Origin: Candidatus Babeliales bacterium
GTDB lineage: Bacteria > Babelota > Babeliae > Babelales > JANWKD01
Assembly: GCA_963762115.1 (NCBI GenBank)
Contig: CAVXJH010000007.1
Location: 64,001-128,000, forward strand
Direction: 5' to 3'
DNA length: 64,000 bases
In this document: positions 1 to 64,000 of the stretch, in pieces
Numbering within the stretch: the first letter of the stretch is position 1
Layout of the letters: each line of letters opens with the position of its first letter
The notes under the pieces: generated by a model
Told to the model about the DNA's origin: nothing
Database searches by the model: none
Seen by the model: only the letters and a program-made list of their open reading frames with translations
Position numbers and translations under genes: made by a program

Positions 1-540
1 ATTACCAATACCAAAAAGGGAAATCTGTTCACCTAACCACATAACAAACATGGCACCGATAGTTAAAGAGAGAACAAATATAATTCGAAAACTCCACCCT
101 GGCGTTAAAGCTAAATTATGGCTCTCCAAGTATAATGCATACGGAAAACTATACATAATACTTAAACCAAAGGTTAAATACCTTGTATATTGATTAATTA
201 TCTTTCTACCATAATCACCTTCCTTAATTAGTTGTTCTAAATAAGGAACAGTCATGCCCAACATTTGCATCATTATTGAAGCAGTAATATAAGGCGAAAT
301 ACCCAAAGCAAACAAGGTGGAACTTGCAAGAGATCCACCTGAAAAAATATCAAGATAACTAAGCAACCCACCTAAACTGGTTGCTTGCTTCATATATTCA
401 CCAAGAAGAGGAATATTAACTCCGATAACAGGAATATAACAACCCAATCTGGTGATAATTAAAACACCTAACGTAAAAAATAATTTTTTCCGTAGCTCGG
501 GTATGAGTAAAATGTTTTTAAAATTTTTTAAAAGTACCAC
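1..540 (-). CDS. secY: Preprotein translocase SecY (5' part, runs off the window)
   Basis: Manual translation from GTG at 540: MVLLKNFKNILLIPELRKKLFFTLG...RLGCYIPVIG...SLFALGISPYITASIMMQ-like; lies directly after rplO. Confidence 0.95.
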   Translation of the reverse strand, partial: MVLLKNFKNILLIPELRKKLFFTLGVLIITRLGCYIPVIGVNIPLLGEYMKQATSLGGLLSYLDIFSGGSLASSTLFALGISPYITASIMMQMLGMTVPYLEQLIKEGDYGRKIINQYTRYLTFGLSIMYSFPYALYLESHNLALTPGWSFRIIFVLSLTIGAMFVMWLGEQISLFGIGN

Positions 541-542
541 CC

Positions 543-992
543 TTAGCTCTCCTTAGTTATGTGTACTTCTCCACCGCATCGTTTAATTTCTTCAATAGCA
601 TTCTTACTAAAAGCATCTGCATGAACAACAAATTTTTTCGTAAGAGTTCCGTTTCCTAAAATTTTAATGGCAACATTACGTGGGCCCTTTATAAGACCTT
701 GTTCAAAGAAAGAATTTTTCGTGATTTGAGAACCAGCTTCAAAGGTTTTTTCTAAATCAGACAAATTTTTTATTACAAAGACAGTGCCAAATTCTTTATT
801 GTTGAAACCTCGTTTAGGCAAACGACGAATAAGAGTAGTTTGTCCACCCTCGAAACCAACGCGAACCCTTGAGTGTCCGCTTCTTGCCTTTTGGCCCTTA
901 TGGCCTCTGCCAGAAGTTCCGCCACGACTACCACCACGTCCAATTCTCTTCCTCTTTTTAACAAGTGATGTTAAATTACTTAGCTGCAACAT
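543..992 (-). CDS. rplO: 50S ribosomal protein L15
   Basis: RIGRGGSRGGTSGRGHKGQKARSG, GFEGGQ..RRLPKRGF. Confidence 0.97.
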   Translation of the reverse strand: MLQLSNLTSLVKKRKRIGRGGSRGGTSGRGHKGQKARSGHSRVRVGFEGGQTTLIRRLPKRGFNNKEFGTVFVIKNLSDLEKTFEAGSQITKNSFFEQGLIKGPRNVAIKILGNGTLTKKFVVHADAFSKNAIEEIKRCGGEVHITKES

Positions 993-1494
993 GGCTTCCC
1001 TTTATAATTTGCTCAATAGTTTTTCCTCTGAATCTTGCAATATCTTGAATTGTTCGCAATTTAGCCAAAGCATTTAATGTTGCTTTAACAACATTCAATT
1101 GATTTGAAGAACCAAGAGATTTTGCTAAAACATCTTTGACGCCCAAAACTTCCATAACAGAGCGAACAGGTCCACCAGCAATAACGCCTGTACCTTGATA
1201 TGCAGAACGAATAATCACTGTGCTTGAACCATGCTTACCAACAACATTATAAGGAATCGTTGTATTACGTAATGGTACAGTAATCAAGCTTTTGCGTGCT
1301 TTAACGGTTGCTTTTGCAATTGCCGATGACACTTCTTTACTTTTTCCTAATGCTAAACCAATGTTGCCCTTTTGATCACCAGAAATGACAAAAGCAGAAA
1401 AAGAAAATCTTTTACCACCTTTGGTAACTTTAGTAACCCTTCTAACACTGACAACTGCATCTAAAAAATCTTTTTCTTTATGACCTTCAGCCAT
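976..1494 (-). CDS. rpsE: 30S ribosomal protein S5
   Basis: RVTKVTKGGKRFSF, GTGVIAGG, AKSLGS. Confidence 0.97.
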   Translation of the reverse strand: MAEGHKEKDFLDAVVSVRRVTKVTKGGKRFSFSAFVISGDQKGNIGLALGKSKEVSSAIAKATVKARKSLITVPLRNTTIPYNVVGKHGSSTVIIRSAYQGTGVIAGGPVRSVMEVLGVKDVLAKSLGSSNQLNVVKATLNALAKLRTIQDIARFRGKTIEQIIKGSHVAAK

Positions 1495-1517
1495 TATTTC
1501 AATTCCTACCTTATAGA

Positions 1518-1871
1518 TTAGACTTGCAAACCACCATCTCTTAATCCATCAGCTAGGCATTTAACCCTACCATGGAAAAGATAACTTCCTCGATCAAAAA
1601 CAACAGCTTTAATACCTTTGTCTAAAGCTCTTTTTGCAAGCTCTAACCCTACAGCTTTTGCTTGTTCTTTTTTATCACCAGAAAGTGTTTTTAATTCAAC
1701 TGTTGAGCAACTTACAACAGTATTATGATTAGTATCGTCAATAATCTGTGCATAAATATTATTTATACTACGAAAAACAGATATTCTTGGTAACAGTTGC
1801 GTATTTAAACGGCTACGTACTCGACGTTTTCTTCGCACTGTTCTTTGTTTAATTTTTCTTTCTAAAGACAC
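1518..1871 (-). CDS. rplR: 50S ribosomal protein L18
   Basis: [31 protein letters not shown]. Confidence 0.97.
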
Positions 1872-1886
1872 GGCTATTTCCCATTA

Positions 1887-2426
1887 TTAAGATGATTTAG
1901 TTTTGCCAGCTTTACGGATTAACACTTCATGTTCTAATTTAATGCCAGTACCCTTGTAAGGCTCTGGTGGTCTTAATCCACGAATATGGCTACAAACTTG
2001 ACCTACCATCATTTTATCTGAACCTTTTACAATCAAAATCTGTCCAGTTTTATCAATATCAACAGTAATTCCAGCAGGTAATTCAAAGTCTATTTTATGA
2101 CTATACCCTAATGAAAAAACAAGTTTGTTGCCCGTTAATACCGCTTTAAAACCTAATCCAGTAATTATTAGTTTTTGTTCAAAACCAATATTAGCACCGA
2201 TGATTTTATTAGCTAACAAAGCTCGATTTAAACCCCAAATTCTATTGCCATCAGACGAACGAAGATCGGTTGTTAAAACAATCGTGTCGTCAGCTAGTTC
2301 AGCTTTTATCTCAGATGGTAAAACATGAACACCAGATGATTTTTTACCCTTAAAGTGCACTTCTTGCCCCTTAATATCAATCTGGACATCTTTTGAATTT
2401 ATTGGTCTTCTTCCAATTTTTGACAT
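1887..2426 (-). CDS. rplF: 50S ribosomal protein L6
   Basis: Start reassigned to MSKIGRRP; LGYSH, RPPEPYKGTGI. Confidence 0.97.
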   Translation of the reverse strand: MSKIGRRPINSKDVQIDIKGQEVHFKGKKSSGVHVLPSEIKAELADDTIVLTTDLRSSDGNRIWGLNRALLANKIIGANIGFEQKLIITGLGFKAVLTGNKLVFSLGYSHKIDFELPAGITVDIDKTGQILIVKGSDKMMVGQVCSHIRGLRPPEPYKGTGIKLEHEVLIRKAGKTKSS

Positions 2427-2436
2427 AATTTTATCC

Positions 2437-2832
2437 TTACCAGATCGAACAAATAACTTCACCGCCAACAGATAATTCTCTGGCTTTTTTATTCGTCATG
2501 ATGCCTTTATTAGTTGTCACAATTGAAATTCCCAACTTCCCAATCACAAATTTCATTTGTGATGCTTGCTCATAAACACGTCTTCCAGGCGTACTTTTAC
2601 GAACAATTTCGTGAATTACCGATTCACCATCAACATATTTTAAAAAGACTTTAACCAATTTTTTACTTGGTTCTTCTTCTAAAATTTCAAAATCTTTAAT
2701 GAAGCCTTCTTCTTTCAAAATTTTGACAATTTCCAATTTAAGTTTTGAATACGGAGCAACAACATTGCGCTTAGAAGCCATCAGTCCATTTCTGATGATT
2801 GTTAAAAAATCTCCGATAGCATCAATTGACAT
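2437..2832 (-). CDS. rpsH: 30S ribosomal protein S8
   Basis: DAIGDFLTIIRNG, STPGRRVY, VGGEVIC. Confidence 0.97.
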   Translation of the reverse strand: MSIDAIGDFLTIIRNGLMASKRNVVAPYSKLKLEIVKILKEEGFIKDFEILEEEPSKKLVKVFLKYVDGESVIHEIVRKSTPGRRVYEQASQMKFVIGKLGISIVTTNKGIMTNKKARELSVGGEVICSIW

Positions 2833-2850
2833 AATAGTCCTTTATCTCAT

Positions 2851-3036
2851 TTACCAGCTAGTTTTCTTAACACCAGGAAGCAACCCTCTTAGAGCGAGTT
2901 TTCTAAAACAAAGACGACACATCATAAATAAACGAATATATCCTCTTGGACGACCGCATAATTTGCATCTATTTCTTTGTCTTACTAAAAATTTAGGCGT
3001 TTTATTGGCCTTTTCAATTAACGCTTTTCTTGCCAT
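2851..3036 (-). CDS. rpsN: 30S ribosomal protein S14 (short Zn-binding type)
   Basis: 61 aa, [10 protein letters not shown]...MCRLCFR. Confidence 0.97.
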
Positions 3037-3044
3037 TGCTTCCC

Positions 3045-3602
3045 TTAAACATTTTTAATTTTTTTAAACGGCATATTAAATCCTTTAAGCAGCTCCAGCG
3101 CATGTTCATCTTTACGCGCAGTAGTATGTATAGAAACATTAAGTCCGTATACGGTTTCACCTACACCCCTGTCTGCTTCAGGAAAAATTGACCATTCTTT
3201 TAACCCTATATTATAATTTCCATTACCATCTAACTTTAGCGGCAAACCCTGAAAGTCTCTAACATTAGGTAAGGCAAGATTGATAAGCTTATCAAGAAAA
3301 TTATACATATTTTCTTTTCTAAGCGTTACCATCACACCAAGAGGCATACCTTCACGAATTTTAAATCCAGCAATTGATTTTTTTGCCAACGTTCTCACTG
3401 GTGCTTGACCTGCAATACGTCCAATTGTATCAACTACAGTTTTTAAAATCTTACTATCATTTACAGCTTCTTTTACGCCCACATTAAGAACAATTTTAGA
3501 AATTGAAGGAACTTGCATAATATTATCAATTCCCAATTTTGTTTTTAATTCTGAACGTATTTTTTTATCATATAATTCTTTTAAGCGAGACTTCGGCATC
3601 AA
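3045..3602 (-). CDS. rplE: 50S ribosomal protein L5
   Basis: [30 protein letters not shown]. Confidence 0.97.
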
Positions 3603-3619
3603 ACATCCTTAAAAACAAG

Positions 3620-3931
3620 TCAAAAAATCTCTTTACAACGATTACAAACACGAGCTTTATTTTCATCAGCGGTAACTATAAAGTTAACACGTGATGGTTT
3701 ATTACAAGCTTTACATACAGGCATTACATTTGAAATATCAATATAACACTCTTTTTCTTTTATAGCTGATACTTCGCCCTGCTTACGAGCCTTGGTATGA
3801 CGTTTTACCATAACAAGACCTTGAATCATTACTTTACCTTTTTTAGGCAAAATATCAATTATTCGACCTTGCTTGTTTTTATCTTTGCCAGAAGTGATGG
3901 CAACGAGGTCATCTTTTTTTACATTCATCAT
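3620..3931 (-). CDS. rplX: 50S ribosomal protein L24
   Basis: KOW-like ITSGKDKNKQG, IDISNV; position after rplN. Confidence 0.96.
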   Translation of the reverse strand: MMNVKKDDLVAITSGKDKNKQGRIIDILPKKGKVMIQGLVMVKRHTKARKQGEVSAIKEKECYIDISNVMPVCKACNKPSRVNFIVTADENKARVCNRCKEIF

Positions 3932-3946
3932 GATAATAAATTTTCC

Positions 3947-4315
3947 TTAAACAACTTCTTGAGCGAGAGAACCAAATTTTTTATTAATACTTAATAGCTC
4001 TCTTGCAACAGGACCAAATAAGCGAGTGCCAATTGGCTCACCATCTTCTTTTTTGACAATAACGCCAGCATTATCACCAAATCGAACATAGCTTCCATCT
4101 TCACGACGAAACTCTTTTCTCGTTCTCACGATTCGAACGCGAACAACGTCCTTTTTTTTGACCATTCCACCAGGCATTGCAACTTTTACAGAACACATTA
4201 CTTCATCACCTAAATAAGCATAACGCTTATTGGTACTTCCGATAATGCGAATTACCATTAACTCTTTTGCGCCAGAATTATCAGCAACGACTAAATATGA
4301 AAGTTCTTGAACCAT
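3947..4315 (-). CDS. rplN: 50S ribosomal protein L14
   Basis: VADNSGAK, GTRLFGPVAREL. Confidence 0.97.
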   Translation of the reverse strand: MVQELSYLVVADNSGAKELMVIRIIGSTNKRYAYLGDEVMCSVKVAMPGGMVKKKDVVRVRIVRTRKEFRREDGSYVRFGDNAGVIVKKEDGEPIGTRLFGPVARELLSINKKFGSLAQEVV

Positions 4316-4328
4316 AGTCTTTACCTTA

Positions 4329-4604
4329 CTATTCTTTAGATTTCGTTTTTACAATACGAGATAAATACATATATTTATCTTTAGAGCGAGGGCTACCTTC
4401 ATATATTTCTACAACATCACCCTCTTGCGCACGGCCTTCTTCATCATGAACTTTATATCTTTTCGAAGTTCTTATAACCTTGTGTAATCGAGGTTCCTCA
4501 AAAGTTCGTTCAATTTTAACCACAATAGTTTTATCCATTTTATCGGATATTACTTCTCCGATCATGTACTTTTTTACTTTTTCAGCAGTTTCTTTAATAG
4601 CCAT
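4329..4604 (-). CDS. rpsQ: 30S ribosomal protein S17
   Basis: GEVISDKMDKTIVV, KVHDE. Confidence 0.96.
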   Translation of the reverse strand: MAIKETAEKVKKYMIGEVISDKMDKTIVVKIERTFEEPRLHKVIRTSKRYKVHDEEGRAQEGDVVEIYEGSPRSKDKYMYLSRIVKTKSKE

Positions 4605-4620
4605 CGATTACCTTTAATAG

Positions 4621-4830
4621 TTATGCAGCTTGTGCAGCATGATTTTTTTGACGTAAATATGTTTCTGCTCGTGCAATGTTTTTTCTTAATTTCACAAATT
4701 GTGAATAGTCTTTAACATGTGAGGTAGAAGCATTTAATTTTAAATTAAACAATTCACGTCTTAAAGATTCAATTTTATCTTTTAGCTGCAGTGCATTTAA
4801 TTCTTTAATTTCAACTTTTTCTTTATTCAT
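4621..4830 (-). CDS. rpmC: 50S ribosomal protein L29
   Basis: [16 protein letters not shown]; between rplP and rpsQ. Confidence 0.94.
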
Positions 4831-5245
4831 GATTTTCTTCTAGTTTTTTTACAAATCTTGTCTTCATAGGAAGTTTGTAAGCAGCTAAACGCAATAACTC
4901 TTTTGCTTCTAGCTCTGGCAACCCTTCAATTTCACAAATTATACGATTGCGCTTTACAACAGCAACCCAAAATTCAGGATTACCCTTACCTTTACCCATA
5001 CGAGTTTCTGCAGGTTTTTTGGTAATAGGCTTATCAGGAAAAATTCTTAAAATAATTTTTCCAACTTTTTTTAACTTCCGTGACATTGTTACACGAATAG
5101 CTTCAATTTGTTGAGCAGTCACCCATGCAGGCTCTACCGCTTGCAATCCAAATTCACCAAAAGTAACATCTTTTGCTCCTTTTGATAAACCCTTCATTGT
5201 TCCTCTTTGAACTTTTCGGTATTTAGTTTTTTTAGGCATTAACAT
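4823..5245 (-). CDS. rplP: 50S ribosomal protein L16
   Basis: [33 protein letters not shown]. Confidence 0.97.
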
Positions 5246-5271
5246 GATTTAATTCTTCCAATCAAAAAGTT

Positions 5272-5904
5272 TCAAATTAGTCGGAACTCACCTTTACAAA
5301 TCCAAACCTTTACTCCAATAATGCCATAGGTGGTTTTTGCCTCAGCAAAACCATAATCAATATCCGATCGCAAAGTATGTAAAGGAACTGAACCAACTCG
5401 CGTCCATTCAGAGCGAGCGATTTCTGCGCCACCCAAACGACCCGAACAGCAAATTTTTATTCCTTTTGCACCACTACGCATACTTGTAGCAGCAGCTCGT
5501 TTCATAACTTGTTTAAAATTAGCGCGCTTTTCAAGCTGAGATGCGATGTTTTTTGCAACCAAGGTTGCATCAAGTTCGGGATTCTTTATTTCTTGTACCG
5601 AAACATCTACACTTGCTCGCTTTGTTAACTTCGCTAACTCTTTTCGTAGATTTTCTATTTCCTGGCCCTTTTTACCAATTACAACGCCAGGACGAGCTGA
5701 ATGAATGATTACGCGAACATTATCACCAGCTTTTTCAATTTCGATGCGAGAAACTTCAGCAGCATCAAAAAAAGATTCAAGATATTTTCTAATCGCTAAG
5801 TCTTCAAGTATTTGTTCGCCATATGATTTTCTTGCAAACCAACGAGCATCCCAATCTCGATATACACCTAAACGAAATCCTATCGGATGAACTTTTTGTC
5901 CCAC
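5272..5904 (-). CDS. rpsC: 30S ribosomal protein S3
   Basis: GTG start at 5904, [35 protein letters not shown]. Confidence 0.97.
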
Positions 5905-5905
5905 T

Positions 5906-6253
5906 CTATGCCTCTCTAACATTATTTTTTAAAACAATACATGTCAAATGACTAAAACGCTTTCTCAAAACAGTAGGTCGTCCCATTGCACCTGGTTTGA
6001 AATAACGGAACATAGGACCCTGATCAACACGAAAATCCTTGATAATAAGATTTACTGCATCAAAATTGCCCATGTCCTTAGCGTTGGCAACAGCAGATCT
6101 CAGCACCTTTTCAATAGGCCTAACACGTTGGGTTGGATAAGTTGCAAGCCAATCTAAGGCATAACGAGCATTTTTTCCTCGAATCACATCAACTATAGGC
6201 CTTAATTTATAAGGCGAATATTGTATGTACCTTGCTTTTGCTATAAATTGCAT
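5906..6253 (-). CDS. rplV: 50S ribosomal protein L22
   Basis: SPYKLR..DVIRGK, SAVANA, VDQGP, PGAMGR. Confidence 0.96.
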
Positions 6254-6280
6254 TTTTTATTTCCTTGTACTCACTATAAA

Positions 6281-6565
6281 TTATGCGCCAGCAGCGCCAG
6301 CTTTTCGCTGACCACTATGCAATCTAAAAGTCCTGGTCGGAGAAAACTCTCCAAGATAATGTCCTACCATATTTTCAGTTATGAAAACAGGAATAAATTT
6401 TTTCCCATTGTGCACAGCAATAGTTAATCCAACAAATTCAGGGATAATCATACTACCACGCGACCAAGTTTTAATCGCATCTCTTTTACCACTAACTTTC
6501 AAGCGATTAACTTTTTCTAAAAGCGATTCCGCTACAAATGGACCTTTTTTTGTCGATCTTGCCAT
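6281..6565 (-). CDS. rpsS: 30S ribosomal protein S19
   Basis: [29 protein letters not shown]. Confidence 0.97.
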
Positions 6566-6588
6566 TTTTTATCTTTCAAATTAGGTGG

Positions 6589-7404
6589 TTATTTGCGTCT
6601 TTTAAGAACTAAAGGATTTTTTCTTTTTCTTGTTCTTGTTCCCTTAGCGCCTTTACCCCAAGGACTTCGAGGATGTGAACCAGATTTTGAACGTCCTTCA
6701 CCACCACCATGAGGGTGATCAACAGGGTTCATAGCCATACCACGAACAGAAGGCCTGAAACCCATATGTCTTTTACGACCAGCTTTACCAATAACTATAT
6801 TTTTATGGTCAGCATTACCCAATTCACCAATTGTTGCCCAGCAATCCAAACCTATAAGTCGAATTTCTCCAGAAGGCATCTTTAAAGTGGCATATTCATC
6901 GCCCTTTGCAACCAATTGAATAGAAGTGCCAGCGCTTCGCGCTAACTTGCCACCTGATTTTGGTGTAATCTCCACGTTGTGTATAGTAAAACCAACGGGA
7001 ATATTACGCAACGGCATAGAATTACCAACTTTTACTTCTGCATCTTCACCAGCATAAATAGGTGCGCCAATATTAAGTCCAACAGGCATTAAAATATACT
7101 GCTTTGAGCCATTTTGGAAAAACACCAAGCCAATATGAACACTTCTATTTGGATCATATTCTACTGCAACAATTTTTCCTGGAACATTTCTATCCAAACG
7201 CTTAAAATCTACAACACGATACTTCCGTGCAGCACCACCGCCACGATGACGAGTAGTTATACGACCGTAGGCGTTTCTTCCGCCTCTTTTTCTTAACCCT
7301 TTAACAAGAGACTTCTCTGGTTTTTTTTTCGTCAAATCACTTGTATCAACGAAAGTTTGGAACCGCAGAGAAGCACTCCTAGGCTTTCTTCTAATAATCG
7401 GCAT
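6589..7404 (-). CDS. rplB: 50S ribosomal protein L2
   Basis: EYDPNRS, RGMAMNPVDHPHGGGEGR. Confidence 0.98.
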   Translation of the reverse strand: MPIIRRKPRSASLRFQTFVDTSDLTKKKPEKSLVKGLRKRGGRNAYGRITTRHRGGGAARKYRVVDFKRLDRNVPGKIVAVEYDPNRSVHIGLVFFQNGSKQYILMPVGLNIGAPIYAGEDAEVKVGNSMPLRNIPVGFTIHNVEITPKSGGKLARSAGTSIQLVAKGDEYATLKMPSGEIRLIGLDCWATIGELGNADHKNIVIGKAGRKRHMGFRPSVRGMAMNPVDHPHGGGEGRSKSGSHPRSPWGKGAKGTRTRKRKNPLVLKRRK

Positions 7405-7426
7405 TTTTATTTACCCTTAATATACA

Positions 7427-7789
7427 TCATTCTTTTGTTTGTTCTGTAGCACCAAAAGATAAGTTTTGTTCCGTCATTACACCCCCAACACCTTGTTGAG
7501 TAAGTGTATCAAAAGATTGAGAATCTTTCAATGTGACAATTGCGCGTTTAGTTAAAACTCCTTTTGATTCAGTTTTTTTGAATCTACGAATTTTACCTTT
7601 ACGTGCACTTGTATTCACGCTTTTAACTTTTACATTAAATAATTTCTCAAGTGCTTCAGCAATCATAGGCTTTGTAGCTTCTGGATGAACTGAAAAAGTT
7701 ATCTTTTTTAAATTATTAAGCAGCTTGGAAGCTTTTTCAGTAACAATTGGACCACGTATAATATCATAAATAGTTAATTTTAATCCCAT
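7427..7789 (-). CDS. rplW: 50S ribosomal protein L23 (with C-terminal extension)
   Basis: PIVTEKA, LFNVKVKSVNT, KRAIVTL. Confidence 0.95.
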   Translation of the reverse strand: MGLKLTIYDIIRGPIVTEKASKLLNNLKKITFSVHPEATKPMIAEALEKLFNVKVKSVNTSARKGKIRRFKKTESKGVLTKRAIVTLKDSQSFDTLTQQGVGGVMTEQNLSFGATEQTKE

Positions 7790-8439
7790 TTTGAAACCAT
7801 TTCTTTAAAAGAATCTATGTCTTTTTGTAGAACAAGCCAATGACCCCCATTCACTACATCAAACGCATTAGCTTCGTCAAAAAACAAAACCTGAACATTT
7901 GGAATATTAATAAACGAAGAATAATTCAACACATCGTTCATTGATAAGAATAATGTTAATTTTTTATCAAGCAACCCAAGGCCATTCAAAAGTGAATACG
8001 CTTCTCTAGTTGAAGGCTTAATTGTTGGCAGCTGCCATGATAAAAGATGAATATTACCCGACTCAAGATAATTCCAAAAAAGGGAATTCATAACATTTTT
8101 TTTAAGTTTCTTGGAAATTTTTAGCGTACGTGTTCTTGGTTGCGGGCCAAAAGTAATACCGCCACCACGCCACAAAGGAGATCGAGCAGACCCTGCACGA
8201 GCTCTTCCTGTACCTTTTTGTTTCCAAGGTTTTTTGTTGGAGTAACTTACTTCAGAGCGATCTTTAACGCCTACTGTACCTTGTCGCCAATTTTGCAACA
8301 ACGTACGAACCCAAATAGAAAAACCAGTAGGATTTACTGCTCTTTTTTCAAATTCAATCCCTAAGTTTTCTGCAGTAAGCTGAGTCATAACTGACTCATG
8401 TTGATTTTGTTTTGTTTGCATTTTATTTTGAGCACACAT
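7780..8439 (-). CDS. rplD: 50S ribosomal protein L4
   Basis: RQGT..KDRSEV, KKPWKQKGTGRARAGS.RSPLWRGGG..FGPQPR; start codon uncertain. Confidence 0.96.
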   Translation of the reverse strand: MCAQNKMQTKQNQHESVMTQLTAENLGIEFEKRAVNPTGFSIWVRTLLQNWRQGTVGVKDRSEVSYSNKKPWKQKGTGRARAGSARSPLWRGGGITFGPQPRTRTLKISKKLKKNVMNSLFWNYLESGNIHLLSWQLPTIKPSTREAYSLLNGLGLLDKKLTLFLSMNDVLNYSSFINIPNVQVLFFDEANAFDVVNGGHWLVLQKDIDSFKEMVSKWD

Positions 8440-8446
8440 TGTTTAC

Positions 8447-9069
8447 CTATACTTTTCGCATGAAAACCAATGAGCCAGATCCACCAGGAATCGATCCCTT
8501 AACAAACAATATCTTTGCTTCTGGTTCAACTTTAATAACTTCAAGGTTTTTCATAACTCTTTGCACATTGCCTAAATGACCTGGCAATTTTTTACCTTTG
8601 ATAACACGACCCTTTGATCTCATAAAACCAATAGAACCGGGTATTCTACCAAATCGTGGACCGTGACTCGCACGACCACCGGTAAATCCATGACGCTTTA
8701 CCACGCCTTGAAAACCATATCCTTTTGTTGTGCCAAAAACATCAACTTCTTCACCAACATTAAATACGTACTGAAAAATCAACCGGTTGCCCAACAGAAA
8801 TATCTTGAGCAAAATCATACTTATCAATTTCTTTTAGTATGCCGAAGATATCTATTAGTATTTTTTAGCCAAAGATCGGAAAACGTTTTTCCAATGTATT
8901 TTTTTCTGAGCGAGCCAACTTGTATAGCATCATAACCATCACGATCAACTGATTTTATACCTGTCACAAACCAGTTACTGTAATCTATTGCAGTAACAGG
9001 AACCACTTTGTCTTTGTCAGAAAAAATCTGGGTCATTCCGATTTTTTTACCCACGATACTTTTTGCCAT
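8447..9069 (-). CDS. rplC: 50S ribosomal protein L3 (two apparent +1 frameshifts near 8833 and 8770, probably sequencing errors)
   Basis: GKKIGMTQIF, DGYDAIQVG in one ORF; GTTKGYGFQGVVKRHGF, GKKLPGHLG, VKGSIPG in another; the linker reads through the third frame. Confidence 0.93.
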
Positions 9070-9087
9070 TGAATGACCTTTCTCAAT

Positions 9088-9393
9088 TTATCTAATTTCA
9101 ACATCAACACCAGATGATATATTCAAGTTCATAAGAGCATCCATAGTTTGATCAGACGGTGAAACAATGTCCAAAACTCGTCTATGAGTCGTTAACTCAA
9201 ATTGTTCTCGTGATTTTTTATCAACGTGCGGTGATCGCAATACCGTAAAACACTGTTGTTTATTAGGAAGAGGAACAGGACCCATAACGAGAGACCCTGT
9301 TCTTTTTGCCGTTAAAACAATTTGTTTTACTGCTTTATCTAACAACTGATGATCATATGATTTTAAAGTTAAACGTATTTTTTGTTTTTTCAT
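9088..9393 (-). CDS. rpsJ: 30S ribosomal protein S10
   Basis: [25 protein letters not shown]. Confidence 0.98.
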
Positions 9394-9402
9394 CTAATAT
9401 AC

Positions 9403-10600
9403 CTACTTATTTAAAATTTCAGTTACAACACCAGATCCAACAGTTCTACCACCTTCACGAATAGCAAAACGTAAGATCTTTTTCCATCGCAATAGGAGAA
9501 ATCAATTCAACCGTTAATATCAACGTTATCACCAGGCATAACCATTTCACGACCCGCTGCCAAAGTAACAATACCAGTAACGTCTGTGGTTCTGAAATAA
9601 AACTGTGGACTATATCCATTAAAGAATGGGCTATGACGTCCACCTTCATCTTTTGATAAGAATATAAGCTTGACATTTGAATTTTTGATGAGGATTAATG
9701 GTACCTGGTTTTGCAATAACCATACCACGTTCAATATCTTCTTTTTTAACACCACGAAGTAATAATCCTAACGTTATCACCAGCTTGACCTTCTTTAAGT
9801 TCTTTACTGAACATTTCAACACCAGTTACTGTTGTTTTGATAGTACTACCAAATCCAACAATTGCAACTTCTTCGCCAACTTTAACTCTTCCGCGTTCAA
9901 CTCTTCCTGTTGCAACAGTACCACGGCCAGAAATTGAGAATACGCCTTCAACTGACATTAAGAATGGTTTATCAACTTCACGAGCAGGCTCAGGAATAAA
10001 AGTATCAACTGCATCCATTAATTTTTCAATAGCTTGAACACCAATTTCACTTTTATCGCCGCTCAAAGCTTTAAGTGCAGAGCCTCTGATAAAAGGAATT
10101 GTGTCGCCAGGGAAATCATATTTATTAAGCAAGTCTCTGATTTCTTCTTCAACCATGTCGATCATTTCAGAATCATCAACCATGTCTACTTTATTTAAGA
10201 AAACAACTAATGCAGGAACGCCAACGTTTTTTGCAAGAAGAATATGTTCACGTGTTTGAGGCATAGCACCATCAGCAGCAGAAACAACCAAAATCGCACC
10301 GTCCATTTGCGCAGCACCGGTGATCATGTTTTTTACATAATCAGCGTGACCAGGACAATCAACGTGAGCATAATGACGCTTTGCAGTTTCATATTCAACA
10401 TGTGATGTTGCAATGGTAATACCACGCGCTTTTTCTTCAGGCGCATTATCAATTTCATCAAAAGCTTTAGGTGTCGCGAGACCCTTGCTTGCTTGAACAG
10501 AAGTAATTGCCGCTGTTAATGTTGTTTTACCATGATCAACGTGACCAATAGTTCCAATATTTACGTGCGGTTTTTTTCGTTCAAATATTTCTTTTGCCAT
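9403..10600 (-). CDS. tuf: Elongation factor Tu (four apparent +1 frameshifts near 9769, 9657, 9515, 9472)
   Basis: [28 protein letters not shown]; the C-terminal pieces [20 protein letters not shown] and [14 protein letters not shown] are in successive frames; 1198 nt minus 4 = 398 codons. Confidence 0.95.
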
Positions 10601-10642
10601 TGTAAATTCTCCCAACGGTAGTTTCTACACTATTAAACAATA

Positions 10643-12709
10643 CTATTTTTTCTCGAGAATTTTCTCTTGTGCATTCTTTGGCACTTCTCGATAACATTCA
10701 AATTCCATAGAATAACTCGCTCGCCCTTTAGTCTGAGAACGTAACGTTGTTGCATAGCCAAGCATTTCTCCCAGAGGAACTTCTGCATGAATATTTTGCA
10801 TGCCATTCTTTGCATCCATTCCCAAGATTCTTCCTCTTCGAGAATTCAAGTCACCCATCACATCGCCCATGTATTCATCAGGCGTTTCAACTTCAACTTT
10901 CATAATCAGGCTCAAGAAGAACTGGTGAAGCTTTAGCCATACCAGCCTTAAATGCCATTGAAGCAGCAATTTTAAAAGCAAGTTCAGATGAATCGACATC
11001 ATGATATGAACCGTCCGTTAAAGTACACCTTAATATCAACAACGGGATAACCACCTAAAATACCTGCATTGATAGCCTCAAGAAGACCCTTTTCAACTGC
11101 CGGAATATATTCTCGAGGAATTGTACCACCAACAACCTTATCTTCAAAGATAAATCCTTTGCCACGCTCTAAAGGCGTCAAGGTTAACCAAACATGGCCA
11201 TACTGACCTTTTCCACCAGATTGTTTGATATACTTACCTTCAGACTCAACAGGCTTTTGAATTGTTTCTTTATAAGCAACTTGCAATTTACCTTGGGCAA
11301 CTTCGACTTTGTGTTCACGCTTTAAACGATCAACAACAATTTCTAAGATGCAACTCACCCATACCACTAATAACTGTTTGAGCAGTTTCTTGGTCATAAG
11401 AAAATTTAAATGAAGGATCTTCTTGCATCATCTTTCTTAAAGAAAGAACCATTTTTTCATGATCAGCCTTGTTTTTTGGCTCAACAGAAGTAGAAATAAC
11501 TGGAGGCGGAACATCAATTGATTCAAGCAAAATAGGATGCCCTTCAGCAGCCAATGTATTACCCGTTGTAACATCTTTAATACCAACAACCGCCGCAATA
11601 TCACCAGCACCAACCGATTGAATTTCTTCTCTCTGATTAGCATGCATTTTTACCAAACGACTCACGCGTTCTTTATTACCCGTGCTCACGTTAAGCACAT
11701 ATGAACCCGCTTTTAATAAGCCAGAATACACGCGAATAAACGTAAGAACGCCAACAAATGGATCCGATATGATCTTAAAAGCCAAAGCGCTAAATGGCTC
11801 ACTATCATCAGATTTTCTTGTTTCTTCTTGATTTGTATTTGGGTTTATACCAGTTACTGGCGGAATATCTAAGGGAGATGGCAAATAATCAACAACGCCA
11901 TCAAGCATTAATTGAACGCCCTTGTTTTTAAACGCAGATCCGGCAAAGGCCAAAGCAATTTCACGCTTCAAAGTACCCTTACGCAAAGCCGACTTAACTT
12001 CCGCAATAGAAATTTCTTCTTCATTCAAAAACTTCTCAGCAAGCGCGTCATCAAAATCACACGCTTTTTCAATAAGATGATTTCTTAAAGCCTCTACGCG
12101 CTCTTTATATTCTTCTGGAACAGGTTGCCAATTAACTTCAAGAACTTGATCGCCGGTAAAAACAGCCATTCTTCGCGTCAGCAAATCAACTATTGCTGAA
12201 AAGTTTTCAGACTCACCGATTGGCATTTGAACAGCAACAGCATTCACACGCAAACGATCGTTAATATGATCAATAACTCTAAAATAATCGCCACCAGTGC
12301 GATCTAATTTGTTAATAAAAATAATTCTTGGAACACCATAACGATTAGCTTGTCGCCACACCGTTTCTGATTGAGGCTGAACGCCCGCAACGCCACAAAA
12401 AACACCGACCATACCATCAAGCACACGCAGTGACCGTCCAACTTCAATGCCAAAGTCAATATGCCCAGGAGTGTCAATAATGTTAATATTATAGCCATTC
12501 CATTCACAGGTGGTTGCCGCAGATTGTATAGTAATACCACGTTCACGCTCTTGCTCCATAAAGTCCATGGTCGCTTGACCTTCGTGAACTTCACCAAGCT
12601 TATGCGTGATTCCTGTATAAAATAAAATTCTTTCAGTAACCGTTGTTTTGCCAGCATCAATATGAGCAGCAATACCTATATTTCTGTATTTTTCAAGATT
12701 AGAACTCAT
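10643..12709 (-). CDS. fusA: Elongation factor G (three apparent +1 frameshifts near 11344, 11030, 10908)
   Basis: [68 protein letters not shown]. Confidence 0.95.
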
Positions 12710-12727
12710 AAGCAATTACCCCTACCA

Positions 12728-13210
12728 CTACCATGCATAATGAGAGAATGCTCTGTTAGCTTCTGCCATTCTATGAACGTCAATCTTCTTTTTTATTGCA
12801 TTACCACGACCATCATAAGCTTCAATTAACTCTTCAGCTAATTTTTTGCCCATGGTATCACCGGAACGTGATTTAGCTGCACCAAGCAACCAACGAATAG
12901 CTAAAGCACGCGCTCTATCTGGTCTTACTTCGGTAGGAATTTGATATACACTACCACCCACACGACGAGGCTTAACTTCCACCGCAGGAATAAGCTGATC
13001 AACAGCCTTAAAGAATACACTGAGGCCTTTGTTTTGATCGCCGCCTGCTTTTTTAATTAAAACATCAATGGCATCGTATACAATAGTACGAGCAGCATTT
13101 TTTTTACCACGCCACATAGTAACGTTGATTAACTTTTGAATTAATTCTGAGCCATAACGCTCATCAACACCAATTTCTCTTTTATAGTTAATAGCTTTAC
13201 GCCTTGACAT
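12728..13210 (-). CDS. rpsG: 30S ribosomal protein S7
   Basis: RRVGGSVYQIP, HRMAEANRAFSHY. Confidence 0.98.
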   Translation of the reverse strand: MSRRKAINYKREIGVDERYGSELIQKLINVTMWRGKKNAARTIVYDAIDVLIKKAGGDQNKGLSVFFKAVDQLIPAVEVKPRRVGGSVYQIPTEVRPDRARALAIRWLLGAAKSRSGDTMGKKLAEELIEAYDGRGNAIKKKIDVHRMAEANRAFSHYAW

Positions 13211-13596
13211 TATTTACCTTCCTTAGCTTTAGGTCTTTTTGCACCATACAATGAGCGGCTTTGTTTTCTATTTTCAACGCCAGCTGAATCTAAAGTTCCA
13301 CGTACGATATGGTATTTAACACCAGGCAAATCTTTTACTTTTCCGCCACGAACTAAAACAACAGAGTGTTCTTGTAAATTATGTCCTTCACCAGGAATAT
13401 ATGCTGTAACTTCCATACCAGTTGAAAGTTTAACACGAGCAACTTTACGAAGCGCTGAGTTTGGTTTTTTTGGTGTCATTGTCGAAACACGTATGCAAAC
13501 GCCACGTGCTTGAGGAGCACTTTTTAACGCAGGACTCTTAGATTTATATTTAACTTTTGTGCGCCCTTTATGCGCTAGCTGTGTTATTGTAGGCAT
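13210..13596 (-). CDS. rpsL: 30S ribosomal protein S12
   Basis: [27 protein letters not shown]. Confidence 0.98.
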
Positions 13597-13958
13597 TATA
13601 AAATTCCTAAATTAAGAATGAAATTTTTGAAAAAACACTTTTTAACGGCCTGTTACCTGAGTTTCGTTGGACGAATCATGTAGTTAAGGATAAGAATATT
13701 TTAACCTTTTTATTAATTTTTTCAAGTGGAATTGAAAACAGTATGAATAATAACTATTTTCGCCAAAAAATTATTGCATATTATCTCTTTTTTAATGAAT
13801 TTTACCAAAAACATTTTCATAAAATAAGCTCATCGCCACTTATTATAAAAATTCAAGAGACACCATAGACTTATTTTATTCTTGTTGATACCTTTATGGA
13901 GTATTATTTGTTGTTTTTAATCATCTTTGTATTCAATTACAGAATCTAAGGAGCTTTT

Positions 13959-15071
13959 ATGCCTCACATTTTTCAAACTCTCTTTTCATTAGCACAAAGT
14001 GGCATCTTTATCGTTATCGGACTTTTTGGCATAGGCTTTGTTATAGGGTTCCATGAATTCGGACATTTTATGTTTTGTAAATTATTCAAAATAGCAACTC
14101 CCTCATTTTCCATCGGCATGGGGCCGCGAATATTTACAAAAAAAATAGGCGAAACCGAATTTTCACTTTCGGCAATACCCGTCGGTGGCTATGTTGAAAT
14201 TGCAGGTAATGCAGAAATTGGTCAAGGCGAACAGAAAGAAGCACATCGCAATGATCAATATTCCTTTGCAAACAAACCTTACTACCAAAAAATGCTGGTA
14301 ATGTCTGGGGGAATCCTTTTCAACTTTATATTTGCCTATTTTGCACTTACCATGCTTTATTTGTTTGGTATGCCAAAATCACCAATTTTATATCATTTCA
14401 GCGCATCAACAACTATTGATCAAATAATGCCAAATACGCCTGCGGCACAATCAACGTTAGCTTCTCACGACACTATCATCGCCATCAATGGCACTCTCGT
14501 TAACAACGCACAAGAATTATTGAACCTTATTAAAGAATTACCCAATACAACAGCAAAATTCACTATTGAACGCAATACAACTCGACAAGACATAGACGTT
14601 GCAATTGGATCAAAAGAATGCAATAAAAATTTAATTGGCTTTTTGGGTATTGACTTTGTTATACCGCGTTATGGTTTAATCAAATCGGTGCAAAAAAGCT
14701 TTTCAGCAGTAAATCATATAGTATATCAAGTAATTTTAGCCTTCAAAGGCATGTTCACTGAAAGAAAATTTGATAATCTCGGTGGACCTTTTATGATTAT
14801 TCATCAAACAATAAAAAGCGCCGAACAAGGCTTTTCAATGCTCATTTTATTATTAGCATTCATTAGCATCAATCTAGCCATAATTAACATTTTCCCTTTA
14901 CCAATTCTCGATGGCGGACAAGCATTATATTATACCATTGAAGCAATTATGCGGCGCCCACTTTCTGAGCGCATTCGAGAATACGTTCATTATGCAACAT
15001 GGCTATGCGTACTCTTACTGGTAATTTATTTAACCATTAAAGATTTCATCAAAATATTCTGGACATGTTAA
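13959..15071 (+). CDS. rseP: RseP-like site-2 (M50) intramembrane zinc protease with PDZ domain
   Basis: HEFGH zinc motif, FSIGMGP, IPVGGYV, NIFPLPILDGG, central PDZ-like segment. Confidence 0.9.
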   Translation: MPHIFQTLFSLAQSGIFIVIGLFGIGFVIGFHEFGHFMFCKLFKIATPSFSIGMGPRIFTKKIGETEFSLSAIPVGGYVEIAGNAEIGQGEQKEAHRNDQYSFANKPYYQKMLVMSGGILFNFIFAYFALTMLYLFGMPKSPILYHFSASTTIDQIMPNTPAAQSTLASHDTIIAINGTLVNNAQELLNLIKELPNTTAKFTIERNTTRQDIDVAIGSKECNKNLIGFLGIDFVIPRYGLIKSVQKSFSAVNHIVYQVILAFKGMFTERKFDNLGGPFMIIHQTIKSAEQGFSMLILLLAFISINLAIINIFPLPILDGGQALYYTIEAIMRRPLSERIREYVHYATWLCVLLLVIYLTIKDFIKIFWTC

Positions 15072-15096
15072 TCCAGCTTTCAAGAAAATAATGAAC

Positions 15097-15133
15097 AAAA
15101 AAAAGACCTGCATTTTGAGCAGGTCTTTTTTTT
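15097..15133. terminator. Bidirectional intrinsic terminator between rseP and rplM
   Basis: A8-GACCTGC-loop-GCAGGTC-T8. Confidence 0.85.
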
Positions 15134-15148
15134 AATATACTTAATTTT

Positions 15149-15595
15149 TTAAGCAGCTTGAACAGACTTATCAGTTCCTGTTTGTGCAATATGAGGATGT
15201 TCAGGTCCTACATAAATTTTAAGCTTATCTGCCATAGCTTTACCCATTTTTGTTTTAGGGAGCATACGTTGGACAGCCAATCTAATAATTTCTGTAGGCT
15301 TTTTATCCATCATTTCTTGAGCTGTGGTAAATTTTTGTCCACCAATAAAACCAGTATAACGAACATAGTTCTTGGCTTCCATTTTGTTGCCGCTCAAAAC
15401 AATTTTCTCAGCGTTAATAACAACAACATAATCACCGGCATCAGTATGACGGGTAAATTCAGGTTTTAATTTGCCTTGCAAGGTATCAGCTATTATAGTT
15501 GCCAATCTACCTAAAATCTTGCCTTCTGCATCTAAAACTTTCCATTTAGGCTTTCTATCTTCTTTTTTCAAAAAGAACGCCTTGTTCATGTCCAT
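15149..15595 (-). CDS. rplM: 50S ribosomal protein L13
   Basis: DAEGKILGRLA, DAGDYVVVINAEK, MLPKT, HPHIAQ. Confidence 0.97.
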   Translation of the reverse strand: MDMNKAFFLKKEDRKPKWKVLDAEGKILGRLATIIADTLQGKLKPEFTRHTDAGDYVVVINAEKIVLSGNKMEAKNYVRYTGFIGGQKFTTAQEMMDKKPTEIIRLAVQRMLPKTKMGKAMADKLKIYVGPEHPHIAQTGTDKSVQAA

Positions 15596-15783
15596 AAAAA
15601 GATCCTTATATAATTTTTTCTAAGAGGAAACGTTGCTTAAAAAACGAACAGGTATTTATACTTTATAGTAAAGAAATTTTATCAACAGGTCAAATAAAAA
15701 TAGATAAGCGCCTAGGCAAGCCTTCTATTTAATTTTATACTATTAGTAATGTTATAATAACCTCATCATAAGGATAACTGTTT

Positions 15784-17400
15784 ATGCAAAATTCTTGGGT
15801 CGTGCTCATACCACCACTTCTTGTTCTTACTGCAGCTTTTGTTACTAAACGAGTATTGCTTTCACTCTGCTTGGGTATAATAACCGCTTGTTTTATCATA
15901 GCTGATCTTTCAGTGATCCATGCGGGATCCATTCTGATACAAAACTTGCAAAAACAGATATTCAATACTGACAATATATATACGTTTATCTTTCTTATTG
16001 CCTTAGGTTCTCTCATAGCATTATTAAGCCACACCGGCGGCACCACTGCCTATAGCACAATCATGGCCAAAAAAATTTCTGATGCAAAAAGTGCTGAATC
16101 AGCAAGCCTACTTTTATCATGCTTGTTGTTATTTGATGATTTTTTTAGCAGCATTACCGTTGGTTGCATTATGCGCCCACTCACCGATCGCTTTAAAATC
16201 CCCCGAGCAAAATTAGCTTTTTTAATTGATTCAATGGCAGCCCCTTTGGTTGTTCTTATTCCTGTTTCAAGTTGGATCGCCACCCTCACCATGCAACTGC
16301 ACAAATCTGGCATATCGCAAGATTTATCTGATAACCCTTTAATTCTTGCTGATCCATTTTCATTATATTTGCACATTATTCCTTATATTTTTTACTCATT
16401 TATTATTATGGCATCTGTTTTATTTATTGTACGCAAACGCATTTCTTTTGGACCCATGCACAAACAAGAAGCAATTGCACAAAAAACGGGCAATCTTTAT
16501 GGCGGTAAAAAACCATCAAAAAATATCGATAAAAATTACTGCCCTGTTGATCATGGTTCATTAATCGATTTCTTTTTACCAATTGGCTTATTATTATTCT
16601 CAGTATTTTCAGCAATTTTATATGCTGGCAAGTATCATCTTTTTGGCGGCAATCATTCATTATTAAAAGCATTAGCATCAACTGACATTTTTTTTGCGCT
16701 CTGCACCGGCACCGTATTTACGCTGATTACCAGTTTTATATTTTTTTTGATTAAGAAAAAAATGCATTTAAAAGATATTTTATCATTAATCAAAGAAGGC
16801 GTTCAACTTATGGGTCCTTCTGTTGCTATTTTATTCTTTGCTTGGACATTCAGCAGCTTGCTTATTCATGATTTAAAAAGCGGTTCTTATTTGGCTTCGC
16901 TCGTTGTTGGCAATATCATACTCCCTTTATTGCCGTGCATTTTTTTCATAGTGTCAGCAATTACTTCGATTGCAATTGGTTCATCGTGGGGCACTATTGC
17001 CGTTATGGTCCCTTTAGCAACACCAATGCTTATACAATTACTCGGCATACAAACGCCCGCAACACCCGAACAGGTATATTTATTATTGCCTTTGCTTGGT
17101 GCTGCTTTTGCTGGTGCAATTGCCGGCGATCATATTTCGCCAATTTCCAGCACAACAGTTATGTCCTCAACCAGCAGCGGTGCATATCACACTGATCATG
17201 TGTATACACAATTTATGTATGCCTTACCAGCGTTAATTGCCACCATTATTGCCTATCTTATTGCCGGCTTTCTTGCAACTTACAGTAATGCTTTAAGTTT
17301 AATCGCATTACCAATTGGCATTATTTTGTCTTTAAGCATGCTTTATATAGTGAATATAATTGCTCATAAAAATGGCTCCAAAGCCGCCAAAATTGACTAA
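15784..17400 (+). CDS. NhaC-family (Na+/H+ antiporter / amino-acid transporter) membrane protein
   Basis: About 12 hydrophobic segments; FDDF, MRPLTDRFKIPRAKLAFLIDS.AAP, GSSWGT, GDHISPISSTT.SS motifs. Confidence 0.85.
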   Translation: MQNSWVVLIPPLLVLTAAFVTKRVLLSLCLGIITACFIIADLSVIHAGSILIQNLQKQIFNTDNIYTFIFLIALGSLIALLSHTGGTTAYSTIMAKKISDAKSAESASLLLSCLLLFDDFFSSITVGCIMRPLTDRFKIPRAKLAFLIDSMAAPLVVLIPVSSWIATLTMQLHKSGISQDLSDNPLILADPFSLYLHIIPYIFYSFIIMASVLFIVRKRISFGPMHKQEAIAQKTGNLYGGKKPSKNIDKNYCPVDHGSLIDFFLPIGLLLFSVFSAILYAGKYHLFGGNHSLLKALASTDIFFALCTGTVFTLITSFIFFLIKKKMHLKDILSLIKEGVQLMGPSVAILFFAWTFSSLLIHDLKSGSYLASLVVGNIILPLLPCIFFIVSAITSIAIGSSWGTIAVMVPLATPMLIQLLGIQTPATPEQVYLLLPLLGAAFAGAIAGDHISPISSTTVMSSTSSGAYHTDHVYTQFMYALPALIATIIAYLIAGFLATYSNALSLIALPIGIILSLSMLYIVNIIAHKNGSKAAKID

Positions 17401-17462
17401 TTTTAGTGATTCTTTATGATTAATAATGTTATATTGTCTTTTTTTCTAAGCTGAGGTTTTTT

Positions 17463-17903
17463 ATGAAAAAGCTTATTTTACCTTTGTTGATCTTATCAAG
17501 TAATTTGTTTGCTGATTTTCCTGAAGTAGCTAAAGAAGCTGATACACCTTGTGCACCTGAGGCATTTGCTGCAAATTATGACGGTGAAAGCATAAAACTT
17601 ATTAATGAATGTATCCGTCACGAGAACACGAACGCTTGTAGATTATTAGAAGTGCTTACTGAATTACAACAAGTTGAAGGCAAAATGCGATCACAAGGCA
17701 TAAGTACTCGTGTTGTACCAGCACTATCAAAATGCTTAAGTACTGATCCAGGAAATGCAACACATGAATGTAAAGCAGTAAAACTAGCACTGAGATGGCA
17801 TATGCTTTATAGTGAACTTAACAACAATCAACAATTTAAGCATTTTTCTAGATATTCGTTTCAAGATGATTTATTAAAACACACCAAAAAAGCTACAAAA
17901 TAA
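17463..17903 (+). CDS. Secreted Cys-containing hypothetical protein (paralog of 18147)
   Basis: Signal peptide MKKLILPLLILSSNLFA; GAGG RBS; L.NEC....N.NAC motif. Confidence 0.75.
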   Translation: MKKLILPLLILSSNLFADFPEVAKEADTPCAPEAFAANYDGESIKLINECIRHENTNACRLLEVLTELQQVEGKMRSQGISTRVVPALSKCLSTDPGNATHECKAVKLALRWHMLYSELNNNQQFKHFSRYSFQDDLLKHTKKATK

Positions 17904-17923
17904 CTCAATCAATGAGTATTGCT

Positions 17924-17960
17924 AAATCGGGAATTAAGTAAATAATTCCCGATTTTTTTT
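17924..17960 (+). terminator. Intrinsic terminator
   Basis: AAATCGGGAATTA-loop-TAATTCCCGATTT followed by a T run. Confidence 0.85.
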
Positions 17961-18146
17961 GCACAAAAATGCCTTCTTATAAATATCTTTTTCCAATTGG
18001 AATTTTATTGTCTTTAAGCATGTTTTATATAGTGAATATAATTGCTCAAAAAAAATGATTCCAAAGCCGCCAAATTTGACTAATTTTGGCGATTCTCTAT
18101 GATTAATAATGCTATAATGTCTTTTTTTTCTAAATTGAGGTCTTTT

Positions 18147-18485
18147 ATGAAAAAGCTTATTTTACCCTTATTATTACTAGTATCTGGTAGTTTGTTTGCA
18201 GAACATACCCTTAATGATCACATTCAAAAGCATCATGCAACACCAGCTCAATGCGAAACGTGCCAAGAAACTTCGTTGTTAAAAGAATGTGTACAAGGAA
18301 ACAACAAAGCTTGCAAAACGTTGTTACTAAAAGCATACCAACGTCATTTTAATACTAACGAAGCAGTAGTACTCACTCTATTTCTTAAAGATCAAATACT
18401 AGAAAATATAAAACGAAAAAAAGCTGTCTCTGACGCCATTTCCCCAAATGAATCACTACCTACAATGGACCAATCAGACAAATAA
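18147..18485 (+). CDS. Secreted Cys-containing hypothetical protein (paralog of 17463)
   Basis: Start reassigned to MKKLILPLLLLVSGSLFA; LLKEC...NNKAC motif. Confidence 0.75.
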   Translation: MKKLILPLLLLVSGSLFAEHTLNDHIQKHHATPAQCETCQETSLLKECVQGNNKACKTLLLKAYQRHFNTNEAVVLTLFLKDQILENIKRKKAVSDAISPNESLPTMDQSDK

Positions 18486-18507
18486 TCATTCACTTATAAA
18501 ACTTGCT

Positions 18508-18545
18508 AAATCGGGAATTATTTACTTAATTCCCGATTTTTTTTT
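18508..18545 (+). terminator. Intrinsic terminator (copy of 17924-17960 with the loop inverted)
   Basis: Same stem as 17924-17960, followed by a T run. Confidence 0.85.
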
Positions 18546-18633
18546 GCACAAAAATACCTTTTTCTAATCATCTTTTTCCTATATACTTTCATCAATTGAT
18601 AATGCACAAACAAAACATTGAAAGTAAATTTTT

Positions 18634-19056
18634 ATGAACACCACAAAAAAAATAGTTATCATATTCGCTCTTCTTATTCTTCAACAAAACATACAAGCAG
18701 ATCCTGCATTGAATTCAATTGCTAATAAGCTTGAACGTGCCCTAACAGGTCCATCAAATAATGATCGACGCGTTGTTGCATTAACAGCAATTGGTGCAGG
18801 TGTTGTAATAACTGGTTTATGTTTAACAATAATTGGTGGCTATAGAGCTGCAAATGGTAAACCACAAAAAGAAGGTTCTGAAAATGAACCAATAGTTACT
18901 AATGTTGTAACTGACGGCATCGCACGCCTCAGCGGCTTTGGCACGGCACTATTAGGAATTTTATGCACTGTTGGCGGCAGTGCAACAATTGTTTTGGCTA
19001 AAGAAGCAATCTTTAGATTGCAAAGCTTAATGGATCAACATCGAATAGATTGTTAA
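18634..19056 (+). CDS. Exported protein with two Gly/Ala-rich hydrophobic segments
   Basis: Signal MNTTKKIVIIFALLILQQNIQA; hydrophobic VVALTAIGAGVVITGLCLTIIGG and LSGFGTALLGILCTVGGSATIVLA. Confidence 0.7.
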   Translation: MNTTKKIVIIFALLILQQNIQADPALNSIANKLERALTGPSNNDRRVVALTAIGAGVVITGLCLTIIGGYRAANGKPQKEGSENEPIVTNVVTDGIARLSGFGTALLGILCTVGGSATIVLAKEAIFRLQSLMDQHRIDC

Positions 19057-19060
19057 AAAT

Positions 19061-19109
19061 ACTAAAGGGCACTACAATAATTTTGACGAATTATTTAGTG
19101 CCCTTTAGT
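19061..19109. terminator. Long hairpin between convergent genes
   Basis: ACTAAAGGGCACTA...TAGTGCCCTTTAGT inverted repeat. Confidence 0.7.
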
Positions 19110-19133
19110 CTGCATTTTATTAAAATCTAATTT

Positions 19134-20438
19134 CTACTCTTCTTCAAACTGATATTTCATCATCGCTTCAATATCATCAGCCGTTTTTGGTAAATTTTCA
19201 CTCAAACAAACAACACCATCATCGATCACCCAATAATCATCTTCAATACGAATTCCAAGGGATTCTTCAGGAATATAAATGCCGGGTTCAATAGTAAAAA
19301 CATCACCTGCTGCAAGTGGTTCTGCATAACTACCAACATCATGAACATCAAGTCCTAAATAATGACCAATACCATGAATAAAATAATGACCATACCCCTT
19401 TTCATGCAAAAACTTTTTAGCCAAATGATTAAGTGATTCATCTTCATGTTCTTTATTTGAAAGCCACATGCCAGGCTTTGCAATACTTGCAATATATTCC
19501 TGTGTTTCCAAAACAAGATCATAAAGTTCGCGTTGCCGTTTAGTGAAAGCACCCGAAACAGGATACGTTCGCGTTATATCGGCACAATAATAATTAAACT
19601 GAGCGCCAATATCAACAACAACCAAATCGCCCGATTTAAGCGTTCCATTATTTGCATTATAATGCAAAACGGTCGAATTTTTACCCGAACCAACAATACT
19701 TGGAAAAGCAATCGTTCCACCTGAAGAAATAAAGGTATATTCTATGCCTGCTTGCACTTCATATTCAATCGCATTTGGTTTAATTAATCGTGCAGCTGTT
19801 TCATGAGCATCACTGGTTATATCAATTGCTTTATATAACAGCTCTAATTCATAATTTGTTTTTTTTCTTCGTAATTGAGCAACAAGATTTGCAATATCAA
19901 TGAGTGCAATTGATAGTGCCGGCAATAATTTTTCTATACGTTGTAACACAAATCGCTGATCAACATAGCCATATGATGACTCTGGATTAAAAACAAAGAG
20001 CTTTTGATCATCCCCAAGCCATTCTTGTATGGATTGTATCAAGTGAGAATATTGATTCTGAGAAAAAAATGGATGACACTGATATCCTTGGCATGGCTCA
20101 CCCAAATACTCAATACTATCAACACAAAGTTCCTGTGCCTTATGCTCTGATGGCTCAAGAGCGCCTTCAACCCATTTAGCTCGTTCTTTACCAAAATTTG
20201 GCACAAATAGAGTTACTTTGCCCGTAACAATATCAAGCGTTAATGCCGTTGCTGGCTCAGTAATACCCGTCAAATAATAAAATGATGGTTCTTGCCTGAA
20301 AGAAATCGTTTCTTGTTCAAAATTAGCAAACAAGAGAATATGCCCCTTGATACCAACATACTTATTTTTGACAAGAGTTATGAGTGCATTACGACGCTCT
20401 TTGAATACTGAAAAATTATGTTCATATAGTAATGGCAT
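19134..20438 (-). CDS. pepP: Xaa-Pro aminopeptidase (M24B)
   Basis: FRQEPSFYYLTG, LHY, DIG..YCADITRT.P, HGIGHYLGLDVHD, TIEPGIY, GIRIEDD. Confidence 0.93.
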   Translation of the reverse strand: MPLLYEHNFSVFKERRNALITLVKNKYVGIKGHILLFANFEQETISFRQEPSFYYLTGITEPATALTLDIVTGKVTLFVPNFGKERAKWVEGALEPSEHKAQELCVDSIEYLGEPCQGYQCHPFFSQNQYSHLIQSIQEWLGDDQKLFVFNPESSYGYVDQRFVLQRIEKLLPALSIALIDIANLVAQLRRKKTNYELELLYKAIDITSDAHETAARLIKPNAIEYEVQAGIEYTFISSGGTIAFPSIVGSGKNSTVLHYNANNGTLKSGDLVVVDIGAQFNYYCADITRTYPVSGAFTKRQRELYDLVLETQEYIASIAKPGMWLSNKEHEDESLNHLAKKFLHEKGYGHYFIHGIGHYLGLDVHDVGSYAEPLAAGDVFTIEPGIYIPEESLGIRIEDDYWVIDDGVVCLSENLPKTADDIEAMMKYQFEEE

Positions 20439-20726
20439 GAAAAACCCCTTTAGAAACCAAGAAATTATTTTTATCCAAAAGTATCCCAGCTAAAACGTAT
20501 TTTTGCAAATAAATTCATTTTTATTTAAAAAAGCAACTTTTTCCCTCTAAACAAAACTCTTGCTTTTTTAATTCCTATTTTAGTATTCTTATAGTAGGAA
20601 GCACCTTGCCAAAACAGTATATTTTATTGTACACAATGCAATTTGAATCTTAATAAATACATAGAATTCAAATAAAAAAGAGAAAAAAATCTAACTAACT
20701 CAACCTAGAAATCGAGAGGAAGCACC

Positions 20727-20957
20727 ATGAAAAAAAGAAATATAATCGGTTTTACCTTATTACTAACGGGGTTGTTTATCTTCCCTCTTATTGAAGCAAA
20801 AAAATGCCAAACACAAGAATGTGCGTACACAAAAATAAATTGTGAAGAATGCTGTAAAGCAAAAACAGGCGTTAGCCCTGAATGTTGCGCAGCATGTAAT
20901 AATTGTATGTTATATGATGATGGCGGAAGATCTGGCTGCAAAGACTTTCCTTCGTAA
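20727..20957 (+). CDS. Small secreted cysteine-rich peptide
   Basis: GAGGA RBS; signal MKKRNIIGFTLLLTGLFIFPLIEA; 10 Cys in the 52-aa mature part; own terminator. Confidence 0.75.
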   Translation: MKKRNIIGFTLLLTGLFIFPLIEAKKCQTQECAYTKINCEECCKAKTGVSPECCAACNNCMLYDDGGRSGCKDFPS

Positions 20958-20965
20958 AAAATAAG

Positions 20966-21000
20966 GGCGCTCACTAATATGGTGAGCGCCTACATTTTTT
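20966..21000 (+). terminator. Intrinsic terminator
   Basis: GGCGCTCAC-loop-GTGAGCGCC followed by a T-rich tract. Confidence 0.75.
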
Positions 21001-21065
21001 CAACTCAATTTGATACATTAAAAACATGAATTTAGCCTAAGAGAAATGACATTAAAATCGGCATT

Positions 21066-21232
21066 GTCATTGCGAGCCAACATTGTTGGCGTGGCAACCC
21101 AGCATATAAAATTCTTTTTATTTCTCCTAAATTAATTTGAATTTATTGATTCAATAAGTTTTAATTTTAGGGATTTCATTAATAAGAACATTATAATCTG
21201 GATCCCCACGGCACAATGTGCCTCGGGAAGAC
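21066..21232. repeat. Palindromic REP/RPE-like (MITE-like) element, copy 1
   Basis: Left arm GTCATTGCGAGCCAACATTGTTGGCGTGGCAACCCAG identical to 42830-42866; right arm CTGGATCCCCACGGCACAATGTGCCTCGGGAAGAC. Confidence 0.85.
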
Positions 21233-21291
21233 ATTTTGGGATATTTTGCTTCATTGATACGTTGATAATTTTTTTATCGAACTCGAACTAA

Positions 21292-21891
21292 TTAAAAAGG
21301 ACGACGCTCAGATAATGCTTTATATACCGTAAGGCGGTCCATAAACTCAAGAGAAGAACCAACAGGAACTCCTCGAGCCAAACATGAAACAACGATGGGA
21401 AACTTCTTAAGCTTACTGGCAATATAAGCCGCTGTAGCCTCACCTTCAGGTGTTTGATTGGTAGCAAGAATAACCTCTTTTACCGTATCATTAATACGCT
21501 GTAATAAATAAGGTGTCGTGAGATCTTCAGGCCCAATACCATCAAGTGGCGATATTACGCCACCAAGAACATGGTAAACCCCTTGATATCCGCCCGTCTT
21601 TTCAATACTCATAAGTTCTTGCCAAGTTTCAACAACACATATAACACTTTGATCTCTTTTAGAAGATGAACAAAAAAGGCATTCTTTAGTATTTTCTTTC
21701 CAGGTACAACATATTTGACAACGAACAATCTGCTCCTGAGCAGATAAAATTGCCTTACAAAATTGTTCTGCCTTCACTGCATCCATTGATAACAAATAAT
21801 TAGCAACGCGATACATGTTTTTTGAAGCCAAATAAGGCACTTGCTGCAAATGTTTTATTAAATGAGCTAATGGCGGCAATTGTTCAATCAT
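21292..21891 (-). CDS. recR: Recombination mediator RecR
   Basis: C4 zinc finger (CQIC..CLFC), ICVVE, YHVLGGVISPLDGIGPEDL, EGEATA, LARGVPVG. Confidence 0.95.
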   Translation of the reverse strand: MIEQLPPLAHLIKHLQQVPYLASKNMYRVANYLLSMDAVKAEQFCKAILSAQEQIVRCQICCTWKENTKECLFCSSSKRDQSVICVVETWQELMSIEKTGGYQGVYHVLGGVISPLDGIGPEDLTTPYLLQRINDTVKEVILATNQTPEGEATAAYIASKLKKFPIVVSCLARGVPVGSSLEFMDRLTVYKALSERRPF

Positions 21892-23405
21892 TTAACAAAT
21901 CTTTTCGCTATTTGAGCTTGTAAGGCACCAAGAGCTGTGCTGGTGAATATATATAATGCAATACCTGCTGAAAACGTTGTTGCAAATGCCGCAAGCATAA
22001 TTGCCATAGCAAAAGATGAAATACGTTTTTTGGGATCATTTGTTGGGGAATGAAAAATCATCGCTAGCCCAATCAATACTGGCAATATATACAAAGGATC
22101 TGGTGCTGATAAATCATGAATCCATAAAAATGGTGCCATAAATAATTCAATTGAATTTGAGATTACCCAACTTAATGCAATAAAAAGAGGCAGTTGTAAA
22201 AAGACTGGCAAACATCCTGATAATCCAGGCATACCATGCTTACGCAACAACTCTGCCTGCGCAGCTCTCAACGCTTCTTTATCATGCTTATATTTTGATT
22301 GAAGGTAATCAAGTTTTTTTTGATACTCAATACTTTTTTTCATAGTTTGTTCACTTTTATACGTAAAAGGCAACAAAATCAGCTTCATCAAAATTGTCAA
22401 AATAATAATAGCTAAACCATAATTTTTGCAATAATCATAAATCAATGTCAAAATGTGGAGCAAAACTTTTGAAACTGGTCGGGAAACCCTGCCGAGCCAA
22501 CCATAATTTAATGTTTGTTCCAAACGAGGATCAACAGCAACTAATGCTTCATCTTCTTTTGGGCCAACATAAAAGGAAACTTGCCACATTGTTTTAGTTT
22601 GTATTTCAGGTCCTTCTAACACAGAAAATAAATTTTCTAAGTCAAAGACTTTAAAATAACCACGCTGCACAAAATTATCTTTATCTTGCACAAAAGCATG
22701 AACAAAATAACGATCTTGAACACCAAATAATGTTGGTTTTACCCATGATTTTGTAATATTCTCTTCTGTTTTATCCAACAATTGAATTCTATCATAAGCA
22801 TCACCAACTACACCTTTAATGATATCTTTATTACCTAATTCAGGAACAATAGGTGCTGGATAAAAAATACGAGGCTGCAAAATTCCTTGAGAGCCCTCTT
22901 TCGGCTCCAATGTTAAAATAAGATCTATTTTAAACAGCTTTTTATCGATGATAAATCGCTTTTGCATCGTGCCATCTTGAAAATCAGCAGAATAAACCAG
23001 CATAAAATAATCGTCAGTTGATGTCTCTTCAATCAAATCAAAATAATAGGGAGTTTTTTCGTTAAGCCCAACAAGAAAGCAACGCTTCTCTTTATCAACA
23101 GCTGCTGGGGCAAAAATAGTTGCCAAATAACCTTCTTTACCACCCCAATTACGTTTAAATTCTATATTTTCAAGTGAAGCACCTTCGGTGGAAAATCGAT
23201 AACGAGTATGCTCCGTTTCAAGCTCAGTTAAAACTGCTTTTTTTGCTGACTTCTTATCAAAAAAATCCACTTCAAGATTAAGAGGTTTTTGCTCTGCCAA
23301 TGATTCAGTTGGCGTCGACGCTTTACGCGGACCAAAATAATATTGTATTCCCAAACTTGTTAATACCGCTAATGGAAGAACAATTAATAATTCTCTAAAA
23401 TTCAT
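21888..23405 (-). CDS. yidC: Membrane protein insertase YidC
   Basis: N-terminal TM, periplasmic domain, YVGPK, NYGW, NYGLAIIILT, GCLP..LQLP, WIHDLSAPDP.YILP. Confidence 0.93.
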   Translation of the reverse strand: MNFRELLIVLPLAVLTSLGIQYYFGPRKASTPTESLAEQKPLNLEVDFFDKKSAKKAVLTELETEHTRYRFSTEGASLENIEFKRNWGGKEGYLATIFAPAAVDKEKRCFLVGLNEKTPYYFDLIEETSTDDYFMLVYSADFQDGTMQKRFIIDKKLFKIDLILTLEPKEGSQGILQPRIFYPAPIVPELGNKDIIKGVVGDAYDRIQLLDKTEENITKSWVKPTLFGVQDRYFVHAFVQDKDNFVQRGYFKVFDLENLFSVLEGPEIQTKTMWQVSFYVGPKEDEALVAVDPRLEQTLNYGWLGRVSRPVSKVLLHILTLIYDYCKNYGLAIIILTILMKLILLPFTYKSEQTMKKSIEYQKKLDYLQSKYKHDKEALRAAQAELLRKHGMPGLSGCLPVFLQLPLFIALSWVISNSIELFMAPFLWIHDLSAPDPLYILPVLIGLAMIFHSPTNDPKKRISSFAMAIMLAAFATTFSAGIALYIFTSTALGALQAQIAKRFVK

Positions 23406-23598
23406 ATAAACCCTTGATCTTGAAAACAACTTTATAAAGAAATCACTATTAAATAGTTATACTTTTTTGAATAATAATAGCTACTTAAGAGTAGCAAAGA
23501 ATATTCGTTTGATCCAGTACAAAAAAAGGAATGGATATATACAAAAAATAAATTTTACGTTATATAAAAAGGATATCTTAAAAGAGGAAGAGGTACTT

Positions 23599-23955
23599 AT
23601 GAAAATGAATAAACGACAATTTCGCATCGGTGAATTAGCGCAGTTTCTTAATGTTGAACGCTTTGTGGTTCGTTTCTGGGAAAAAGAATTCAATGTTCAC
23701 TCATCTCGCTCAAAAGGCGGACAACGTTTTTATCAAGAAAAAGATCTAAAAACATTCACCAAGATAAAAGAACTTTTATACGAAAAAAAATTCACCATTG
23801 CCGGAGCAAAAGAAGCGTTAAAATCAGGAAAAAATTCGTCACTTTTTGCATCAAAAACAACGATGGAATCAAATGCTCCTAACGCACTTTTTTTATCACG
23901 CGAACAACTAATCGAATTACAAAAAAAATTACTTAAAATACGTGAACTTATTTAA
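23599..23955 (+). CDS. MerR-family HTH protein
   Basis: FRIGELAQFLNV...VRFWEKEF...GGQRFY...FTIAGAK; start reassigned to the ATG after GAGG. Confidence 0.85.
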   Translation: MKMNKRQFRIGELAQFLNVERFVVRFWEKEFNVHSSRSKGGQRFYQEKDLKTFTKIKELLYEKKFTIAGAKEALKSGKNSSLFASKTTMESNAPNALFLSREQLIELQKKLLKIRELI

Positions 23956-24072
23956 TTTTATCGAGCATATTTCTCCATTCGCCTTGATCAAGACTCTTTC
24001 TCAATTTGTACAACAGAAATAATTTTGTTATTTTGTAACAATTAATCTGTAAATAAAAATCGGGAAATAAGC

Positions 24073-25470
24073 ATGTATAGAAAAAAAGTTCATCTTCACT
24101 TTGTTGGTATAGGCGGTATTGGCATGAGCGGTATTGCAAAAATACTACGTTATCAAGGATACACAATATCAGGCTGTGACATTGACCTTGATCAACAAAG
24201 CGTTGTTGATTTACACAATATCGGTTGCTCAATATATCAAGGTAATAATACACCTGCATGCAATGATCATGGTATCGATATTGTTGTTTATTCATCGGCT
24301 ATACATGCAAACAACCCTGAAATTATTGCTGCACAAGAACGCAATATTCCAACTATTCCTCGAGCTCTCATGCTTGCAGAACTTATGCGCACAAAATATA
24401 GCATCGCTATTGCAGGGAGTCATGGAAAAACAACGACAACATCACTGATTTCACACATTTTAATTGAAACAAAAAAAGACCCTACCGTTATTATCGGGGG
24501 TCACTTAAAAACCATTTCAACAAATGCTCAATTTGGCCTTGGTGATTTTTTAGTTGCTGAAGCAGATGAAAGCGATAAATCTTTAATTCATCTACAAGCA
24601 ACGTTAGCGGTTGTCACCAATATTAGTGCAGAACATCTGGATGTATATAAAGATGTTGATGATATAAAAGATACTTTTAAACAATTCCTCAATAATCTTC
24701 CCTTTTATGGCACGGCAATAATGTGCATTGATAATCAAAATGTACGCTCAATGTTGCCTCTGTCTCACATCAGAACAATCAAATATGGTTTAGACCCTGC
24801 AGCAGACATACAAGCGCAAGATGTTAAACTAGAACCAAGTCAATCAACATGCCACGTTTATCAAGATCAAAAACATCTTGGCTCTTTAACAATCCCTATG
24901 CCAGGCAATCACAACGTGCTCAATGCCCTTGCTGCAACTGCCGTGTGCCTTGAATTAGAAATTCCTTTTGATGCCATAAAAAATGCTTTGGAAAGCTTCA
25001 AAGGAGTTGAACGAAGATTTAGTTATAACGGCAACTATAAAGGCGCAGAGATTTTTAATGATTACGGGCATCACCCAGAAGAAATAAAAAATACCATCGA
25101 AGTTGCCTGCAAACGCAAAAATAATAATGGTAAACTCACCGTTGTATTTCAACCTCATCGCTATACACGAACCTATGCTTTATGGGATCTCTTTATTGAA
25201 ACCCTTCTGCAAAGCCCCATCGATCATTTAATTATTACCGATATTTATGCTGCAAGCGAATCTCCCATTCCTGAAATAACTGCACATAATTTAGTAAAAG
25301 CTATTACCAAACGACACCCACATTTTTCAGTTTCATATGTTCCGTATGAAGAGCAATTTAATTTGTTAAAACGAAACCTTGATGCTCTTATTAATGCTGA
25401 TGATTTAGTATTATTCCAAGGTGCTGGCAATGTGTATAAATGCGCGCACTTTTTAACTGAAAAAAAGTAG
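24073..25470 (+). CDS. murC: UDP-N-acetylmuramate--L-alanine ligase
   Basis: HFVGIGGIGMSGIA, AGSHGKTTTT, EADESD, DYGHHP, FQPHRYTRT. Confidence 0.96.
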   Translation: MYRKKVHLHFVGIGGIGMSGIAKILRYQGYTISGCDIDLDQQSVVDLHNIGCSIYQGNNTPACNDHGIDIVVYSSAIHANNPEIIAAQERNIPTIPRALMLAELMRTKYSIAIAGSHGKTTTTSLISHILIETKKDPTVIIGGHLKTISTNAQFGLGDFLVAEADESDKSLIHLQATLAVVTNISAEHLDVYKDVDDIKDTFKQFLNNLPFYGTAIMCIDNQNVRSMLPLSHIRTIKYGLDPAADIQAQDVKLEPSQSTCHVYQDQKHLGSLTIPMPGNHNVLNALAATAVCLELEIPFDAIKNALESFKGVERRFSYNGNYKGAEIFNDYGHHPEEIKNTIEVACKRKNNNGKLTVVFQPHRYTRTYALWDLFIETLLQSPIDHLIITDIYAASESPIPEITAHNLVKAITKRHPHFSVSYVPYEEQFNLLKRNLDALINADDLVLFQGAGNVYKCAHFLTEKK

Positions 25471-25499
25471 CGGCAACTTTTACATTGCCGCTTACTTTT
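25463..25499. terminator. Bidirectional terminator after murC
   Basis: AAAAGTAGCGGCAA-loop-TTGCCGCTTACTTTT. Confidence 0.7.
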
Positions 25500-25519
25500 A
25501 GTTCTTGTTAAACCTTAAT

Positions 25520-26098
25520 TTAGTAGTGGTATGGATAACAACCAGGAGTATAAATGGGTATAATCATAGGAGCAGAAGGTTGTTTATTTTCGAAACGCTC
25601 AAATGACTCAATAAGATCTTTATCAATATAAATATTCAATCTATCGTTTAATTGAACGAGTTCTGATTTCAAGTGTTGAATTTTCTCAACAAGTTGAACA
25701 AGGTCTCTATTTTGTAATCGCTTTAACCAAGTATCGCATTTATTAATTGTTCTGCGTATAAAATAAAAACATTTTAAGTTACCCTTCACCGTATAACTCT
25801 CATCTAAATCAACTATTTTTCTCAGTTTTTTCAATTGAGAAGCTAAACGTTTTTCGATCTTATTCGTAAATTTAGTAACCAAAGCTGCCATTTCATCATC
25901 AGTTTTATTATTCCAAAGCTCTCGCTCAGCTTTCTCTTTTTGATAATCACGATACAAAAGATACCCAAATCCTGCAAATAAACAGGTAGCTGCCCCTAAA
26001 AAGCCTACCATTCCCGCTTTCTGATCATTAGTTAAAGCCAATGATTGAGCAGGAATTAAACCTATACATAGTATGAGTAATAGTTTTTTGAAAATCAC
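25520..26098 (-). CDS. Exported/membrane hypothetical protein (signal peptide, TM segment, helical domain)
   Basis: GTG start after GGAG; MIFKKLLLILCIGLIPAQSLA; TM GMVGFLGAATCLFAGFGYLLY. Confidence 0.65.
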   Translation of the reverse strand: MIFKKLLLILCIGLIPAQSLALTNDQKAGMVGFLGAATCLFAGFGYLLYRDYQKEKAERELWNNKTDDEMAALVTKFTNKIEKRLASQLKKLRKIVDLDESYTVKGNLKCFYFIRRTINKCDTWLKRLQNRDLVQLVEKIQHLKSELVQLNDRLNIYIDKDLIESFERFENKQPSAPMIIPIYTPGCYPYHY

Positions 26099-26297
26099 TT
26101 TTTTTATCTCCACGTAATATAAACAAATTATTGAGCATTTTAAGTATAACAAAAACACAAATTCAATCAATAATATGTTTTTATAAAAACAATTAATATT
26201 TTATTTGTAATTAAATCATTGCTTTTTCTTAATAAAACCTGATAAACTTTACTTAAAATAGATTAGTTCTGTTTAAATAAAAACAGAGGAGTTAATA

Positions 26298-26795
26298 ATG
26301 AATACTATTAAAAAAATAATGATTTTGACGATATTTTTTACTTCTTACTCTTTAAAAGCAGGCGGCGGTGGATTTGGCGGTGGCTTTGCAGGTGGATTTA
26401 CCGGAAGCTTATTAGGTAATGCCTTAACAGCGCCACGACAACAGCAAGTAATATATCAAGAACCAGAAGTTCGTTATATTGAACGACCTTCATGCAGAGT
26501 TGATGATGAACGGACTTCACGAGCGCAGGAAGAACGAATACGACGTGAAGAAAGAGAAAGAATTGAACAAAATAAAATAACAAGACAACGCCAAAAAGAA
26601 GAAGCGCGAAAAGCAGCAGAACAAACTCAAAAAAATAAAGAAAAACAACAAAAAAATGATGAACTTAAAATGCGTGAATTGACCTTACGAGAAAAAGAAG
26701 TAGAAGCTAAATTAGCTGAAATTGAAGCAAAAAATAAAGAATTGGAAATTAGAAACAAAGAACTTGAAGTAGAATTGCAGAAAAAGAAGAATTAA
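26298..26795 (+). CDS. Secreted glycine-zipper / coiled-coil protein
   Basis: GAGGAG RBS; signal peptide; GGGGFGGGFAGGFTGSLLG; long E/K/R-rich helix. Confidence 0.75.
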   Translation: MNTIKKIMILTIFFTSYSLKAGGGGFGGGFAGGFTGSLLGNALTAPRQQQVIYQEPEVRYIERPSCRVDDERTSRAQEERIRREERERIEQNKITRQRQKEEARKAAEQTQKNKEKQQKNDELKMRELTLREKEVEAKLAEIEAKNKELEIRNKELEVELQKKKN

Positions 26796-26803
26796 AACTT
26801 TTT

Positions 26804-27067
26804 TTAATAACTGCCATTCTCTTGTTCGTAATGTTTTTTCGATGCAGATATCACTTCACATATAAATTTCTTGGCATCATCTCTTTGTTGCATCTGTTTA
26901 TTTACAGCTTGCGAAAAACCTCTCCATGAACCATCTGCATGTTGAGAATCTTCTACATTTTGATAAAAAGCAGTTGACGAACTTGGCGTCTTAACGGTTC
27001 CTGCTTTCATTGCTGTTAACTCAAAAACAACAAAAAAAGAAAAAAGAATTTTTTTAGGTAGAATCAC
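26804..27067 (-). CDS. Small secreted hypothetical protein
   Basis: Signal-like MILPKKILFSFFVVFELTA followed by Met. Confidence 0.55.
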   Translation of the reverse strand: MILPKKILFSFFVVFELTAMKAGTVKTPSSSTAFYQNVEDSQHADGSWRGFSQAVNKQMQQRDDAKKFICEVISASKKHYEQENGSY

Positions 27068-27133
27068 AAGAACCTTTCAAGTTTTAGTTACTTTATAAAA
27101 AAATAACAAAAGGTATCGATAATCTGCAAGAAA

Positions 27134-27565
27134 TTATTTTTCAATAACTATTTTTTGCCCATTAAAAATAACAACATGTAACTCATCATATAACCAACGC
27201 AAAGAAATTGAGCAATATTTTTGAGGCTTTTCAAAATTTAACAGAATTTCATTACTACTCATAAAACACGCAATTTGACGCCAACCAAAACGTTCCATAT
27301 GTTCTTGGTAGAACGCTAAAGAATCGCCGATAGACATTGTTGATGCATAGGCAACAATGGCATTATCCCCTTTTTCAGAACTATTCAAAAGATGCATAGA
27401 TTTTGCACCTATCAAAATAGGCACATCATAGAGTCGTGCTTCAATATGAGCTTGATCCCATACTTCAGAATCGCCATTATTATATGGCTTACGCTTGTTA
27501 CAAGCGGGAAGTATCATGAGGGACAAACCAATAAAAAACAAGGTGAAAAAAGGTATTTTTTTCAC
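27134..27565 (-). CDS. Putative lipoprotein
   Basis: MKK + hydrophobic stretch + LPAC lipobox-like motif; directly downstream of rplS. Confidence 0.65.
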   Translation of the reverse strand: MKKIPFFTLFFIGLSLMILPACNKRKPYNNGDSEVWDQAHIEARLYDVPILIGAKSMHLLNSSEKGDNAIVAYASTMSIGDSLAFYQEHMERFGWRQIACFMSSNEILLNFEKPQKYCSISLRWLYDELHVVIFNGQKIVIEK

Positions 27566-27591
27566 GTATTACTACTCATCAACCCTTAATG

Positions 27592-27981
27592 TTATGCAGC
27601 TTCTACCATTGAAGATGCAACAAACTTTTTACGCTCAACATTTGCAGCTCTACCAACACGACCACGCAAATAATAAAGCTTAGCTCTTCTTACGCGACCT
27701 TGACGAACGAGTTTTATTGAAGCAATTCGAGGTGAATAATAAGGGAAAATCTTTTCAACCGCTACAGCATTCGCTCCAATTTTTCTTACGGTAATAGTGC
27801 TTGAAATACCATTATGATTCCATGCAATAACAGCACCTTCAAATGCTTGAAGACGTTCTTTATCACCTTCTTTGATTCTTTGTTCTACAACAATGACATC
27901 GCCGATAGTGAATTCAGGAAAATTGCGATCTTTTATGCCATATGACAAGATCGTCTCTTTAGTATATCTTTTAGCTTTCAT
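27592..27981 (-). CDS. rplS: 50S ribosomal protein L19
   Basis: EGDKERLQAFEG, VEKIFP, GRVRRAKLYYLR. Confidence 0.97.
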   Translation of the reverse strand: MKAKRYTKETILSYGIKDRNFPEFTIGDVIVVEQRIKEGDKERLQAFEGAVIAWNHNGISSTITVRKIGANAVAVEKIFPYYSPRIASIKLVRQGRVRRAKLYYLRGRVGRAANVERKKFVASSMVEAA

Positions 27982-28106
27982 GATAAATATCCTTGTTTAT
28001 CTCGTAATTTTTGTGTCAGCCTAGCAAATTAATTTTAGTAACAATTGTATGTTAGTATACAAAAAAATTGTTACTGTGCCAATTACCTTAAAAATTTATT
28101 TTAAAC

Positions 28107-29420
28107 TTAACCTATTACTTTAGGATTTATTCCCAACCAACGATCCAAAATAATTGCCACTGCCGAACGAACAGATAAATGATTAAAATCTGAAAATCCT
28201 TCAATAGGTGCCAGCAAATAATCACATCGCTCTAATACCTGAGGCGCAATACCATGACCAGTACCAAAAAGTAATAAAACTGGTCGATCGTCTTCCCAAA
28301 CCTTATTTTGATCACTATACGTGATTATTTTCTTCCCAAAATGGTCATCATGATAACGAGCAGATGTTGCAATCACCAATGGTTTTTTACCCTCTTTTTT
28401 CTCAATTGCTTCAAGCGCCTGTTCCAAATGGTCAACTACTTCAACATTTTTGATCGCCTGATGACGATGTTGATTATATTCAACACCTTCACCAACTTTC
28501 CAAAAATCAAGCAATTTCTCAACAATTCTTTGTTGATCCAATAAAGGCGTCACAATAAAATATTGCTTAAGCCCAAAAGTACACGCAGAACGAGCAATAT
28601 CGTGAATATCAAGAGAGGTGACTGAAGTGGTGCCAACCTGCTGTTGAGGCAACATAACTTGATCATGCATCAGCGCTATATAATGATGAGGAATATAGGT
28701 TCTGGCAATCTTTTTTTGCTGTTGCGTCAACAATGAAGAAACGAGCCATGAAAAATGTTTTTTTACCGTTTTTTCTGCGGCCTTTTCTTCTTGCCATTTC
28801 TGAATAGCACCATGATTGCCAGAGCGTATTACTTCTGGCACTTCAAGATCATGCCACACAACGGGTGTTGTAAACTCTGGATAATCAACAAAAGGACCCG
28901 AAAAAGATTCTTTCTCAACTGATTCTTGCCTACCCACAACCCCCGGCAACAATCTAACAAAACCTTCCAATAACATCATAGCAGGTAAATCACCTGCCAA
29001 AAGAACAAAATCACCAACAGAAACAACCAAATCAGCATATACCTGCTCAACACGGTCATCCATGCCCTCATAGCGAGACGCAATGAGCATCAAATGATTT
29101 GTTTTCTGTGCATTTTGAACTATTTGTTTTAGAAGTGGTTGATTGAGCTTTTTACCCTGAGGCGAAAAAAAGATCTTGTATGCTTTACCATATCGAGCTT
29201 CTTTATCATCGAGCGCCTTTTCAATGACTTCAGGCCTAATGAGCATTCCTGCCCCATGACCAAACGTAGGGGCATCAATACGCTCTTTAGGCTGCACATA
29301 TGAAAAAAAGCCATCCACATCATAGTGAACTAACTTTTTTTCAGACGCTCTTTGCATCAAGCTTGTTTTCAGAAAAGTGTCATATAATTCGGGGAAAACA
29401 GTAATAAGAGAAACGTTCAT
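28107..29420 (-). CDS. trmD: tRNA m1G37 methyltransferase TrmD fused to a second SPOUT methyltransferase (Tm1570-like)
   Basis: N-half: ITVFPE, SPQG, RYEGMDDRV, VGDFVL, RLLPGV, ESF, VPEVIRSGNH. C-half: VTSLDIHDIARS..TFG, LLLFGTGHG, FNHLSVRSAVAIILDR. Confidence 0.9.
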   Translation of the reverse strand: MNVSLITVFPELYDTFLKTSLMQRASEKKLVHYDVDGFFSYVQPKERIDAPTFGHGAGMLIRPEVIEKALDDKEARYGKAYKIFFSPQGKKLNQPLLKQIVQNAQKTNHLMLIASRYEGMDDRVEQVYADLVVSVGDFVLLAGDLPAMMLLEGFVRLLPGVVGRQESVEKESFSGPFVDYPEFTTPVVWHDLEVPEVIRSGNHGAIQKWQEEKAAEKTVKKHFSWLVSSLLTQQQKKIARTYIPHHYIALMHDQVMLPQQQVGTTSVTSLDIHDIARSACTFGLKQYFIVTPLLDQQRIVEKLLDFWKVGEGVEYNQHRHQAIKNVEVVDHLEQALEAIEKKEGKKPLVIATSARYHDDHFGKKIITYSDQNKVWEDDRPVLLLFGTGHGIAPQVLERCDYLLAPIEGFSDFNHLSVRSAVAIILDRWLGINPKVIG

Positions 29421-29430
29421 AAGGATAACA

Positions 29431-29655
29431 CTATTTTACAATAAGCTCGACAGGACCAACCCCATCAATACTATTGACCATTGTCCTTAATGCACGCACA
29501 ATTCGACCATCTTTTCCAATTACTCTTTTAAGATCAGTGGGAGAAACGTTAATTTCTACCACTACTTTTGTTTCTGCTTGCGTTTCAGATACCATAACTT
29601 GATCAGGATGATCCACGAGCTGTTTAATGGCAAATTCTAGTAATTCTTTAAGCAT
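29431..29655 (-). CDS. khpA: KH-domain RNA-binding protein KhpA
   Basis: LVDHPDQV, D...VIGKDGR..RALR; follows rpsP. Confidence 0.88.
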   Translation of the reverse strand: MLKELLEFAIKQLVDHPDQVMVSETQAETKVVVEINVSPTDLKRVIGKDGRIVRALRTMVNSIDGVGPVELIVK

Positions 29656-29677
29656 GTATATCCTATACTTACCAAGC

Positions 29678-29926
29678 TTACGCCGCTACCCGTTGTCTTG
29701 CTAATTTTTGTAAGCGCACTACGGTATCGGTTGGAATAGCACCCTTTTTAATCCATTCTTCAACGCGTTCTTGATGGAATTGTACCAATTCTCCGGTTAA
29801 CGGATTATAGGTTCCTAAATCTTCAAGAAATTTACCATCTCTTTTTTTGCGAGAATCAATTGCAACGATACGATAAAAAGGAGCATTCTTTTTACCAATT
29901 CGTGACAGCCGTATTTTTACTGCCAT
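29678..29926 (-). CDS. rpsP: 30S ribosomal protein S16
   Basis: [25 protein letters not shown]. Confidence 0.97.
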
Positions 29927-29958
29927 CTAATATATCCTTTCTTAAAACTGTTGTAGTA

Positions 29959-31293
29959 TCAATGAAAGCCCGGTAAACGGCTAAACTTATTAAAAAGTTT
30001 AACAACTTCCTTACTTTTTTCAAATCGATCTAATAATATATTTACATCTGAAACGGTTACGCCTGCCCCTGAGGCTATACGTTGCTTGCGTGAACCATTT
30101 AATATTTTGGGAAAAATACGTTCTTTTTTAGTCATAGAACTAATAATTGCCCTAAATTTCTTTAATTCTAATTCGCCCTTTGAAACCATCTCTGGCGACA
30201 ATGAAGCCATCGATGCGCCAGGCATATATTTCATAATTTGTGAAAGTGAACCTATTTTATTCATCATTTCTAATTGCTGAGCAAAATCTTGCAGCGTCAT
30301 CTTTCCTTTACTCAATGAAGAAGCAAGGGCATCCTGATCTGCTTTTTTAATTTTTTCTTGAGCTTTTTCTATTAAGGTCTGAATATCACCCATACCTAAA
30401 ATACAGCTGGTCATACGCTCAGGTCTGAATTGTTCCAAATCTGCAGCCTTTTCACCGGTACCAACAAAAAGAATTGGTTTTTTCAAACAATACCGAAAGG
30501 CCACGGCACACCCTGCACGAGCCTCACTATCCATTTTGGAAAGAATTGCCGCATAAAAGCCAACGCCATCTTGAAAAGCTTCGGCTACTTTTAATGATTC
30601 TTGTCCCGTCATAGCATCAAGCACTAAAAATTTATATTTAGGTTGTAGTTTTTGATCAACAAGCTGTATTTCCTGCATCATGGTTGAATCAACATGCATT
30701 CTTCCTGCCGTATCGAGAATCAATATTTCAAAACCATGCTGCTTATAATAAGCATGAATATCAACGGCAGCCTTTAAAGGATCAGTAGAAGAAGGACGAT
30801 AAAAGGCAATATTATTTTGCTGTGCCAAAATTTCAAGCTGATCAATGGCGGCTGGCCTATAAAAATCGATAGAAGCAAGTAAGATTGTTCGCGATTTCCC
30901 CCGCGATTCAGCCTGTTTCTTGATAAAACAAGCAAGTTTAGCTGCGGTCGTTGTTTTCCCTGAACCCTGCAAACCCATAAGCATAATTATTGAAGGAATC
31001 TGAAAAGTAAAGGCTGACGATTCTTGTCCACCCAAAAATGCTAATAACTTATCATGAACAATTTTTATTAAATGCTCACCTGGCTTTAATGAATTTGTTA
31101 ACAACTTTTGACCAACAACTTCTTGAGAAATTTCCTTTAAAAAGGTATCCACCACGCCAAAAGGCACATCTGCTTCAAGAAGCGCATCGCGCACTTTCTG
31201 CATTGTTTCTTCAATATTTTTTTCAGTTAACTTCGTTTGACCGGTTAAACGAGAAAAAAGATTAGCGAATTTATTAGATAAAAAATCAAACAT
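29959..31293 (-). CDS. ffh: Signal recognition particle protein Ffh
   Basis: ALLEADV, GLQGSGKTTT, DTAGR, LGMGD, SMTKKER..RIASGAG. Confidence 0.96.
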   Translation of the reverse strand: MFDFLSNKFANLFSRLTGQTKLTEKNIEETMQKVRDALLEADVPFGVVDTFLKEISQEVVGQKLLTNSLKPGEHLIKIVHDKLLAFLGGQESSAFTFQIPSIIMLMGLQGSGKTTTAAKLACFIKKQAESRGKSRTILLASIDFYRPAAIDQLEILAQQNNIAFYRPSSTDPLKAAVDIHAYYKQHGFEILILDTAGRMHVDSTMMQEIQLVDQKLQPKYKFLVLDAMTGQESLKVAEAFQDGVGFYAAILSKMDSEARAGCAVAFRYCLKKPILFVGTGEKAADLEQFRPERMTSCILGMGDIQTLIEKAQEKIKKADQDALASSLSKGKMTLQDFAQQLEMMNKIGSLSQIMKYMPGASMASLSPEMVSKGELELKKFRAIISSMTKKERIFPKILNGSRKQRIASGAGVTVSDVNILLDRFEKSKEVVKLFNKFSRLPGFH

Positions 31294-31457
31294 CTCTAAT
31301 TACCTTAAAAGACCTGGCTATCATATTCTGATAATCTTAACATAATTTCTCACATTTCTCAATTGAGAATAATTCTGTTAAACTACTTTATAATAAGCGA
31401 ACTAAAATACAACGTAATTCCTCTTTCGTTTCGCATTACCCTAATTTGGAAATTTTT

Positions 31458-32564
31458 ATGGCAAAAACAGCACATCATTTATCAAAGTACCGTCCAAACA
31501 TTCTTCTTGTAGGCATTCATGCTCCCTATAATCATACCCCTGATATTAATGCTTATTTTGAAGAATTCATTAATCTCGTAAAATCTAACAACATTGAATT
31601 TGATGAAGTAGTTTTCTTTAAGTTGCGAGAAATTGACGCCGGAACCTTTATTCAAAAAGGTAAACTCGAACAATTATTTGAACTTTGCGAAAAACATGAC
31701 ATTGATGAAGTTATTATTTCTGAACCAATTTCACCGCAACAAGAACGTAATTTACGCGATCACTTGCATAGAAAAGTTTTTGATAGAACACAACTCATTT
31801 TAGAGATTTTTGAAAAGTCAGCTCATTCAGCTGAGGGTAAAACTCAAGTACAGATTGCTATGTTACAACACAAAAAATCTCGCCTTTCTGGCAGAGGTGT
31901 TCATTTAGCGCAACAATCTGGCGCAGCAGGAACCATGGCCGGCGCTGGTGAAACAGCAAAAGAACGCGAACGCCGTCACATTGAAGATGATATTTTAAAA
32001 TTAAAAAAGCAACTTCTCAGAATTCATCAAACCCGCGATACGCAACGCAAACAACGTTTAACCCATGACGTTCCTTTAATGTGTTTAATTGGTTATACCA
32101 ATGCTGGCAAATCGACCATTTTAAATGCGCTTACTAAAAGTGATGTTTTAGCCGAAGATAGATTGTTTGCTACGCTTGATACAACAACGCGACAATTATT
32201 CATTAATGGGAAAAAGAAAGGCGTCCTTTCTGACACTGTTGGCTTTATTCAATTGCTTCCACCAAAATTAATTGAAGCATTTAAATCAACACTCATGGAA
32301 TTACAATATGGAGATTTGTTGCTTCATGTAGTTGATATCGCTGATCCTAACTGGGAAAATCATATTCATGTTGTTGAGCAAATTTTAGAAGATTTAGAAG
32401 TTGAAAAGCCGACACTCTATATTTTCAACAAGGTTGATAAGATCACTGTAACACCTGCCTTACAGGATTTAACTGATAAATATCAGCCGCATGTTTTTGT
32501 TTCTTCAAAAACTAAAGAAGGATTAAAGCCTCTTATTGATTATATTGAACACTGGGAATTATAA
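31458..32564 (+). CDS. hflX: GTPase HflX
   Basis: DRTQLILEIF, GYTNAGKST, LFATLDTT, SDTVGFI, NKVD. Confidence 0.95.
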   Translation: MAKTAHHLSKYRPNILLVGIHAPYNHTPDINAYFEEFINLVKSNNIEFDEVVFFKLREIDAGTFIQKGKLEQLFELCEKHDIDEVIISEPISPQQERNLRDHLHRKVFDRTQLILEIFEKSAHSAEGKTQVQIAMLQHKKSRLSGRGVHLAQQSGAAGTMAGAGETAKERERRHIEDDILKLKKQLLRIHQTRDTQRKQRLTHDVPLMCLIGYTNAGKSTILNALTKSDVLAEDRLFATLDTTTRQLFINGKKKGVLSDTVGFIQLLPPKLIEAFKSTLMELQYGDLLLHVVDIADPNWENHIHVVEQILEDLEVEKPTLYIFNKVDKITVTPALQDLTDKYQPHVFVSSKTKEGLKPLIDYIEHWEL

Positions 32565-32582
32565 ATTACTTTTAAAATAGTT

Positions 32583-32986
32583 CATAAGGCTCTTCCAAAA
32601 TAGTTTTTAGTTTACTAGAGTAACTATCAGAGCATTCAATAATCATTTTTTCTAATAAAGGAAGTATTTTTATGAAGAAATTCTTTTATCTCGGTTTTAT
32701 TGTATTTTCTATGATTTCAAGCTCAAAAAGCAATTGTATGTCTAAAGAAAATAAAGTGTCTCATGAAGAAGCAAGAACCGCCACGACAACACTTATTCGC
32801 TATTTTATGCAAAAACAAGAAAATAAACACATTAAGAACATGGTACGTGATGCCTATGCCATATCAAAAATAGGTCTAAAAGATGGCGAAAAGATTAAAG
32901 CTGCTCTCTGATTATATTTAATACTACCATGCTGCATCATAAAGACTCTTCCAAAATAGTTTTTATTTTACTAGAGTAAAAATCAG
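32583..32986 (+). repeat. Direct repeat of an upstream promoter block (32583-32630 and 32938-32986; weaker third copy ~34013-34051)
   Basis: CATAAgg/agaCTCTTCCAAAATAGTTTTTAg/tTTTACTAGAGTAA..ATCAG lies upstream of consecutive paralogs. Confidence 0.8.
32672..32911 (+). CDS. Short secreted protein, probably a truncated paralog of 33025
   Basis: MKKFFYL signal...CM; EA..T..RY....M...YA..K...K..EK pattern shared with 33025. Confidence 0.6.
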   Translation: MKKFFYLGFIVFSMISSSKSNCMSKENKVSHEEARTATTTLIRYFMQKQENKHIKNMVRDAYAISKIGLKDGEKIKAAL

Positions 32987-33024
32987 TTCATCTAATAACC
33001 ACTTATACTCTAAGGAGTGTTCTT

Positions 33025-33930
33025 ATGAAGAAGTTTCTCTATCTTAGCTTAACCGGCTTAATGGTTTTAAGCACAACAACACGTTGCATGGAACAAATTA
33101 TTAAAGCCGATGAAGAAGCACAAAAAGATGGAAGTGTGCAAACAATAATCTTAGAATCAGAAAATGCATTAAAAGTACAGGGACCACAATTACCAGCAAA
33201 AAAAGAAGTGATTCAAGCGTTCTTGGAAGCCTATGTTGTTGTCTCAACGATGGGCCGTTATGGCGTTGCATCATCAGAACCATTTGCAATAATGAAGGAA
33301 TCATACGCCACCGTTAAGGCCATTAACAAAGGTGATAAAGAAAAAACACGATTAGAATTATTTGATGGCTATTGCAGTGCTGATGAAGAATATTATGAAA
33401 AAGGACTTGACGACGAAGAAAAAACCGCTCAAAAAATTAAAGCTATTGACTCACTCGTAGCATTAAGATATCAATCAAAACTTAATGACAATCAAAAAAA
33501 ACATGCCGCATTAATGCAAAGAAAAGAAGAACTAACTAAAACTATTAAAGAATTACTCAATAAAAAAACCGCTATTCAAGAAAAATTGCGTGAAAAAGAA
33601 GAAGAAAAATCGCTTCTTGAAAAGGTTAACGCCATGCATCATAACTCTAAAGAACAAGAAAACTCCTTACTTCGTTCGCGCAAAGAAACATTAACTGAAG
33701 AAATAAAAGCTATTGATGAACGCATTGCAAAACACAAAGAAGAATCTAATGCTTTACTTGAAGGTGATGTAATGCAAAGCGTGGTTGCAGATGCTATAAA
33801 AGACCATTCCGATGTTGAAGCTGGTCTTTTAGAAAAAAAAGCAGAATTACAAGCAAAATTCGATAAAATTAATGCTGTTATTGAAAAGCTAGAAATACCA
33901 AAGACTGGTTGGTTTGGTAATTGGCTATAA
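33025..33930 (+). CDS. Secreted coiled-coil protein
   Basis: AAGGAG RBS; signal ...TTRC|ME; long heptad-rich C-half; ends TGWFGNWL. Confidence 0.8.
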   Translation: MKKFLYLSLTGLMVLSTTTRCMEQIIKADEEAQKDGSVQTIILESENALKVQGPQLPAKKEVIQAFLEAYVVVSTMGRYGVASSEPFAIMKESYATVKAINKGDKEKTRLELFDGYCSADEEYYEKGLDDEEKTAQKIKAIDSLVALRYQSKLNDNQKKHAALMQRKEELTKTIKELLNKKTAIQEKLREKEEEKSLLEKVNAMHHNSKEQENSLLRSRKETLTEEIKAIDERIAKHKEESNALLEGDVMQSVVADAIKDHSDVEAGLLEKKAELQAKFDKINAVIEKLEIPKTGWFGNWL

Positions 33931-33952
33931 ATTAAACTATTAGAAAGTAATG

Positions 33953-33980
33953 AAGAGCCCATCAATTGATGGGCTCTTTT
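33953..33980 (+). terminator. Intrinsic terminator
   Basis: AAGAGCCCATCAATTGATGGGCTCTTTT. Confidence 0.8.
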
Positions 33981-34095
33981 ATTTGATATCATTCTTATCA
34001 ATTCACAATCATATCTTCCAAAAAAAATACTGTTGTACTATAGTAGGTGCAGTTTCAATAAACTATAACTATCACCATTAAGGAGTATTCTTGTT

Positions 34096-35445
34096 ATGAA
34101 GATTTTATATTCCACCCTTGCATTATTATTATATATAAACGCGCCATTATACTGCATGGAAGAAGAACAAAGGCAACTCGGCTTTCCATCTTCTAGTAAT
34201 AATAATGATGCGGATATTTCTGAGTTCTTCTTAGCTGATGCTGCAGAACAAAGCGGCGTCCCTTTAAAACGAACGCATACTAAAGGCCCTTCAACAATTT
34301 TTATGGAACGTGTTGACACACACAATCATGAAGAAGCAAGCGACATAACAACAGGCTTTTTTGCAATGCCAACAAAAGAGGCGGGAAGCGATGAATACGC
34401 ACAAGAAGACGTAGATAATGATCCAACTGAAAAAAAATCTACAATATTGATAACAAAAATATTTGAAGAACATGTAATTCCACAATCCAACGAAAATAAC
34501 AATAATCAAGGACCACAAATGACTCCCTTGATTCCACAATTATTTGATAAAATCGAAGATCATAAACAAAAAAGCAATTTTTCTTGGACAAAGATACTTG
34601 AAATATTTAAAGCTGATGATGAACGACAAAAAGAATTACTCGGTGATAATAATTTATCAGAAGTTATTTCCAGGTCACAGAACGAAACTTTAAAAGTATA
34701 TTATTCTAGCCTTGCACATCTTGGAGAATTGACAGAACTTTTCTGGATCTTAAAAAGCAAATTATCAAAAATGCCTATTGAGGAAAAGAAACTGTCGGTT
34801 GAATTTGAGCATAAAAACTACATATATGCGGGCATAATTAAAAGATGCAGTAACAATAAAGAAGAAGCAAAAGCACTCTTATTAGGAGTCGCTGATTATG
34901 AAAGTGACGAAGAAAAAATTATTGATGGCGATCTAGAAAATGATGAACCTGGTGTATATCGTTTATCAAAAAACATTTTGACCTATGCATTACCAGCTTT
35001 GACAAAACGAATAAATGAAAATCAAGCATCTGTTGATAGTTCTATACAAGAAAAAGAGCTCATAGATAATAAAATAGCTGTATTAGAAAAGCAAAAACAA
35101 GAAGTTTTAGCAAAATTAAATCAAGAACTCACCAATAAACGACAATTAAAACAAGCAGAATTGATCATTAAACAAGAAAGAGAAACCCAAAGAGAATATT
35201 TATTAAGAAAACAAGCAACATTAAAAAAAGCTATAGTTTTTCTAGAAGATAAAATTAATGATTTATCACATCAAAGCGAAGAAGCAGTACTACAACAAGC
35301 AAATGACAAAAAAATATTATTAAACAAACAAAAAAAAGCAACCGAAGAACAACTGAGCAAAACAAAATTAATATTAGCTGATCTTGAAAAAAATTTAAAA
35401 AATTTTGATACTCCAACTGGCTACAAGCTTTGGAGAGGAAAATAA
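34096..35445 (+). CDS. Secreted coiled-coil protein with disordered acidic N-region
   Basis: AAGGAG RBS; signal ...PLYC|ME; coiled-coil C-half; ends TGYKLWRGK. Confidence 0.8.
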   Translation: MKILYSTLALLLYINAPLYCMEEEQRQLGFPSSSNNNDADISEFFLADAAEQSGVPLKRTHTKGPSTIFMERVDTHNHEEASDITTGFFAMPTKEAGSDEYAQEDVDNDPTEKKSTILITKIFEEHVIPQSNENNNNQGPQMTPLIPQLFDKIEDHKQKSNFSWTKILEIFKADDERQKELLGDNNLSEVISRSQNETLKVYYSSLAHLGELTELFWILKSKLSKMPIEEKKLSVEFEHKNYIYAGIIKRCSNNKEEAKALLLGVADYESDEEKIIDGDLENDEPGVYRLSKNILTYALPALTKRINENQASVDSSIQEKELIDNKIAVLEKQKQEVLAKLNQELTNKRQLKQAELIIKQERETQREYLLRKQATLKKAIVFLEDKINDLSHQSEEAVLQQANDKKILLNKQKKATEEQLSKTKLILADLEKNLKNFDTPTGYKLWRGK

Positions 35446-35466
35446 ATTTATAGAAAGCCCATCGAC

Positions 35467-35506
35467 AAAAAAAGAGCTCATCTTTCATTGATGAGCTCTT
35501 TTTTTT
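35467..35506 (+). terminator. Intrinsic terminator
   Basis: A-run GAGCTCATC-loop-GATGAGCTC T-run. Confidence 0.85.
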
Positions 35507-35581
35507 GTTTGCTTAAGCATACAAAATCAATTATTCTTGAATTCTAGAGTATTACAACACCATTTTTATGCATATAGAATC

Positions 35582-37825
35582 ATGAACCATCAAGAATCAT
35601 TCAATCATTTTTTTTCAACACAACTTAATCCTGCACAACAACAAGCAGTCGCGCAAAAAGATGGCTCATTGCTTATTATTGCCGGCGCAGGTTCAGGAAA
35701 AACACGGGTGATTACTTCGCGTATCATCAATCTTATGCTTAATGAACACGTACCTCCCTATGCGATTGTTGCCCTTACGTTCACTAATAAAGCAGCAATT
35801 GAAATGAAAGAAAGAATCGCTGCCATGCTTGGCAGTGGTCCCAAACCCTTTATTGGCACCTTTCACGCTTATTGCCTACATTTACTCAGAACCAATCCTC
35901 ATTTGGCACCATTTTCCCCTTTTGCAATTCTTGATGCTGACGACCAACAAAGCATGTTACAAGGATTAATTAAACGTGCGAAAATAGAAAAAAAAATTAC
36001 CGCTAAAAATCTTGGTTACCAAATTTCTATGAAAAAAAATAGCGGTACGCAGCAACCTGAGCACGCACTGTCGCAACAAGAGCAAATTTTTGAACAACTC
36101 TATGCAGCATATGAAAAAGAAAAAAAATTAAACAAGGTTATTGATTTTGATGATTTATTAATTGAAGTAAATAAATTATTTGCTAATAATGTTAGCTTTA
36201 AAGAAAAATTCCAGGCAAATGTGCGGCATATCTTAGTTGATGAATATCAGGACACAAACAACATACAGCACACATTGTTAAAACATATGACCCTTATTAA
36301 TAATCAACAATTTACTGTCGATTCTTTATGTGTTGTTGGTGATGAAGATCAATCAATTTATTCATGGCGTGGTGCAACTGTTGCTAATATTATGAATTTT
36401 ACCAGCGATTTTCCAAACACAACCATTGTTAAAATCGAACAAAATTATCGCTCTGTGCAACCAATTTTGCAAATTGCCAATCAGGTAATTCAGCACAACA
36501 CCTATCGCAACCCAAAAAATATATGGTCAAAAAAAGAAGCACACGATCGAGCACGAATTATAACCTGCTTATCAGGCTATCAAGAAAGTGAAGCATTTGC
36601 CCATTTAGTTAAAATCGTGCGAAAAGAAAAAAAACAACAAACAATTGCCATTTTATATCGTGCACATTATCAATCTCGCATGATTGAAGAAGCGCTCATT
36701 CGCCATTCAATACCCTATAAAATAATTGGTGGCATTCAATTTTATGAACGCAAAGAAATAAAAGACATTCTCGCTTACTTGCGCTTGATAGCAAATTCTT
36801 TTGATCGCATTTCATTTTTTCGTATTTATAATGTTCCCCAACGAGGCTTAGGTAAAAAATTTGAAGAAGAGTTCGATGCTTGTTGGCAACAAGAACCGTT
36901 ATTCACTTTTTTTGAAGTTGGCCAACAATTAGTCAATGCAGGAGAATTATCGGGTAAAAAAGCAGCCGAAATGCAAGATTTTATTGCTCTTATTCAGGCA
37001 CTTAATTATGAATCGAAACCTTCTGATTGTATTAATCATATTCTTGCAACAACACAATATTTTTCATATTTAAAAGCAACATTTGATCCGGTTGAAGCTG
37101 AAGCAAAAATTGAAAACGTTAAAGAATTATTGCGTGCTGTTGCCTATTTTGAAGAACAAGGCATCAACACTGTTGCTTTACTATTACATGAAATCACCTT
37201 AATGCAAGAGAAAATTGCCTTAAGTAAAGATCATCATGACCACGTGCAACTCATGACTTTGCATGCAGCAAAAGGACTCGAGTTTGACATCATTGCTTTG
37301 TCAGGATTAGAAGAAGGTCTTTTTCCCAGCACACATTCTTTATATGATCCTGCAAGCATAGAAGAAGAGCGACGTTTGTTTTATGTTGGTATTACTCGAG
37401 CCAAAGAACATATTTTATTTTCCCATGCTCGTTATCGTTATACCTTTGGCACTATGAATGATCAAACTTCTTCACGGTTTCTAGATGAAATTCCTGAACA
37501 TCTTGCACATCGCTCTGATGCATCAGGTTGGGATACGCTGCAATCTTCGTCTTTTTTTTCTCAATGGCTTGGCACAGAAATGCCAGAAAAACGTTCTCCG
37601 ATTATTACCTTTGGAGCGGCAAAAACAATTAATGCACAACAATCATCAGAAAAAGCTCCCGAAAGCTCAATCGCTTGGCGAGAAAAACAATCCGTGCGAC
37701 ATCCAAAATTTGGTCTTGGCATTATAAAAAGTCTTGAACGAAAAGACAGTACAACAGTCTATGCTGATGTACAATTCAAAACGGGACTCAAAAAAATAAA
37801 AGCCGACTTTTTAAAGCCGGCTTAA
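35582..37825 (+). CDS. pcrA: UvrD/PcrA ATP-dependent DNA helicase
   Basis: AGAGSGKT, TFTNKAA, VDEYQDTN, VGDEDQSIYSWRGA, MTLHAAKGLEF, EEERRLFYVGITRA, C-terminal VRHPKFGLG. Confidence 0.93.
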   Translation: MNHQESFNHFFSTQLNPAQQQAVAQKDGSLLIIAGAGSGKTRVITSRIINLMLNEHVPPYAIVALTFTNKAAIEMKERIAAMLGSGPKPFIGTFHAYCLHLLRTNPHLAPFSPFAILDADDQQSMLQGLIKRAKIEKKITAKNLGYQISMKKNSGTQQPEHALSQQEQIFEQLYAAYEKEKKLNKVIDFDDLLIEVNKLFANNVSFKEKFQANVRHILVDEYQDTNNIQHTLLKHMTLINNQQFTVDSLCVVGDEDQSIYSWRGATVANIMNFTSDFPNTTIVKIEQNYRSVQPILQIANQVIQHNTYRNPKNIWSKKEAHDRARIITCLSGYQESEAFAHLVKIVRKEKKQQTIAILYRAHYQSRMIEEALIRHSIPYKIIGGIQFYERKEIKDILAYLRLIANSFDRISFFRIYNVPQRGLGKKFEEEFDACWQQEPLFTFFEVGQQLVNAGELSGKKAAEMQDFIALIQALNYESKPSDCINHILATTQYFSYLKATFDPVEAEAKIENVKELLRAVAYFEEQGINTVALLLHEITLMQEKIALSKDHHDHVQLMTLHAAKGLEFDIIALSGLEEGLFPSTHSLYDPASIEEERRLFYVGITRAKEHILFSHARYRYTFGTMNDQTSSRFLDEIPEHLAHRSDASGWDTLQSSSFFSQWLGTEMPEKRSPIITFGAAKTINAQQSSEKAPESSIAWREKQSVRHPKFGLGIIKSLERKDSTTVYADVQFKTGLKKIKADFLKPA

Positions 37826-37845
37826 AATTCACTATTTTTGATGTA

Positions 37846-38340
37846 TTATTTTGGCATGCGCTTAACGACAAATGCGCGTAACATCCACGCCATTTTTTCT
37901 TGTGTTTCAATAAGATCCGTTAAAAAATTACTCGTACCAGCATCAGCATATTTATCAAGTGTTATACCAATATCTTTACGAATTTGCTTAATAATTGCTT
38001 CATGATCACGTAATAATTGATGCAACATTTCATGAGCACTCTTGCCCTCACCAAAAAGAGACTCATCAAGAATAGTTAATTTATGAAACTCTTTTAATGA
38101 GGCAATTGTTTTCCCGCCAACAGTACGTGCGCGTTCAGCGACATCATCAATGATATCAAAAAGCTCTTCATATTGCTTTTTAAAAAATAAATGAAGTGGA
38201 TAAAAATCCTCACCAACAACATTCCAATGATAATTTAATGTTTTAGTATATAAAACATATTCATTAGCTAAAAGTTTGTTCAAAATTTCAGCAACATTGC
38301 TACAATTTTTTTCTGTTATGCCAATATCTGCTTTTTCCAT
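37846..38340 (-). CDS. dps: Dps / DNA-binding ferritin-like protein
   Basis: NYHWNVVG.F..LH..F, DDVAERAR, EKMAWMLR. Confidence 0.93.
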   Translation of the reverse strand: MEKADIGITEKNCSNVAEILNKLLANEYVLYTKTLNYHWNVVGEDFYPLHLFFKKQYEELFDIIDDVAERARTVGGKTIASLKEFHKLTILDESLFGEGKSAHEMLHQLLRDHEAIIKQIRKDIGITLDKYADAGTSNFLTDLIETQEKMAWMLRAFVVKRMPK

Positions 38341-38623
38341 TTTTTCCCTTTACATAAAAAAATTTTATATAAGTTTTTTACCGCAACAAATAACATTTTA
38401 TCAGCAAATATAATTACATTGCAACAAGTTAACAACACCCGATAAAACATTGTATAGTTTTTACTCTTTGCTAAAATACCTCAGCGATGAATAATATCAT
38501 TTCATAATTATGTATAAACACCTTCAATCACGTTTATTGACGATTCAAATTGAAAATAATATAATTAAAAAACACAAATCAAGACATTAAATAAATTAAA
38601 ATCAACTAACAGATGGAATTCTT

Positions 38624-39430
38624 ATGAAAAAACTCTTAAAATTTATTTTTATATCACTCTTAATGATGCATGCACCTTTATGGGGAATGGAAGCCCAATC
38701 TAAAAAAACTAATGAATTAATGCAAGAATGTTATTGTGGTAGTATAGTTGCACAACATAGATTACGCTATCACATTGATGGGTACCACGCTATTGTTATA
38801 AAGGGGAAAAAAGAATATCTATGCCCTAAAGAAGGTTGTCAATTTAAACCCTTTTCTAAAACAACTCACGTCATTCATCATTTGATGGTAGAACACAAAT
38901 TTTTTGATTTTACAAAACCTGGAAATCATGAACCTGAATCAAAACAAGAGGCACAAGCTAAAACAGATGAATCAGTCTTCAGCAGCGCTGATTTATGGAG
39001 TGCTGAAAACAATAACGAAGCAACCAACATTAAAAAATATTGCCAATGCGGAAAAAGATGGCCTCAAGATAAAAGAGAGGCACAACTTCAGCACATTAGA
39101 ACACATCATTGTGAGATGACTAATTTTGTAAAAACATTTATCTGTCCAAACTGCTCTTTTCCAGGTAAAACGGCAGAAGTTGTATTAGAACATAATAAAA
39201 TCCATACTACCAATAAAAATCAAACTCCTCCCCCTTCTAAAAAAATCAAAAAAAAAGAATCAAAAAAATCTCAAAGGTTAATAACCATTTTGCCAAATGC
39301 ACTCCAGCAAACTTCAGTCCCTTTTGAAAATGTTACAAACCTACCAAATGACAATGATCAGAAACTCTTAGAGATTTTTTTAACCTATAATTCAGGAGAG
39401 CTTGAAGAATTATTTCCAATGATAAACTGA
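38624..39430 (+). CDS. Secreted protein with four C2H2-like zinc fingers and an NLS-like basic patch
   Basis: Signal ...PLWG|ME; CPKEGC..HLMVEH, CPNC-x12-HNKIH, two CxC...H..H units; PPPSKKIKKK. Confidence 0.75.
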   Translation: MKKLLKFIFISLLMMHAPLWGMEAQSKKTNELMQECYCGSIVAQHRLRYHIDGYHAIVIKGKKEYLCPKEGCQFKPFSKTTHVIHHLMVEHKFFDFTKPGNHEPESKQEAQAKTDESVFSSADLWSAENNNEATNIKKYCQCGKRWPQDKREAQLQHIRTHHCEMTNFVKTFICPNCSFPGKTAEVVLEHNKIHTTNKNQTPPPSKKIKKKESKKSQRLITILPNALQQTSVPFENVTNLPNDNDQKLLEIFLTYNSGELEELFPMIN

Positions 39431-39445
39431 TCAATTTAAATTAAA

Positions 39446-40069
39446 TTATTTGAATCGATCAGGCTGTATGATGCCACCAGAAATAATCAAAGACATTGCT
39501 TCCTGACGACTTAAATCGATGGAAATAATATCTTTTTCAGCAATCTGAATGAGAAAACCACTTGTTGGATTGGGAGTTGTGGGAATAAAAACATAGAAAA
39601 ACTTTTCTTGCGTGAACGGCAAAATTTGTTGAGGAATTTCACTCGTTAAAAAACCAATGCTATAACTAACTGCCGTTGGAAAAGGAACAACAACAACTTT
39701 TTTGAATGCTAATTCACTTTGCGCACTAAACGCATTAACCAATTGCTTAAATCCGCCGTACACTTGCTTCATAAGGGGAATTTTGAAGAAAATCTTCTCA
39801 AGAAAATGTATTATTGGTTCTAAAAATAAAAGTCTTATAAGGAGACCGAAAAAAAATATCGCGCCTATTACAAAAAAAAGTTGTGAACCAGGAATAGACC
39901 TTAAATACGCAGGTTCCCATTTATAGACTGGTTCAAGCCATGAATTAATAAGACGAAATGAGAAAATAAACAAGGCAATTGTTAAGGTAAATGGCAATAA
40001 AGTAAAAAGCCCGCTTAAAAAAAGTGTTTGAATATCATGCCATATTTTATAAAAATATTTTTTTTTCAT
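39446..40069 (-). CDS. DUF502-family membrane protein
   Basis: FLSGL..LLP..LT, KIPLMKQVY, IGFLT, VFIPTTPNPTSGF, AMSLIISGG. Confidence 0.85.
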   Translation of the reverse strand: MKKKYFYKIWHDIQTLFLSGLFTLLPFTLTIALFIFSFRLINSWLEPVYKWEPAYLRSIPGSQLFFVIGAIFFFGLLIRLLFLEPIIHFLEKIFFKIPLMKQVYGGFKQLVNAFSAQSELAFKKVVVVPFPTAVSYSIGFLTSEIPQQILPFTQEKFFYVFIPTTPNPTSGFLIQIAEKDIISIDLSRQEAMSLIISGGIIQPDRFK

Positions 40070-40089
40070 TCTATGAATTCCTGCTCATG

Positions 40090-41421
40090 TTAATCTAATA
40101 ATTGTAAAAGTTGTTTTGAAAGTTGATTACCAATAGCTTGAGCATGGTCATAATCAGCATCCTCAATCATAATACGTAATAAATGTTCAGTTCCAGAATA
40201 GCGTACAACTAGTCTTCCTTCAATAAGTAATTGCTGATTTGCACAAATAATTTGGGCAAGCGGTTCAGAACTAAGATCTTTTTTATGTTCAATAGGTACA
40301 TTTATGATTATTTGAGGAAATTTAACAAAGGTAATCATATCCCAATTATTCAGGAGCATAATCGTTTCTAATAAGCGCAACGCAATAAAAACACCATCGC
40401 CGGTGTTTAAATAATCCCGTGCAATAATATGGCCCGAAGGTTCCCCACCTAATAATACATCATGTTTTACCATCGCCATTGCAACGTATTTATCGCCTAC
40501 TGAAGTTCTAATCAATTTTTTTTGTGATTTATGCAAAAATATCTCAAAGCCGTGATTCGTCATGCTCGTGCCAACGATGGTGGAATTCTGTTCGTATAAT
40601 GGATGCTGCATCAATAATGCTAAAATATCATCACCATTTTTCAATTGACCATAGCGATTAACGGCAACAACTCGATCTGCATCGCCATCAAACGCAAAAC
40701 CTATATCAGCGCCAAGTTCAACAACCGTTTTTTGTAAGATTTCCGGATAAACTGCTCCACAACCTTTATTAATATTAAAGCCGTTTGGTTGATCATATAT
40801 AACAATCACCTCAGCACCAAACAACCTAAATAAATAAGGAGCAACTTTATAGGCTGCGCCATTGGCACAATCCAATACGATTTTTTTTCCTTCCAAAAAT
40901 TGGAGACGAAAAAATTTCGCTATAAAATCAACATAATTTTTTTCAGCTTGATGCCAAACAATATCAAGACCGAGAGAAGTATAATCTGCATTTTCACCCT
41001 GTTCATAAAAGTACCGAGTAATGAGCATCTCATCATCCAATGATATCTTTCCCTGAACACCATCAACTAATTTAATGCCATTATCATAATAAGGGTTATG
41101 GGATGCTGAAATAATAATGCCAGCATTAAAAAATAAATTTTGATTCAATAACTGAACAACAGCAGGTGAAGGAAGAACATCGCCATCATATACCTTGACC
41201 GGATGTAACATGAGTCCACTCTTAAGAGCAGCTTTAACAAAAGAACAAGAGACTCGTGTATCATGCACTAATAAAAAAGACGGATTTCTTCCATATTTTT
41301 TTTGGGCCCATAATGAAATTGCATTTCCTAATCGTTGCAATCCATCAATTGTTAACGGAGGGATGCCCACGCATCCTCGAATGCCATCTGTTCCGAAAAG
41401 ATTCTTCATATCATCTACCAT
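40090..41421 (-). CDS. glmM: Phosphoglucosamine mutase
   Basis: LFGTDGIRG, ISASHNPYYDNGIK, FDGDADR, VGDKYV, GGEPSGH, RYSGTE. Confidence 0.94.
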   Translation of the reverse strand: MVDDMKNLFGTDGIRGCVGIPPLTIDGLQRLGNAISLWAQKKYGRNPSFLLVHDTRVSCSFVKAALKSGLMLHPVKVYDGDVLPSPAVVQLLNQNLFFNAGIIISASHNPYYDNGIKLVDGVQGKISLDDEMLITRYFYEQGENADYTSLGLDIVWHQAEKNYVDFIAKFFRLQFLEGKKIVLDCANGAAYKVAPYLFRLFGAEVIVIYDQPNGFNINKGCGAVYPEILQKTVVELGADIGFAFDGDADRVVAVNRYGQLKNGDDILALLMQHPLYEQNSTIVGTSMTNHGFEIFLHKSQKKLIRTSVGDKYVAMAMVKHDVLLGGEPSGHIIARDYLNTGDGVFIALRLLETIMLLNNWDMITFVKFPQIIINVPIEHKKDLSSEPLAQIICANQQLLIEGRLVVRYSGTEHLLRIMIEDADYDHAQAIGNQLSKQLLQLLD

Positions 41422-41435
41422 TCCTACGTTATTTA

Positions 41436-41816
41436 TTAATCATTTTTCATCACTTTAATTATTACTGGTGATGGAGAATAGTGTAACAGCTTAATTCGTT
41501 CAGGCAAAAATAATGTATCACGAGAAACAGAAATAGGATAATTACCTTGTACAAAGTTTTTACAATCAAGATGAACCGCAAGTTCATGCAAAGACATCAA
41601 CAGCAAATCACTTTTATAACCAAATAGAGCAACTGAAATTGATTCGGGCGCATCTATCTTAATAGCTTCATTGCCATAAAAACAAAGTGGCACACGCAAG
41701 GTAATCGTTTGCAATTGATGATAGCTCATACTATGCCATAACCAATACCCTAAAATAAGCGCATTTATTTTAAGACTGTGTTTGTTCAAAAGAAGATTTC
41801 TGAGCGAAAGATTCAT
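41436..41816 (-). CDS. CdaR/YbbR-like protein (one TM, one YbbR-like domain)
   Basis: N...KINALILGYWLW anchor, VPL, P.SISV.L.G, LP...SPSPV; sits between the cdaA-like gene and glmM. Confidence 0.65.
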   Translation of the reverse strand: MNLSLRNLLLNKHSLKINALILGYWLWHSMSYHQLQTITLRVPLCFYGNEAIKIDAPESISVALFGYKSDLLLMSLHELAVHLDCKNFVQGNYPISVSRDTLFLPERIKLLHYSPSPVIIKVMKND

Positions 41817-42645
41817 TAAAAACTCCCTTTAATGGTGATGAACCATTTTTCTTATGTTCTTTGGGGTATTGAGTAATACTTTTTAAGAGCGCAACTACTG
41901 TCGCAGCAGGCAGGTGCTGCATCATTTTTCCTTGCATAATCAACGTGAATAATCTTTCTTCGGGTTGTATTTGTAGTATAAGAGCATCGGTTTTATGCGT
42001 GATTGCTAAAGAATATTTTTGCCACGACTCAAGCAACTCATCTTCCAAAATCATAGTATTCAGTTCACATCGCCATGATGCATTAATACTTTTTAGATGA
42101 CCAGAACTTTCAATCACTATCATTTTTGATGCATCAAAACGAGGACTATCAATAAAAACTTCTAATAATTCTATTTCCAGTGAAGCATTAACCAAAAAAG
42201 GCACTGCCAAATATGGTTGAATCATATCATACTGCTCAATAACAACCAATAACTGTTTATTGGTGTTAACAGCATGCAAACATCCCCGCATTAAAACTTC
42301 AATCCAATCATTTTTAACCGACTCAATCTTTGTATGCACTCTACTCAATGTTATAAAATTTTTCTGCAAGATCTGTTGATGAAAAAATATAAAAAGCATG
42401 AAGATAAAAGGAGCAGCATACATAAGTAAAAAATTAACAGAAAAAAAACCTAATAATTGTGATGCGCACATTGCTAAGCAATAACCATAAAACGGCAACA
42501 CAAGATTTTTTTGTTTATCACTAGCCAACCATACTGAAAAATAATAAATCACTACAGAATAACAAATAATTTCAATACCATCATACCACCGCAATAACCA
42601 AAAAAATGGTAACAATTTCGATACGTAGTATAAGAAATCCATCAC
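41770..42645 (-). CDS. CdaA-like membrane protein with a degenerate diadenylate-cyclase domain
   Basis: Three N-terminal TMs, IFFHQQI (cf. IFQPEL), LLVVIE, VNASL..ELL..FI..SP, AITHKTDAL; DGA and RHR motifs absent. Confidence 0.65.
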   Translation of the reverse strand: MMDFLYYVSKLLPFFWLLRWYDGIEIICYSVVIYYFSVWLASDKQKNLVLPFYGYCLAMCASQLLGFFSVNFLLMYAAPFIFMLFIFFHQQILQKNFITLSRVHTKIESVKNDWIEVLMRGCLHAVNTNKQLLVVIEQYDMIQPYLAVPFLVNASLEIELLEVFIDSPRFDASKMIVIESSGHLKSINASWRCELNTMILEDELLESWQKYSLAITHKTDALILQIQPEERLFTLIMQGKMMQHLPAATVVALLKSITQYPKEHKKNGSSPLKGVFNESFAQKSSFEQTQS

Positions 42646-42829
42646 TAACTCCTTTTTATGCTTTTGAACTTCTTTTTATCATTACTCTAGAAAAAGTTTT
42701 TACTTTTGAATAGCACCGATCATTTTTTTGATAAAAAATTAGAAAAAGCTTTTTTATCAGTTATTATTATTCATAAGAATTCGATATACAAATTTAATGA
42801 TATTGGTTGATAATTAAAATAATCAAAAT

Positions 42830-42997
42830 GTCATTGCGAGCCAACATTGTTGGCGTGGCAACCCAGATTATAATGTTCTCTATAAAAAAACATTATAAAA
42901 AAGCCACTAAATCGTTGGTTTAATCAACAACTCAATGAAATAATAAATAGAATTCTATTTTACTGGGTTGCCACGGCACAATGTGCCTCGCAATGAC
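42830..42997. repeat. Palindromic REP/RPE-like (MITE-like) element, copy 2
   Basis: GTCATTGCGAG..CGTGGCAACCCAG / CTGGGTTGCCACG..CTCGCAATGAC perfect terminal inverted repeats, each with an internal hairpin. Confidence 0.88.
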
Positions 42998-43093
42998 ATT
43001 TCCGACTACCTTAATTATCGTACAATTAGTTTATCACATGCATCGAATGCATTTATTACTCAGTACATAACCTCTTACCATGGAATAATAACA

Positions 43094-44098
43094 ATGAACA
43101 AAAAACAAATTATTTTAACCGGCGATCGCCCAACAGGCCCATTACATCTTGGTCATTATGTTGGTTCCCTAGCAAATAGAGTTGCCTTGCAAAAAGATCA
43201 TACGCAATTTGTTATGATCGCGGATGCGCAAGCACTCACTGATAATTATGAACATCCTGAAAAAATTCACGATGCCGTATTCCAAGTTGCTCTTGATTAC
43301 CTTGCTGTAGGCATTGATCCTCAACTCAGCACTATTTTTATTCAATCTATGATTCCTGCACTTGCTGAGTTAACTTTATATTATTTAAATCTTGTTACCG
43401 TTAACCGCCTGCGAAGAAATCCAACGGTAAAAACTGAAATTCATCAAAAAGGATTAGAAGAACATCTTCCTGCTGGTTTTTTAATGTATCCCGTCAGTCA
43501 AGCTGCTGATATAACAGCATTCAAAGCTACCTTAGTACCTGTTGGCGAAGATCAAATTCCTATGATTGAACAAACCAACGAAATTGTGCGCACTTTTAAC
43601 CGCATTTATAAAACTGCAGCATTAGTTGAAACGCAAGCATTAGTTCCACAATTTGCCCGATTGCCCGGTATGGATGGAAAAGCAAAAATGAGTAAATCAT
43701 TGGGAAATGCACTCTACCTTTCCGATTCACTTGAATCGGTACAACAAAAAATAAAACAGATGTATACCGATGCAACTCACCTGAAAATCAGCGATCCAGG
43801 AAAAGTAGAAGGTAATGTGGTGTTTTCATACCTTGATGCTCTTGATCCTGATAAAGCTTCCGTTGCCGCGCTCAAAGAACAATATCAACGCGGTGGTCTT
43901 GGTGATATGACTATCAAAAAAAGATTATTTGAAGTGTTAGAATCTTTTCTAAAACCAATACAGGAACGCAGAAAGGCATTAGAACACGATCGCACGTATG
44001 TTATGTCCATTTTGCAAAAAGGAACTGCCCATGCAAATGATATTGCCGAGAAAACATTAGATGAAGTAAAATCTGCCATGCATTTACATTATTTTTAG
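43094..44098 (+). CDS. trpS: Tryptophan--tRNA ligase
   Basis: Start reassigned to [42 protein letters not shown]. Confidence 0.96.
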
Positions 44099-44180
44099 AA
44101 CAATCTTGCGATTCTTCCCTTTTTTATATTTTTTTTGCTAGAGTAGAAAAAATAGTATAAAAAATTAAGGGGAAATAGGT

Positions 44181-44771
44181 ATGACACAGCAAAAAAAAAC
44201 ATCTTCATATACCATTGGCATTGGATTGTTTTTATTTATACTTTTAATTATTACTTGCATTGCTTACTGGCAACAAGTTCGTTTATTTCCCGAGCAAATG
44301 ATGTCAAATGATATCAATCAACTCGCTATGATTTTTAATAAAATTAATGATACCTGTGGCATTCTTGATTTTCAATCTGACCATACTGAAGTTGATTTTT
44401 TAAATGTCATCGCCTTTAAAGGTTCAGAAGTCGGCGCAATGAACTTAAAATTTTCTTCAAAATGGGAAGGCCCCTACGTAAGAGATAATCCTACCATTCA
44501 AGAAAAACACTACCAAATTGTTAAAACTAAAAAGGGCTACTTTATTATTCCTGGCAATGGCGTTGCCTTAAAAAATGGCCTAGTTATAGGAAAAGATATC
44601 ATTATTGATAAAAATACCGATATTACCGAGCTTATACGAAATAAATCATTAGTTGATTCGGCCGGTAAGCCTTTAGCCCTGCCCATACCTACCCTTAATC
44701 TGCCCTCATCCATCCTTCTAGAAGACCTCTTTATGTATGCCTCCCATAAATTACCCTTTTTAAGGGCTTAA
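44181..44771 (+). CDS. Membrane-anchored protein, possibly pseudopilin (GspG)-like
   Basis: Basic N-terminus + hydrophobic helix, DINQL...CG helix, WEGPY motif. Confidence 0.45.
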   Translation: MTQQKKTSSYTIGIGLFLFILLIITCIAYWQQVRLFPEQMMSNDINQLAMIFNKINDTCGILDFQSDHTEVDFLNVIAFKGSEVGAMNLKFSSKWEGPYVRDNPTIQEKHYQIVKTKKGYFIIPGNGVALKNGLVIGKDIIIDKNTDITELIRNKSLVDSAGKPLALPIPTLNLPSSILLEDLFMYASHKLPFLRA

Positions 44772-44965
44772 TAGAGACGTTACAGGTTAAAAGGCCTGTT
44801 TAAACCTATAAAAAACGACCTTTTTAGAGGGTCAATACCTATCAATTTTTAACCTAAAATTAATTTTCTTATTGCAATTATTTTTTATCGATATATACTT
44901 ATTTTATATAAACATAATTCTATTATTGATTTTTTTTATAGCTAAAAAAACAGGAGTTTTAAGCG

Positions 44966-46717
44966 ATGTTAAACAAAAAACTACTTTTATCAATTATTTT
45001 TTCATGCCTCACTTATTCAGGCATGCAGGCTATGGAGGCTTTGTCATTGGAAGAACCTAAAGAAAATGAAGCACACGTTCTTAACGATAATGATATAGTC
45101 ACTATTCAATTAACCTACAATTTTAAACAAGAAAAAGAATATGATAAAACAATGTATCAACCTAAAGATAATGACGATTATAACATCAATTACGAGGTAA
45201 CAGTACCATATAAAATTATTAAAACATGTTCGTTATTACGACGTGATATCTCTCATGAAAATACCATTATCACCATTCCTGCCACCGATATTTCTATAGA
45301 AATGTTTAAATTTATTTTAGATTTGCTCAATATATATTCCGATGATCAATTAACAAATGAGATCAAAATACAAAAAATACACGAATTAATAAAAAACAAT
45401 GAAGAAAAACTTTTTCAATTACTTGATGCAGCTAATTATTTGAATTGTGAACCAATCTATAATGCAGCGAGTCATATTATGACACAAAAACTTGAAAGCT
45501 TAATTTTTGAAAAAAATAATTTGGCAGAAGCTCTTGCATTAGCAAAATACATCAAAAAGAAAACCAATCATTATTACAAAATATTTGAATATTTATGTGA
45601 TACTTCAAAATATAAAACTGAAATCAAAGCAATTGTTAAATCAATACAAGCGTTGGAAGAAACTGAAATTATTAATTCAATATGCTTTTCTCCAGATAAT
45701 AAAACACTTGCTTATACACGTATCCCAAACGATACCGCCATAAAACTCTGGAACATTAGCAATGATGAACACTCATCAATGCCAAAAATAGATAATTTTA
45801 ACATCGGGTCAATCAATTTTTCTCATGATGGCACAAAAATCGCTTCAGGTTCTTGGAATGGCAACATAAAAATATGCGATGTAAATTCAGAAACCTGTTT
45901 AATCGATCTACAAGGACATACAACTTGGGTAACTTCAATATCTTTTTCTCATGATGATACTAAACTTGCATCTGCTTCTCATGATAACACCATAAAAGTA
46001 TGGGATGCTAAAACGGGTGAATGCATATCTACTTTCCAAGAAAATGATCGAGTTCTCTCAGCCTGTTTTTCACCTAATAGCAAAATTCTTGCTTCAGCTT
46101 CCAAAAATTTTATAAAATTATGGGAAGTTTCATCGGGGAAACAGCTACAAATCCTTAATGGTCATAACAATGAAATTAGGAACATTTGTTTTTCCCCAGA
46201 CGGCACAACAATTGCTTCATCTTCTCTAGATGCAACGGTAAAAATATGGGATACATCTTCTGGAAATCTTTTAAAAACTTTAGAGGGCCACAAAAGATCC
46301 ATACCTTCTGTTTGCTTTTCTCCTGATGGCACAATAATTGCTTCCGGTTCTTTCGATAGAACAATAAAAATATGGGATGCGTCTTCTGGAAAATACTTAC
46401 AAACGATCAAAGATACCGGCCAAGTTCGCGCCATGTGCTTTTCTTCTGATGGCAAACTTGCTAAAGGATGTAATGAAAAAAATATACAGATTTTTACTTT
46501 TCATGATCTCAAGAAAGAGTTCAATCTTTCTACTTTACTATTGCTTGAATATTTGATGTATCATAAGGAACATAATTCATTACCAGCATTATCACAACTT
46601 GATCCATCCATGCAAGGATTATTCTTGTTGTTACCAGAAGCATTCCAAAAAATGTTTACCGATATGCCTGCAACTAACGATGTTCCCACAACAAAGTCTA
46701 ACTGCTTAGTTAGTTAA
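44966..46717 (+). CDS. Secreted Skp1/BTB-POZ-like + 7x WD40 protein with a C-terminal CaaX box
   Basis: AGGAG RBS; signal ...GMQA|ME; LFQLLDAANYLN; seven WD40 repeats (e.g. GH..V.S..FS.D...LASAS.D.TIKVWD); ends CLVS. Confidence 0.85.
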   Translation: MLNKKLLLSIIFSCLTYSGMQAMEALSLEEPKENEAHVLNDNDIVTIQLTYNFKQEKEYDKTMYQPKDNDDYNINYEVTVPYKIIKTCSLLRRDISHENTIITIPATDISIEMFKFILDLLNIYSDDQLTNEIKIQKIHELIKNNEEKLFQLLDAANYLNCEPIYNAASHIMTQKLESLIFEKNNLAEALALAKYIKKKTNHYYKIFEYLCDTSKYKTEIKAIVKSIQALEETEIINSICFSPDNKTLAYTRIPNDTAIKLWNISNDEHSSMPKIDNFNIGSINFSHDGTKIASGSWNGNIKICDVNSETCLIDLQGHTTWVTSISFSHDDTKLASASHDNTIKVWDAKTGECISTFQENDRVLSACFSPNSKILASASKNFIKLWEVSSGKQLQILNGHNNEIRNICFSPDGTTIASSSLDATVKIWDTSSGNLLKTLEGHKRSIPSVCFSPDGTIIASGSFDRTIKIWDASSGKYLQTIKDTGQVRAMCFSSDGKLAKGCNEKNIQIFTFHDLKKEFNLSTLLLLEYLMYHKEHNSLPALSQLDPSMQGLFLLLPEAFQKMFTDMPATNDVPTTKSNCLVS

Positions 46718-46743
46718 CAAGCAAAATAAATAATTTTAAACAG

Positions 46744-46777
46744 AAAGAGCCGTGTTATATATAACACGGCTCTTTTT
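46744..46777. terminator. Bidirectional intrinsic terminator
   Basis: AAAGAGCCGTGTTATATATAACACGGCTCTTT palindrome. Confidence 0.85.
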
Positions 46778-46787
46778 ATGCTAATTT

Positions 46788-46880
46788 TTATAAAAAATTG
46801 AGAAAGAAATGTTCGAAATATGGCGAAATGCCATTTTTAATATTCCAATCAATTGTTGTAATTTGATTATGCGCACTTTT
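46788..46880 (-). pseudogene. Displaced or duplicated 3' end of the holA-like gene (30 codons + stop)
   Basis: Translates KSAHNQITTIDWNIKNGISPYFEHFFLNFL*; 48397-48492 translates KNAHDQITTIDWNIKNGISSYFEHFFLNFFK*. Confidence 0.92.
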
Positions 46881-46928
46881 ATTAAACACGCTTTTTTCTT
46901 TTTATAATTTTTATTCTCAATTTTTCAA

Positions 46929-47270
46929 TTAAAAATTTAGTTGTTCTTGTAACTTTAACCAATACTGTTCAAGTTTTTGATACATTACATGCTCTTTGTC
47001 TTTACGATTGCCAAACGATGTGCATTGAGTCGTTTCATTGTTAATAGGATAACTCATCCAACCAGAATACGATACAGATCCCTTTTCTTTATCTACACAT
47101 TTACTAACAACAAGTTCTGCTCTTTTTTCTTCATTTGTTTGAGTAAGAACTTCACGCACACATAATGTATCTTCATCAGTTTCTTTAGTTACCTTACCAC
47201 CACATTCCATGGCTGATGCCGAAAAAAATAAACCTAAACTAATACTCAACATTGCACTATATAGTTTCAT
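46929..47270 (-). CDS. Small secreted protein, paralog family member 1
   Basis: MKLYSAMLSISLGLFFSASA|MECGGKVTK..E.LTQ..YSG..KLE..W..L. Confidence 0.8.
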   Translation of the reverse strand: MKLYSAMLSISLGLFFSASAMECGGKVTKETDEDTLCVREVLTQTNEEKRAELVVSKCVDKEKGSVSYSGWMSYPINNETTQCTSFGNRKDKEHVMYQKLEQYWLKLQEQLNF

Positions 47271-47307
47271 AGTATTCCTTATGTTTGCATTACCATGATA
47301 AAATTTA

Positions 47308-47667
47308 TTATTCTACTTGAGAGTTTAAATCGTCCCAAAGACTCTCAAGCTTTTTATGATTTTCGTCTGTCATTTCATTAAAATCACCTAAACACTTTTG
47401 CTTCATGATTGGCTCACCTTCACTCTCATCTTTTTCAATTTTATCATAAACCTCTACGCCAGAATATGCTGCAAATTTCGTCTCTTGATTAATTCTCTTA
47501 GTCACACAAAGATATGTCCCATCTTCAGTATTTTCTTGCGTAAGAATTTCATATACGTATGATGTATCTTCATCAATTGATTTAGTTACTTTACCACCAC
47601 GATGCATAGCTGATGCCGAAAAAAATAAACCTAAACTAATACCCAACATTGCACTATATAGTTTCAT
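47308..47667 (-). CDS. Small secreted protein, paralog family member 2
   Basis: Near-identical signal peptide; GGKVTK, EILTQ, YSG, LGDF, KLESLW. Confidence 0.8.
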   Translation of the reverse strand: MKLYSAMLGISLGLFFSASAMHRGGKVTKSIDEDTSYVYEILTQENTEDGTYLCVTKRINQETKFAAYSGVEVYDKIEKDESEGEPIMKQKCLGDFNEMTDENHKKLESLWDDLNSQVE

Positions 47668-47680
47668 AGTATTTCCTTTG

Positions 47681-47797
47681 TTAAATTAGGACTTGAATGC
47701 ATGCGTTTAATTCTAATCAAAGAACTTCCAAATTTATAGCATGTTCACCTGGATCTTTTTTTTTAATCATTTCACCACCAAAACAACGTTTTATTTT
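47681..47797 (-). pseudogene. C-terminal remnant of a fourth paralog
   Basis: KIKRCFGGEMIKKKDPGEHAINLEVL*LELNACIQVLI* resembles the family C-terminus (C/W-L-G...LE.LW.ELN) with TGA at the Trp position. Confidence 0.6.
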
Positions 47798-47833
47798 AGC
47801 AGAATAAAAAAAAATAACTTTAATATGAACGCT

Positions 47834-47880
47834 AAAAAGAAAAGAGGCGTGCTCTTATAAAGCACGCCTCTTTTCTTTTT
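47834..47880. terminator. Intrinsic terminator
   Basis: AAAAAGAAAAGAGGCGTGCT-loop-AGCACGCCTCTTTTCTTTTT. Confidence 0.85.
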
Positions 47881-47906
47881 ATAATTTTTATTCTCAAACT
47901 TTTAAA

Positions 47907-48275
47907 TTAAGATTTTATTTGAGAATTTAATTCTGACCAAAGAGTTTCAAGTCTTTTATAACCATCACTTGTTTTATCATCAAAATCGCCTAACCATGTT
48001 TGATTAATTCCAGACAAAATATCATATGTTGAAGTTTTTTCATCATAAAACAAATCGCCAATTATACCGGAATATGATAATGCTTTTGTTTCTTTATTTT
48101 CTCGTTTACTAATAAAAAGATACTTTTGTTCTTGGTCATTTTTTTGAGTTAAAGTTTCACGTATAAATTTCTTTTCATCTTGTATCTTCTTAGTTACTTC
48201 ACCACCGCACGTCATGGCAGATGCCGAAAAAAATGAACCTAAACTAATACCCAAAATTGCAATATATAACTTCAT
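47907..48275 (-). CDS. Small secreted protein, paralog family member 3
   Basis: MKLYIAILGISLGSFFSASA|MTCGGEVTK, ETLTQ, YSG, LGDF, RLETLW. Confidence 0.8.
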   Translation of the reverse strand: MKLYIAILGISLGSFFSASAMTCGGEVTKKIQDEKKFIRETLTQKNDQEQKYLFISKRENKETKALSYSGIIGDLFYDEKTSTYDILSGINQTWLGDFDDKTSDGYKRLETLWSELNSQIKS

Positions 48276-48396
48276 AGTATTCCTTTTAATTATAAAGATT
48301 ATTCTTTAGTCAATGTTCATTGAACATCACATGGGAAAAATATCACTAAAATCTAAAAACTTCAAGAAACGATTAATTAAAGATGCACATTACAAT

Positions 48397-49335
48397 TCAT
48401 TTAAAAAAATTGAGAAAGAAATGTTCAAAATAGGAAGAAATACCATTTTTGATATTCCAATCAATGGTAGTTATTTGATCATGTGCATTTTTAAGTTCAA
48501 TCAAATTCACACTTCGCCAATCTTTCTGCACAAAAGAAAAAGGAAGGCGAAACGCACTTTTTTTTGCTTGCGCAAAGTCTTTTTTTTGCATTAATTCAAC
48601 AAAACAATAAGCACGAAAAAGTTGTTCAGACCAGTAGGTCGTCCAAAAAACATCGCCATAATCATCTTTAATGGCATGCCAAAGTTTAAAAAATTCTCGA
48701 TCTTGTTTTGCAAAAAAATAGCTACTCAAAGTAAATAACGATTTTTCTGGCACCATAAGCGCATCAAATAACTCTGCAACGTCACCATCAATTTTAGAAC
48801 CTAACACAAGTGCATAGTTCATCAATAAACATGCATTCTCAAGTGAAAGAAATTTATATTTTCTAAAAAACGAAAGCACAACCTGGCTTTTAGCCTTAGT
48901 GGCATATTCAGGAAAAAATAATGAAAATAATTGTATATATAATTCAAGATCAATATCATTGGGAAGCTCTACAGCGTGAATTTTGGCAATTAATGGTTTG
49001 TCAGTAAAAAAATGTAATGTATGCGGCCCTTCATACTGCTCAAAATAACTTTGCAAGTTTAATTGTTGTTTAGCATCAAGACCAATAAAATCAGTAAGCC
49101 AGTAAAAATAATTTGTTCCCAAGAATGACATTTCTAAATGCGATTTATAAGAAAGATCGTGCACAATATTTTCACAATCTAATGATTGAATTATATATTC
49201 ATTTTTTTTGTACACTTGTTTTAAATGATAAAAAAATAGTGCGGGATATTTTTTACCTACAAAGCAAAAAACTGGCGGTAGTTTCCTACTTCCAGTTTTA
49301 TCAGGTAATATGCTAAGAAATGCAATAAAATCCAT
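48397..49335 (-). CDS. holA: Probable DNA polymerase III delta subunit (divergent)
   Basis: 312 aa; pattern VFCFVG..., SFLG...(cf. SLFG), ...FTL...F, terminal D..IKNG typical of delta; 3 bp downstream of rph. Confidence 0.55.
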   Translation of the reverse strand: MDFIAFLSILPDKTGSRKLPPVFCFVGKKYPALFFYHLKQVYKKNEYIIQSLDCENIVHDLSYKSHLEMSFLGTNYFYWLTDFIGLDAKQQLNLQSYFEQYEGPHTLHFFTDKPLIAKIHAVELPNDIDLELYIQLFSLFFPEYATKAKSQVVLSFFRKYKFLSLENACLLMNYALVLGSKIDGDVAELFDALMVPEKSLFTLSSYFFAKQDREFFKLWHAIKDDYGDVFWTTYWSEQLFRAYCFVELMQKKDFAQAKKSAFRLPFSFVQKDWRSVNLIELKNAHDQITTIDWNIKNGISSYFEHFFLNFFK

Positions 49336-49338
49336 TAT

Positions 49339-50127
49339 TTATAACGACGTTTCGTCTAAACGCATTCTAATACTATTGAAAGGTTGCTTATTAGATTGAG
49401 TTTGTTCTTGTTGCCTATTACTCATACTAAAAATTTCTTCTACGCCTTTTTGTGCTAATAAGCGCATTTTTTCAACTTGGTTCCATGCGATTGGTTTTTG
49501 TTCAGATGAACCTTGTAATTCAACAATATTCCCCGAACGAGTAAGCACAAAATTAAAATCAGCATCAACAGAACTATCTTCAGCAAAATCTAAATCAAGC
49601 AATAGAATGTTATCTTTAACGCCAACAGAAATAGCAGCAAGATCATCTCGTATAATCGTTGTTGTTATCTTGCCAAGTGCCAGCCAACGCTCAACAGCAA
49701 TTTTTAAAGCAATAAAAGCACCGCTAATACAAGCAGTGCGTGTTCCACCGTCTGCTTGCACAACATCGCAGTCAACAACTATGGTTCTTTCACCAAGTTG
49801 ATCAAGTGATACAACCGAACGTAACACTCGACCAATCAAACGTGAAATTTCAATAGATCTGCCATTTTGTTTGAAAGCAGTTTCACGTTCTTTACGCGTA
49901 TGCGTTGCTGTTGGCAACATGGAATATTCAGCAGTGAGCCAACCAACCTTTTTACCTTTTAAAAAAGGTGGAACATTATTTTGCAGCGTTATAGCACACA
50001 AAACTTTTGTTTTTCCCAATTCAAGAAAAACCGAAGCAGAGGCATATTCAAAAACATCATACATAATGTTCAAAGGCCGGATTTGATCAAAATCGCGGCC
50101 TTGTGTTCTTATAACCTTAGTTTCCAT
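49339..50127 (-). CDS. rph: Ribonuclease PH
   Basis: GWLTAEYSMLP.AT..R..RE, GRSIEISRLIGR, DCDVVQADGGTRTA. Confidence 0.95.
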   Translation of the reverse strand: METKVIRTQGRDFDQIRPLNIMYDVFEYASASVFLELGKTKVLCAITLQNNVPPFLKGKKVGWLTAEYSMLPTATHTRKERETAFKQNGRSIEISRLIGRVLRSVVSLDQLGERTIVVDCDVVQADGGTRTACISGAFIALKIAVERWLALGKITTTIIRDDLAAISVGVKDNILLLDLDFAEDSSVDADFNFVLTRSGNIVELQGSSEQKPIAWNQVEKMRLLAQKGVEEIFSMSNRQQEQTQSNKQPFNSIRMRLDETSL

Positions 50128-50130
50128 TAT

Positions 50131-52227
50131 TTACTTACTTGTTGATTCGTCGGGGACAATTTTAAGACGAATACGACCATTTGATTCGTCATATTCAACA
50201 ACTTCCACCGTTAAAGGATCATTAATTGGGTATTCTTTTGTTAAGTTTTGTTGTTTATTTCTTGGAATAGCTGAAATATGAACAAGCCCATCAACACCAG
50301 GAACTAATTCAACAAACAAGCCGAATTCAGCAGTTCGCTTTATTTTTCCATGATAAATGGTGCCAGCTTCAATTTTACCACCCAATACCTTGACCCACTC
50401 AATTGCCATATCCATTTTAGGACCAGGATGACCAAAGATTTTGACTAAACCATCGCCTTCAATATCAATCGTTGTACCAGTTTTTTCGATAATTTCACGA
50501 ATGGTTTTACCACCTGTTCCAATTATTGCACCAATTTTATCAGTAGGAACTTTAAAAGAAACAATGTGCGGTACAAGTTCAGATAATTGAGCTGCAGGTG
50601 CAGACATAACTTTTTGCATTTCTTTCAAAATGTGATGGCGACCTTGACGAGCTTGTGCTAACGCAGATTCAAAAATATTACGTGGCAAACCACCTTTATA
50701 TTTAATATCCATTTGAATCGCTGTAATACCTTGCTCAGTTCCAGTAACTTTAAAATCCATTAACCCAAATGCATCTTCGATACCGCTGATGTCACTAATT
50801 GTTTGGAATTTTCCATCAGAACTTCCCAATAATCCCATAGCAATACCACTTACCATTTTGGTAATAGGAACACCAGCATTCATTAATGCCATTGTTGAAC
50901 CACAAACCGTTGCCATTGATGTTGAACCATCAGATTCCAACATATCAGCAACGATACGAATGGTGTATGGAAATTTTTCTTTATTAGGAAGTACATTTTG
51001 CAACGCAGAAATTGCTAAATAACCATGCCCAATTTCACGTCTTCCCGGACCACGATTCGGACGAACTTCACCAGTGGAAAAAGAAGGGAAATTATAATGT
51101 AACATAAACGATTTTTCAATCGTATTTCCCATTAAATCTTCAACTTTTTGTTCATCTTGACCGCCACCAAGAGTCACCGTCACTAATGCTTGTGTTCTAC
51201 CACGATTAAATAACGCTGAGCCATGAGTGAATGGAAGCAAGCCTACTTCAGTACTAATAGCACGAATTTCATCAAAAACTCTACTATCAATACGCTTACC
51301 AATTGCAAAGGTTAAATCAGTAATTTTTACTTTCAAAACACTATCAACAACATAGGCAAGCATTTTATCAGAAAATTTTAATTCTTCGATTTCTTTTGCA
51401 TGCAACGTTTTAAATTCTTCTGTTAATGCATCAATAGCAGCAGCACGTTTTAATTTATCAGGCATAAAAGTTGTCTTAACGCGCTCGGTCGTTAAAAATT
51501 CATCAACTTTTGTCTGCCAAGCATCCCAATTGAAATGTTCATTAATCGGTTCTTTTGCAACACCTACTTGATTTTGAATTTCTTCTTGCCAAGCAACTTG
51601 TTTTTGAATTAATACATGTGCTTTGAAAAAAGCATCAACCATTTGATCTTCAGAAATTTCATTGGTAGAACCTTCCACCATATTGATACCTTCTGAAGTA
51701 CCTGCAACAACAATTTTTACGTCTGATTGCGTTGTTTGTGTATACGTAGGATTCATTACCCAAGCATTATCCAAACGACCAACTTCAGTAATACCAACAG
51801 GTCCTAGAAAAGGAATTCTTGAGATCGTTAACGCTAATGAAGCAGCAAATAATGCACAAGTATGTGGCTGATGTTCTTTGTCAACTGAATAGACAGTAAC
51901 TAAAAGTTGTATTTGATCAAAATAATTCACCGGAAACAAAGGACGAATTGCACGATCAATTAAACGACCAGTTAAGATTTCTTTATCAGTTGCCCTGCCT
52001 TCACGCTTAAAATAACCACCAGGAATTTTGCCTGCAGCAGCAAATTGTTCTCGATAGTCAACTGTTAATGGTAAAAAACCAGGAAATTCTGATGAAGGAG
52101 CAGAAACTACAGTTGCTAATACAACAGTGCCCCCTTGTTTTAACCAAACAGCACCATCAGCCTGAGCTGCAAACTTACCTATCTCTACTTCATAATCAAA
52201 ATCTTTTAAATAAAATTTTTTTACCAT
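50131..52227 (-). CDS. pnp: Polyribonucleotide nucleotidyltransferase (PNPase)
   Basis: FLPLTVDY, GKIPGGYFKREG, RREIGHG, SDGSTSMA, MDFKV, KH and S1 domains. Confidence 0.97.
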   Translation of the reverse strand: MVKKFYLKDFDYEVEIGKFAAQADGAVWLKQGGTVVLATVVSAPSSEFPGFLPLTVDYREQFAAAGKIPGGYFKREGRATDKEILTGRLIDRAIRPLFPVNYFDQIQLLVTVYSVDKEHQPHTCALFAASLALTISRIPFLGPVGITEVGRLDNAWVMNPTYTQTTQSDVKIVVAGTSEGINMVEGSTNEISEDQMVDAFFKAHVLIQKQVAWQEEIQNQVGVAKEPINEHFNWDAWQTKVDEFLTTERVKTTFMPDKLKRAAAIDALTEEFKTLHAKEIEELKFSDKMLAYVVDSVLKVKITDLTFAIGKRIDSRVFDEIRAISTEVGLLPFTHGSALFNRGRTQALVTVTLGGGQDEQKVEDLMGNTIEKSFMLHYNFPSFSTGEVRPNRGPGRREIGHGYLAISALQNVLPNKEKFPYTIRIVADMLESDGSTSMATVCGSTMALMNAGVPITKMVSGIAMGLLGSSDGKFQTISDISGIEDAFGLMDFKVTGTEQGITAIQMDIKYKGGLPRNIFESALAQARQGRHHILKEMQKVMSAPAAQLSELVPHIVSFKVPTDKIGAIIGTGGKTIREIIEKTGTTIDIEGDGLVKIFGHPGPKMDMAIEWVKVLGGKIEAGTIYHGKIKRTAEFGLFVELVPGVDGLVHISAIPRNKQQNLTKEYPINDPLTVEVVEYDESNGRIRLKIVPDESTSK

Positions 52228-52260
52228 TAGAAGAACCTATTATCGAGTGAAAATTGCATG

Positions 52261-52527
52261 TTATTTTCTGAGCCCCAAGCGAGAAATAATCTCTTTATAT
52301 TTATTTATATCTGTTCTTTCTAAGTAAAGTAAACACTTTTTTCTTTTACTCACAATTTGCAAAAGACCTCTTTTGGAACCATAATCCTTGTGATTACCTT
52401 TGAAATGCAATGCAAGATTTTCAATGTGTTTTGTTAATAAAGCTACCTGAACTTCAATTGACCCTGTATCGGTGTCATGTTGCTTGAAATCATTGATAAT
52501 TTTATTTTTTTCTTCCTTATGTATCAT
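52261..52527 (-). CDS. rpsO: 30S ribosomal protein S15
   Basis: DTGSIEVQVALLT, HKD..SKRGL, LGLRK. Confidence 0.96.
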   Translation of the reverse strand: MIHKEEKNKIINDFKQHDTDTGSIEVQVALLTKHIENLALHFKGNHKDYGSKRGLLQIVSKRKKCLLYLERTDINKYKEIISRLGLRK

Positions 52528-52569
52528 ACTCTTATACATCCTATTATAACGTTATATATTAATCTAAAC

Positions 52570-52645
52570 TGGTAGGCACGAGCGGATTCGAACCGCTGAC
52601 CCCTGCTACGTCAAAGCAGTGCTCTACCAACTGAGCTACGCGCCT
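52570..52645 (-). tRNA. tRNA-Val(GAC)
   Basis: 76-nt cloverleaf AGGCGCG TAGCTCAGTTGGTAGAGC A CTGCT TTGACGT AGCAG GGGTC AGCGG TTCGAAT CCGCT CGTGCCT ACCA; CCA is encoded. Confidence 0.96.
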
Positions 52646-52666
52646 TCCAAACTCTTTTATAGAGTT

Positions 52667-61097
<8,431 letters not shown>

Positions 61098-61182
61098 TAA
61101 ACTGTTCCTCCCTATATCAAAAATCGCTTTTTCAAATCCATCGATCAACCCGACTAAATTACTCTGTCCTTAAAATCTAGAA

Positions 61183-61563
61183 CTATGCCAATTCGACTTT
61201 TGCTCCGGCAGCTTCTAATGCTTCTTTCATTTTTTTAGCGTCATCTTTTGATGCAGCTTCAGCAATAACAGTAGGCGCTTCTTCAACAGCTTTTTTCGCT
61301 TCTGTTAAACCCAAAGTTGTAACTGAACGCAAAGCCTTGATTGTTTTAATTTTTTCAGGGCCACCATCTTTTAAGGTTACCTTGTATTCAGATTTTGCTT
61401 CAGCTTGAGCAGGAGCTTCTGCAGCAGATGCAGCAGGTGCAGCAGCAACAGGCATAGCAGCCGAAACACCAAATTTTTCTTCTAGAGCCTTAACAAGTTC
61501 TGCTAATTCTAAAACTGACATACCACCAATTTGATCAATAATTTGCTCATATGACTTTGCCAT
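61183..61563 (-). CDS. rplL: 50S ribosomal protein L7/L12
   Basis: [10 protein letters not shown], Ala-rich hinge, [10 protein letters not shown]. Confidence 0.97.
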
Positions 61564-61648
61564 TGAGATCTCCGATAATAAATAAAAAAATCAAACTAAC
61601 TACTAACTAAATATTACTTCAAAAACGTAGACTGCCCCTTGATTATCA

Positions 61649-62173
61649 TTACGATTCAGATTTTTTTTGCTCAATCGCCTTCAACACTAAAAGCAACTTA
61701 ACAAGCATTGAATGCAATGTACCTACTAAGCCTACAATTGGAGAATTTAAAGCACCACAGACTTTTGCCAAAAGAATTTCTCTTGAAGGCAAAGATGCCA
61801 AGACAATAACTGAATCTTTGCTCAATATTGTCGTATCCATACGTCCAGCCAAAACGCTTAACTTTTGGTTTTGCTTTGAAAAATTGCATAAAACTTTAGC
61901 AACAGCTGGCGCTTCTTGATCAACGAAAACAATACCAACTTGATCTTTTAAGAAAGGAATTAACCCTTCAACAGAAGGAAGGCCATGAACAGCTCGTTTT
62001 ATTAAAGAAACTTTCGCAACTTTAAATGTACCACCCTTATCACGAAGCTCTTTGCGCAAAGAAGTAACCTGTGCAACATCCAAACCTTTATAACCAACTA
62101 AAAAAGAAGTTTGGTTCGTAGCAAAGTCACTTTTTAATGCCTCAACAATATGTTCTTTTTCTTGACGATTCAT
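61649..62173 (-). CDS. rplJ: 50S ribosomal protein L10
   Basis: Start MNRQEK; YKGL.V....LRKELR, LASLPSRE.LL. Confidence 0.95.
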   Translation of the reverse strand: MNRQEKEHIVEALKSDFATNQTSFLVGYKGLDVAQVTSLRKELRDKGGTFKVAKVSLIKRAVHGLPSVEGLIPFLKDQVGIVFVDQEAPAVAKVLCNFSKQNQKLSVLAGRMDTTILSKDSVIVLASLPSREILLAKVCGALNSPIVGLVGTLHSMLVKLLLVLKAIEQKKSES

Positions 62174-62195
62174 TATATAATACCTTCTATCGGAA

Positions 62196-62894
62196 TCAAA
62201 CTCTAACCACATCTTCTGCTGCAACCGGAACTCCAACACCCATGGTAGAAGCAACAGTAACTTTTCGAATATATTTACCTTTTGATGTTGGTGGCTTGGC
62301 TGCAACTAAGGCCCTAACAAAAGAATTCAAATTTTCCTGCAATTTAGTGGCTTCAAAAGAAACCTTTCCAAAGGAAAAATGAACAATGCCATTCTTGTCA
62401 TTCTTAAAAAAGACGCGGCCTTTTTTTAAATCTTGAACAATATTTGCAACGTCAAAAGTAACGGTGCCAACTTTTTTGTTTGGCAACAAACCTTTTGGTC
62501 CTAATGTTTTTGCAAGCTTTCCAACTGCGCCCATTACATCTGGTGTTGCAACGGCAAAATCAAAATCTAACCAACCAGCAGCAATTTTATCAATTAAGTC
62601 ATCGGTGCCAACAAAATCAGCCCCGGCCTTACTTGCTTGCTCTGCATAATCACCTTTAGCAAAAACTATTACTCTAACCTTTTTGCCAGTTCCATGCGGC
62701 AACAATACTGAACCCCGCACTACTTGCTCACCCTTAGATGCATCTATACCCAAATTAACATGAATGTCGACAGATTCATCGAATTTGGCATATGCCAATT
62801 CTTTTACTTTTGCCAAACTTTCAGCTAAAGAATAACTTTTATCCGGCGTTATTTTTTCTTTGGCTGATCTATATTTTTTACCATGCATTGCCAT
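62196..62894 (-). CDS. rplA: 50S ribosomal protein L1
   Basis: KFDESVD, VRGSVLLPHGTGK, LGPKGLLPN.K.GTV, STMG. Confidence 0.97.
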   Translation of the reverse strand: MAMHGKKYRSAKEKITPDKSYSLAESLAKVKELAYAKFDESVDIHVNLGIDASKGEQVVRGSVLLPHGTGKKVRVIVFAKGDYAEQASKAGADFVGTDDLIDKIAAGWLDFDFAVATPDVMGAVGKLAKTLGPKGLLPNKKVGTVTFDVANIVQDLKKGRVFFKNDKNGIVHFSFGKVSFEATKLQENLNSFVRALVAAKPPTSKGKYIRKVTVASTMGVGVPVAAEDVVRV

Positions 62895-62915
62895 AATTAA
62901 TAGCCCCAACTTCGA

Positions 62916-63338
62916 TTAAAAAACCTTTATTCCCATACTACGAGCAGTTCCAGCCACAATTTTTTTAGCCTCTTCTATATCAATAGAATTGAGATCGGGC
63001 ATCTTAACTTTGGCTATGTCTTCAATATCTTTCCAAGAAATTTTTCCAGCCTCTTCAACGCTAGGCTTTGATGCGCCCTTTGCGATATTAATTTTCTTCT
63101 TTATTAATTCGGACGTTGGAGGTGTTTTTATGATAAAATCAAAAGTTTTATCTTTATAAACAGTAATTACTACAGGAACTGTTTGACCTTTTTTACTTGC
63201 GGTCTCTGCATTAAACTTTTTGCAGAAATCCATAATATTAAGACCGTGAGGTCCAAGAGCAGAGCCAACAGGTGGAGCAGGCGTTGCCGCGCCCCCGGCT
63301 ATCAACACTTTAATTTTTGCTTTAATTTCTTTTGCCAT
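62916..63338 (-). CDS. rplK: 50S ribosomal protein L11
   Basis: [30 protein letters not shown]. Confidence 0.97.
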
Positions 63339-63355
63339 TATAAACCTACTGACAT

Positions 63356-63880
63356 TTAGCGTTTTACTTGATCAAATCCCAATTCTACAGGCGTCATTCT
63401 GCCAAAAATACTTACCATTACAACTAGCTTCTCATTCTCTTCTTCAATTTTATCAATAATACCAACAAACCCTGCAAATGGTCCTTCAGCAATTTCAACT
63501 TCGCTCCCAACAACAAACTCACTCTTTTTAGGAGCAACCGCAACCTCACCCTTAATTTGAGATATAATCCTATCAATCTCTTTTTGAGAAAGAGGCGTTG
63601 GCGTTGAACCACCTAAAAAACGAATAATACGTGGCGTTGTTGTAACCAAACGAATTGCTTCTTGAATAGGCTCCATTTCAACAAACAAGTAGCCCGGAAA
63701 CAATTGATGCTCCCCTTTTGAGGCATCAACAGCTTCAAACATTTGCTTTAATTTCGCGGTTGGTATCAAAACCTCGCCAAAATATTCAGCAAGACCTTCT
63801 TCAGAAACGCGACGTAGCAAATCTGATTTTATCGCTTCTTCATACCCAGCGTATATTTGAGCAACATACCAACGTTTCAT
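63356..63880 (-). CDS. nusG: Transcription antitermination factor NusG
   Basis: WYV...[34 protein letters not shown]. Confidence 0.97.
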
Positions 63881-63923
63881 TGTTTATCCGTTCATAGCAT
63901 CTTTTTGCTTTAAGCTGTAATTA

Positions 63924-64000
63924 TCAGAAAATTTGTTGAGCAAGCCTATAAAATATAAAATCTATAATGCCTAGATAGATCGAAAATGCTGTAACAAGCA
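63924..64000 (-). CDS. secE: Preprotein translocase SecE (3' part)
   Basis: Manual translation LVTAFSIYLGIIDFIFYRLAQQIF*; directly upstream of nusG. Confidence 0.85.
   Translation of the reverse strand, partial: LVTAFSIYLGIIDFIFYRLAQQIF

Follow-up and report, generated by a model that had tools for sequence, protein, structure and literature searches.

Why should the last codons of housekeeping genes recur downstream, among short genes for exported-looking proteins? The question arises from a 64,000-nt stretch of DNA (the window) of a Babeliales-related bacterium with a small genome (1.5 Mb), likely a parasite of protists. A preliminary description had proposed one architecture for three loci, in which nhaC, hflX and holA are each followed by paralogous signal-peptide genes and a second copy of the core gene's own end.

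Gene-end repeats in the window

We detected the clearest case at holA. The last ~95 nt of the holA-like core gene (48397..49335, minus strand; matched in 29 of 31 genomes searched) are repeated at 46787..46881 on the same strand (86% identity, E 2e-25; as protein, 84% over 31 aa, E 2.5e-12). The holA label follows a sub-threshold NCBIfam match (E 0.003), with no Pfam match. The repeated tail has its own in-frame stop and differs from the gene at 9 synonymous and 3 non-synonymous sites. Three minus-strand cassettes lie between gene and copy: cassette 1 (47907..48275, 122 aa) and, by protein comparison, its paralogues cassette 2 (47308..47667, 119 aa) and cassette 3 (46929..47270, 113 aa), the end of which is half of the cassette 1 terminator joined to the tail copy. 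These proteins are 44-48% identical across their whole length. A terminator-like hairpin (46744..46775) separates the tail from a convergent WD40-repeat gene (44966..46717, plus strand), the reciprocal best hit of which (29%) ends 5 nt past the holA stop in G001, the nearest whole genome (another species, median protein identity 68%).

The relative L133 has a stop-interrupted counterpart of cassette 1 behind holA, and by our count it agrees with the working end at 6 and with the copy at 2 of the 12 differing sites. An independent holA tail in G002 encloses a different, 448-aa gene. Searches of 150 further genomes from the order and of viral contigs gave no member of the holA cassette family; it has two outside relatives.

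At the nhaC locus (plus strand), the last 93 nt of the NhaC-family antiporter gene (15784..17400; Pfam PF03553, E 5e-40; 78% orthologue in G001) are repeated at 17990..18083 with 89% identity (E 3e-29), one 1-nt insertion and Sd 2.5, Nd 5.5. The homology extends 115 nt past the stop through the promoter, RBS and signal-peptide start, so that the first copy of the repeated unit spans 17308..17515 (-93 to +115 around the stop), and a -35-like hexamer overlaps the nhaC stop. Cassette A (17463..17903, 146 aa, signal-peptide-like, no Pfam family, no match in G001) ends in a terminator-like hairpin (17919..17960) that is 90% like the one behind cassette B (18503..18544, within the end of the repeated unit, 18503..18582). 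Cassette B (18147..18485, 112 aa) has a leader near-identical to that of A. The claim that mature domains are highly diverged holds for this pair, which is barely alignable outside the leader, but the holA cassettes are still recognisable as relatives. Likewise, two of the three genes behind nhaC are paralogues as described, while the third (18634..19056, 140 aa, signal-peptide-like) is not related to A or B and is the ancestral neighbour, with a 41% reciprocal best hit in G001.

The hflX repeat is more decayed. Behind hflX (31446..32564, plus strand; TIGR03156 above cut-off), the likeness between 32505-32553 and 32864-32925 is weak and gapped, although the hflX end ranks first among 1066 gene ends against that target (score 41, next 36). 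The tail remnant is followed by an 82% promoter repeat (32586-32653 and 32942-33009), and remnant and duplicated promoter together occupy 32864..33009. The signal-peptide-like genes, all on the plus strand, encode 79 aa (32672..32911; no match in G001, our gene call spanning its last 57 aa), 301 aa (33025..33930; common to G001, 42%) and 449 aa with a related leader (34096..35445; common to G001, 39%).

At nhaC and hflX the repeat continues through promoter and leader, so both loci look like tandem duplications or like two alleles of one slot joined in tandem. The proposed common architecture is borne out as far as the repeats exist at all three loci, but only holA is a clean insertion. Conserved cassette borders are found in the nhaC, hflX, holA and maf arrays and not at most other loci.

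Gene-tail copies across the genome

The pattern extends genome-wide. We found a copy, non-coding and on the same strand, in the 12 kb downstream of 25 of 1074 gene ends and of none of 1074 mid-gene windows, an enrichment that the preliminary description had predicted. Eight rows (seven genes of a single tandem paralogue array and one internally repetitive gene) were removed before counting, leaving 17 genes at 16 loci. The anchors include priA, rsmG, maf, truA, tamB (three copies), aspS, murB, rodA, nhaC and holA, and further GpsA, a PASTA gene, a DAO-family gene, C3_93774 and a PPIase locus. The repeats are 34-174 nt long and the inserts between them 0.6-6.3 kb. Gene calls and signal-peptide flags are from our own heuristics.

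The same scan of G001 gave 8 of 946 ends and no mid-gene match. Samples of 300-400 kb from other relatives gave 3 of 261 ends in G003, yet also 2 mid-gene matches from a repeat family; 3 of 271 in G004, one an overlap artefact; and 2 of 289 in G020, both from a single paralogue family, besides one mid-gene match. In E. coli K-12, six chosen 50-kb stretches (a sample of the same size range) gave 0 of 219 ends.

The scar is tied to variable gene content: it was found at none of 479 3' ends where the junction has no extra genes versus 8 of 198 where it has some (mid-gene control at junctions, 0 of 384), and at 9 of 192 variable junctions (~5%). Cassette content at the three window loci varies among relatives, as the preliminary description expected; the genes downstream of holA, nhaC, hflX and tamB differ in G001-G004 and L133, the variable content lying between conserved flanking genes. 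Gene ends with their own tail repeated in short flanks numbered 1 of 29 for holA (G002), 1 of 27 for tamB (the studied genome itself), 0 of 6 for nhaC and 0 of 5 for hflX, a check that missed the studied genome's own holA copy because most flanks are only ~1.5 kb. A literature search, with most subscription papers outside its reach, returned no paper on the tail-copy pattern in Babeliales.

Edges and substitution pattern of the copies

Homology ends within 6 nt of the stop codon in 15 of the 23 copies, and the left edge is variable (-34 to -148), also within one locus (tamB -99/-96/-59; rodA -54/-107). Copies are 78-97% identical to their genes, with an overall synonymous bias: mismatches number 105/556 at third, 52/544 at first and 28/552 at second codon positions. 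The dN/dS of copies versus genes is 0.20 (bootstrap 0.11-0.32), compared with 0.40 (0.30-0.55) for a simulated neutral duplicate, the two intervals overlapping slightly. Synonymous-only tails occur at tamB, priA and aspS; tamB tails 1 and 2 have 3 and 6 synonymous and no non-synonymous differences. The bias is absent at C3_93774 (Sd 1, Nd 13, two copies summed), rsmG, truA, gpsA and nhaC. A mosaic of decayed 5' half and clean 3' half was not found (non-synonymous in 28/208 vs 29/218 codons; gapped 7 vs 2).

At four loci (maf, the PASTA gene, the DAO-family gene and holA) the ancestral neighbour comes next after the copy; at these loci G001 has one tail followed by that neighbour, a comparison between species. 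The stop-codon edge, the mostly synonymous differences and these neighbours suggest that the copies are likely displaced former gene ends. At the PASTA/gpsA locus, fragments of the two flanking genes are joined head to tail, overlapping by ~1 nt. Identity declines with distance at tamB (97/94/88), rodA (89/79) and C3_93774 (92/89), and does not at priA (84/91) and maf (83/93). The decayed inner maf tail looks older than the outer one, as expected for an incoming ready-made array.

A separate point concerns the bias itself: a frozen duplicate next to a core gene that still recombines with other strains would also yield it.

Cargo and recombination genes

The preliminary description saw a specificity for secreted paralogues, which was not supported: 23 of 29 cargo genes are signal-peptide-like versus 382 of 583 other accessory genes (p=0.16; signal peptides judged by eye and with a hydrophobicity heuristic of our own rather than a dedicated predictor), not all are paralogous, and they include a toxin-antitoxin pair. 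The scanned cargo comprises exported proteins of no family, WD40 proteins, a nucleotidyltransferase-HEPN pair and a phosphotransferase-like protein. At 8 of the 16 loci the cargo starts with an opposite-strand gene. No restriction-modification gene was found in the scanned part of the 29 cargo genes, the 929-aa/360-aa pair at the PPIase locus being outside the scan.

The reported absence of integrases at the window loci was confirmed. Among the scanned window and locus proteins, with part of the cargo covered, there is no integrase or transposase, and the recombinases of the genome map elsewhere. The whole genome has only two tyrosine recombinases, probably XerC/D, since a similar pair is present in four relatives, and two large serine recombinases located in separate islands. 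No cognate or gene-specific integrase was found at the tail loci of the studied genome or G001; the view of other genomes covered short flanks. ComEC, DprA, a ComM-like protein and Ku are encoded in 5 of 5 genomes, as candidate uptake and recombination genes. MutS is also present; it should hinder recombination between diverged alleles.

Proposed origin of the tail copies

We consider it somewhat better than an even bet that DNA of a related lineage recombines into the end of a core gene and pushes the resident tail and its neighbour downstream without an integrase. This reading builds on the established geometry, stop-codon edge, synonymous bias, ancestral neighbour behind the copy, and uptake and recombination genes. 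The incoming DNA would be a core-gene end with its own downstream genes. One crossover would take place within the core gene, by homology; at its other end the DNA would be joined almost without homology, or the fragment would first be circularised (Ku is present) and then enter by a single crossover. The incoming allele would take over as the working gene end, leaving gene and neighbour both intact, while the old tail and neighbour of the resident would be shifted downstream. The tail copy could then serve as a repeat for amplification, loss and further transfer via ordinary recombination, giving arrays up to three tails deep; long repeats would probably collapse and short diverged ones remain. 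No dedicated enzyme would be required, and the cargo would be the ordinary accessory pool of the lineage, mostly exported proteins that may act on the protist host. Recombination anchored on core-gene ends, as first suggested for the window, fits the synonymous bias and synteny. Among the genomes compared, no single species offers both a donor and an empty site.

A bolder form of this reading, which we regard as doubtful, would make every housekeeping-gene tail an integrase-free attachment site in a self-renewing, genome-wide traffic of effector cassettes. Cargo with a short tail would pop out between the repeats, or be closed by Ku/LigD after uptake, pass among Babeliales sharing a protist host and re-enter the same gene in another strain. 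The displaced tail would be both scar and next anchor, and the terminal 29-nt arm that two unrelated tamB cassettes share (1 mismatch) immediately before the tail would mark one circulating cassette family. Only tamB copies 1 and 2 have this arm and junction in common.

Local tandem duplication alone, of a segment from the core-gene tail through the next gene, is unlikely as a general explanation. The paralogues would later diverge, or one would be deleted or replaced, and the tail would be kept because the promoter lies in it. This agrees with nhaC (homology to +115, a common terminator, no synonymous bias, the -35-like hexamer at the stop), with hflX and the inner maf repeat, and with the G001 rows in which homology reaches +40, +52 and +159. 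At most loci, however, the genes flanking the copy are unrelated and homology stops at the stop codon; behind holA and tamB copy 3 a convergent gene comes next, so a promoter would be unneeded there; and the pooled dN/dS lies under the simulated null.

Decayed site-specific integrative elements (CIME-like), with the gene end as att, the tail as attR and the integrase lost or acting in trans, appear improbable. Gene-restoring 3' ends of integrative elements yield the same stop-codon edge and synonymous bias as observed here, and the tamB arm and the two large serine recombinases would also suit such elements. At least 16 different sites would be required, however, in a genome with the few recombinases described above; left edges vary within tamB and rodA, contrary to a fixed crossover point; the arm occurs twice only, at up to 6 mismatches, and by eye no arm is common across loci. 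Besides the studied genome, 164 genomes have a tamB-tail match, and only 2 of these have a second one, in one case on a separate contig; viral contigs contain no relative of the tail or the holA cassettes.

We regard break-repair capture with a true long target duplication as the least probable reading. Here a nuclease would cut near the gene end, the break would take up foreign DNA, and 40-150 nt of target would be duplicated during resynthesis, a scheme put forward for restriction-modification systems. The geometry of PMC2853133 (repeats there often spanning a start or stop site) and the presence of Ku are on its side. Its two repeats, however, should be the same at first, with neutral decay of one of them afterwards, which does not match the synonymous-only tails at tamB, priA and aspS; and the scanned cargo has no restriction-modification gene.

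Relation to known systems

Cargo without an integrase between gene-end direct repeats, and tandem arrays, are known from CIMEs and from tandem ICE/IME accretion at gene 3' ends. These systems require a fixed crossover site as well as a cognate integrase, and we detected neither here. Insertion with long target duplication was reportedly described by Nobusato in 2000.

The term "undescribed", used for the system in the preliminary description, is too strong, as insertion with long target duplication (PMC2853133) and Rhs tip displacement (PMC2935791) have the same geometry. It is a known kind of insertion scar, found here in unusually many places. The accessible text of Furuta, Abe and Kobayashi 2010 (PMC2853133) describes direct repeats >30 bp of variable length without integrase or transposase, often spanning stop or start codons, with the empty site in a relative and numerous cases in naturally competent species; the mechanism is left open there. 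Repeats >30 bp around an insert <20 kb are found here too. The cargo in that text is restriction-modification and the Table 2 repeats are near-identical (44/46 to 47/47), whereas we detected mostly exported-protein cargo, 78-97% repeats with synonymous bias, and 16 loci in one 1.5-Mb genome with arrays to three tails.

In Rhs C-terminal displacement (Jackson 2009, PMC2935791) and sequential displacement of T6SS effector-immunity genes (Kirchberger 2017, PMC5361080), as far as the accessible text of these papers goes, incoming DNA likewise anchors by homology, the old 3' end is shunted downstream and arrays accumulate; fragment length varies, and a circle or homology-facilitated illegitimate recombination is proposed, with no integrase. 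There the anchor is a toxin gene and the variable cargo is its tip. Our anchors are unrelated housekeeping genes rather than polymorphic-toxin cores (PriA, RsmG, Maf, TruA, TamB, AspS, MurB, RodA/FtsW, GpsA and others), the tip comes back nearly unaltered, and separate whole genes on either strand make up the cargo. The minimal mobile elements of Neisseria (PMC3787668) similarly place strain-variable genes between conserved flanks by homologous recombination in the flanks; they replace the slot content by two crossovers, and the accessible text does not mention tail duplication, whereas our loci gain content and keep the old end. Recombination at a conserved stretch shuffles the tandem lipoprotein-like paralogues of the S. 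aureus lpl cluster (PMC2568036), and the nhaC, hflX and holA arrays may be shuffled in a similar way; in lpl the stretch lies within the paralogues themselves and not in a core gene next to them.

The pattern is not a new enzyme system and marks just ~5% of variable junctions. It suggests how a reduced bacterium that depends on a host and has few recombinases may gain accessory, probably host-directed genes with its operons unbroken. The displaced tail would be a datable, allele-bearing scar, its synonymous sites recording the resident gene before the event, so that the mechanism of long target duplication becomes testable as true duplication versus allele displacement. The end-versus-middle scan is a simple measure applicable to any genome.

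Minor observations at tamB and holA

We considered the tamB arm as a chromosomal dif site and rejected it: in G001, tamB lies at ~90 kb, and the skew maximum and a dif-like match at 705-731 kb. Reads of four DNA runs on 42900-52300 gave short contigs only, with no joint across a cassette. The reads include one strain, at ~90-98% identity, with cassette 1 and a cassette-3-like piece; a 19-nt loose end on a single contig weakly suggests that ~150 nt are missing between cassettes 1 and 2.

Copied gene ends across the genome

We called 1488 genes on the genome under study (G000; 1.53 Mb in 7 contigs, the window being C7:64001-128000) and compared the last 150 nt of each gene of at least 450 nt with non-coding DNA on the same strand up to 12 kb downstream. 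Copies were detected for 25 of 1074 gene ends and for no mid-gene window, the genome-wide enrichment of tail copies that the preliminary description had predicted; 5′ windows gave 4 copies downstream and 5 upstream. Once seven rows of one paralogue array and one repetitive gene had been excluded, 23 copies remained, belonging to 17 genes at 16 loci. The anchors, named by Pfam or NCBIfam, are PriA, YdjM, RsmG, Maf, a PASTA protein, GpsA, a DAO-family protein, TruA, TamB, AspS, a beta-lactamase-family protein, MurB, a PPIase, RodA/FtsW, an NhaC-family protein, the holA-like gene and one gene without a family; 13 of 16 have a match of at least 40% in G001, the nearest whole relative. A search with whole genes additionally detected a metallophosphoesterase tail of 174 nt and, at maf, a second tail.

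The same scan of G001 gave 8 of 946 ends versus 0 mid-gene windows, one of the eight rows being in reality a copy of the maf 5′ end. Partial samples of further genomes gave 3/271 ends in G004 (one an artefact), 3/261 in G003, but with 2 mid-gene matches, 2/289 in G020 (both paralogues) and 0/219 in E. coli K-12. Among syntenic G000/G001 orthologues, tails were found at 0/479 gene ends where no genes intervene and at 8/198 where extra genes lie in the junction (mid-gene control 0/384), so the scar marks variable junctions, only 9 of 192 of which bear it. A few 5′-end copies upstream of genes form a mirror case, rarer than the 3′ tails (for instance, a recJ-like gene of G004, G4a 253456-255177, and G000:C7:18983-20194).

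Anatomy of the copies and their cargo

The right edge lies within 6 nt of the stop codon in 15 of 23 copies, the left edge anywhere from -34 to -148, and the cargo between gene and copy spans 0.6-6.3 kb; at 8 of 16 loci, its first gene is encoded on the other strand. At maf, PASTA, DAO and holA, the gene following the copy is the one that follows the intact anchor in G001, which places the copy at the former junction. A gpsA-end piece and a PASTA-end piece meet at PASTA/gpsA, overlapping by about 1 nt. The PPIase/metallophosphoesterase locus is arranged similarly, and G001 maf has both 3′ and 5′ flank copies; at such loci the incoming piece apparently began in one conserved neighbour and extended into the other. 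For the 491-aa cargo of the DAO-family gene (G000:C5:33639-35114), G001 has a 74% orthologue about 2 kb further downstream, so a local gene was moved in this event and no new one was imported.

Signal-peptide-like proteins are far more frequent in the cargo (23/29) than among core genes (234/760), but not more than among other accessory genes (382/583, p=0.16), and the proposed specificity for secreted cargo was not upheld. Tail copies lie inside cargo ORFs at G000:C3:553011-554443 and G001:C1:880999-884410; at the G001 gene, gyrB-like by eye, the cargo gene terminates on the copied stop, so displaced tails may donate C-termini to cargo genes. Separately, about 13 paralogous signal-peptide genes stand in tandem at G000:C6:349268-361607; their leaders are near-identical, their 3′ ends are shared, and many overlap the next gene at stop and start.

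Origin of the tails and route of acquisition

Differences between gene and copy fall mostly at third codon positions (105/556, versus 52/544 at first and 28/552 at second). The pooled dN/dS of the tails is 0.20 (bootstrap 0.11-0.32), and simulated exact duplicates with one neutral copy gave 0.40 (0.30-0.55; lowest 0.27 of 200). Synonymous bias is strong for tamB, priA, aspS, the DAO gene, holA and rodA copy 1, and not for C3_93774, rsmG, truA, gpsA and nhaC. At maf, decay has gone further in the inner tail than in the outer one, suggesting the arrival of an older array in one block. The 5′ and 3′ halves of the tails do not differ in non-synonymous changes, which speaks against continual refreshing.

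We consider recombination anchored in the core gene to be the most likely route, with somewhat better than even confidence. A donor tail with its cargo would be installed and the resident tail displaced, the far end being closed by an illegitimate join or through a circular intermediate; the tail repeats would then serve amplification, loss and re-transfer. All five genomes checked encode ComEC, DprA, Ku, MutS and a ComM-like protein. Tandem duplication, which accounts for nhaC and hflX as well as for the inner maf repeat and might cover more loci, is doubtful as the general explanation.

Decay of integrase islands is improbable. The genome encodes two tyrosine recombinases, probably XerC/D; four relatives have a pair like them. 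Its two large serine recombinases are in islands elsewhere. The sole att-like feature is a 29-nt pseudo-palindromic arm, which two unrelated tamB cassettes share and which immediately precedes the displaced tail (G000:C6 ~79660-79690 and ~80515-80545); it lies away from the terminus and has no further occurrence in G000 or G001 with up to 6 mismatches allowed. G000 has 4 extra tamB-tail matches, and among the 164 other genomes with a match (201 searched) only 2 have any; tamB therefore does not appear to be a general site. The serine recombinases, together with two 5′ fragments of them, lie in accessory-gene islands (G000:C5:155655-164195, C5:10499-10572 and C3:125844-127379), which apparently adjoin tRNA genes, as judged from spurious ORF calls rather than a tRNA scan; one is 95% identical to a G001 copy.

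Target duplication during break repair is the reading we consider least probable.

PMC2853133 describes insertion with long target duplication and notes repeats that span stop codons and a connection to competence; the geometry is that of the G000 tails, but the cargo there is restriction-modification. The accounts of Rhs tips (PMC2935791) and Vibrio T6SS arrays (PMC5361080) show the same displacement logic, whereas the G000 anchors are housekeeping genes. The signature is better regarded as a variant of these known processes than as an undescribed system. The two named genomes matched by the NhaC-family protein are Candidatus Babeliales MAGs, and G000 is accordingly treated as Babeliales. Our literature search found no published description of the pattern in Babeliales, whose phylum is presented in published abstracts as protist parasites.

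The nhaC, hflX and holA loci

All three tail repeats claimed in the window are present. The 93-nt nhaC tail recurs at 17990-18083 (89% identity); the homology extends a further 115 nt through the promoter into the leader, and the terminators are paired. The holA-like tail recurs at 46787-46881 (86%). The hflX remnant is weak, yet of 1066 gene ends that of hflX scores best on this target, and an 82% promoter repeat lies downstream of the remnant. The third post-nhaC gene and the 301-aa and 449-aa post-hflX genes are older residents because they have G001 orthologues; relative to G001, the genes confined to G000 are cassettes A and B behind nhaC, the 79-aa gene behind hflX and the three cassettes of holA. 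Of the cassette-accretion reading, a real, integrase-independent and genome-wide signature stands; secreted-paralogue specificity and uniformity across the three loci do not.

The holA copy differs from the gene by 9 synonymous and 3 non-synonymous changes and keeps its stop in frame. At a single site, it shares a proline with G001, in which a WD40 gene likewise adjoins holA, and the working holA shares a serine with the relative L133, with which it also has cassette 1 in common. The L133 counterpart of cassette 1 (7013-7381) contains an in-frame stop, either decay or sequencing error. Another relative, G002, has an independent 35-nt holA tail that ends at the stop and encloses a different 448-aa gene.

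At window 8447-12715, genes that are rplC-, tuf- and fusA-like by their translations appear split into several ORFs, probably by assembly errors, and many similar breaks occur in G004. A palindromic repeat of about 40 nt (window 21065-21105 and 42829-42869; 22 BLAST matches across the genome) resembles the REP-like elements found alongside small GIY-YIG nucleases; small GIY-YIG-type ORFs, judged by reading their sequence, are present.

Follow-up and report, generated by a model that had tools for sequence, protein, structure and literature searches.

A four-finger C2H2 protein with a signal peptide from a Babeliales bacterium: a divergent member of an order-wide family and a candidate nuclear effector

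Arrays of Krüppel-type C2H2 zinc fingers (PF00096) are known from eukaryotic proteins such as Zif268, CTCF, ZFP568 and PRDM9, and wide diversity of their fingerprints is described as particular to animals among eukaryotes (PMC5588721). Here, we analysed P0001, a predicted exported C2H2 protein encoded in a 64,000-nucleotide stretch of a Babeliales (Babelota/TM6) genome, hereafter the window. P0001 resembles the eukaryotic arrays in its Cys2His2 ligands, predicted beta-beta-alpha fingers and profile matches, and many of its relatives carry TGEKP linkers. It differs in being bacterial and bearing a signal peptide, and in its CxC-type first fingers, 11-residue linkers, predicted packed pairs and score below the Pfam cut-off. 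Bacterial C2H2-type zinc binding is also found in Ros/MucR, single-finger cytoplasmic regulators of the bacterium's own genes; P0001 has four fingers and a signal peptide, and Ros/MucR was absent among its Pfam matches at E up to 0.1.

The closest working model for such a protein comes from a fungus. MoHTR1 and MoHTR2 of Magnaporthe oryzae are described as combining a signal peptide with a C2H2 finger, entering the nucleus and reprogramming host transcription (PMC12488382). The likeness is one of description, and these effectors differ from P0001 in being fungal and small (MoHTR2 has 110 aa and one finger domain), in having rice, a plant, as host and in lacking arrays. Among bacterial nucleomodulins, the TAL effectors (AvrBs3/PthA) are described as mimics of host activators that combine nuclear signals with modular DNA-binding repeats (PMC7819608); they differ from the P0001 family in their type III injection and TALE repeat fold.

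Many PF00096 domains have been counted in the host-associated Endozoicomonadaceae, with 45 in Ca. Endonucleibacter bathymodioli and up to 205 per genome, and Kistimonas is reported as enriched in zinc-finger proteins (PMC12491435); a "zinc-finger double domain" has likewise been listed as eukaryote-like (PMC9743535). These bacteria are Gammaproteobacteria of animals, and the relevant passages give counts only, alongside Ros/MucR, without analysis of export, linkers or mechanism (PMC12491435, PMC9743535). For Babelota, a search of the literature (mostly open full texts) found no paper on C2H2 proteins. The term "C2H2" is absent from the main texts of PMC4776705, PMC6561590, PMC4378268, PMC12644861 and PMC12172432, from nine supplements of PMC4378268 and from the nucleomodulin review PMC7819608. 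The eukaryote-like proteins named in the relevant sections of the Babelota literature are ankyrin, WD40, F-box, LRR, TPR and ubiquitin-related proteins, C2H2 not being among them.

The locus and its conserved features

The P0001 gene (38624..39430, + strand) encodes 268 aa, as given by the open reading frame call and by two full-length orthologues from other assemblies, P0007 (74% identity) and P0003 (41%). A putative sigma-70-like promoter, TTGACG-17-TATAAT (38537..38565, +), lies 58 nt upstream of the start codon and matches 11 of 12 consensus letters, a score found within 200 nt upstream of 28 of the genome's 1076 ORFs; none scores 12/12. The slot is marked by two separate flanking genes on the minus strand, a dps/ferritin-like gene (37846..38340; 87% identical in locus L008) and a DUF502 gene (39446..40069; 84% identical in L008). 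A terminator-like site was sought at the gene and not found, and an Rfam search around it returned one tRNA, far from the gene, and nothing else. Elsewhere in the window, a gene at 44966-46717 (+) encodes a signal-peptide WD40 protein of 583 aa, a eukaryote-like candidate effector, at a place corresponding to that of a four-finger gene in L008. Two further signal-peptide proteins (33025-33930 and 34096-35445, +) have long charged, coiled-coil-like halves and match no Pfam family over the cut-off.

Invariant among the three full-length sequences are all 16 zinc ligands, the motif KKIKK and a tail core of L249, F252, L253, G258 and LEELFP (260-265). Identity to the distant orthologue P0003 is 52% in the signal peptide, 46% and 42% in the two finger pairs, 47% in the basic patch and 57% in the tail; since these values exceed those of the spacers (23% and 15%), each of the named features is, as judged from the alignment, under selection. 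Outside its orthologues, the protein is hard to recover from a single sequence: among 313 candidates the one match was P0001 itself, a representative library gave five matches, two of them the orthologues, and 0 of 40 relative genomes matched. Metagenome contigs yielded 596 pattern matches, none confirmed as a P0001-type locus, and a profile (A2) matched 11 of 261 genomes, two of which had supplied the profile's own sequences.

The initial annotation had described a signal peptide followed by Met-Glu, a basic patch fitting the nuclear localisation consensus and an acidic/hydrophobic tail, and all three were borne out. The predicted Sec signal peptide (residues 1-21; 38624..38686, +) ends in L-W-G ahead of Met-Glu and is 100% and 52% identical in the orthologues. 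It was called by our own n/h/c-region rule rather than SignalP, with one false call in 35 housekeeping ORFs; the N-terminus satisfies it with a basic n-region, a hydrophobic h-region and a small residue at -1. The basic patch PPPSKKIKKKESKK (residues 202-215; 39227..39268, +), which holds the invariant KKIKK and whose type is enriched across the family, is a candidate monopartite nuclear localisation signal. The tail (residues 245-265; 39356..39418, +), for which helices are predicted at low confidence, is a candidate cofactor-docking or activation motif; its identity to the orthologues is 81% and 57%, compared with 74% and 15% in the stretch preceding it. A variable, net-acidic spacer (residues 92-139; 38897..39040, +) separates the finger pairs, with 50% and 23% identity to the orthologues and pLDDT <50 for residues 97-136.

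Four C2H2 motifs had also been claimed, and the spacings stood with one correction. Finger 1 is of the CxC type (C36-x-C38-x11-H50-x4-H55; 38729..38788, +), and finger 2 (C67-x4-C72-x13-H86-x4-H91; 38822..38896, +) has a predicted beta-hairpin before it and is predicted to pack on finger 1. Finger 3, again of the CxC type, reads C140-x-C142-x14-H157-x4-H162 (39041..39109, +); its last ligand is H162 rather than H161 (x3), because only H162 is kept in P0007 and P0003. Finger 4 (F172-x-C174-x2-C177-x12-H190-x3-H194; 39143..39205, +), which had been called canonical, is so in spacing only: Gly occupies the place of the core Phe, Val replaces the core Leu, and the recognition helix is acidic, its positions 2 and 6 being Glu in each of the three full-length sequences. 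The helices of fingers 1-3 carry H, R, K and T. Among 100,000 shuffles of P0001, none had four C2H2 motifs and one had three. The linkers within each pair are 11 residues long and have no TGEKP, and in each of the three orthologues both pairs carry a net positive charge of +3 to +5. The two pairs are 29% identical over 52 aa (E 0.002), a comparison by which pair 2 arose from pair 1 by an old duplication.

The finger family across the order and its rapid change

P0001 is one member of a large order-wide family and thus part of something more general than the single gene first read. In its own genome, 20 of 1351 ORFs have at least two C2H2 motifs, 19 of them with a signal peptide, and an additional overlapped gene brings the number to 21. 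Fifteen of the 21 lie in one tandem array of signal-peptide finger genes (L001:2544-15608; G000:C6:348543-361607), in which 12 close paralogues have three fingers each, mostly with a KR-rich patch. The two closest paralogues of P0001 itself stand in tandem at L002:1448-2660 and 3337-3816 (G000:C6), near a RING-finger gene. At L005:621-1220, a signal-peptide protein with a His/Arg/Gly-rich basic middle adjoins a four-finger gene.

Across the order, PF00096 matches were found in 59 of 151 genomes, 30 of them over the cut-off, compared with 1 of 14 controls; the remaining 92 gave none, which makes the distribution of the family patchy. From 40 regions around the best matches (the best 150 of 472) we collected 113 finger proteins in 32 genomes, a selected set and not a census. 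Of the 103 that have an upstream stop, 87 begin with a signal peptide by our rule; the corresponding rate is 422/847 for soluble ORFs and 1/35 for housekeeping ORFs. By eye, several of the 16 proteins missed by the signal rule look like signals, and one that passes (595 aa, G159) looks false.

TGEKP-type linkers occur in 46 of the collected proteins, from 16 genomes, with a signal peptide in 37 of the 40 stop-bounded ones; exact HTGEKP was counted 62 times and HTGERP 25 times among the relatives of P0001. No protein in P0001's own genome has such a linker. The 185 distinct TGEKP-linked fingers have Phe at -3 in 82% and Leu at 4 in 92%, and Q/T/R at -1, S/G at 2, H/N/S/D at 3 and R/T/K at 6, a make-up of contact residues that we take to be that of DNA-binding Krüppel fingers; they comprise 165 different fingerprints. 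These canonical genes are intron-free and stand beside xerC, murD, pyrG, efp/nusB/murI, sufS and pepA. Their best database matches, among the best 7950 candidates scored, were animal zinc-finger proteins (about 40-58%) and one bacterial entry. We claim no donor lineage, as such matches reflect the make-up of the database.

The CxC pair unit of P0001 recurs as well, up to seven times (strict pattern) in a 1209-aa protein of genome G159. L073 (G159) and L067 and L068 (G084) encode proteins that reach some 1200 aa and carry 15-17 finger motifs, those of G159 being built from the CxC pair unit. In genome G035, tandem genes (L017 and L077) encode five to eight Cx4C fingers with non-TGEKP linkers that look TFIIIA-like by eye and are possible RNA binders. 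Many finger loci (L054-L093) reach contig ends; repeats probably break assemblies, so finger counts per genome are likely too low.

The slot of P0001 changes quickly. In L008, the neighbours uvrD, dps, DUF502, glmM and trpS are 76-87% identical to those of the P0001 genome, yet a tblastn search with P0001 found no match there. The L008 slot, in unchanged orientation, holds three signal-type finger genes, two of them with P0001's CxC pair unit. The slot is occupied by unrelated short genes in three genomes belonging to the same taxonomic family and in a more distant one. Downstream of glmM-DUF502 (L094, L095, L096, L097), each relative has different short genes, mostly of the signal-peptide type, as at a site of exported-gene turnover.

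A close strain of the organism was present in a freshwater sediment run (X1); runs X2-X5, with small shares, were left out of account for habitat, and no RNA run was among those listed. Among the differences listed between P0001 and the X1 contig, 7 of 7 (38613-39102) change a residue; for the neighbours dps and DUF502 the figure is 3 of 29 (Fisher p 1e-5, rising to 9e-5 should an unlisted eighth difference be silent). This comparison covers eight differences in that contig, one of them unlisted, and excludes four entries at an altered 3' end, while 53 further entries lie outside the list; the contigs may come from different strains. A ratio of 7:1 is not above neutral expectation, and the contrast shows either much weaker constraint or positive selection on P0001. 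In single contigs, the X1 strain also has a one-base loss in dps (window 38053) and a different 3' end of P0001 (39418-39433).

Within the family, change follows the structure of the finger. For the 12 array paralogues, omega relative to gene-wide silent change is 1.88 at contact positions, 1.31 at other exposed positions and 0.78 in the core, the excess at contact over other exposed positions being not significant (p 0.068). Contact positions vary in array fingers 1 and 3 and are conserved in finger 2 (0.46, against 0.82 at other exposed positions). They equal or exceed other exposed positions in two of the three array finger classes and in nine of ten other genomes, and ligand and core positions are strongly constrained (pN/pS 0.00-0.37). 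The pairwise pN/pS values are uncorrected and mix non-orthologous fingers, so values above 1 are not proof of positive selection.

Fold of the finger pairs and what they may bind

The initial annotation had proposed a C2H2 profile search and a structure prediction as checks on the fingers. By profile, P0001 itself lies below the PF00096 cut-off; its sole Pfam match is C2H2_ASCIZ (E 0.075, below the cut-off), and NCBIfam gave no match at E 1e-8. The related pair units place it better: 13 of 23 match PF00096 at E up to 0.05, and a profile of the six closest units matches eukaryotic C2H2 proteins, with Aart at E 1.6e-15 and 70 other sequences. The structure prediction does give the fingers a C2H2 fold. 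The whole-protein model is confident over the fingers only (pLDDT 66-83), and a model of pair 1, built with the 23 related pair units as alignment, reached pLDDT 91 and pTM 0.74, its two fingers joined via the beta-hairpin. A single finger fits a Kaiso finger at 1.7-1.8 Å over 38 residues (Foldseek E >0.001), fold searches with the whole protein were weak (no Foldseek E <0.001, best Z 3.9), and Atlas matches, to C2H2-type clusters of low recognition at scores of just 0.89-0.90, are a lead only. As far as profiles and models tell, the fingers of P0001 are genuine C2H2 homologues.

P0001 itself is not a Krüppel array, because of its 11-residue linkers, CxC first fingers, predicted packing and the Glu residues of finger 4. 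Both fingers of the DNA-free pair model superpose on the packed pairs of GLI, AEBP2 and Serrate at 3.4-4.5 Å and on DNA-bound tramtrack, Klf4, CTCF and BCL11A at 9-11 Å (no E <0.001). Its best whole-pair matches are GLI/ZIC fingers 1-2, yeast Zap1 zf1-2 and Serrate/ARS2 (rmsd 3.2-4.0 Å over 52-65 residues, plus the profile), which are weak (Z ≤4.4, no Foldseek E <0.001). The tryptophan core that GLI/ZIC and Zap1 finger pairs have is not in place in the P0001 alignment.

These properties bear on an alternative in which P0001 is exported to the host and acts there by binding protein or RNA and reads no DNA sequence; it would serve as a decoy or adaptor that occupies, for instance, importin, a cofactor or a complex for RNA processing. 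The predicted packed pairs with their added beta-hairpin point this way, as do the top hits of a wide structural search with the pair model (Serrate/ARS2 and Zap1 zf1-2, weak at Z 3.4-4.4), which are not classical DNA readers, and the acidic helix of finger 4. The only single stretches to span the whole pair in the six-unit profile search, GLI1 and ZIC3 fingers 1-2, would fit it too, although GLI and ZIC are themselves DNA-binding factors. Fingers with adjacent strands are described as able to mediate dimerisation (PMC12774644). On the other side stand the net basic charge of the pairs, kept in all three orthologues, the arrays of canonical DNA-reading type in relatives from 16 genomes, and the model itself, which is DNA-free and may overstate the packing. 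We regard this alternative as less likely than the main reading, yet as a serious rival to it, and direct DNA reading as less certain for P0001 than for its family.

Export, destination and proposed mechanism

The gene content of the P0001 genome (G000; 1.53 Mb, 34% GC, 7 contigs, 95% complete) comprises three ATP/ADP translocase genes, 38 ankyrin ORFs (by mapping of 112 matches) and type II-like genes, namely two secretins, two GspE/PilB-type ATPases and two of GspF type. A search of this 95% complete genome for the type III export gate and the VirB4 domain (type IV) found neither. The translocases, ankyrins and type II-like genes agree with published accounts, which portray Babelota as parasites of protists that have Sec and type II secretion and encode many signal peptides (PMC4776705, PMC4378268), a signal being reported in 44% of genes (PMC6561590), and membership of an obligately intracellular lineage is supported. 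Ankyrin proteins are regarded as acting on the host (PMC6561590, PMC4378268). Babela is described as growing inside a vacuole (PMC4378268) and, with no type III or type IV hallmark found, the crossing of a vacuole membrane is a point against delivery to the host.

The end of the signal peptide is of a type common in this genome. A small residue followed by Met closes the signal in 233 of 666 signal-type ORFs, and the residue after that Met is Glu in 109 of the 233 (background 5%), followed in frequency by Gln, Asn and Asp. The same end is found in 18 of the 38 ankyrin ORFs; a periplasmic control family, PF00496, was sought for comparison and not found. Within the window, such ends were noted at 33025, 34096, 38624, 44966 and 46929-47270. 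In eukaryotes, NatB acetylates Met-Glu, Met-Asp, Met-Asn and Met-Gln ends, and Plasmodium PEXEL cleavage leaves an acidic end, which the Met-Glu ends recall. Such an end may help to sort or stabilise proteins bound for the host.

What speaks most strongly for a nuclear destination, although a motif count, is the enrichment of basic patches, defined as four K/R in five residues outside the fingers. Of 82 complete finger proteins with a signal, 35 have such a patch where shuffles predict 5.5, an enrichment of about sixfold; with one protein taken per genome, the count is 11 of 30 against 2.1. For the larger set, five of the 87 signal-bearing proteins and those that are open-ended were excluded. 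In the P0001 genome, the controls were 72/299 against 50.8 for other exported proteins and 49/320 against 43.6 for non-exported ones. By the same rule, 47 of the 82 family members have no patch. Acidic-hydrophobic windows are enriched weakly, at 47/82 against 32.4 expected (17/30 against 13.8 with one protein per genome; control 67/100 against 60.3), so that an activation domain is not supported family-wide, although P0001's own tail is conserved.

A second alternative holds that P0001 never reaches the host cytosol or nucleus and is a periplasmic, surface or vacuolar zinc-binding or variable surface protein with an incidental patch. A signal peptide by itself is a poor guide, being present in half of the soluble ORFs. 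The low GC content of the genome goes with frequent lysine-rich patches, as the other exported proteins show, and the search for type III and IV hallmarks found none. We consider it improbable, given that patches rise some six times above shuffles in finger proteins only, that relatives keep TGEKP linkers and a DNA-type helix code, and that the same signal type leads nearly half of the ankyrin proteins. Less probable again is a DNA target in the host outside the nucleus, such as the genomes of co-infecting giant viruses or mitochondrial DNA. Giant viruses and Babelota are described as having protist hosts in common (PMC12644861) and Chromulinavorax as being wrapped by the host mitochondrion (PMC6561590), and fast change would suit any arms race; the enriched motif, on the other hand, is of the nuclear-import type, and direct evidence for viral or mitochondrial DNA as a target was not found. 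That the finger genes are eukaryotic contamination or decaying, unselected remnants, as the animal best matches and the mostly metagenome-assembled genomes with many loci at contig ends might suggest, is largely refuted by intron-free genes with bacterial-type signal peptides beside bacterial genes, by the setting of P0001, flanked by dps and DUF502 on a contig of 160 kb that also carries rpoC, and by constrained ligand and core positions with 16 of 16 ligands kept in the orthologues.

We thus favour, with a probability of about 0.5, the reading of P0001 as a member, though a divergent one, of the large multi-C2H2 signal-peptide family of Babeliales and as an exported effector that enters the protist nucleus as a mimic of a transcription regulator. 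The protein would be exported by Sec, with predicted cleavage before Met-Glu, and would cross the outer membrane by way of the type II-like machinery, no other secretion channel having been found in the genome. Host importin-alpha would then import it through KKIKK, and its finger pairs would engage chromatin. Canonical relatives may read DNA triplets finger by finger; the predicted packed pairs of P0001 would more likely each contact DNA with a single finger or bind to a chromatin protein. The conserved tail could recruit or titrate a host cofactor. Because fingers duplicate and change fast, targets would be readjusted in the course of host-parasite co-evolution. The initial annotation had read the protein as a transcription-factor mimic, and that view keeps the intracellular lineage, the predicted C2H2 fold, the conserved features and the patch enrichment on its side; what fits it less well is the lack of TGEKP, the predicted packed pairs, the acidic finger 4 and the lack of a clear family-wide excess of activation windows.

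For the order as a whole, we tentatively propose, at somewhat short of an even chance, an arsenal of Krüppel-type transcription factors for export, numbering up to 21 genes or 17 fingers per protein, that grows by tandem duplication, diversifies its contact residues as in animals and rewrites protist transcription. It would be a second modular DNA-targeting bacterial effector system beside the TAL effectors, with Sec and type II-like secretion as its delivery route and a Met-Glu end for sorting.

To the question of how Babelota, a phylum of obligate protist parasites with no type III or type IV system found, control their hosts, an exported finger family offers a directly testable route. Its canonical members are suited to the zinc-finger recognition code and to matching against protist promoters, which could also hint at hosts. 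If the proposal is true, bacteria would have in this family an equivalent of the MoHTR effectors of fungi; it would parallel the TAL effectors while using another fold, and would show fingers diversifying rapidly in organisms other than animals.

Follow-up and report, generated by a model that had tools for sequence, protein, structure and literature searches.

The gene P0001, found in the window (the whole stretch of 64,000 nucleotides that we analysed), encodes a single chain in which a predicted Sec signal peptide, a Skp1-type domain, a helical linker, a WD40 propeller and a terminus of CaaX type follow one another. It belongs to a family of repeat proteins that is expanded in its genome and present across the phylum Babelota, and whose N-terminal domain has Skp1 ancestry and has lost the F-box-binding tail. 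This whole Skp1-repeat family matters more than P0001 alone, and its phylum-wide size went unseen in the preliminary description of the gene. We propose, with a confidence that falls a little short of an even chance, that P0001 is an exported one-chain substrate receptor that docks on host Cul1 and marks host proteins for ubiquitination, probably held by a host farnesyl anchor. The broader proposal is possible but somewhat doubtful: a Skp1 of eukaryotic origin would have been captured by the Babelota, trimmed of the tail that binds F-boxes and reused as a modular plug for Cul1 on dozens of WD40 and LRR proteins exported by Sec. They would be the first substrate receptors of Cul1 to work as one chain, with no dependence on host Skp1 or F-box proteins, and some of them would be brought to host membranes by CaaX ends added across the genome.

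The gene, its surroundings and its domain layout

P0001 is carried by a genome of 1.53 Mb that is 95% complete, and the features of the gene are compiled in Table 1. The assignment of this genome to the Babelota agrees with its ribosomal protein L2, for which the top match among the 80 best of 600 comes from a Babeliales genome (69%, the others reaching 58% or less), with the family protein P0063, which its source labels as Babeliales, and with the listed phylum genomes, all of them assigned to the same order. No RNA sequencing run was listed, and the short pieces obtained from two DNA runs leave the CaaX end of the gene uncovered. Eukaryotic contamination was excluded as its source because P0001 is flanked by bacterial housekeeping genes, on a contig of 160 kb, and has homologs in 38 other genomes. 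The inverted repeat that follows the gene is likely a two-way terminator, and the promoter scan remained at chance level (9 vs 12.8).

Table 1. Features of P0001 and its immediate flanks, in window positions, with the basis of each assignment.
Feature	Positions	Strand	Basis
P0001 gene, 583 aa, intact ORF	44966..46717	+	G000:C7:108966-110717
Shine-Dalgarno-like AGGAG, 9 nt 5' of ATG	44952..44956	+	seen in sequence
Predicted Sec signal peptide, residues 1-22, cleavage inferred at MQA/ME	44966..45031	+	hydropathy
Skp1-type POZ core plus helix H6, residues about 44-182	45095..45511	+	profile, model, alignment
ITIPA (102-106), degenerate counterpart of Skp1 PxPN	45269..45283	+	alignment
AANYLN (155-160), best-kept Skp1 motif	45428..45445	+	alignment
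Three-helix linker (183-231), standing where Skp1 has its F-box-binding tail	45512..45658	+	model, profile
Seven-bladed WD40 propeller (235-512)	45668..46501	+	Pfam, model, Foldseek, motifs
C-terminal helical cap (513-565), common to the two closest homologs	46502..46660	+	model, alignment
Tail, likely flexible, low-confidence, with CaaX box C580-L-V-S at its end (46703-46714)	46661..46714	+	model, sequence
Perfect 32-bp inverted repeat, A/T-rich flanks, between convergent genes	46744..46775		seen in sequence; absent from scan output

Directly downstream of P0001 and convergent with it lie three tandem paralogous ORFs (46929-48275 on the minus strand; 113-122 aa, 42-47% identical), which have no Pfam match; the two whose starts were inspected have signal-like N-termini. 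Likewise, the medium-sized ORFs at 33025-33930, 34096-35445, 38624-39430, 41770-42645, 44181-44771 and 48397-49335 show no significant Pfam family. Further upstream (28107-29420, minus strand), the window holds a TrmD, the tRNA m1G methyltransferase, fused to a SAM-dependent RNA methyltransferase domain (PF09936).

The preliminary description had read P0001 as a signal peptide ending at MQA/ME, a Skp1/POZ-like region at residues ~75-175, seven WD40 repeats and a C-terminus of CLVS followed by the stop. The signal peptide agrees with hydropathy, a check used here in place of SignalP: a basic start is followed by a hydrophobic core, whose highest Kyte-Doolittle mean over nine residues is 2.68, at residue 7, and beyond the signal no 19-residue segment exceeds 1.3. 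The seven repeats were confirmed by Pfam (PF00400, E 1.6e-59), by seven blade motifs at residues 241, 285, 327, 368, 409, 451 and 492, and by Foldseek, whose best matches are seven-bladed propellers (E 4e-28); this propeller would be the substrate-binding module. The C-terminus also reads as described, stop codon included (46703-46717), at the end of a tail with pLDDT<50. In the case of the Skp1/POZ region, the domain itself stands as a family-level match, whereas its start had been placed too late and lies near residue 44 in the model.

A Skp1-derived domain without the F-box-binding tail

Taken alone, the N-domain of P0001 resembles Skp1 weakly. Against the PDB it matches yeast Skp1 with an E-value of 0.018, Pfam gives no match to it at E≤10, and its Atlas scores for Skp1 resemblance (0.79-0.82) are a lead only; a homolog search from P0001 alone returned 2 proteins, and a single-protein scan of genome contigs returned none. 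At the family level, however, the identification is clear. Profile A1, built from 26 domains (22 from the genome of P0001 and 4 from three other genomes), matches Skp1 in the PDB at 2e-18, compared with 3e-4 for ElonginC and 2e-3 for BTB, and the family profile aligns with 13 Skp1 sequences at an hhalign probability of 99.4%.

The POZ fold that the preliminary description had predicted is present in the structural model of residues 40-232 (pLDDT 81), for which Skp1 was the top match in two structure searches. The best structural match is the Skp1 chain 1ldk_D (Z 9.8, rmsd 2.7 A over 112 residues), followed by two more Skp1 chains at Z 8.5; BTB/3-box chains reach a Z of about 7 (SPOP 7.5, KEAP1 7.2), with the helices after the core aligned. 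Foldseek also ranks Skp1 chains first, at E 0.12 or weaker, and Pfam BTB (PF00651) has no match in the N-domain or anywhere in the genome. The N-domain of the family is Skp1-type rather than BTB-type.

To describe what the domain keeps of Skp1, a profile of 172 positions made from 23 eukaryote-type Skp1 sequences was run over 122 bacterial-type proteins, of which 71 came from genome loci and 51 were picked by eye from the best 150 library matches, the two sets overlapping in part. In 110 of these proteins the profile found 133 matching domains. The homology mostly stops at positions 123-147 and passes position 147 in only 2 of the 133 domains; in P0001 it stops at 136. Within the matched part, the family keeps the Skp1 columns S35 (74%), T37 (69%) and D44 (68%), the residues I-P-L-P (82/59/76/59%) and A-A-N-Y-L-D (71/60/66/68/97/79%), as well as the S-x-T-I/L helix, while in PxPN each of the two prolines is found in 59% and the Asn in 35%. 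In Skp1, the two C-terminal helices form the F-box-binding surface and PxPN, in strand B3, contacts Cul1 (PMC1257465; this and the papers below are cited from their accessible parts). With the tail helices missing and the core columns kept, the family has therefore retained the cullin-facing core and dropped the F-box-binding part. Since helices alpha7/alpha8 are absent, the domain is best regarded as Skp1-derived and not as a Skp1 proper. The earlier suggestion that P0001 bypasses host Skp1 and F-box proteins gains support from a Skp1-type domain of this kind, but P0001 itself is divergent: PxPN has become ITIPA and the MLED stretch of the second helix is changed, with AANYLN kept. Its branch in the tree is long (2.16), and its identity to the other domains of the family does not exceed 28%.

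In the phylogenetic trees, the eukaryotic Skp1 sequences and the bacterial domains form separate groups (98/92 after thinning to 8 and 49 rows; 97 in another tree), whereas in a first, larger quick tree one bacterial pair falls among the eukaryotic Skp1 rows. Because of this pair, and because all trees are unrooted, we claim neither a donor nor a single origin.

The linker that follows H6 is poorly conserved, with a mean column identity of 16% in the family. A strict LPxE-type motif occurs after H6 in 15 of 70 family segments, compared with 3 of 313 control windows, and is absent from the linker of P0001. Helices of the LPxE type recall those of the F-box and the SOCS box. Pfam F-box matched 1 of 30 and 1 of 17 linker segments, at a non-significant E of about 0.06, and PDB profile searches with the linker yielded no significant F-box or SOCS structure; no F-box motif was found in P0001.

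Spread of the family and its CaaX termini

An iterated search of the 1351 called ORFs of the genome (E≤1e-3, six rounds) gathered 24 proteins that share the N-domain of P0001, a set that was still growing at the sixth round. When 25 paralogs were scanned with Pfam at E≤0.01, 15 had propeller-type repeats, 3 had LRRs and 4 had Skp1_POZ, mostly below the curated cut-offs. F-box proteins commonly use propellers and LRRs as their substrate modules. Across the phylum, profile A1 has matches in 39 of 151 genomes, Pfam Skp1_POZ exceeds its cut-off in 21 (and in none of 14 controls), Pfam BTB exceeds it in 3, and an F-box-like match exists in 32, the genome of P0001 having none; these 151 genomes are mutually related and the counts are not independent. 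In a library of 1.84 billion proteins, 4145 match the family profile at E≤0.001, and the best 150 of them are signal-bearing repeat proteins mixed with ordinary eukaryotic Skp1. By hydropathy, the start is signal-like in 66 of the 71 family ORFs taken from genome loci.

Several members depart from the common layout. Two or three Skp1-like domains are found in one chain in L019, L031, P0009 and P0138, and L008, of 191 aa, is propeller-less and has a CaaX-like end. The closest in-genome paralog of P0001 is split at L009 (C6:583492-585163) into a Skp1-like ORF of 164 aa and a WD40 ORF of 362 aa, and a near-identical N-terminal copy, L012 (C3:585999-586382), sits at one end of contig C3, which may be an assembly junction. 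The homolog from the same genus keeps AANYLD.

A different arrangement is seen in L030:1015-2163 and in two Babela WD40 proteins (PMC4378268 supplement), which have an LPxE-like helix before the propeller and no Skp1-like domain. L030 and one of the Babela proteins also have an L-x-E-L-C-I helix. Such a helix resembles the BC-box/SOCS box, and no BC-box/SOCS-like helix was detected in L030 by Pfam. These WD40 proteins may possibly represent a second cullin-recruiting family.

As for the C-termini, Cys is found at position -4 in 45 of the 1351 ORFs of the genome, in comparison with 15-31 at the other positions from -1 to -10. The pattern C-x-[VIL]-[SQMA], which was chosen after viewing the list of ORFs with Cys at -4, ends 17 of the 1351 ORFs, where 0.98 are expected from the internal background or about 2.6 from non-coding shadow frames. 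Lys and Arg before the box average 2.2 in these 17 ORFs and 1.1 in the others. A crude split by signal peptide gives no significant difference (10/623 vs 7/728, Fisher p 0.33). In samples of 400 kb from six other genomes, two show an excess of CaaX ends (4/364 and 3/320) and four do not (0/323, 1/358, 1/329 and 1/339).

The preliminary description had named a CaaX box that is not conserved in homologs and not prenylated among the points that would speak against its reading, and this is borne out in part. In both the homolog from the same genus and the split paralog in the genome, the alignment with P0001 ends at residues 567-571 and the CaaX tail is missing, and Cys stands at -4 in 7 of 107 distinct family C-termini (0-3 at other positions), a set from which 13 open-ended loci and 2 duplicates had been dropped and in which library proteins may be truncated. 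With the box absent from the closest homologs and so few members having the Cys, membrane anchoring would thus be an optional add-on and not a defining trait of the family, and the tail appears to be a late or recent addition. The box of P0001 is still probably real and selected, because CaaX ends are enriched genome-wide.

It could be argued that this box is idle, either a chance terminus or one that is never prenylated, which would leave a soluble protein; this is compatible with any other reading of P0001, and we regard it as unlikely. Besides the missing boxes in the closest homologs, 1 to 2.6 of the 17 genome matches are expected by chance, and a single basic residue is found among the seven that precede the box of P0001. 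Against these points, the genome-wide excess is at least six-fold, basic residues are enriched before the boxes as a whole, and other family members have independent CaaX-like ends. The excess of CaaX ends is direct genomic evidence that Sec-exported proteins of the Babelota probably come into contact with enzymes of the host cytosol, a point relevant to how effectors are delivered.

CaaX-type ends are also seen elsewhere in the genome. Three ankyrin-repeat proteins of 800-920 aa, L320 (C3:515763-518288), L324 (C6:42247-44655) and L325 (C6:400668-403433), share the terminus ERCIIS. Termini of CIIS, CIIQ or CTLQ are found in many small hypothetical proteins, where basic residues often precede them, and one CaaX-ended protein has a NADAR domain. 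A family search of the genome for prenyltransferases gave no match; since it gave none anywhere else either, it counts as no evidence.

Possible action on host Cul1 and comparison with known systems

A Sec signal alone does not bring a protein to the host cytosol. The genome of P0001 encodes two secretins, and a type II secretion system has been reported for the Babelota (PMC4776705). Members of this phylum (Dependentiae, TM6) are strict intracellular parasites of protists (PMC12172432, PMC6561590), and Babela fills the cytoplasm of its amoeba (PMC4378268). In the mechanism that we propose, P0001 would be exported by Sec and would then pass by type II secretion, through one of the two secretins, into the host, where its Skp1 core would replace host Skp1 on the N-terminal repeat of Cul1. 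The linker would occupy the place of Skp1 H7/H8 and the F-box, leaving host Skp1 or an F-box protein unneeded, and the propeller would select the substrate, with paralogs swapping in other propellers or LRRs. Host farnesyltransferase would modify Cys580 and attach the protein to endomembranes, weakly because P0001 lacks both a polybasic and a second-Cys signal. A cullin family search detected one in a virus bin but none in the 151 phylum genomes, and any partner would therefore be that of the host.

The same binding to Cul1 could have the opposite outcome. As a decoy or inhibitor, the Skp1-like domain would displace Skp1/F-box receptors from host Cul1, or tether Cul1 at a membrane, and host proteins would be stabilised. 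Sequestration of this kind would suit the propeller-less L008 with its CaaX-like end and the tandem copies of L019 and P0009, and the geometry of the linker, on which ubiquitin transfer would depend, is not conserved. We nevertheless hold it to be improbable: most members have diverse propellers or LRRs, and a protein that acted purely as a decoy would have no use for two dozen variants of them.

A further reading, to which we give a low probability, is that the family began as a Cul1 adaptor and that the domain of P0001 has lost its cullin binding and serves only to position a WD40 binding module anchored at the membrane. P0001, on its long branch, is without PxPN, the second-helix motif and the LPxE helix, and the split of its nearest in-genome paralog into two ORFs is a sign of rapid turnover; yet P0001 has kept AANYLN and the whole fold, and the same-genus homolog has kept AANYLD. 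Finally, that the surface shared by BTB folds binds Cul3, Cul2/5 or another Skp1 partner, in the manner of BTB-Kelch or ElonginC-SOCS modules, is very unlikely, for although the Z scores of SPOP and KEAP1 are not far below the 8.5-9.8 of Skp1 and one-chain adaptors have so far been a Cul3 trait (PMC3597819), sequence profiles favour Skp1 by at least 14 orders of magnitude and the genome is without a Pfam BTB match.

The proposed docking of P0001 on Cul1 would be of interest since Cul1 normally works through Skp1 and an F-box protein, and one-chain cullin receptors are described as a feature of Cul3 and BTB proteins (PMC3597819). If it is true, natural fusions of Skp1 and receptor would demonstrate that a single chain suffices to drive Cul1, and they would provide compact Cul1-recruiting modules for study or as tools for targeted degradation.

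In eukaryotic SCF ligases, Skp1 and WD40 F-box proteins such as Cdc4 and beta-TrCP are two chains joined through Skp1 H7/H8 and the F-box. P0001 has the same elements in the same spatial order, namely the Skp1 core with H6, a helical linker and a WD40 propeller, but in one chain that lacks H7/H8 and has no detectable F-box. The union of adaptor and receptor in one chain, with a BTB-fold core, helices and a propeller, is shared with BTB-Kelch and SPOP proteins, which include poxvirus A55 and the mimivirus BTB/POZ-WD protein R739, the latter being among the weak viral fold matches of P0001. BTB-Kelch adaptors are one-chain Cul3 receptors (PMC3597819), and this group is BTB-type and, where studied, binds Cul3 as dimers, whereas the domain of P0001 is Skp1-type by sequence.

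Among bacteria, the PEX1 BTB-LRR family of Protochlamydia, with 73 lineage-specific members whose function is inferred, offers a parallel (Domman et al. 2014, PMC4209131): it too belongs to an amoeba-associated bacterium, is greatly expanded and joins an N-terminal cullin-adaptor fold to repeats. PEX1 combines Pfam BTB and LRR with type III signals, whereas the Babelota family, from another phylum, is Skp1-type, has mostly WD40 repeats and Sec signals and is sometimes CaaX-tailed, a distinction drawn from the description of PEX1 only (PMC4209131). Legionella AnkB, an F-box protein that binds host Skp1, has ankyrin repeats, is exported by Dot/Icm and ends in a CaaX box that the host prenylates (PMC2916131), likewise unites a ubiquitin-ligase recruiting module, repeats and a C-terminal CaaX; it differs from P0001, which has Skp1 built in and a Sec-type export signal and in whose family CaaX is sporadic.

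Within the Babelota, an action on the host ubiquitin system has been proposed for signal-peptide-bearing WD40, LRR, ankyrin and F-box proteins, and the accessible parts of these papers mention neither Skp1/POZ nor CaaX (PMC4378268, PMC4776705, PMC6561590), unlike what we find in the family of P0001. The searched Babela supplements contain no Skp1, BTB or POZ, and in the accessible text of that paper 'Skp1' appears only in the title of a reference (PMC4378268); the word is absent from the main text of PMC4776705 and PMC12172432. Among the matches listed by our literature searches, which covered journals outside subscription, no paper describes a bacterial family derived from Skp1 and none pairs 'Dependentiae' with 'CaaX'. 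As judged from its sequences, the family of P0001 belongs to none of Skp1 proper, Pfam BTB and the F-box effectors. The Babelota are widespread and barely studied, and the family gives many of their hypothetical secreted proteins a testable role.

A separate set of ubiquitin-related genes was encountered in the giant-virus bin G164. It encodes a full-length Skp1 and a Cul1-like cullin, whose best PDB match is Cullin-1 at E 1e-4 (L160:409-912, L169:855-1391 and 1429-3399). Searches from this divergent Cul1-like protein led to close viral relatives only. Beside it lies an ORF with a Cys/His pattern that, by eye, is RING-H2-like, and taken together these genes would make up a near-complete viral SCF kit.

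Follow-up and report, generated by a model that had tools for sequence, protein, structure and literature searches.

The window analysed here, a stretch of 64,000 nt from a Candidatus Babeliales genome (G000 in what follows), carries on its minus strand a gene of 312 aa (48397..49335) that is likely, on weak evidence from profile, fold and ortholog searches, to be holA (DNA polymerase III delta). A Pfam search with this gene found no match, and the NCBIfam holA profile TIGR01128 scores E 0.003 (17 bits, below its cut-off of 80), while by fold it matches structures of AAA+/clamp-loader type, with ORC and RFC subunits represented as well as Bacillus delta (3zh9, E 3e-4); the gene was matched in 38 of the 41 genomes searched, one full copy in each. 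Among the 261 genomes of the order, 234 are matched by a profile for the C-terminal part of holA, and five of the 234 have a second match. That in G194 is a real stranded tail, while those in G101 (on another contig, at a contig edge) and in G026 and G148 (marginal, with E about 1e-3, and at a distance from holA) were left out of the count.

Downstream of holA on the same strand lie three small paralogous genes, p1 (47907..48275, 122 aa), p2 (47308..47667, 119 aa) and p3 (46929..47270, 113 aa), together with the degenerate remnant of a fourth (about 47680..47790, minus strand), which aligns locally with the 3′ part of p1. The p1 protein has a signal-peptide-like start and a predicted beta-meander followed by a C-terminal helix, and belongs to a narrow family: only seven proteins of this type occur in a library of 1.84 billion, a Pfam search with p1–p3 gave no family and an Atlas search no usable match, and among the 261 genomes of the order none outside G000 was matched. 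A structure model (pLDDT 74) gave no Foldseek match at E ≤ 0.001, its best Z of 5.7 being within the common range; a weak match to Shiga-toxin B (E 0.035, 14 bits against 204), which falls over the signal peptide, was taken as chance. Beyond these genes, on the plus strand, comes a gene for a WD40-repeat protein of 583 aa (44966..46717), also with a signal-peptide-like start, for which a homolog search found only an identical but split copy and one relative at 39%.

Between the genes, inverted-repeat and folding analysis places two terminator-like hairpins, T1 (47833..47881, minus strand, usable on both strands) and T3 (46744..46775), with folding energies, flanks included, of −34 and −22 kcal/mol respectively. 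The two are homologous, and neither has a closer counterpart anywhere in the genome, with four arm mismatches as against five to six or more for other hairpins. Repeat alignment adds a cut terminator, T2 (46869..46928, minus strand), that consists of the upstream motif and the 5′ arm.

The two ends of holA

The last 30 codons of the likely holA are present twice, flanking the three genes for predicted secreted proteins. The attached copy (residues 282–311, 48403..48492, minus strand) is matched by a stranded one (46788..46880, minus strand) that has its own stop and no start codon; in a search of the whole genome the pair (46791-46880 and 48403-48492, offset 1612, 0 gaps) extends over 90 nt at 87% identity, with E 3e-24. 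A preliminary description made from the sequence had reported such a second holA C-terminus, and its particulars were confirmed: 30 codons in register without gaps, eight synonymous and four amino-acid differences (N>S, D>N, S>P and F>L), a stop one codon earlier in the distal copy, two compensatory pairs between the T1 and T3 stems, and a half-hairpin at 46884-46920 that matches 47861-47897 (offset 977).

The dN/dS comparison proposed there gave dS 0.61–0.97, dN 0.06 and a ratio of 0.06–0.10 (Fisher p 1e-4), a divergence as large as that between G000 and its relative L037 (81% protein identity, dS 0.69 over the whole gene). All four changed residues occur among nine intact orthologs, where any one random change would do so 10–12% of the time, and the ortholog P0010 ends on the very codon at which the distal tail stops. 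When a local duplication with one neutral copy was simulated, the median was 11–12 amino-acid changes, with a probability of about 0.02 of seeing four or fewer. Given this species-level divergence at low dN/dS (about 0.08), and the presence of the changed residues in orthologs, both tails appear to have evolved as working holA ends in different lineages, as the preliminary description had supposed. The stranded copy is now likely to be a passive scar, while selection would act on the secreted cargo.

At the joint, the likeness of the half-hairpin to the full hairpin does not stop where the distal tail begins but continues for about 12 nt more, as far as about 46869, and the last ~12 nt of T2 overlap the tail; since the illegitimate joint falls within this overlap, it is not placeable to the base. 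A 10-nt A/T motif precedes both upstream hairpins and coincides with the F>L change and early stop of the distal tail, which may therefore have come with the terminator module and not have arisen as two substitutions. The same origin for S283 of the distal tail is weakened, as P0007 and P0071 also carry S283. In the four sequencing runs searched, neither a read or contig bridging 46869-46884 nor the empty form was seen. A dif/Xer site was considered and set aside: the 11-mer at the joint has 35 genome matches at ≤1 mismatch and no second arm, and other joints lack it. There are no IS elements at the holA joint.

The same scar at other core genes

The preliminary description had treated all this as an event at holA, but it is not peculiar to that gene, the same anatomy being found at many unrelated core genes. 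In G000, 13 of 695 core genes carry 17 stranded 3′ tails between them; in its congener G001 there are eight, at eight of 695 (different genes), and tails are present at nine of 435 in G022, which belongs to another family; G194 has an independent holA tail (102 nt, 99% identical) around a ParE/ParD-like pair. Taken singly, the holA scar is an ordinary member of the class. The genes affected include holA, murB, rodA, aspS, gpsA, maf and tamB, as well as an antiporter and a PASTA gene. Displaced fragments may be stacked, in gene orientation and without an integrase (three tails at tamB, two each at maf and rodA), and the stacked tails of one gene differ in length (99/96/59, 77/54 and 66/60 nt). 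Overall the repeats measure 25–210 nt (median 66), with one of 399 nt in G022.

In six of 22 G000 tails and two of eight G001 tails, the sequence on the left side of the joint duplicates sequence that lies further downstream, against none of 30 in an upstream control. At several joints, remnants of the two conserved flanks are fused, and the PASTA-gene and gpsA tails stand back to back. Overlaps at the joints amount to as much as about 12 imperfect nt at holA, to a few nt at both aspS and the antiporter, and to about 1 nt at PASTA/gpsA. A number of tails (that at the antiporter, the first at maf and C3:93774) have decayed or have downstream DNA in common with the attached copy, and could be local duplications.

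Pooling the tails gives ratios of synonymous to other changes of 69:42 in G000 and 45:23 in G001 (P 5e-8 and 2e-7), measured against an assumed local-duplication ratio of 0.55, with stacked tails treated as independent and with conserved tails favoured by a search that finds them by similarity. Where an outgroup decides the matter in G000, the stranded copy holds the derived residue at 26 of 27 amino-acid differences, pointing to decay after stranding; local duplication predicts likewise, so it is the synonymous excess that separates the two readings. Tail pairs contain no identical run significantly longer than expected by chance (combined p 0.07, 28 pairs), hence no crossover patch is visible. 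As a rate, 29 of 2893 genes against one of 415 (a prophage relic) in E. coli K-12 is not a significant difference (p 0.09). A mechanism specific to 3′ ends is not supported, as duplications on the promoter side occur at 5′ borders with similar frequency (in G000 some match is present at 29 of the 264 5′ borders and at 34 of the 286 3′ borders, dispersed repeats being unfiltered). A literature search, with subscription papers mostly outside its reach, found no earlier genome-wide description of such scars at housekeeping genes.

Origin of the doubled end

Our reading, to which we give a probability of roughly 0.7, is that the two holA ends are alleles of two related lineages, joined in tandem by host recombination without an integrase. 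Both parental layouts are found singly in relatives. In the same-genus genome G001, holA and a homolog of the WD40 gene lie 5 nt apart with no cargo between them, which is the empty site that the preliminary description had envisaged; in L037, holA and a related spacer are directly followed by a broken p1 ortholog, and P0003 (p family) and P0010 (holA) are inferred to share a contig of 79,977 nt. The linkage of holA to this cargo is thus old within the genus, and of the earlier proposal that the block was imported from a relative, the additive gain stands whereas a recent foreign import is not supported.

That the attached tail and the p genes were the incoming block, as the preliminary description had it, is judged only somewhat more probable than not, with the reverse direction somewhat short of an even chance. 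In its body holA agrees with P0007 at 26 sites as against six for L037; S283 and N286 of the distal tail recur in P0007, whereas over its final 38 residues the attached gene inclines to L037 (2 vs 3; p 0.08, for a breakpoint chosen after looking); moreover G001 has the cargo-free layout, and the site is empty at seven of the 12 anchors with a G001 ortholog. All of this weighs against the reverse course, by which holA-p1-p2-p3 would be native and the distal tail, T3 and the WD40 gene would have come in, anchored downstream. Its case is that in runs X2 and X3 close strains (90–97% alike) have both p1 and the attached tail, those in X2 p2 and p3 as well, with near-zero depth over the WD40 gene, although missing contig cover of that gene does not show its absence; that the linkage of holA to p is old; and that three of the same 12 anchors (gpsA, aspS and tamB) share their anchor-proximal block with G001. 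As a share of all explanations, nested inside that of a two-lineage fusion, this reversed direction is a serious but doubtful candidate.

A good deal less likely is a simple local duplication of the holA end, by unequal crossover or as a long target duplication when the cargo arrived, with the distal copy drifting neutrally thereafter. It would account for the few other tails in the genome that are frameshifted or contain stops, for those that repeat downstream DNA, for the near-identity of the G194 tail and for the bias of amino-acid changes towards stranded copies. At holA, however, it has to contend with the simulated probability and the ortholog residues given above, and beyond these with the pooled synonymous excess, the compensatory changes between T1 and T3, and the existence of both parental layouts.

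Site-specific integration with a surrogate gene end, its integrase acting in trans or since lost, is improbable. Integrative elements that restore the 3′ end of a protein gene, such as e14 at icd, use an integrase and a fixed crossover core. The anatomy here does resemble such islands, in that the target gene is completed, the old end is stranded beyond the cargo and relatives have an empty site; in addition the holA joints of G000 and G194 lie within about three codons of each other, and two stacked tamB tails start 3 nt apart. An integrase and a core of the e14 type were, however, not found. The preliminary description had remarked that no integrase was in view, rightly, as the block holds only p1–p3 and a search for tyrosine recombinases (PF00589) found only two in the genome, both on contig C3 and not on the holA contig; its likening of the event to att-site restoration fared less well, with at least 13 unrelated target genes, stacked tails of differing length, variable joints without a common motif by eye, and two like tamB joints that share their left flank and so represent one joint copied.

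An assembly chimera of two co-occurring species is very improbable: the assembly has seven contigs with signs of frameshift error (rpoC is split) and no contig crosses the joint, but run X1, which may itself be linked to the assembly, yields 99–100% pieces on both sides at the same depth (2.3–3.5), a second record holds p2, p3, holA and the identical but split WD40 gene, the joint is without a long repeat, and the pattern recurs in three other genomes.

A possible route and its parallels

If the fusion of two lineages is accepted, DNA from a related lineage could have been taken up by natural transformation; the genome codes for ComEC and DprA, both scoring over cut-off, as do 10 of 14 control genomes. 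One end would undergo homologous recombination at the end of holA or a little upstream of it, and the other would be joined illegitimately, at the short overlap where the cut terminator is fused to codon ~282, either from linear DNA (homology-facilitated illegitimate recombination, HFIR) or after the donor had been trimmed and circularised and had undergone one crossover. The outcome would be a whole holA with the cargoes of both lineages retained. That only short, diverged repeats are seen may be because longer ones would loop the cargo out again.

In the account of rhs loci by Jackson et al. 2009 (PMC2935791), a short conserved anchor arrives and displaces the resident 3′ end downstream, stacks form, and the two-step model outlined has a circular intermediate and no integrase. 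Stacked displaced ends and the lack of an integrase are shared here, and the incoming anchor and the circle may be; at rhs loci, though, the tip is a variable, functional toxin part, while here a conserved housekeeping end is swapped almost synonymously and the novelty is the cargo behind it. In Vibrio cholerae, T6SS effector-immunity modules are described as sequentially displaced (Kirchberger et al. 2017, PMC5361080), again an additive gain through a homologous anchor and an illegitimate end, with older modules pushed back and no integrase in the scheme presented; there, however, it concerns three dedicated clusters with selected, retained immunity, as against many unrelated core-gene ends and secreted cargo. 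Between them, these papers propose for displaced tips the two routes given above. By analogy, the holA scar is similar in its working to Rhs/T6SS tip displacement but sits at housekeeping genes, and lacks the polymorphic toxin core, variable tips and immunity genes of Rhs/CdiA/T6SS arrays, having near-synonymous tips.

In the experiments reported by Amarir-Bouhram et al. 2011 (PMC3240628), a single crossover of trimmed, recircularised donor DNA duplicated the anchor in 56 of 60 clones (109–950 bp in the 14 sequenced, with 0–10 nt of microhomology), whereas classical HFIR, as characterised there, gives insertion with deletion of recipient DNA, not duplication. One homologous end, one illegitimate end and short microhomology would be common to both cases, but theirs was laboratory conjugation with identical anchors, and the anchors here are 80–100% alike with duplications of 25–210 nt. 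Transformation-induced merodiploids of Streptococcus pneumoniae (Johnston et al. 2013, PMC3784515) likewise keep two alleles of a region in tandem copies, though on the scale reported, 100–900 kb between IS repeats, as against 0.5–5 kb here.

Scars of this kind can be counted as traces of additive gene gain in which no mobile element took part, and since each keeps a piece of the other parent's allele, both donor distance (here at species level, dS about 0.7) and stacking order can be read from one genome; it thereby becomes possible to test how small bacteria that are confined to hosts and poor in mobile elements gain and stack secreted genes. A tentative extension is that Babeliales might use core-gene borders as distributed, integrase-free docking sites, with about 1% of genes scarred, fusions stacking rather than exchanging the secreted and probably host-directed genes of two lineages, and tail-flanked cargo looping out as circles and re-inserting in relatives at the end of the same gene; if true, it would be one of the chief ways in which these protist parasites gain effectors and come by their tandem paralog arrays. 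Across the tails, 17 of 21 cargo genes are not syntenic in G001 and, by a crude hydropathy rule, 19 of 21 have a signal-peptide-like start, compared with 173 of 680 core genes.

The locus and its two holA ends

The window belongs to a 1.53-Mb genome assembled in seven contigs (Babeliales are described as protist parasites in PMC6561590 and PMC4776705). Along the minus strand of the window the order is pnp, rph, a 312-aa anchor gene, three small secreted paralogs (p1, p2 and p3), a second copy of the anchor's 3' end, a hairpin (T3) and a convergent WD40 gene. The anchor is likely holA: its NCBIfam match is weak, its structural model (pLDDT 67) has a clamp-loader-type AAA+ fold, and the gene is present once per genome in 38 of 41 genomes. 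Elsewhere in the window rpoC (52667-56198, minus strand) is split into overlapping frames, probably by an assembly frameshift; rpoC of the same-genus genome G001 is also split, at different places.

The preliminary description reported that the attached tail of holA (48403..48492, minus strand) has a distal counterpart (46788..46880, minus strand) differing from it mostly at synonymous sites, and this stands as reported, with three refinements. The cut terminator at the joint (T2) and the beginning of the distal tail share up to about 12 imperfect bases; the last two codons that changed fall on a motif also standing ahead of the other two hairpins; and the interval from hairpin T1 to p2 contains a degenerate fourth paralog. 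The 30 codons show nine synonymous and four non-synonymous base differences, and a codon-aware dN/dS is 0.06-0.10 across three transition weights (Fisher p 1e-4); the silent-site distance, about 0.7, equals that between this holA and that of a relative, L037 (81% protein identity). A local duplicate with one copy evolving neutrally was also simulated, keeping runs with 7-9 silent codons (954-1944 per setting); four or fewer residue changes arose in about 2% of them. Moreover, all four changed residues of the distal tail are present in intact orthologs, where a random change would match 10-12% of the time: S283 and N286 are found in P0007 and P0071, P301 in P0009-P0012 and L311 in P0009. The dN/dS, the simulation and the ortholog residues thus agree with the earlier claim that both tails evolved as functional holA ends, and argue for the distal tail being a real allele from another lineage.

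Parental layouts and direction

The empty site that this reading calls for is found in G001 (60% identity), where holA and the WD40 homolog lie 5 nt apart. In L037, holA is followed by a related spacer and then by a p1 ortholog that is broken. In two sequencing runs, X2 and X3, strains have the attached tail with p1 at about 94-97%, the X2 strain additionally having p2 and p3 at 90-94%; the WD40 gene is nearly uncovered in both runs. P0003, a p-family protein, and the holA ortholog P0010 come from contigs of identical length, which suggests that holA and p occur together at 71% also. The linkage of holA with p is thus old in the genus, the window holding both layouts in tandem. No independent contig was found to span the holA joint. 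As for the proposal that the block of holA tail and paralogs was imported, the empty site leans towards it, as do site patterns (26:6 for P0007 over L037 in the holA body, 2:3 in the last 38 residues; p 0.08, post hoc), whereas the sister strains lean the opposite way.

One contig of run X2 departs from the attached tail at window position 48404 and enters a different hairpin, and by the depth bins a matching holA body seems to be missing, so that this strain may have a stranded tail of its own. P0002, a p1 relative (84%), has a C-terminus resembling p3 (compared with window 47907-48275 and 46929-47270), a sign of recombination among the paralogs.

Stranded tails at other core genes

A scan of gene ends revealed many more stranded tails. 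With whole core genes as queries, the genome containing the window (G000) has 17 at 13 of 695 core genes, all on the gene's strand, 0.6-4.6 kb downstream and ending no more than 80 nt from the stop (15 of them within 13 nt), with one comparable 3' piece on the upstream side; two matches at C3:2315, both from a single family of repeated genes, were excluded; G001 has eight, at eight other genes; and G022, from another family, has ten at nine of 435 genes, as against two upstream pieces. By Pfam, the G000 anchors include TamB, MurB, RodA/FtsW, AspS, GpsA, Maf, GidB/RsmG, a Na+/H+ antiporter, YdjM, a PASTA protein, a helicase (by our reading priA) and a metallophosphoesterase (likewise sbcD). A further genome, G194, has its own holA tail of 102 nt (L132:752-853 and 1507-1608; 99% identical), flanking a ParE/ParD-like pair, with its joint within about three codons of that in the window; this duplication is independent and young.

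Tail lengths run from 25 to 210 nt (median 66, n=25), the upper limit being soft since ORF-sized pieces would have been filtered out; one tail in G022 measures 399 nt. Taken together, the changes number 69 silent against 42 others in G000 and 45 against 23 in G001. At tamB (G000 C6:76729-84095, L041), a stack of three tails, 99, 96 and 59 nt long, shows 14 silent changes and one other. Twelve anchors have a reciprocal ortholog in G001, which has an empty site at seven, the proximal block in common at three and other cargo at two. The cargo, non-syntenic in 17 of 21 cases, is signal-peptide-like in 19 of 21 (compared with 173 of 680 core genes), and includes ankyrin, DnaJ and unknown proteins.

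The phenomenon is real. Some of the tails have the appearance of local copies that have decayed. The same scan in 50-kb windows gave 29 of 2893 genes in three Babeliales genomes versus one of 415 in 500 kb of E. coli K-12 (p 0.09), an enrichment that is not significant. Scars of this kind have precedents in rhs, CDI and T6SS arrays as well as in integrase islands; no earlier account of them at housekeeping genes across a whole genome was found in the literature searched, coverage of which was incomplete.

In G022, three tails (1101951-1102012, 1127118-1127153 and 1221685-1221718) stand only 51-79 nt behind the gene, without a cargo gene, one having ten silent changes and one other. In G001 (848354-850085) a 374-aa gene sits between core gene and tail and is 94% identical to one located elsewhere in G000 (C5:7951-9084), the genome average being 68%; it is possibly mobile. 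A MavL-like ADP-ribosylhydrolase family gene adjoins a weak stranded tail of an FAD oxidoreductase (L053:2640-4112), and about eight secreted paralogs with a common 36-41 nt 3' end form an array at C6:349000-361600 of G000.

Joints and a possible mechanism

Comparison of the tail joints revealed no common motif, and tails at one and the same gene differ in length. For six of 22 G000 tails and two of eight G001 tails, the sequence on the left side of the joint duplicates one lying farther downstream (control 0/30). The six represent five loci: PASTA/gpsA, counted from both sides, aspS, murB, the antiporter and a tamB joint that had been copied. PASTA/gpsA (G000 C3:560199-563886, L048), where two convergent genes have their tails joined back to back with a different cargo gene on either side, is the clearest case of two alleles in tandem; at aspS, murB and the antiporter, what the anchor tail is joined to is the region upstream of the next conserved gene. 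The holA joint falls below the threshold of this test but fits the pattern, the cut T2 being homologous to T1 and T3. Promoter-side duplications at 5' borders are common as well. Thus the unit is the end of the left flank, the cargo and the start of the right flank, one lineage's variable interval lying beside another's.

Such units could arise through DNA uptake by competence (ComEC and DprA are encoded), followed by one homologous crossover and one microhomology joint. Two published routes would yield this product: homology-facilitated illegitimate recombination (HFIR), proposed for T6SS arrays (PMC5361080), or trimming, circularising and a single crossover, which was directly seen in E. coli (PMC3240628; duplications of 109-950 bp) and is proposed for rhs tips (PMC2935791). 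The shortness of the tails would most simply reflect a survival filter, because long repeats of near-identical sequence would be looped out. No integrase was found near the holA block, as had been noted at the outset.

The window has a second scar: the 3' end of the Na+/H+ antiporter (15784-17400, plus strand) is repeated with frameshifts 590 nt downstream (17990-18083, plus strand), and paralogs of a small secreted protein stand behind the two copies, one each. Near gene borders there is also a dispersed repeat of about 90 nt with 50-65 matches in G000 (C3:558380-558846 and elsewhere), and another in G001 with about 100 matches.
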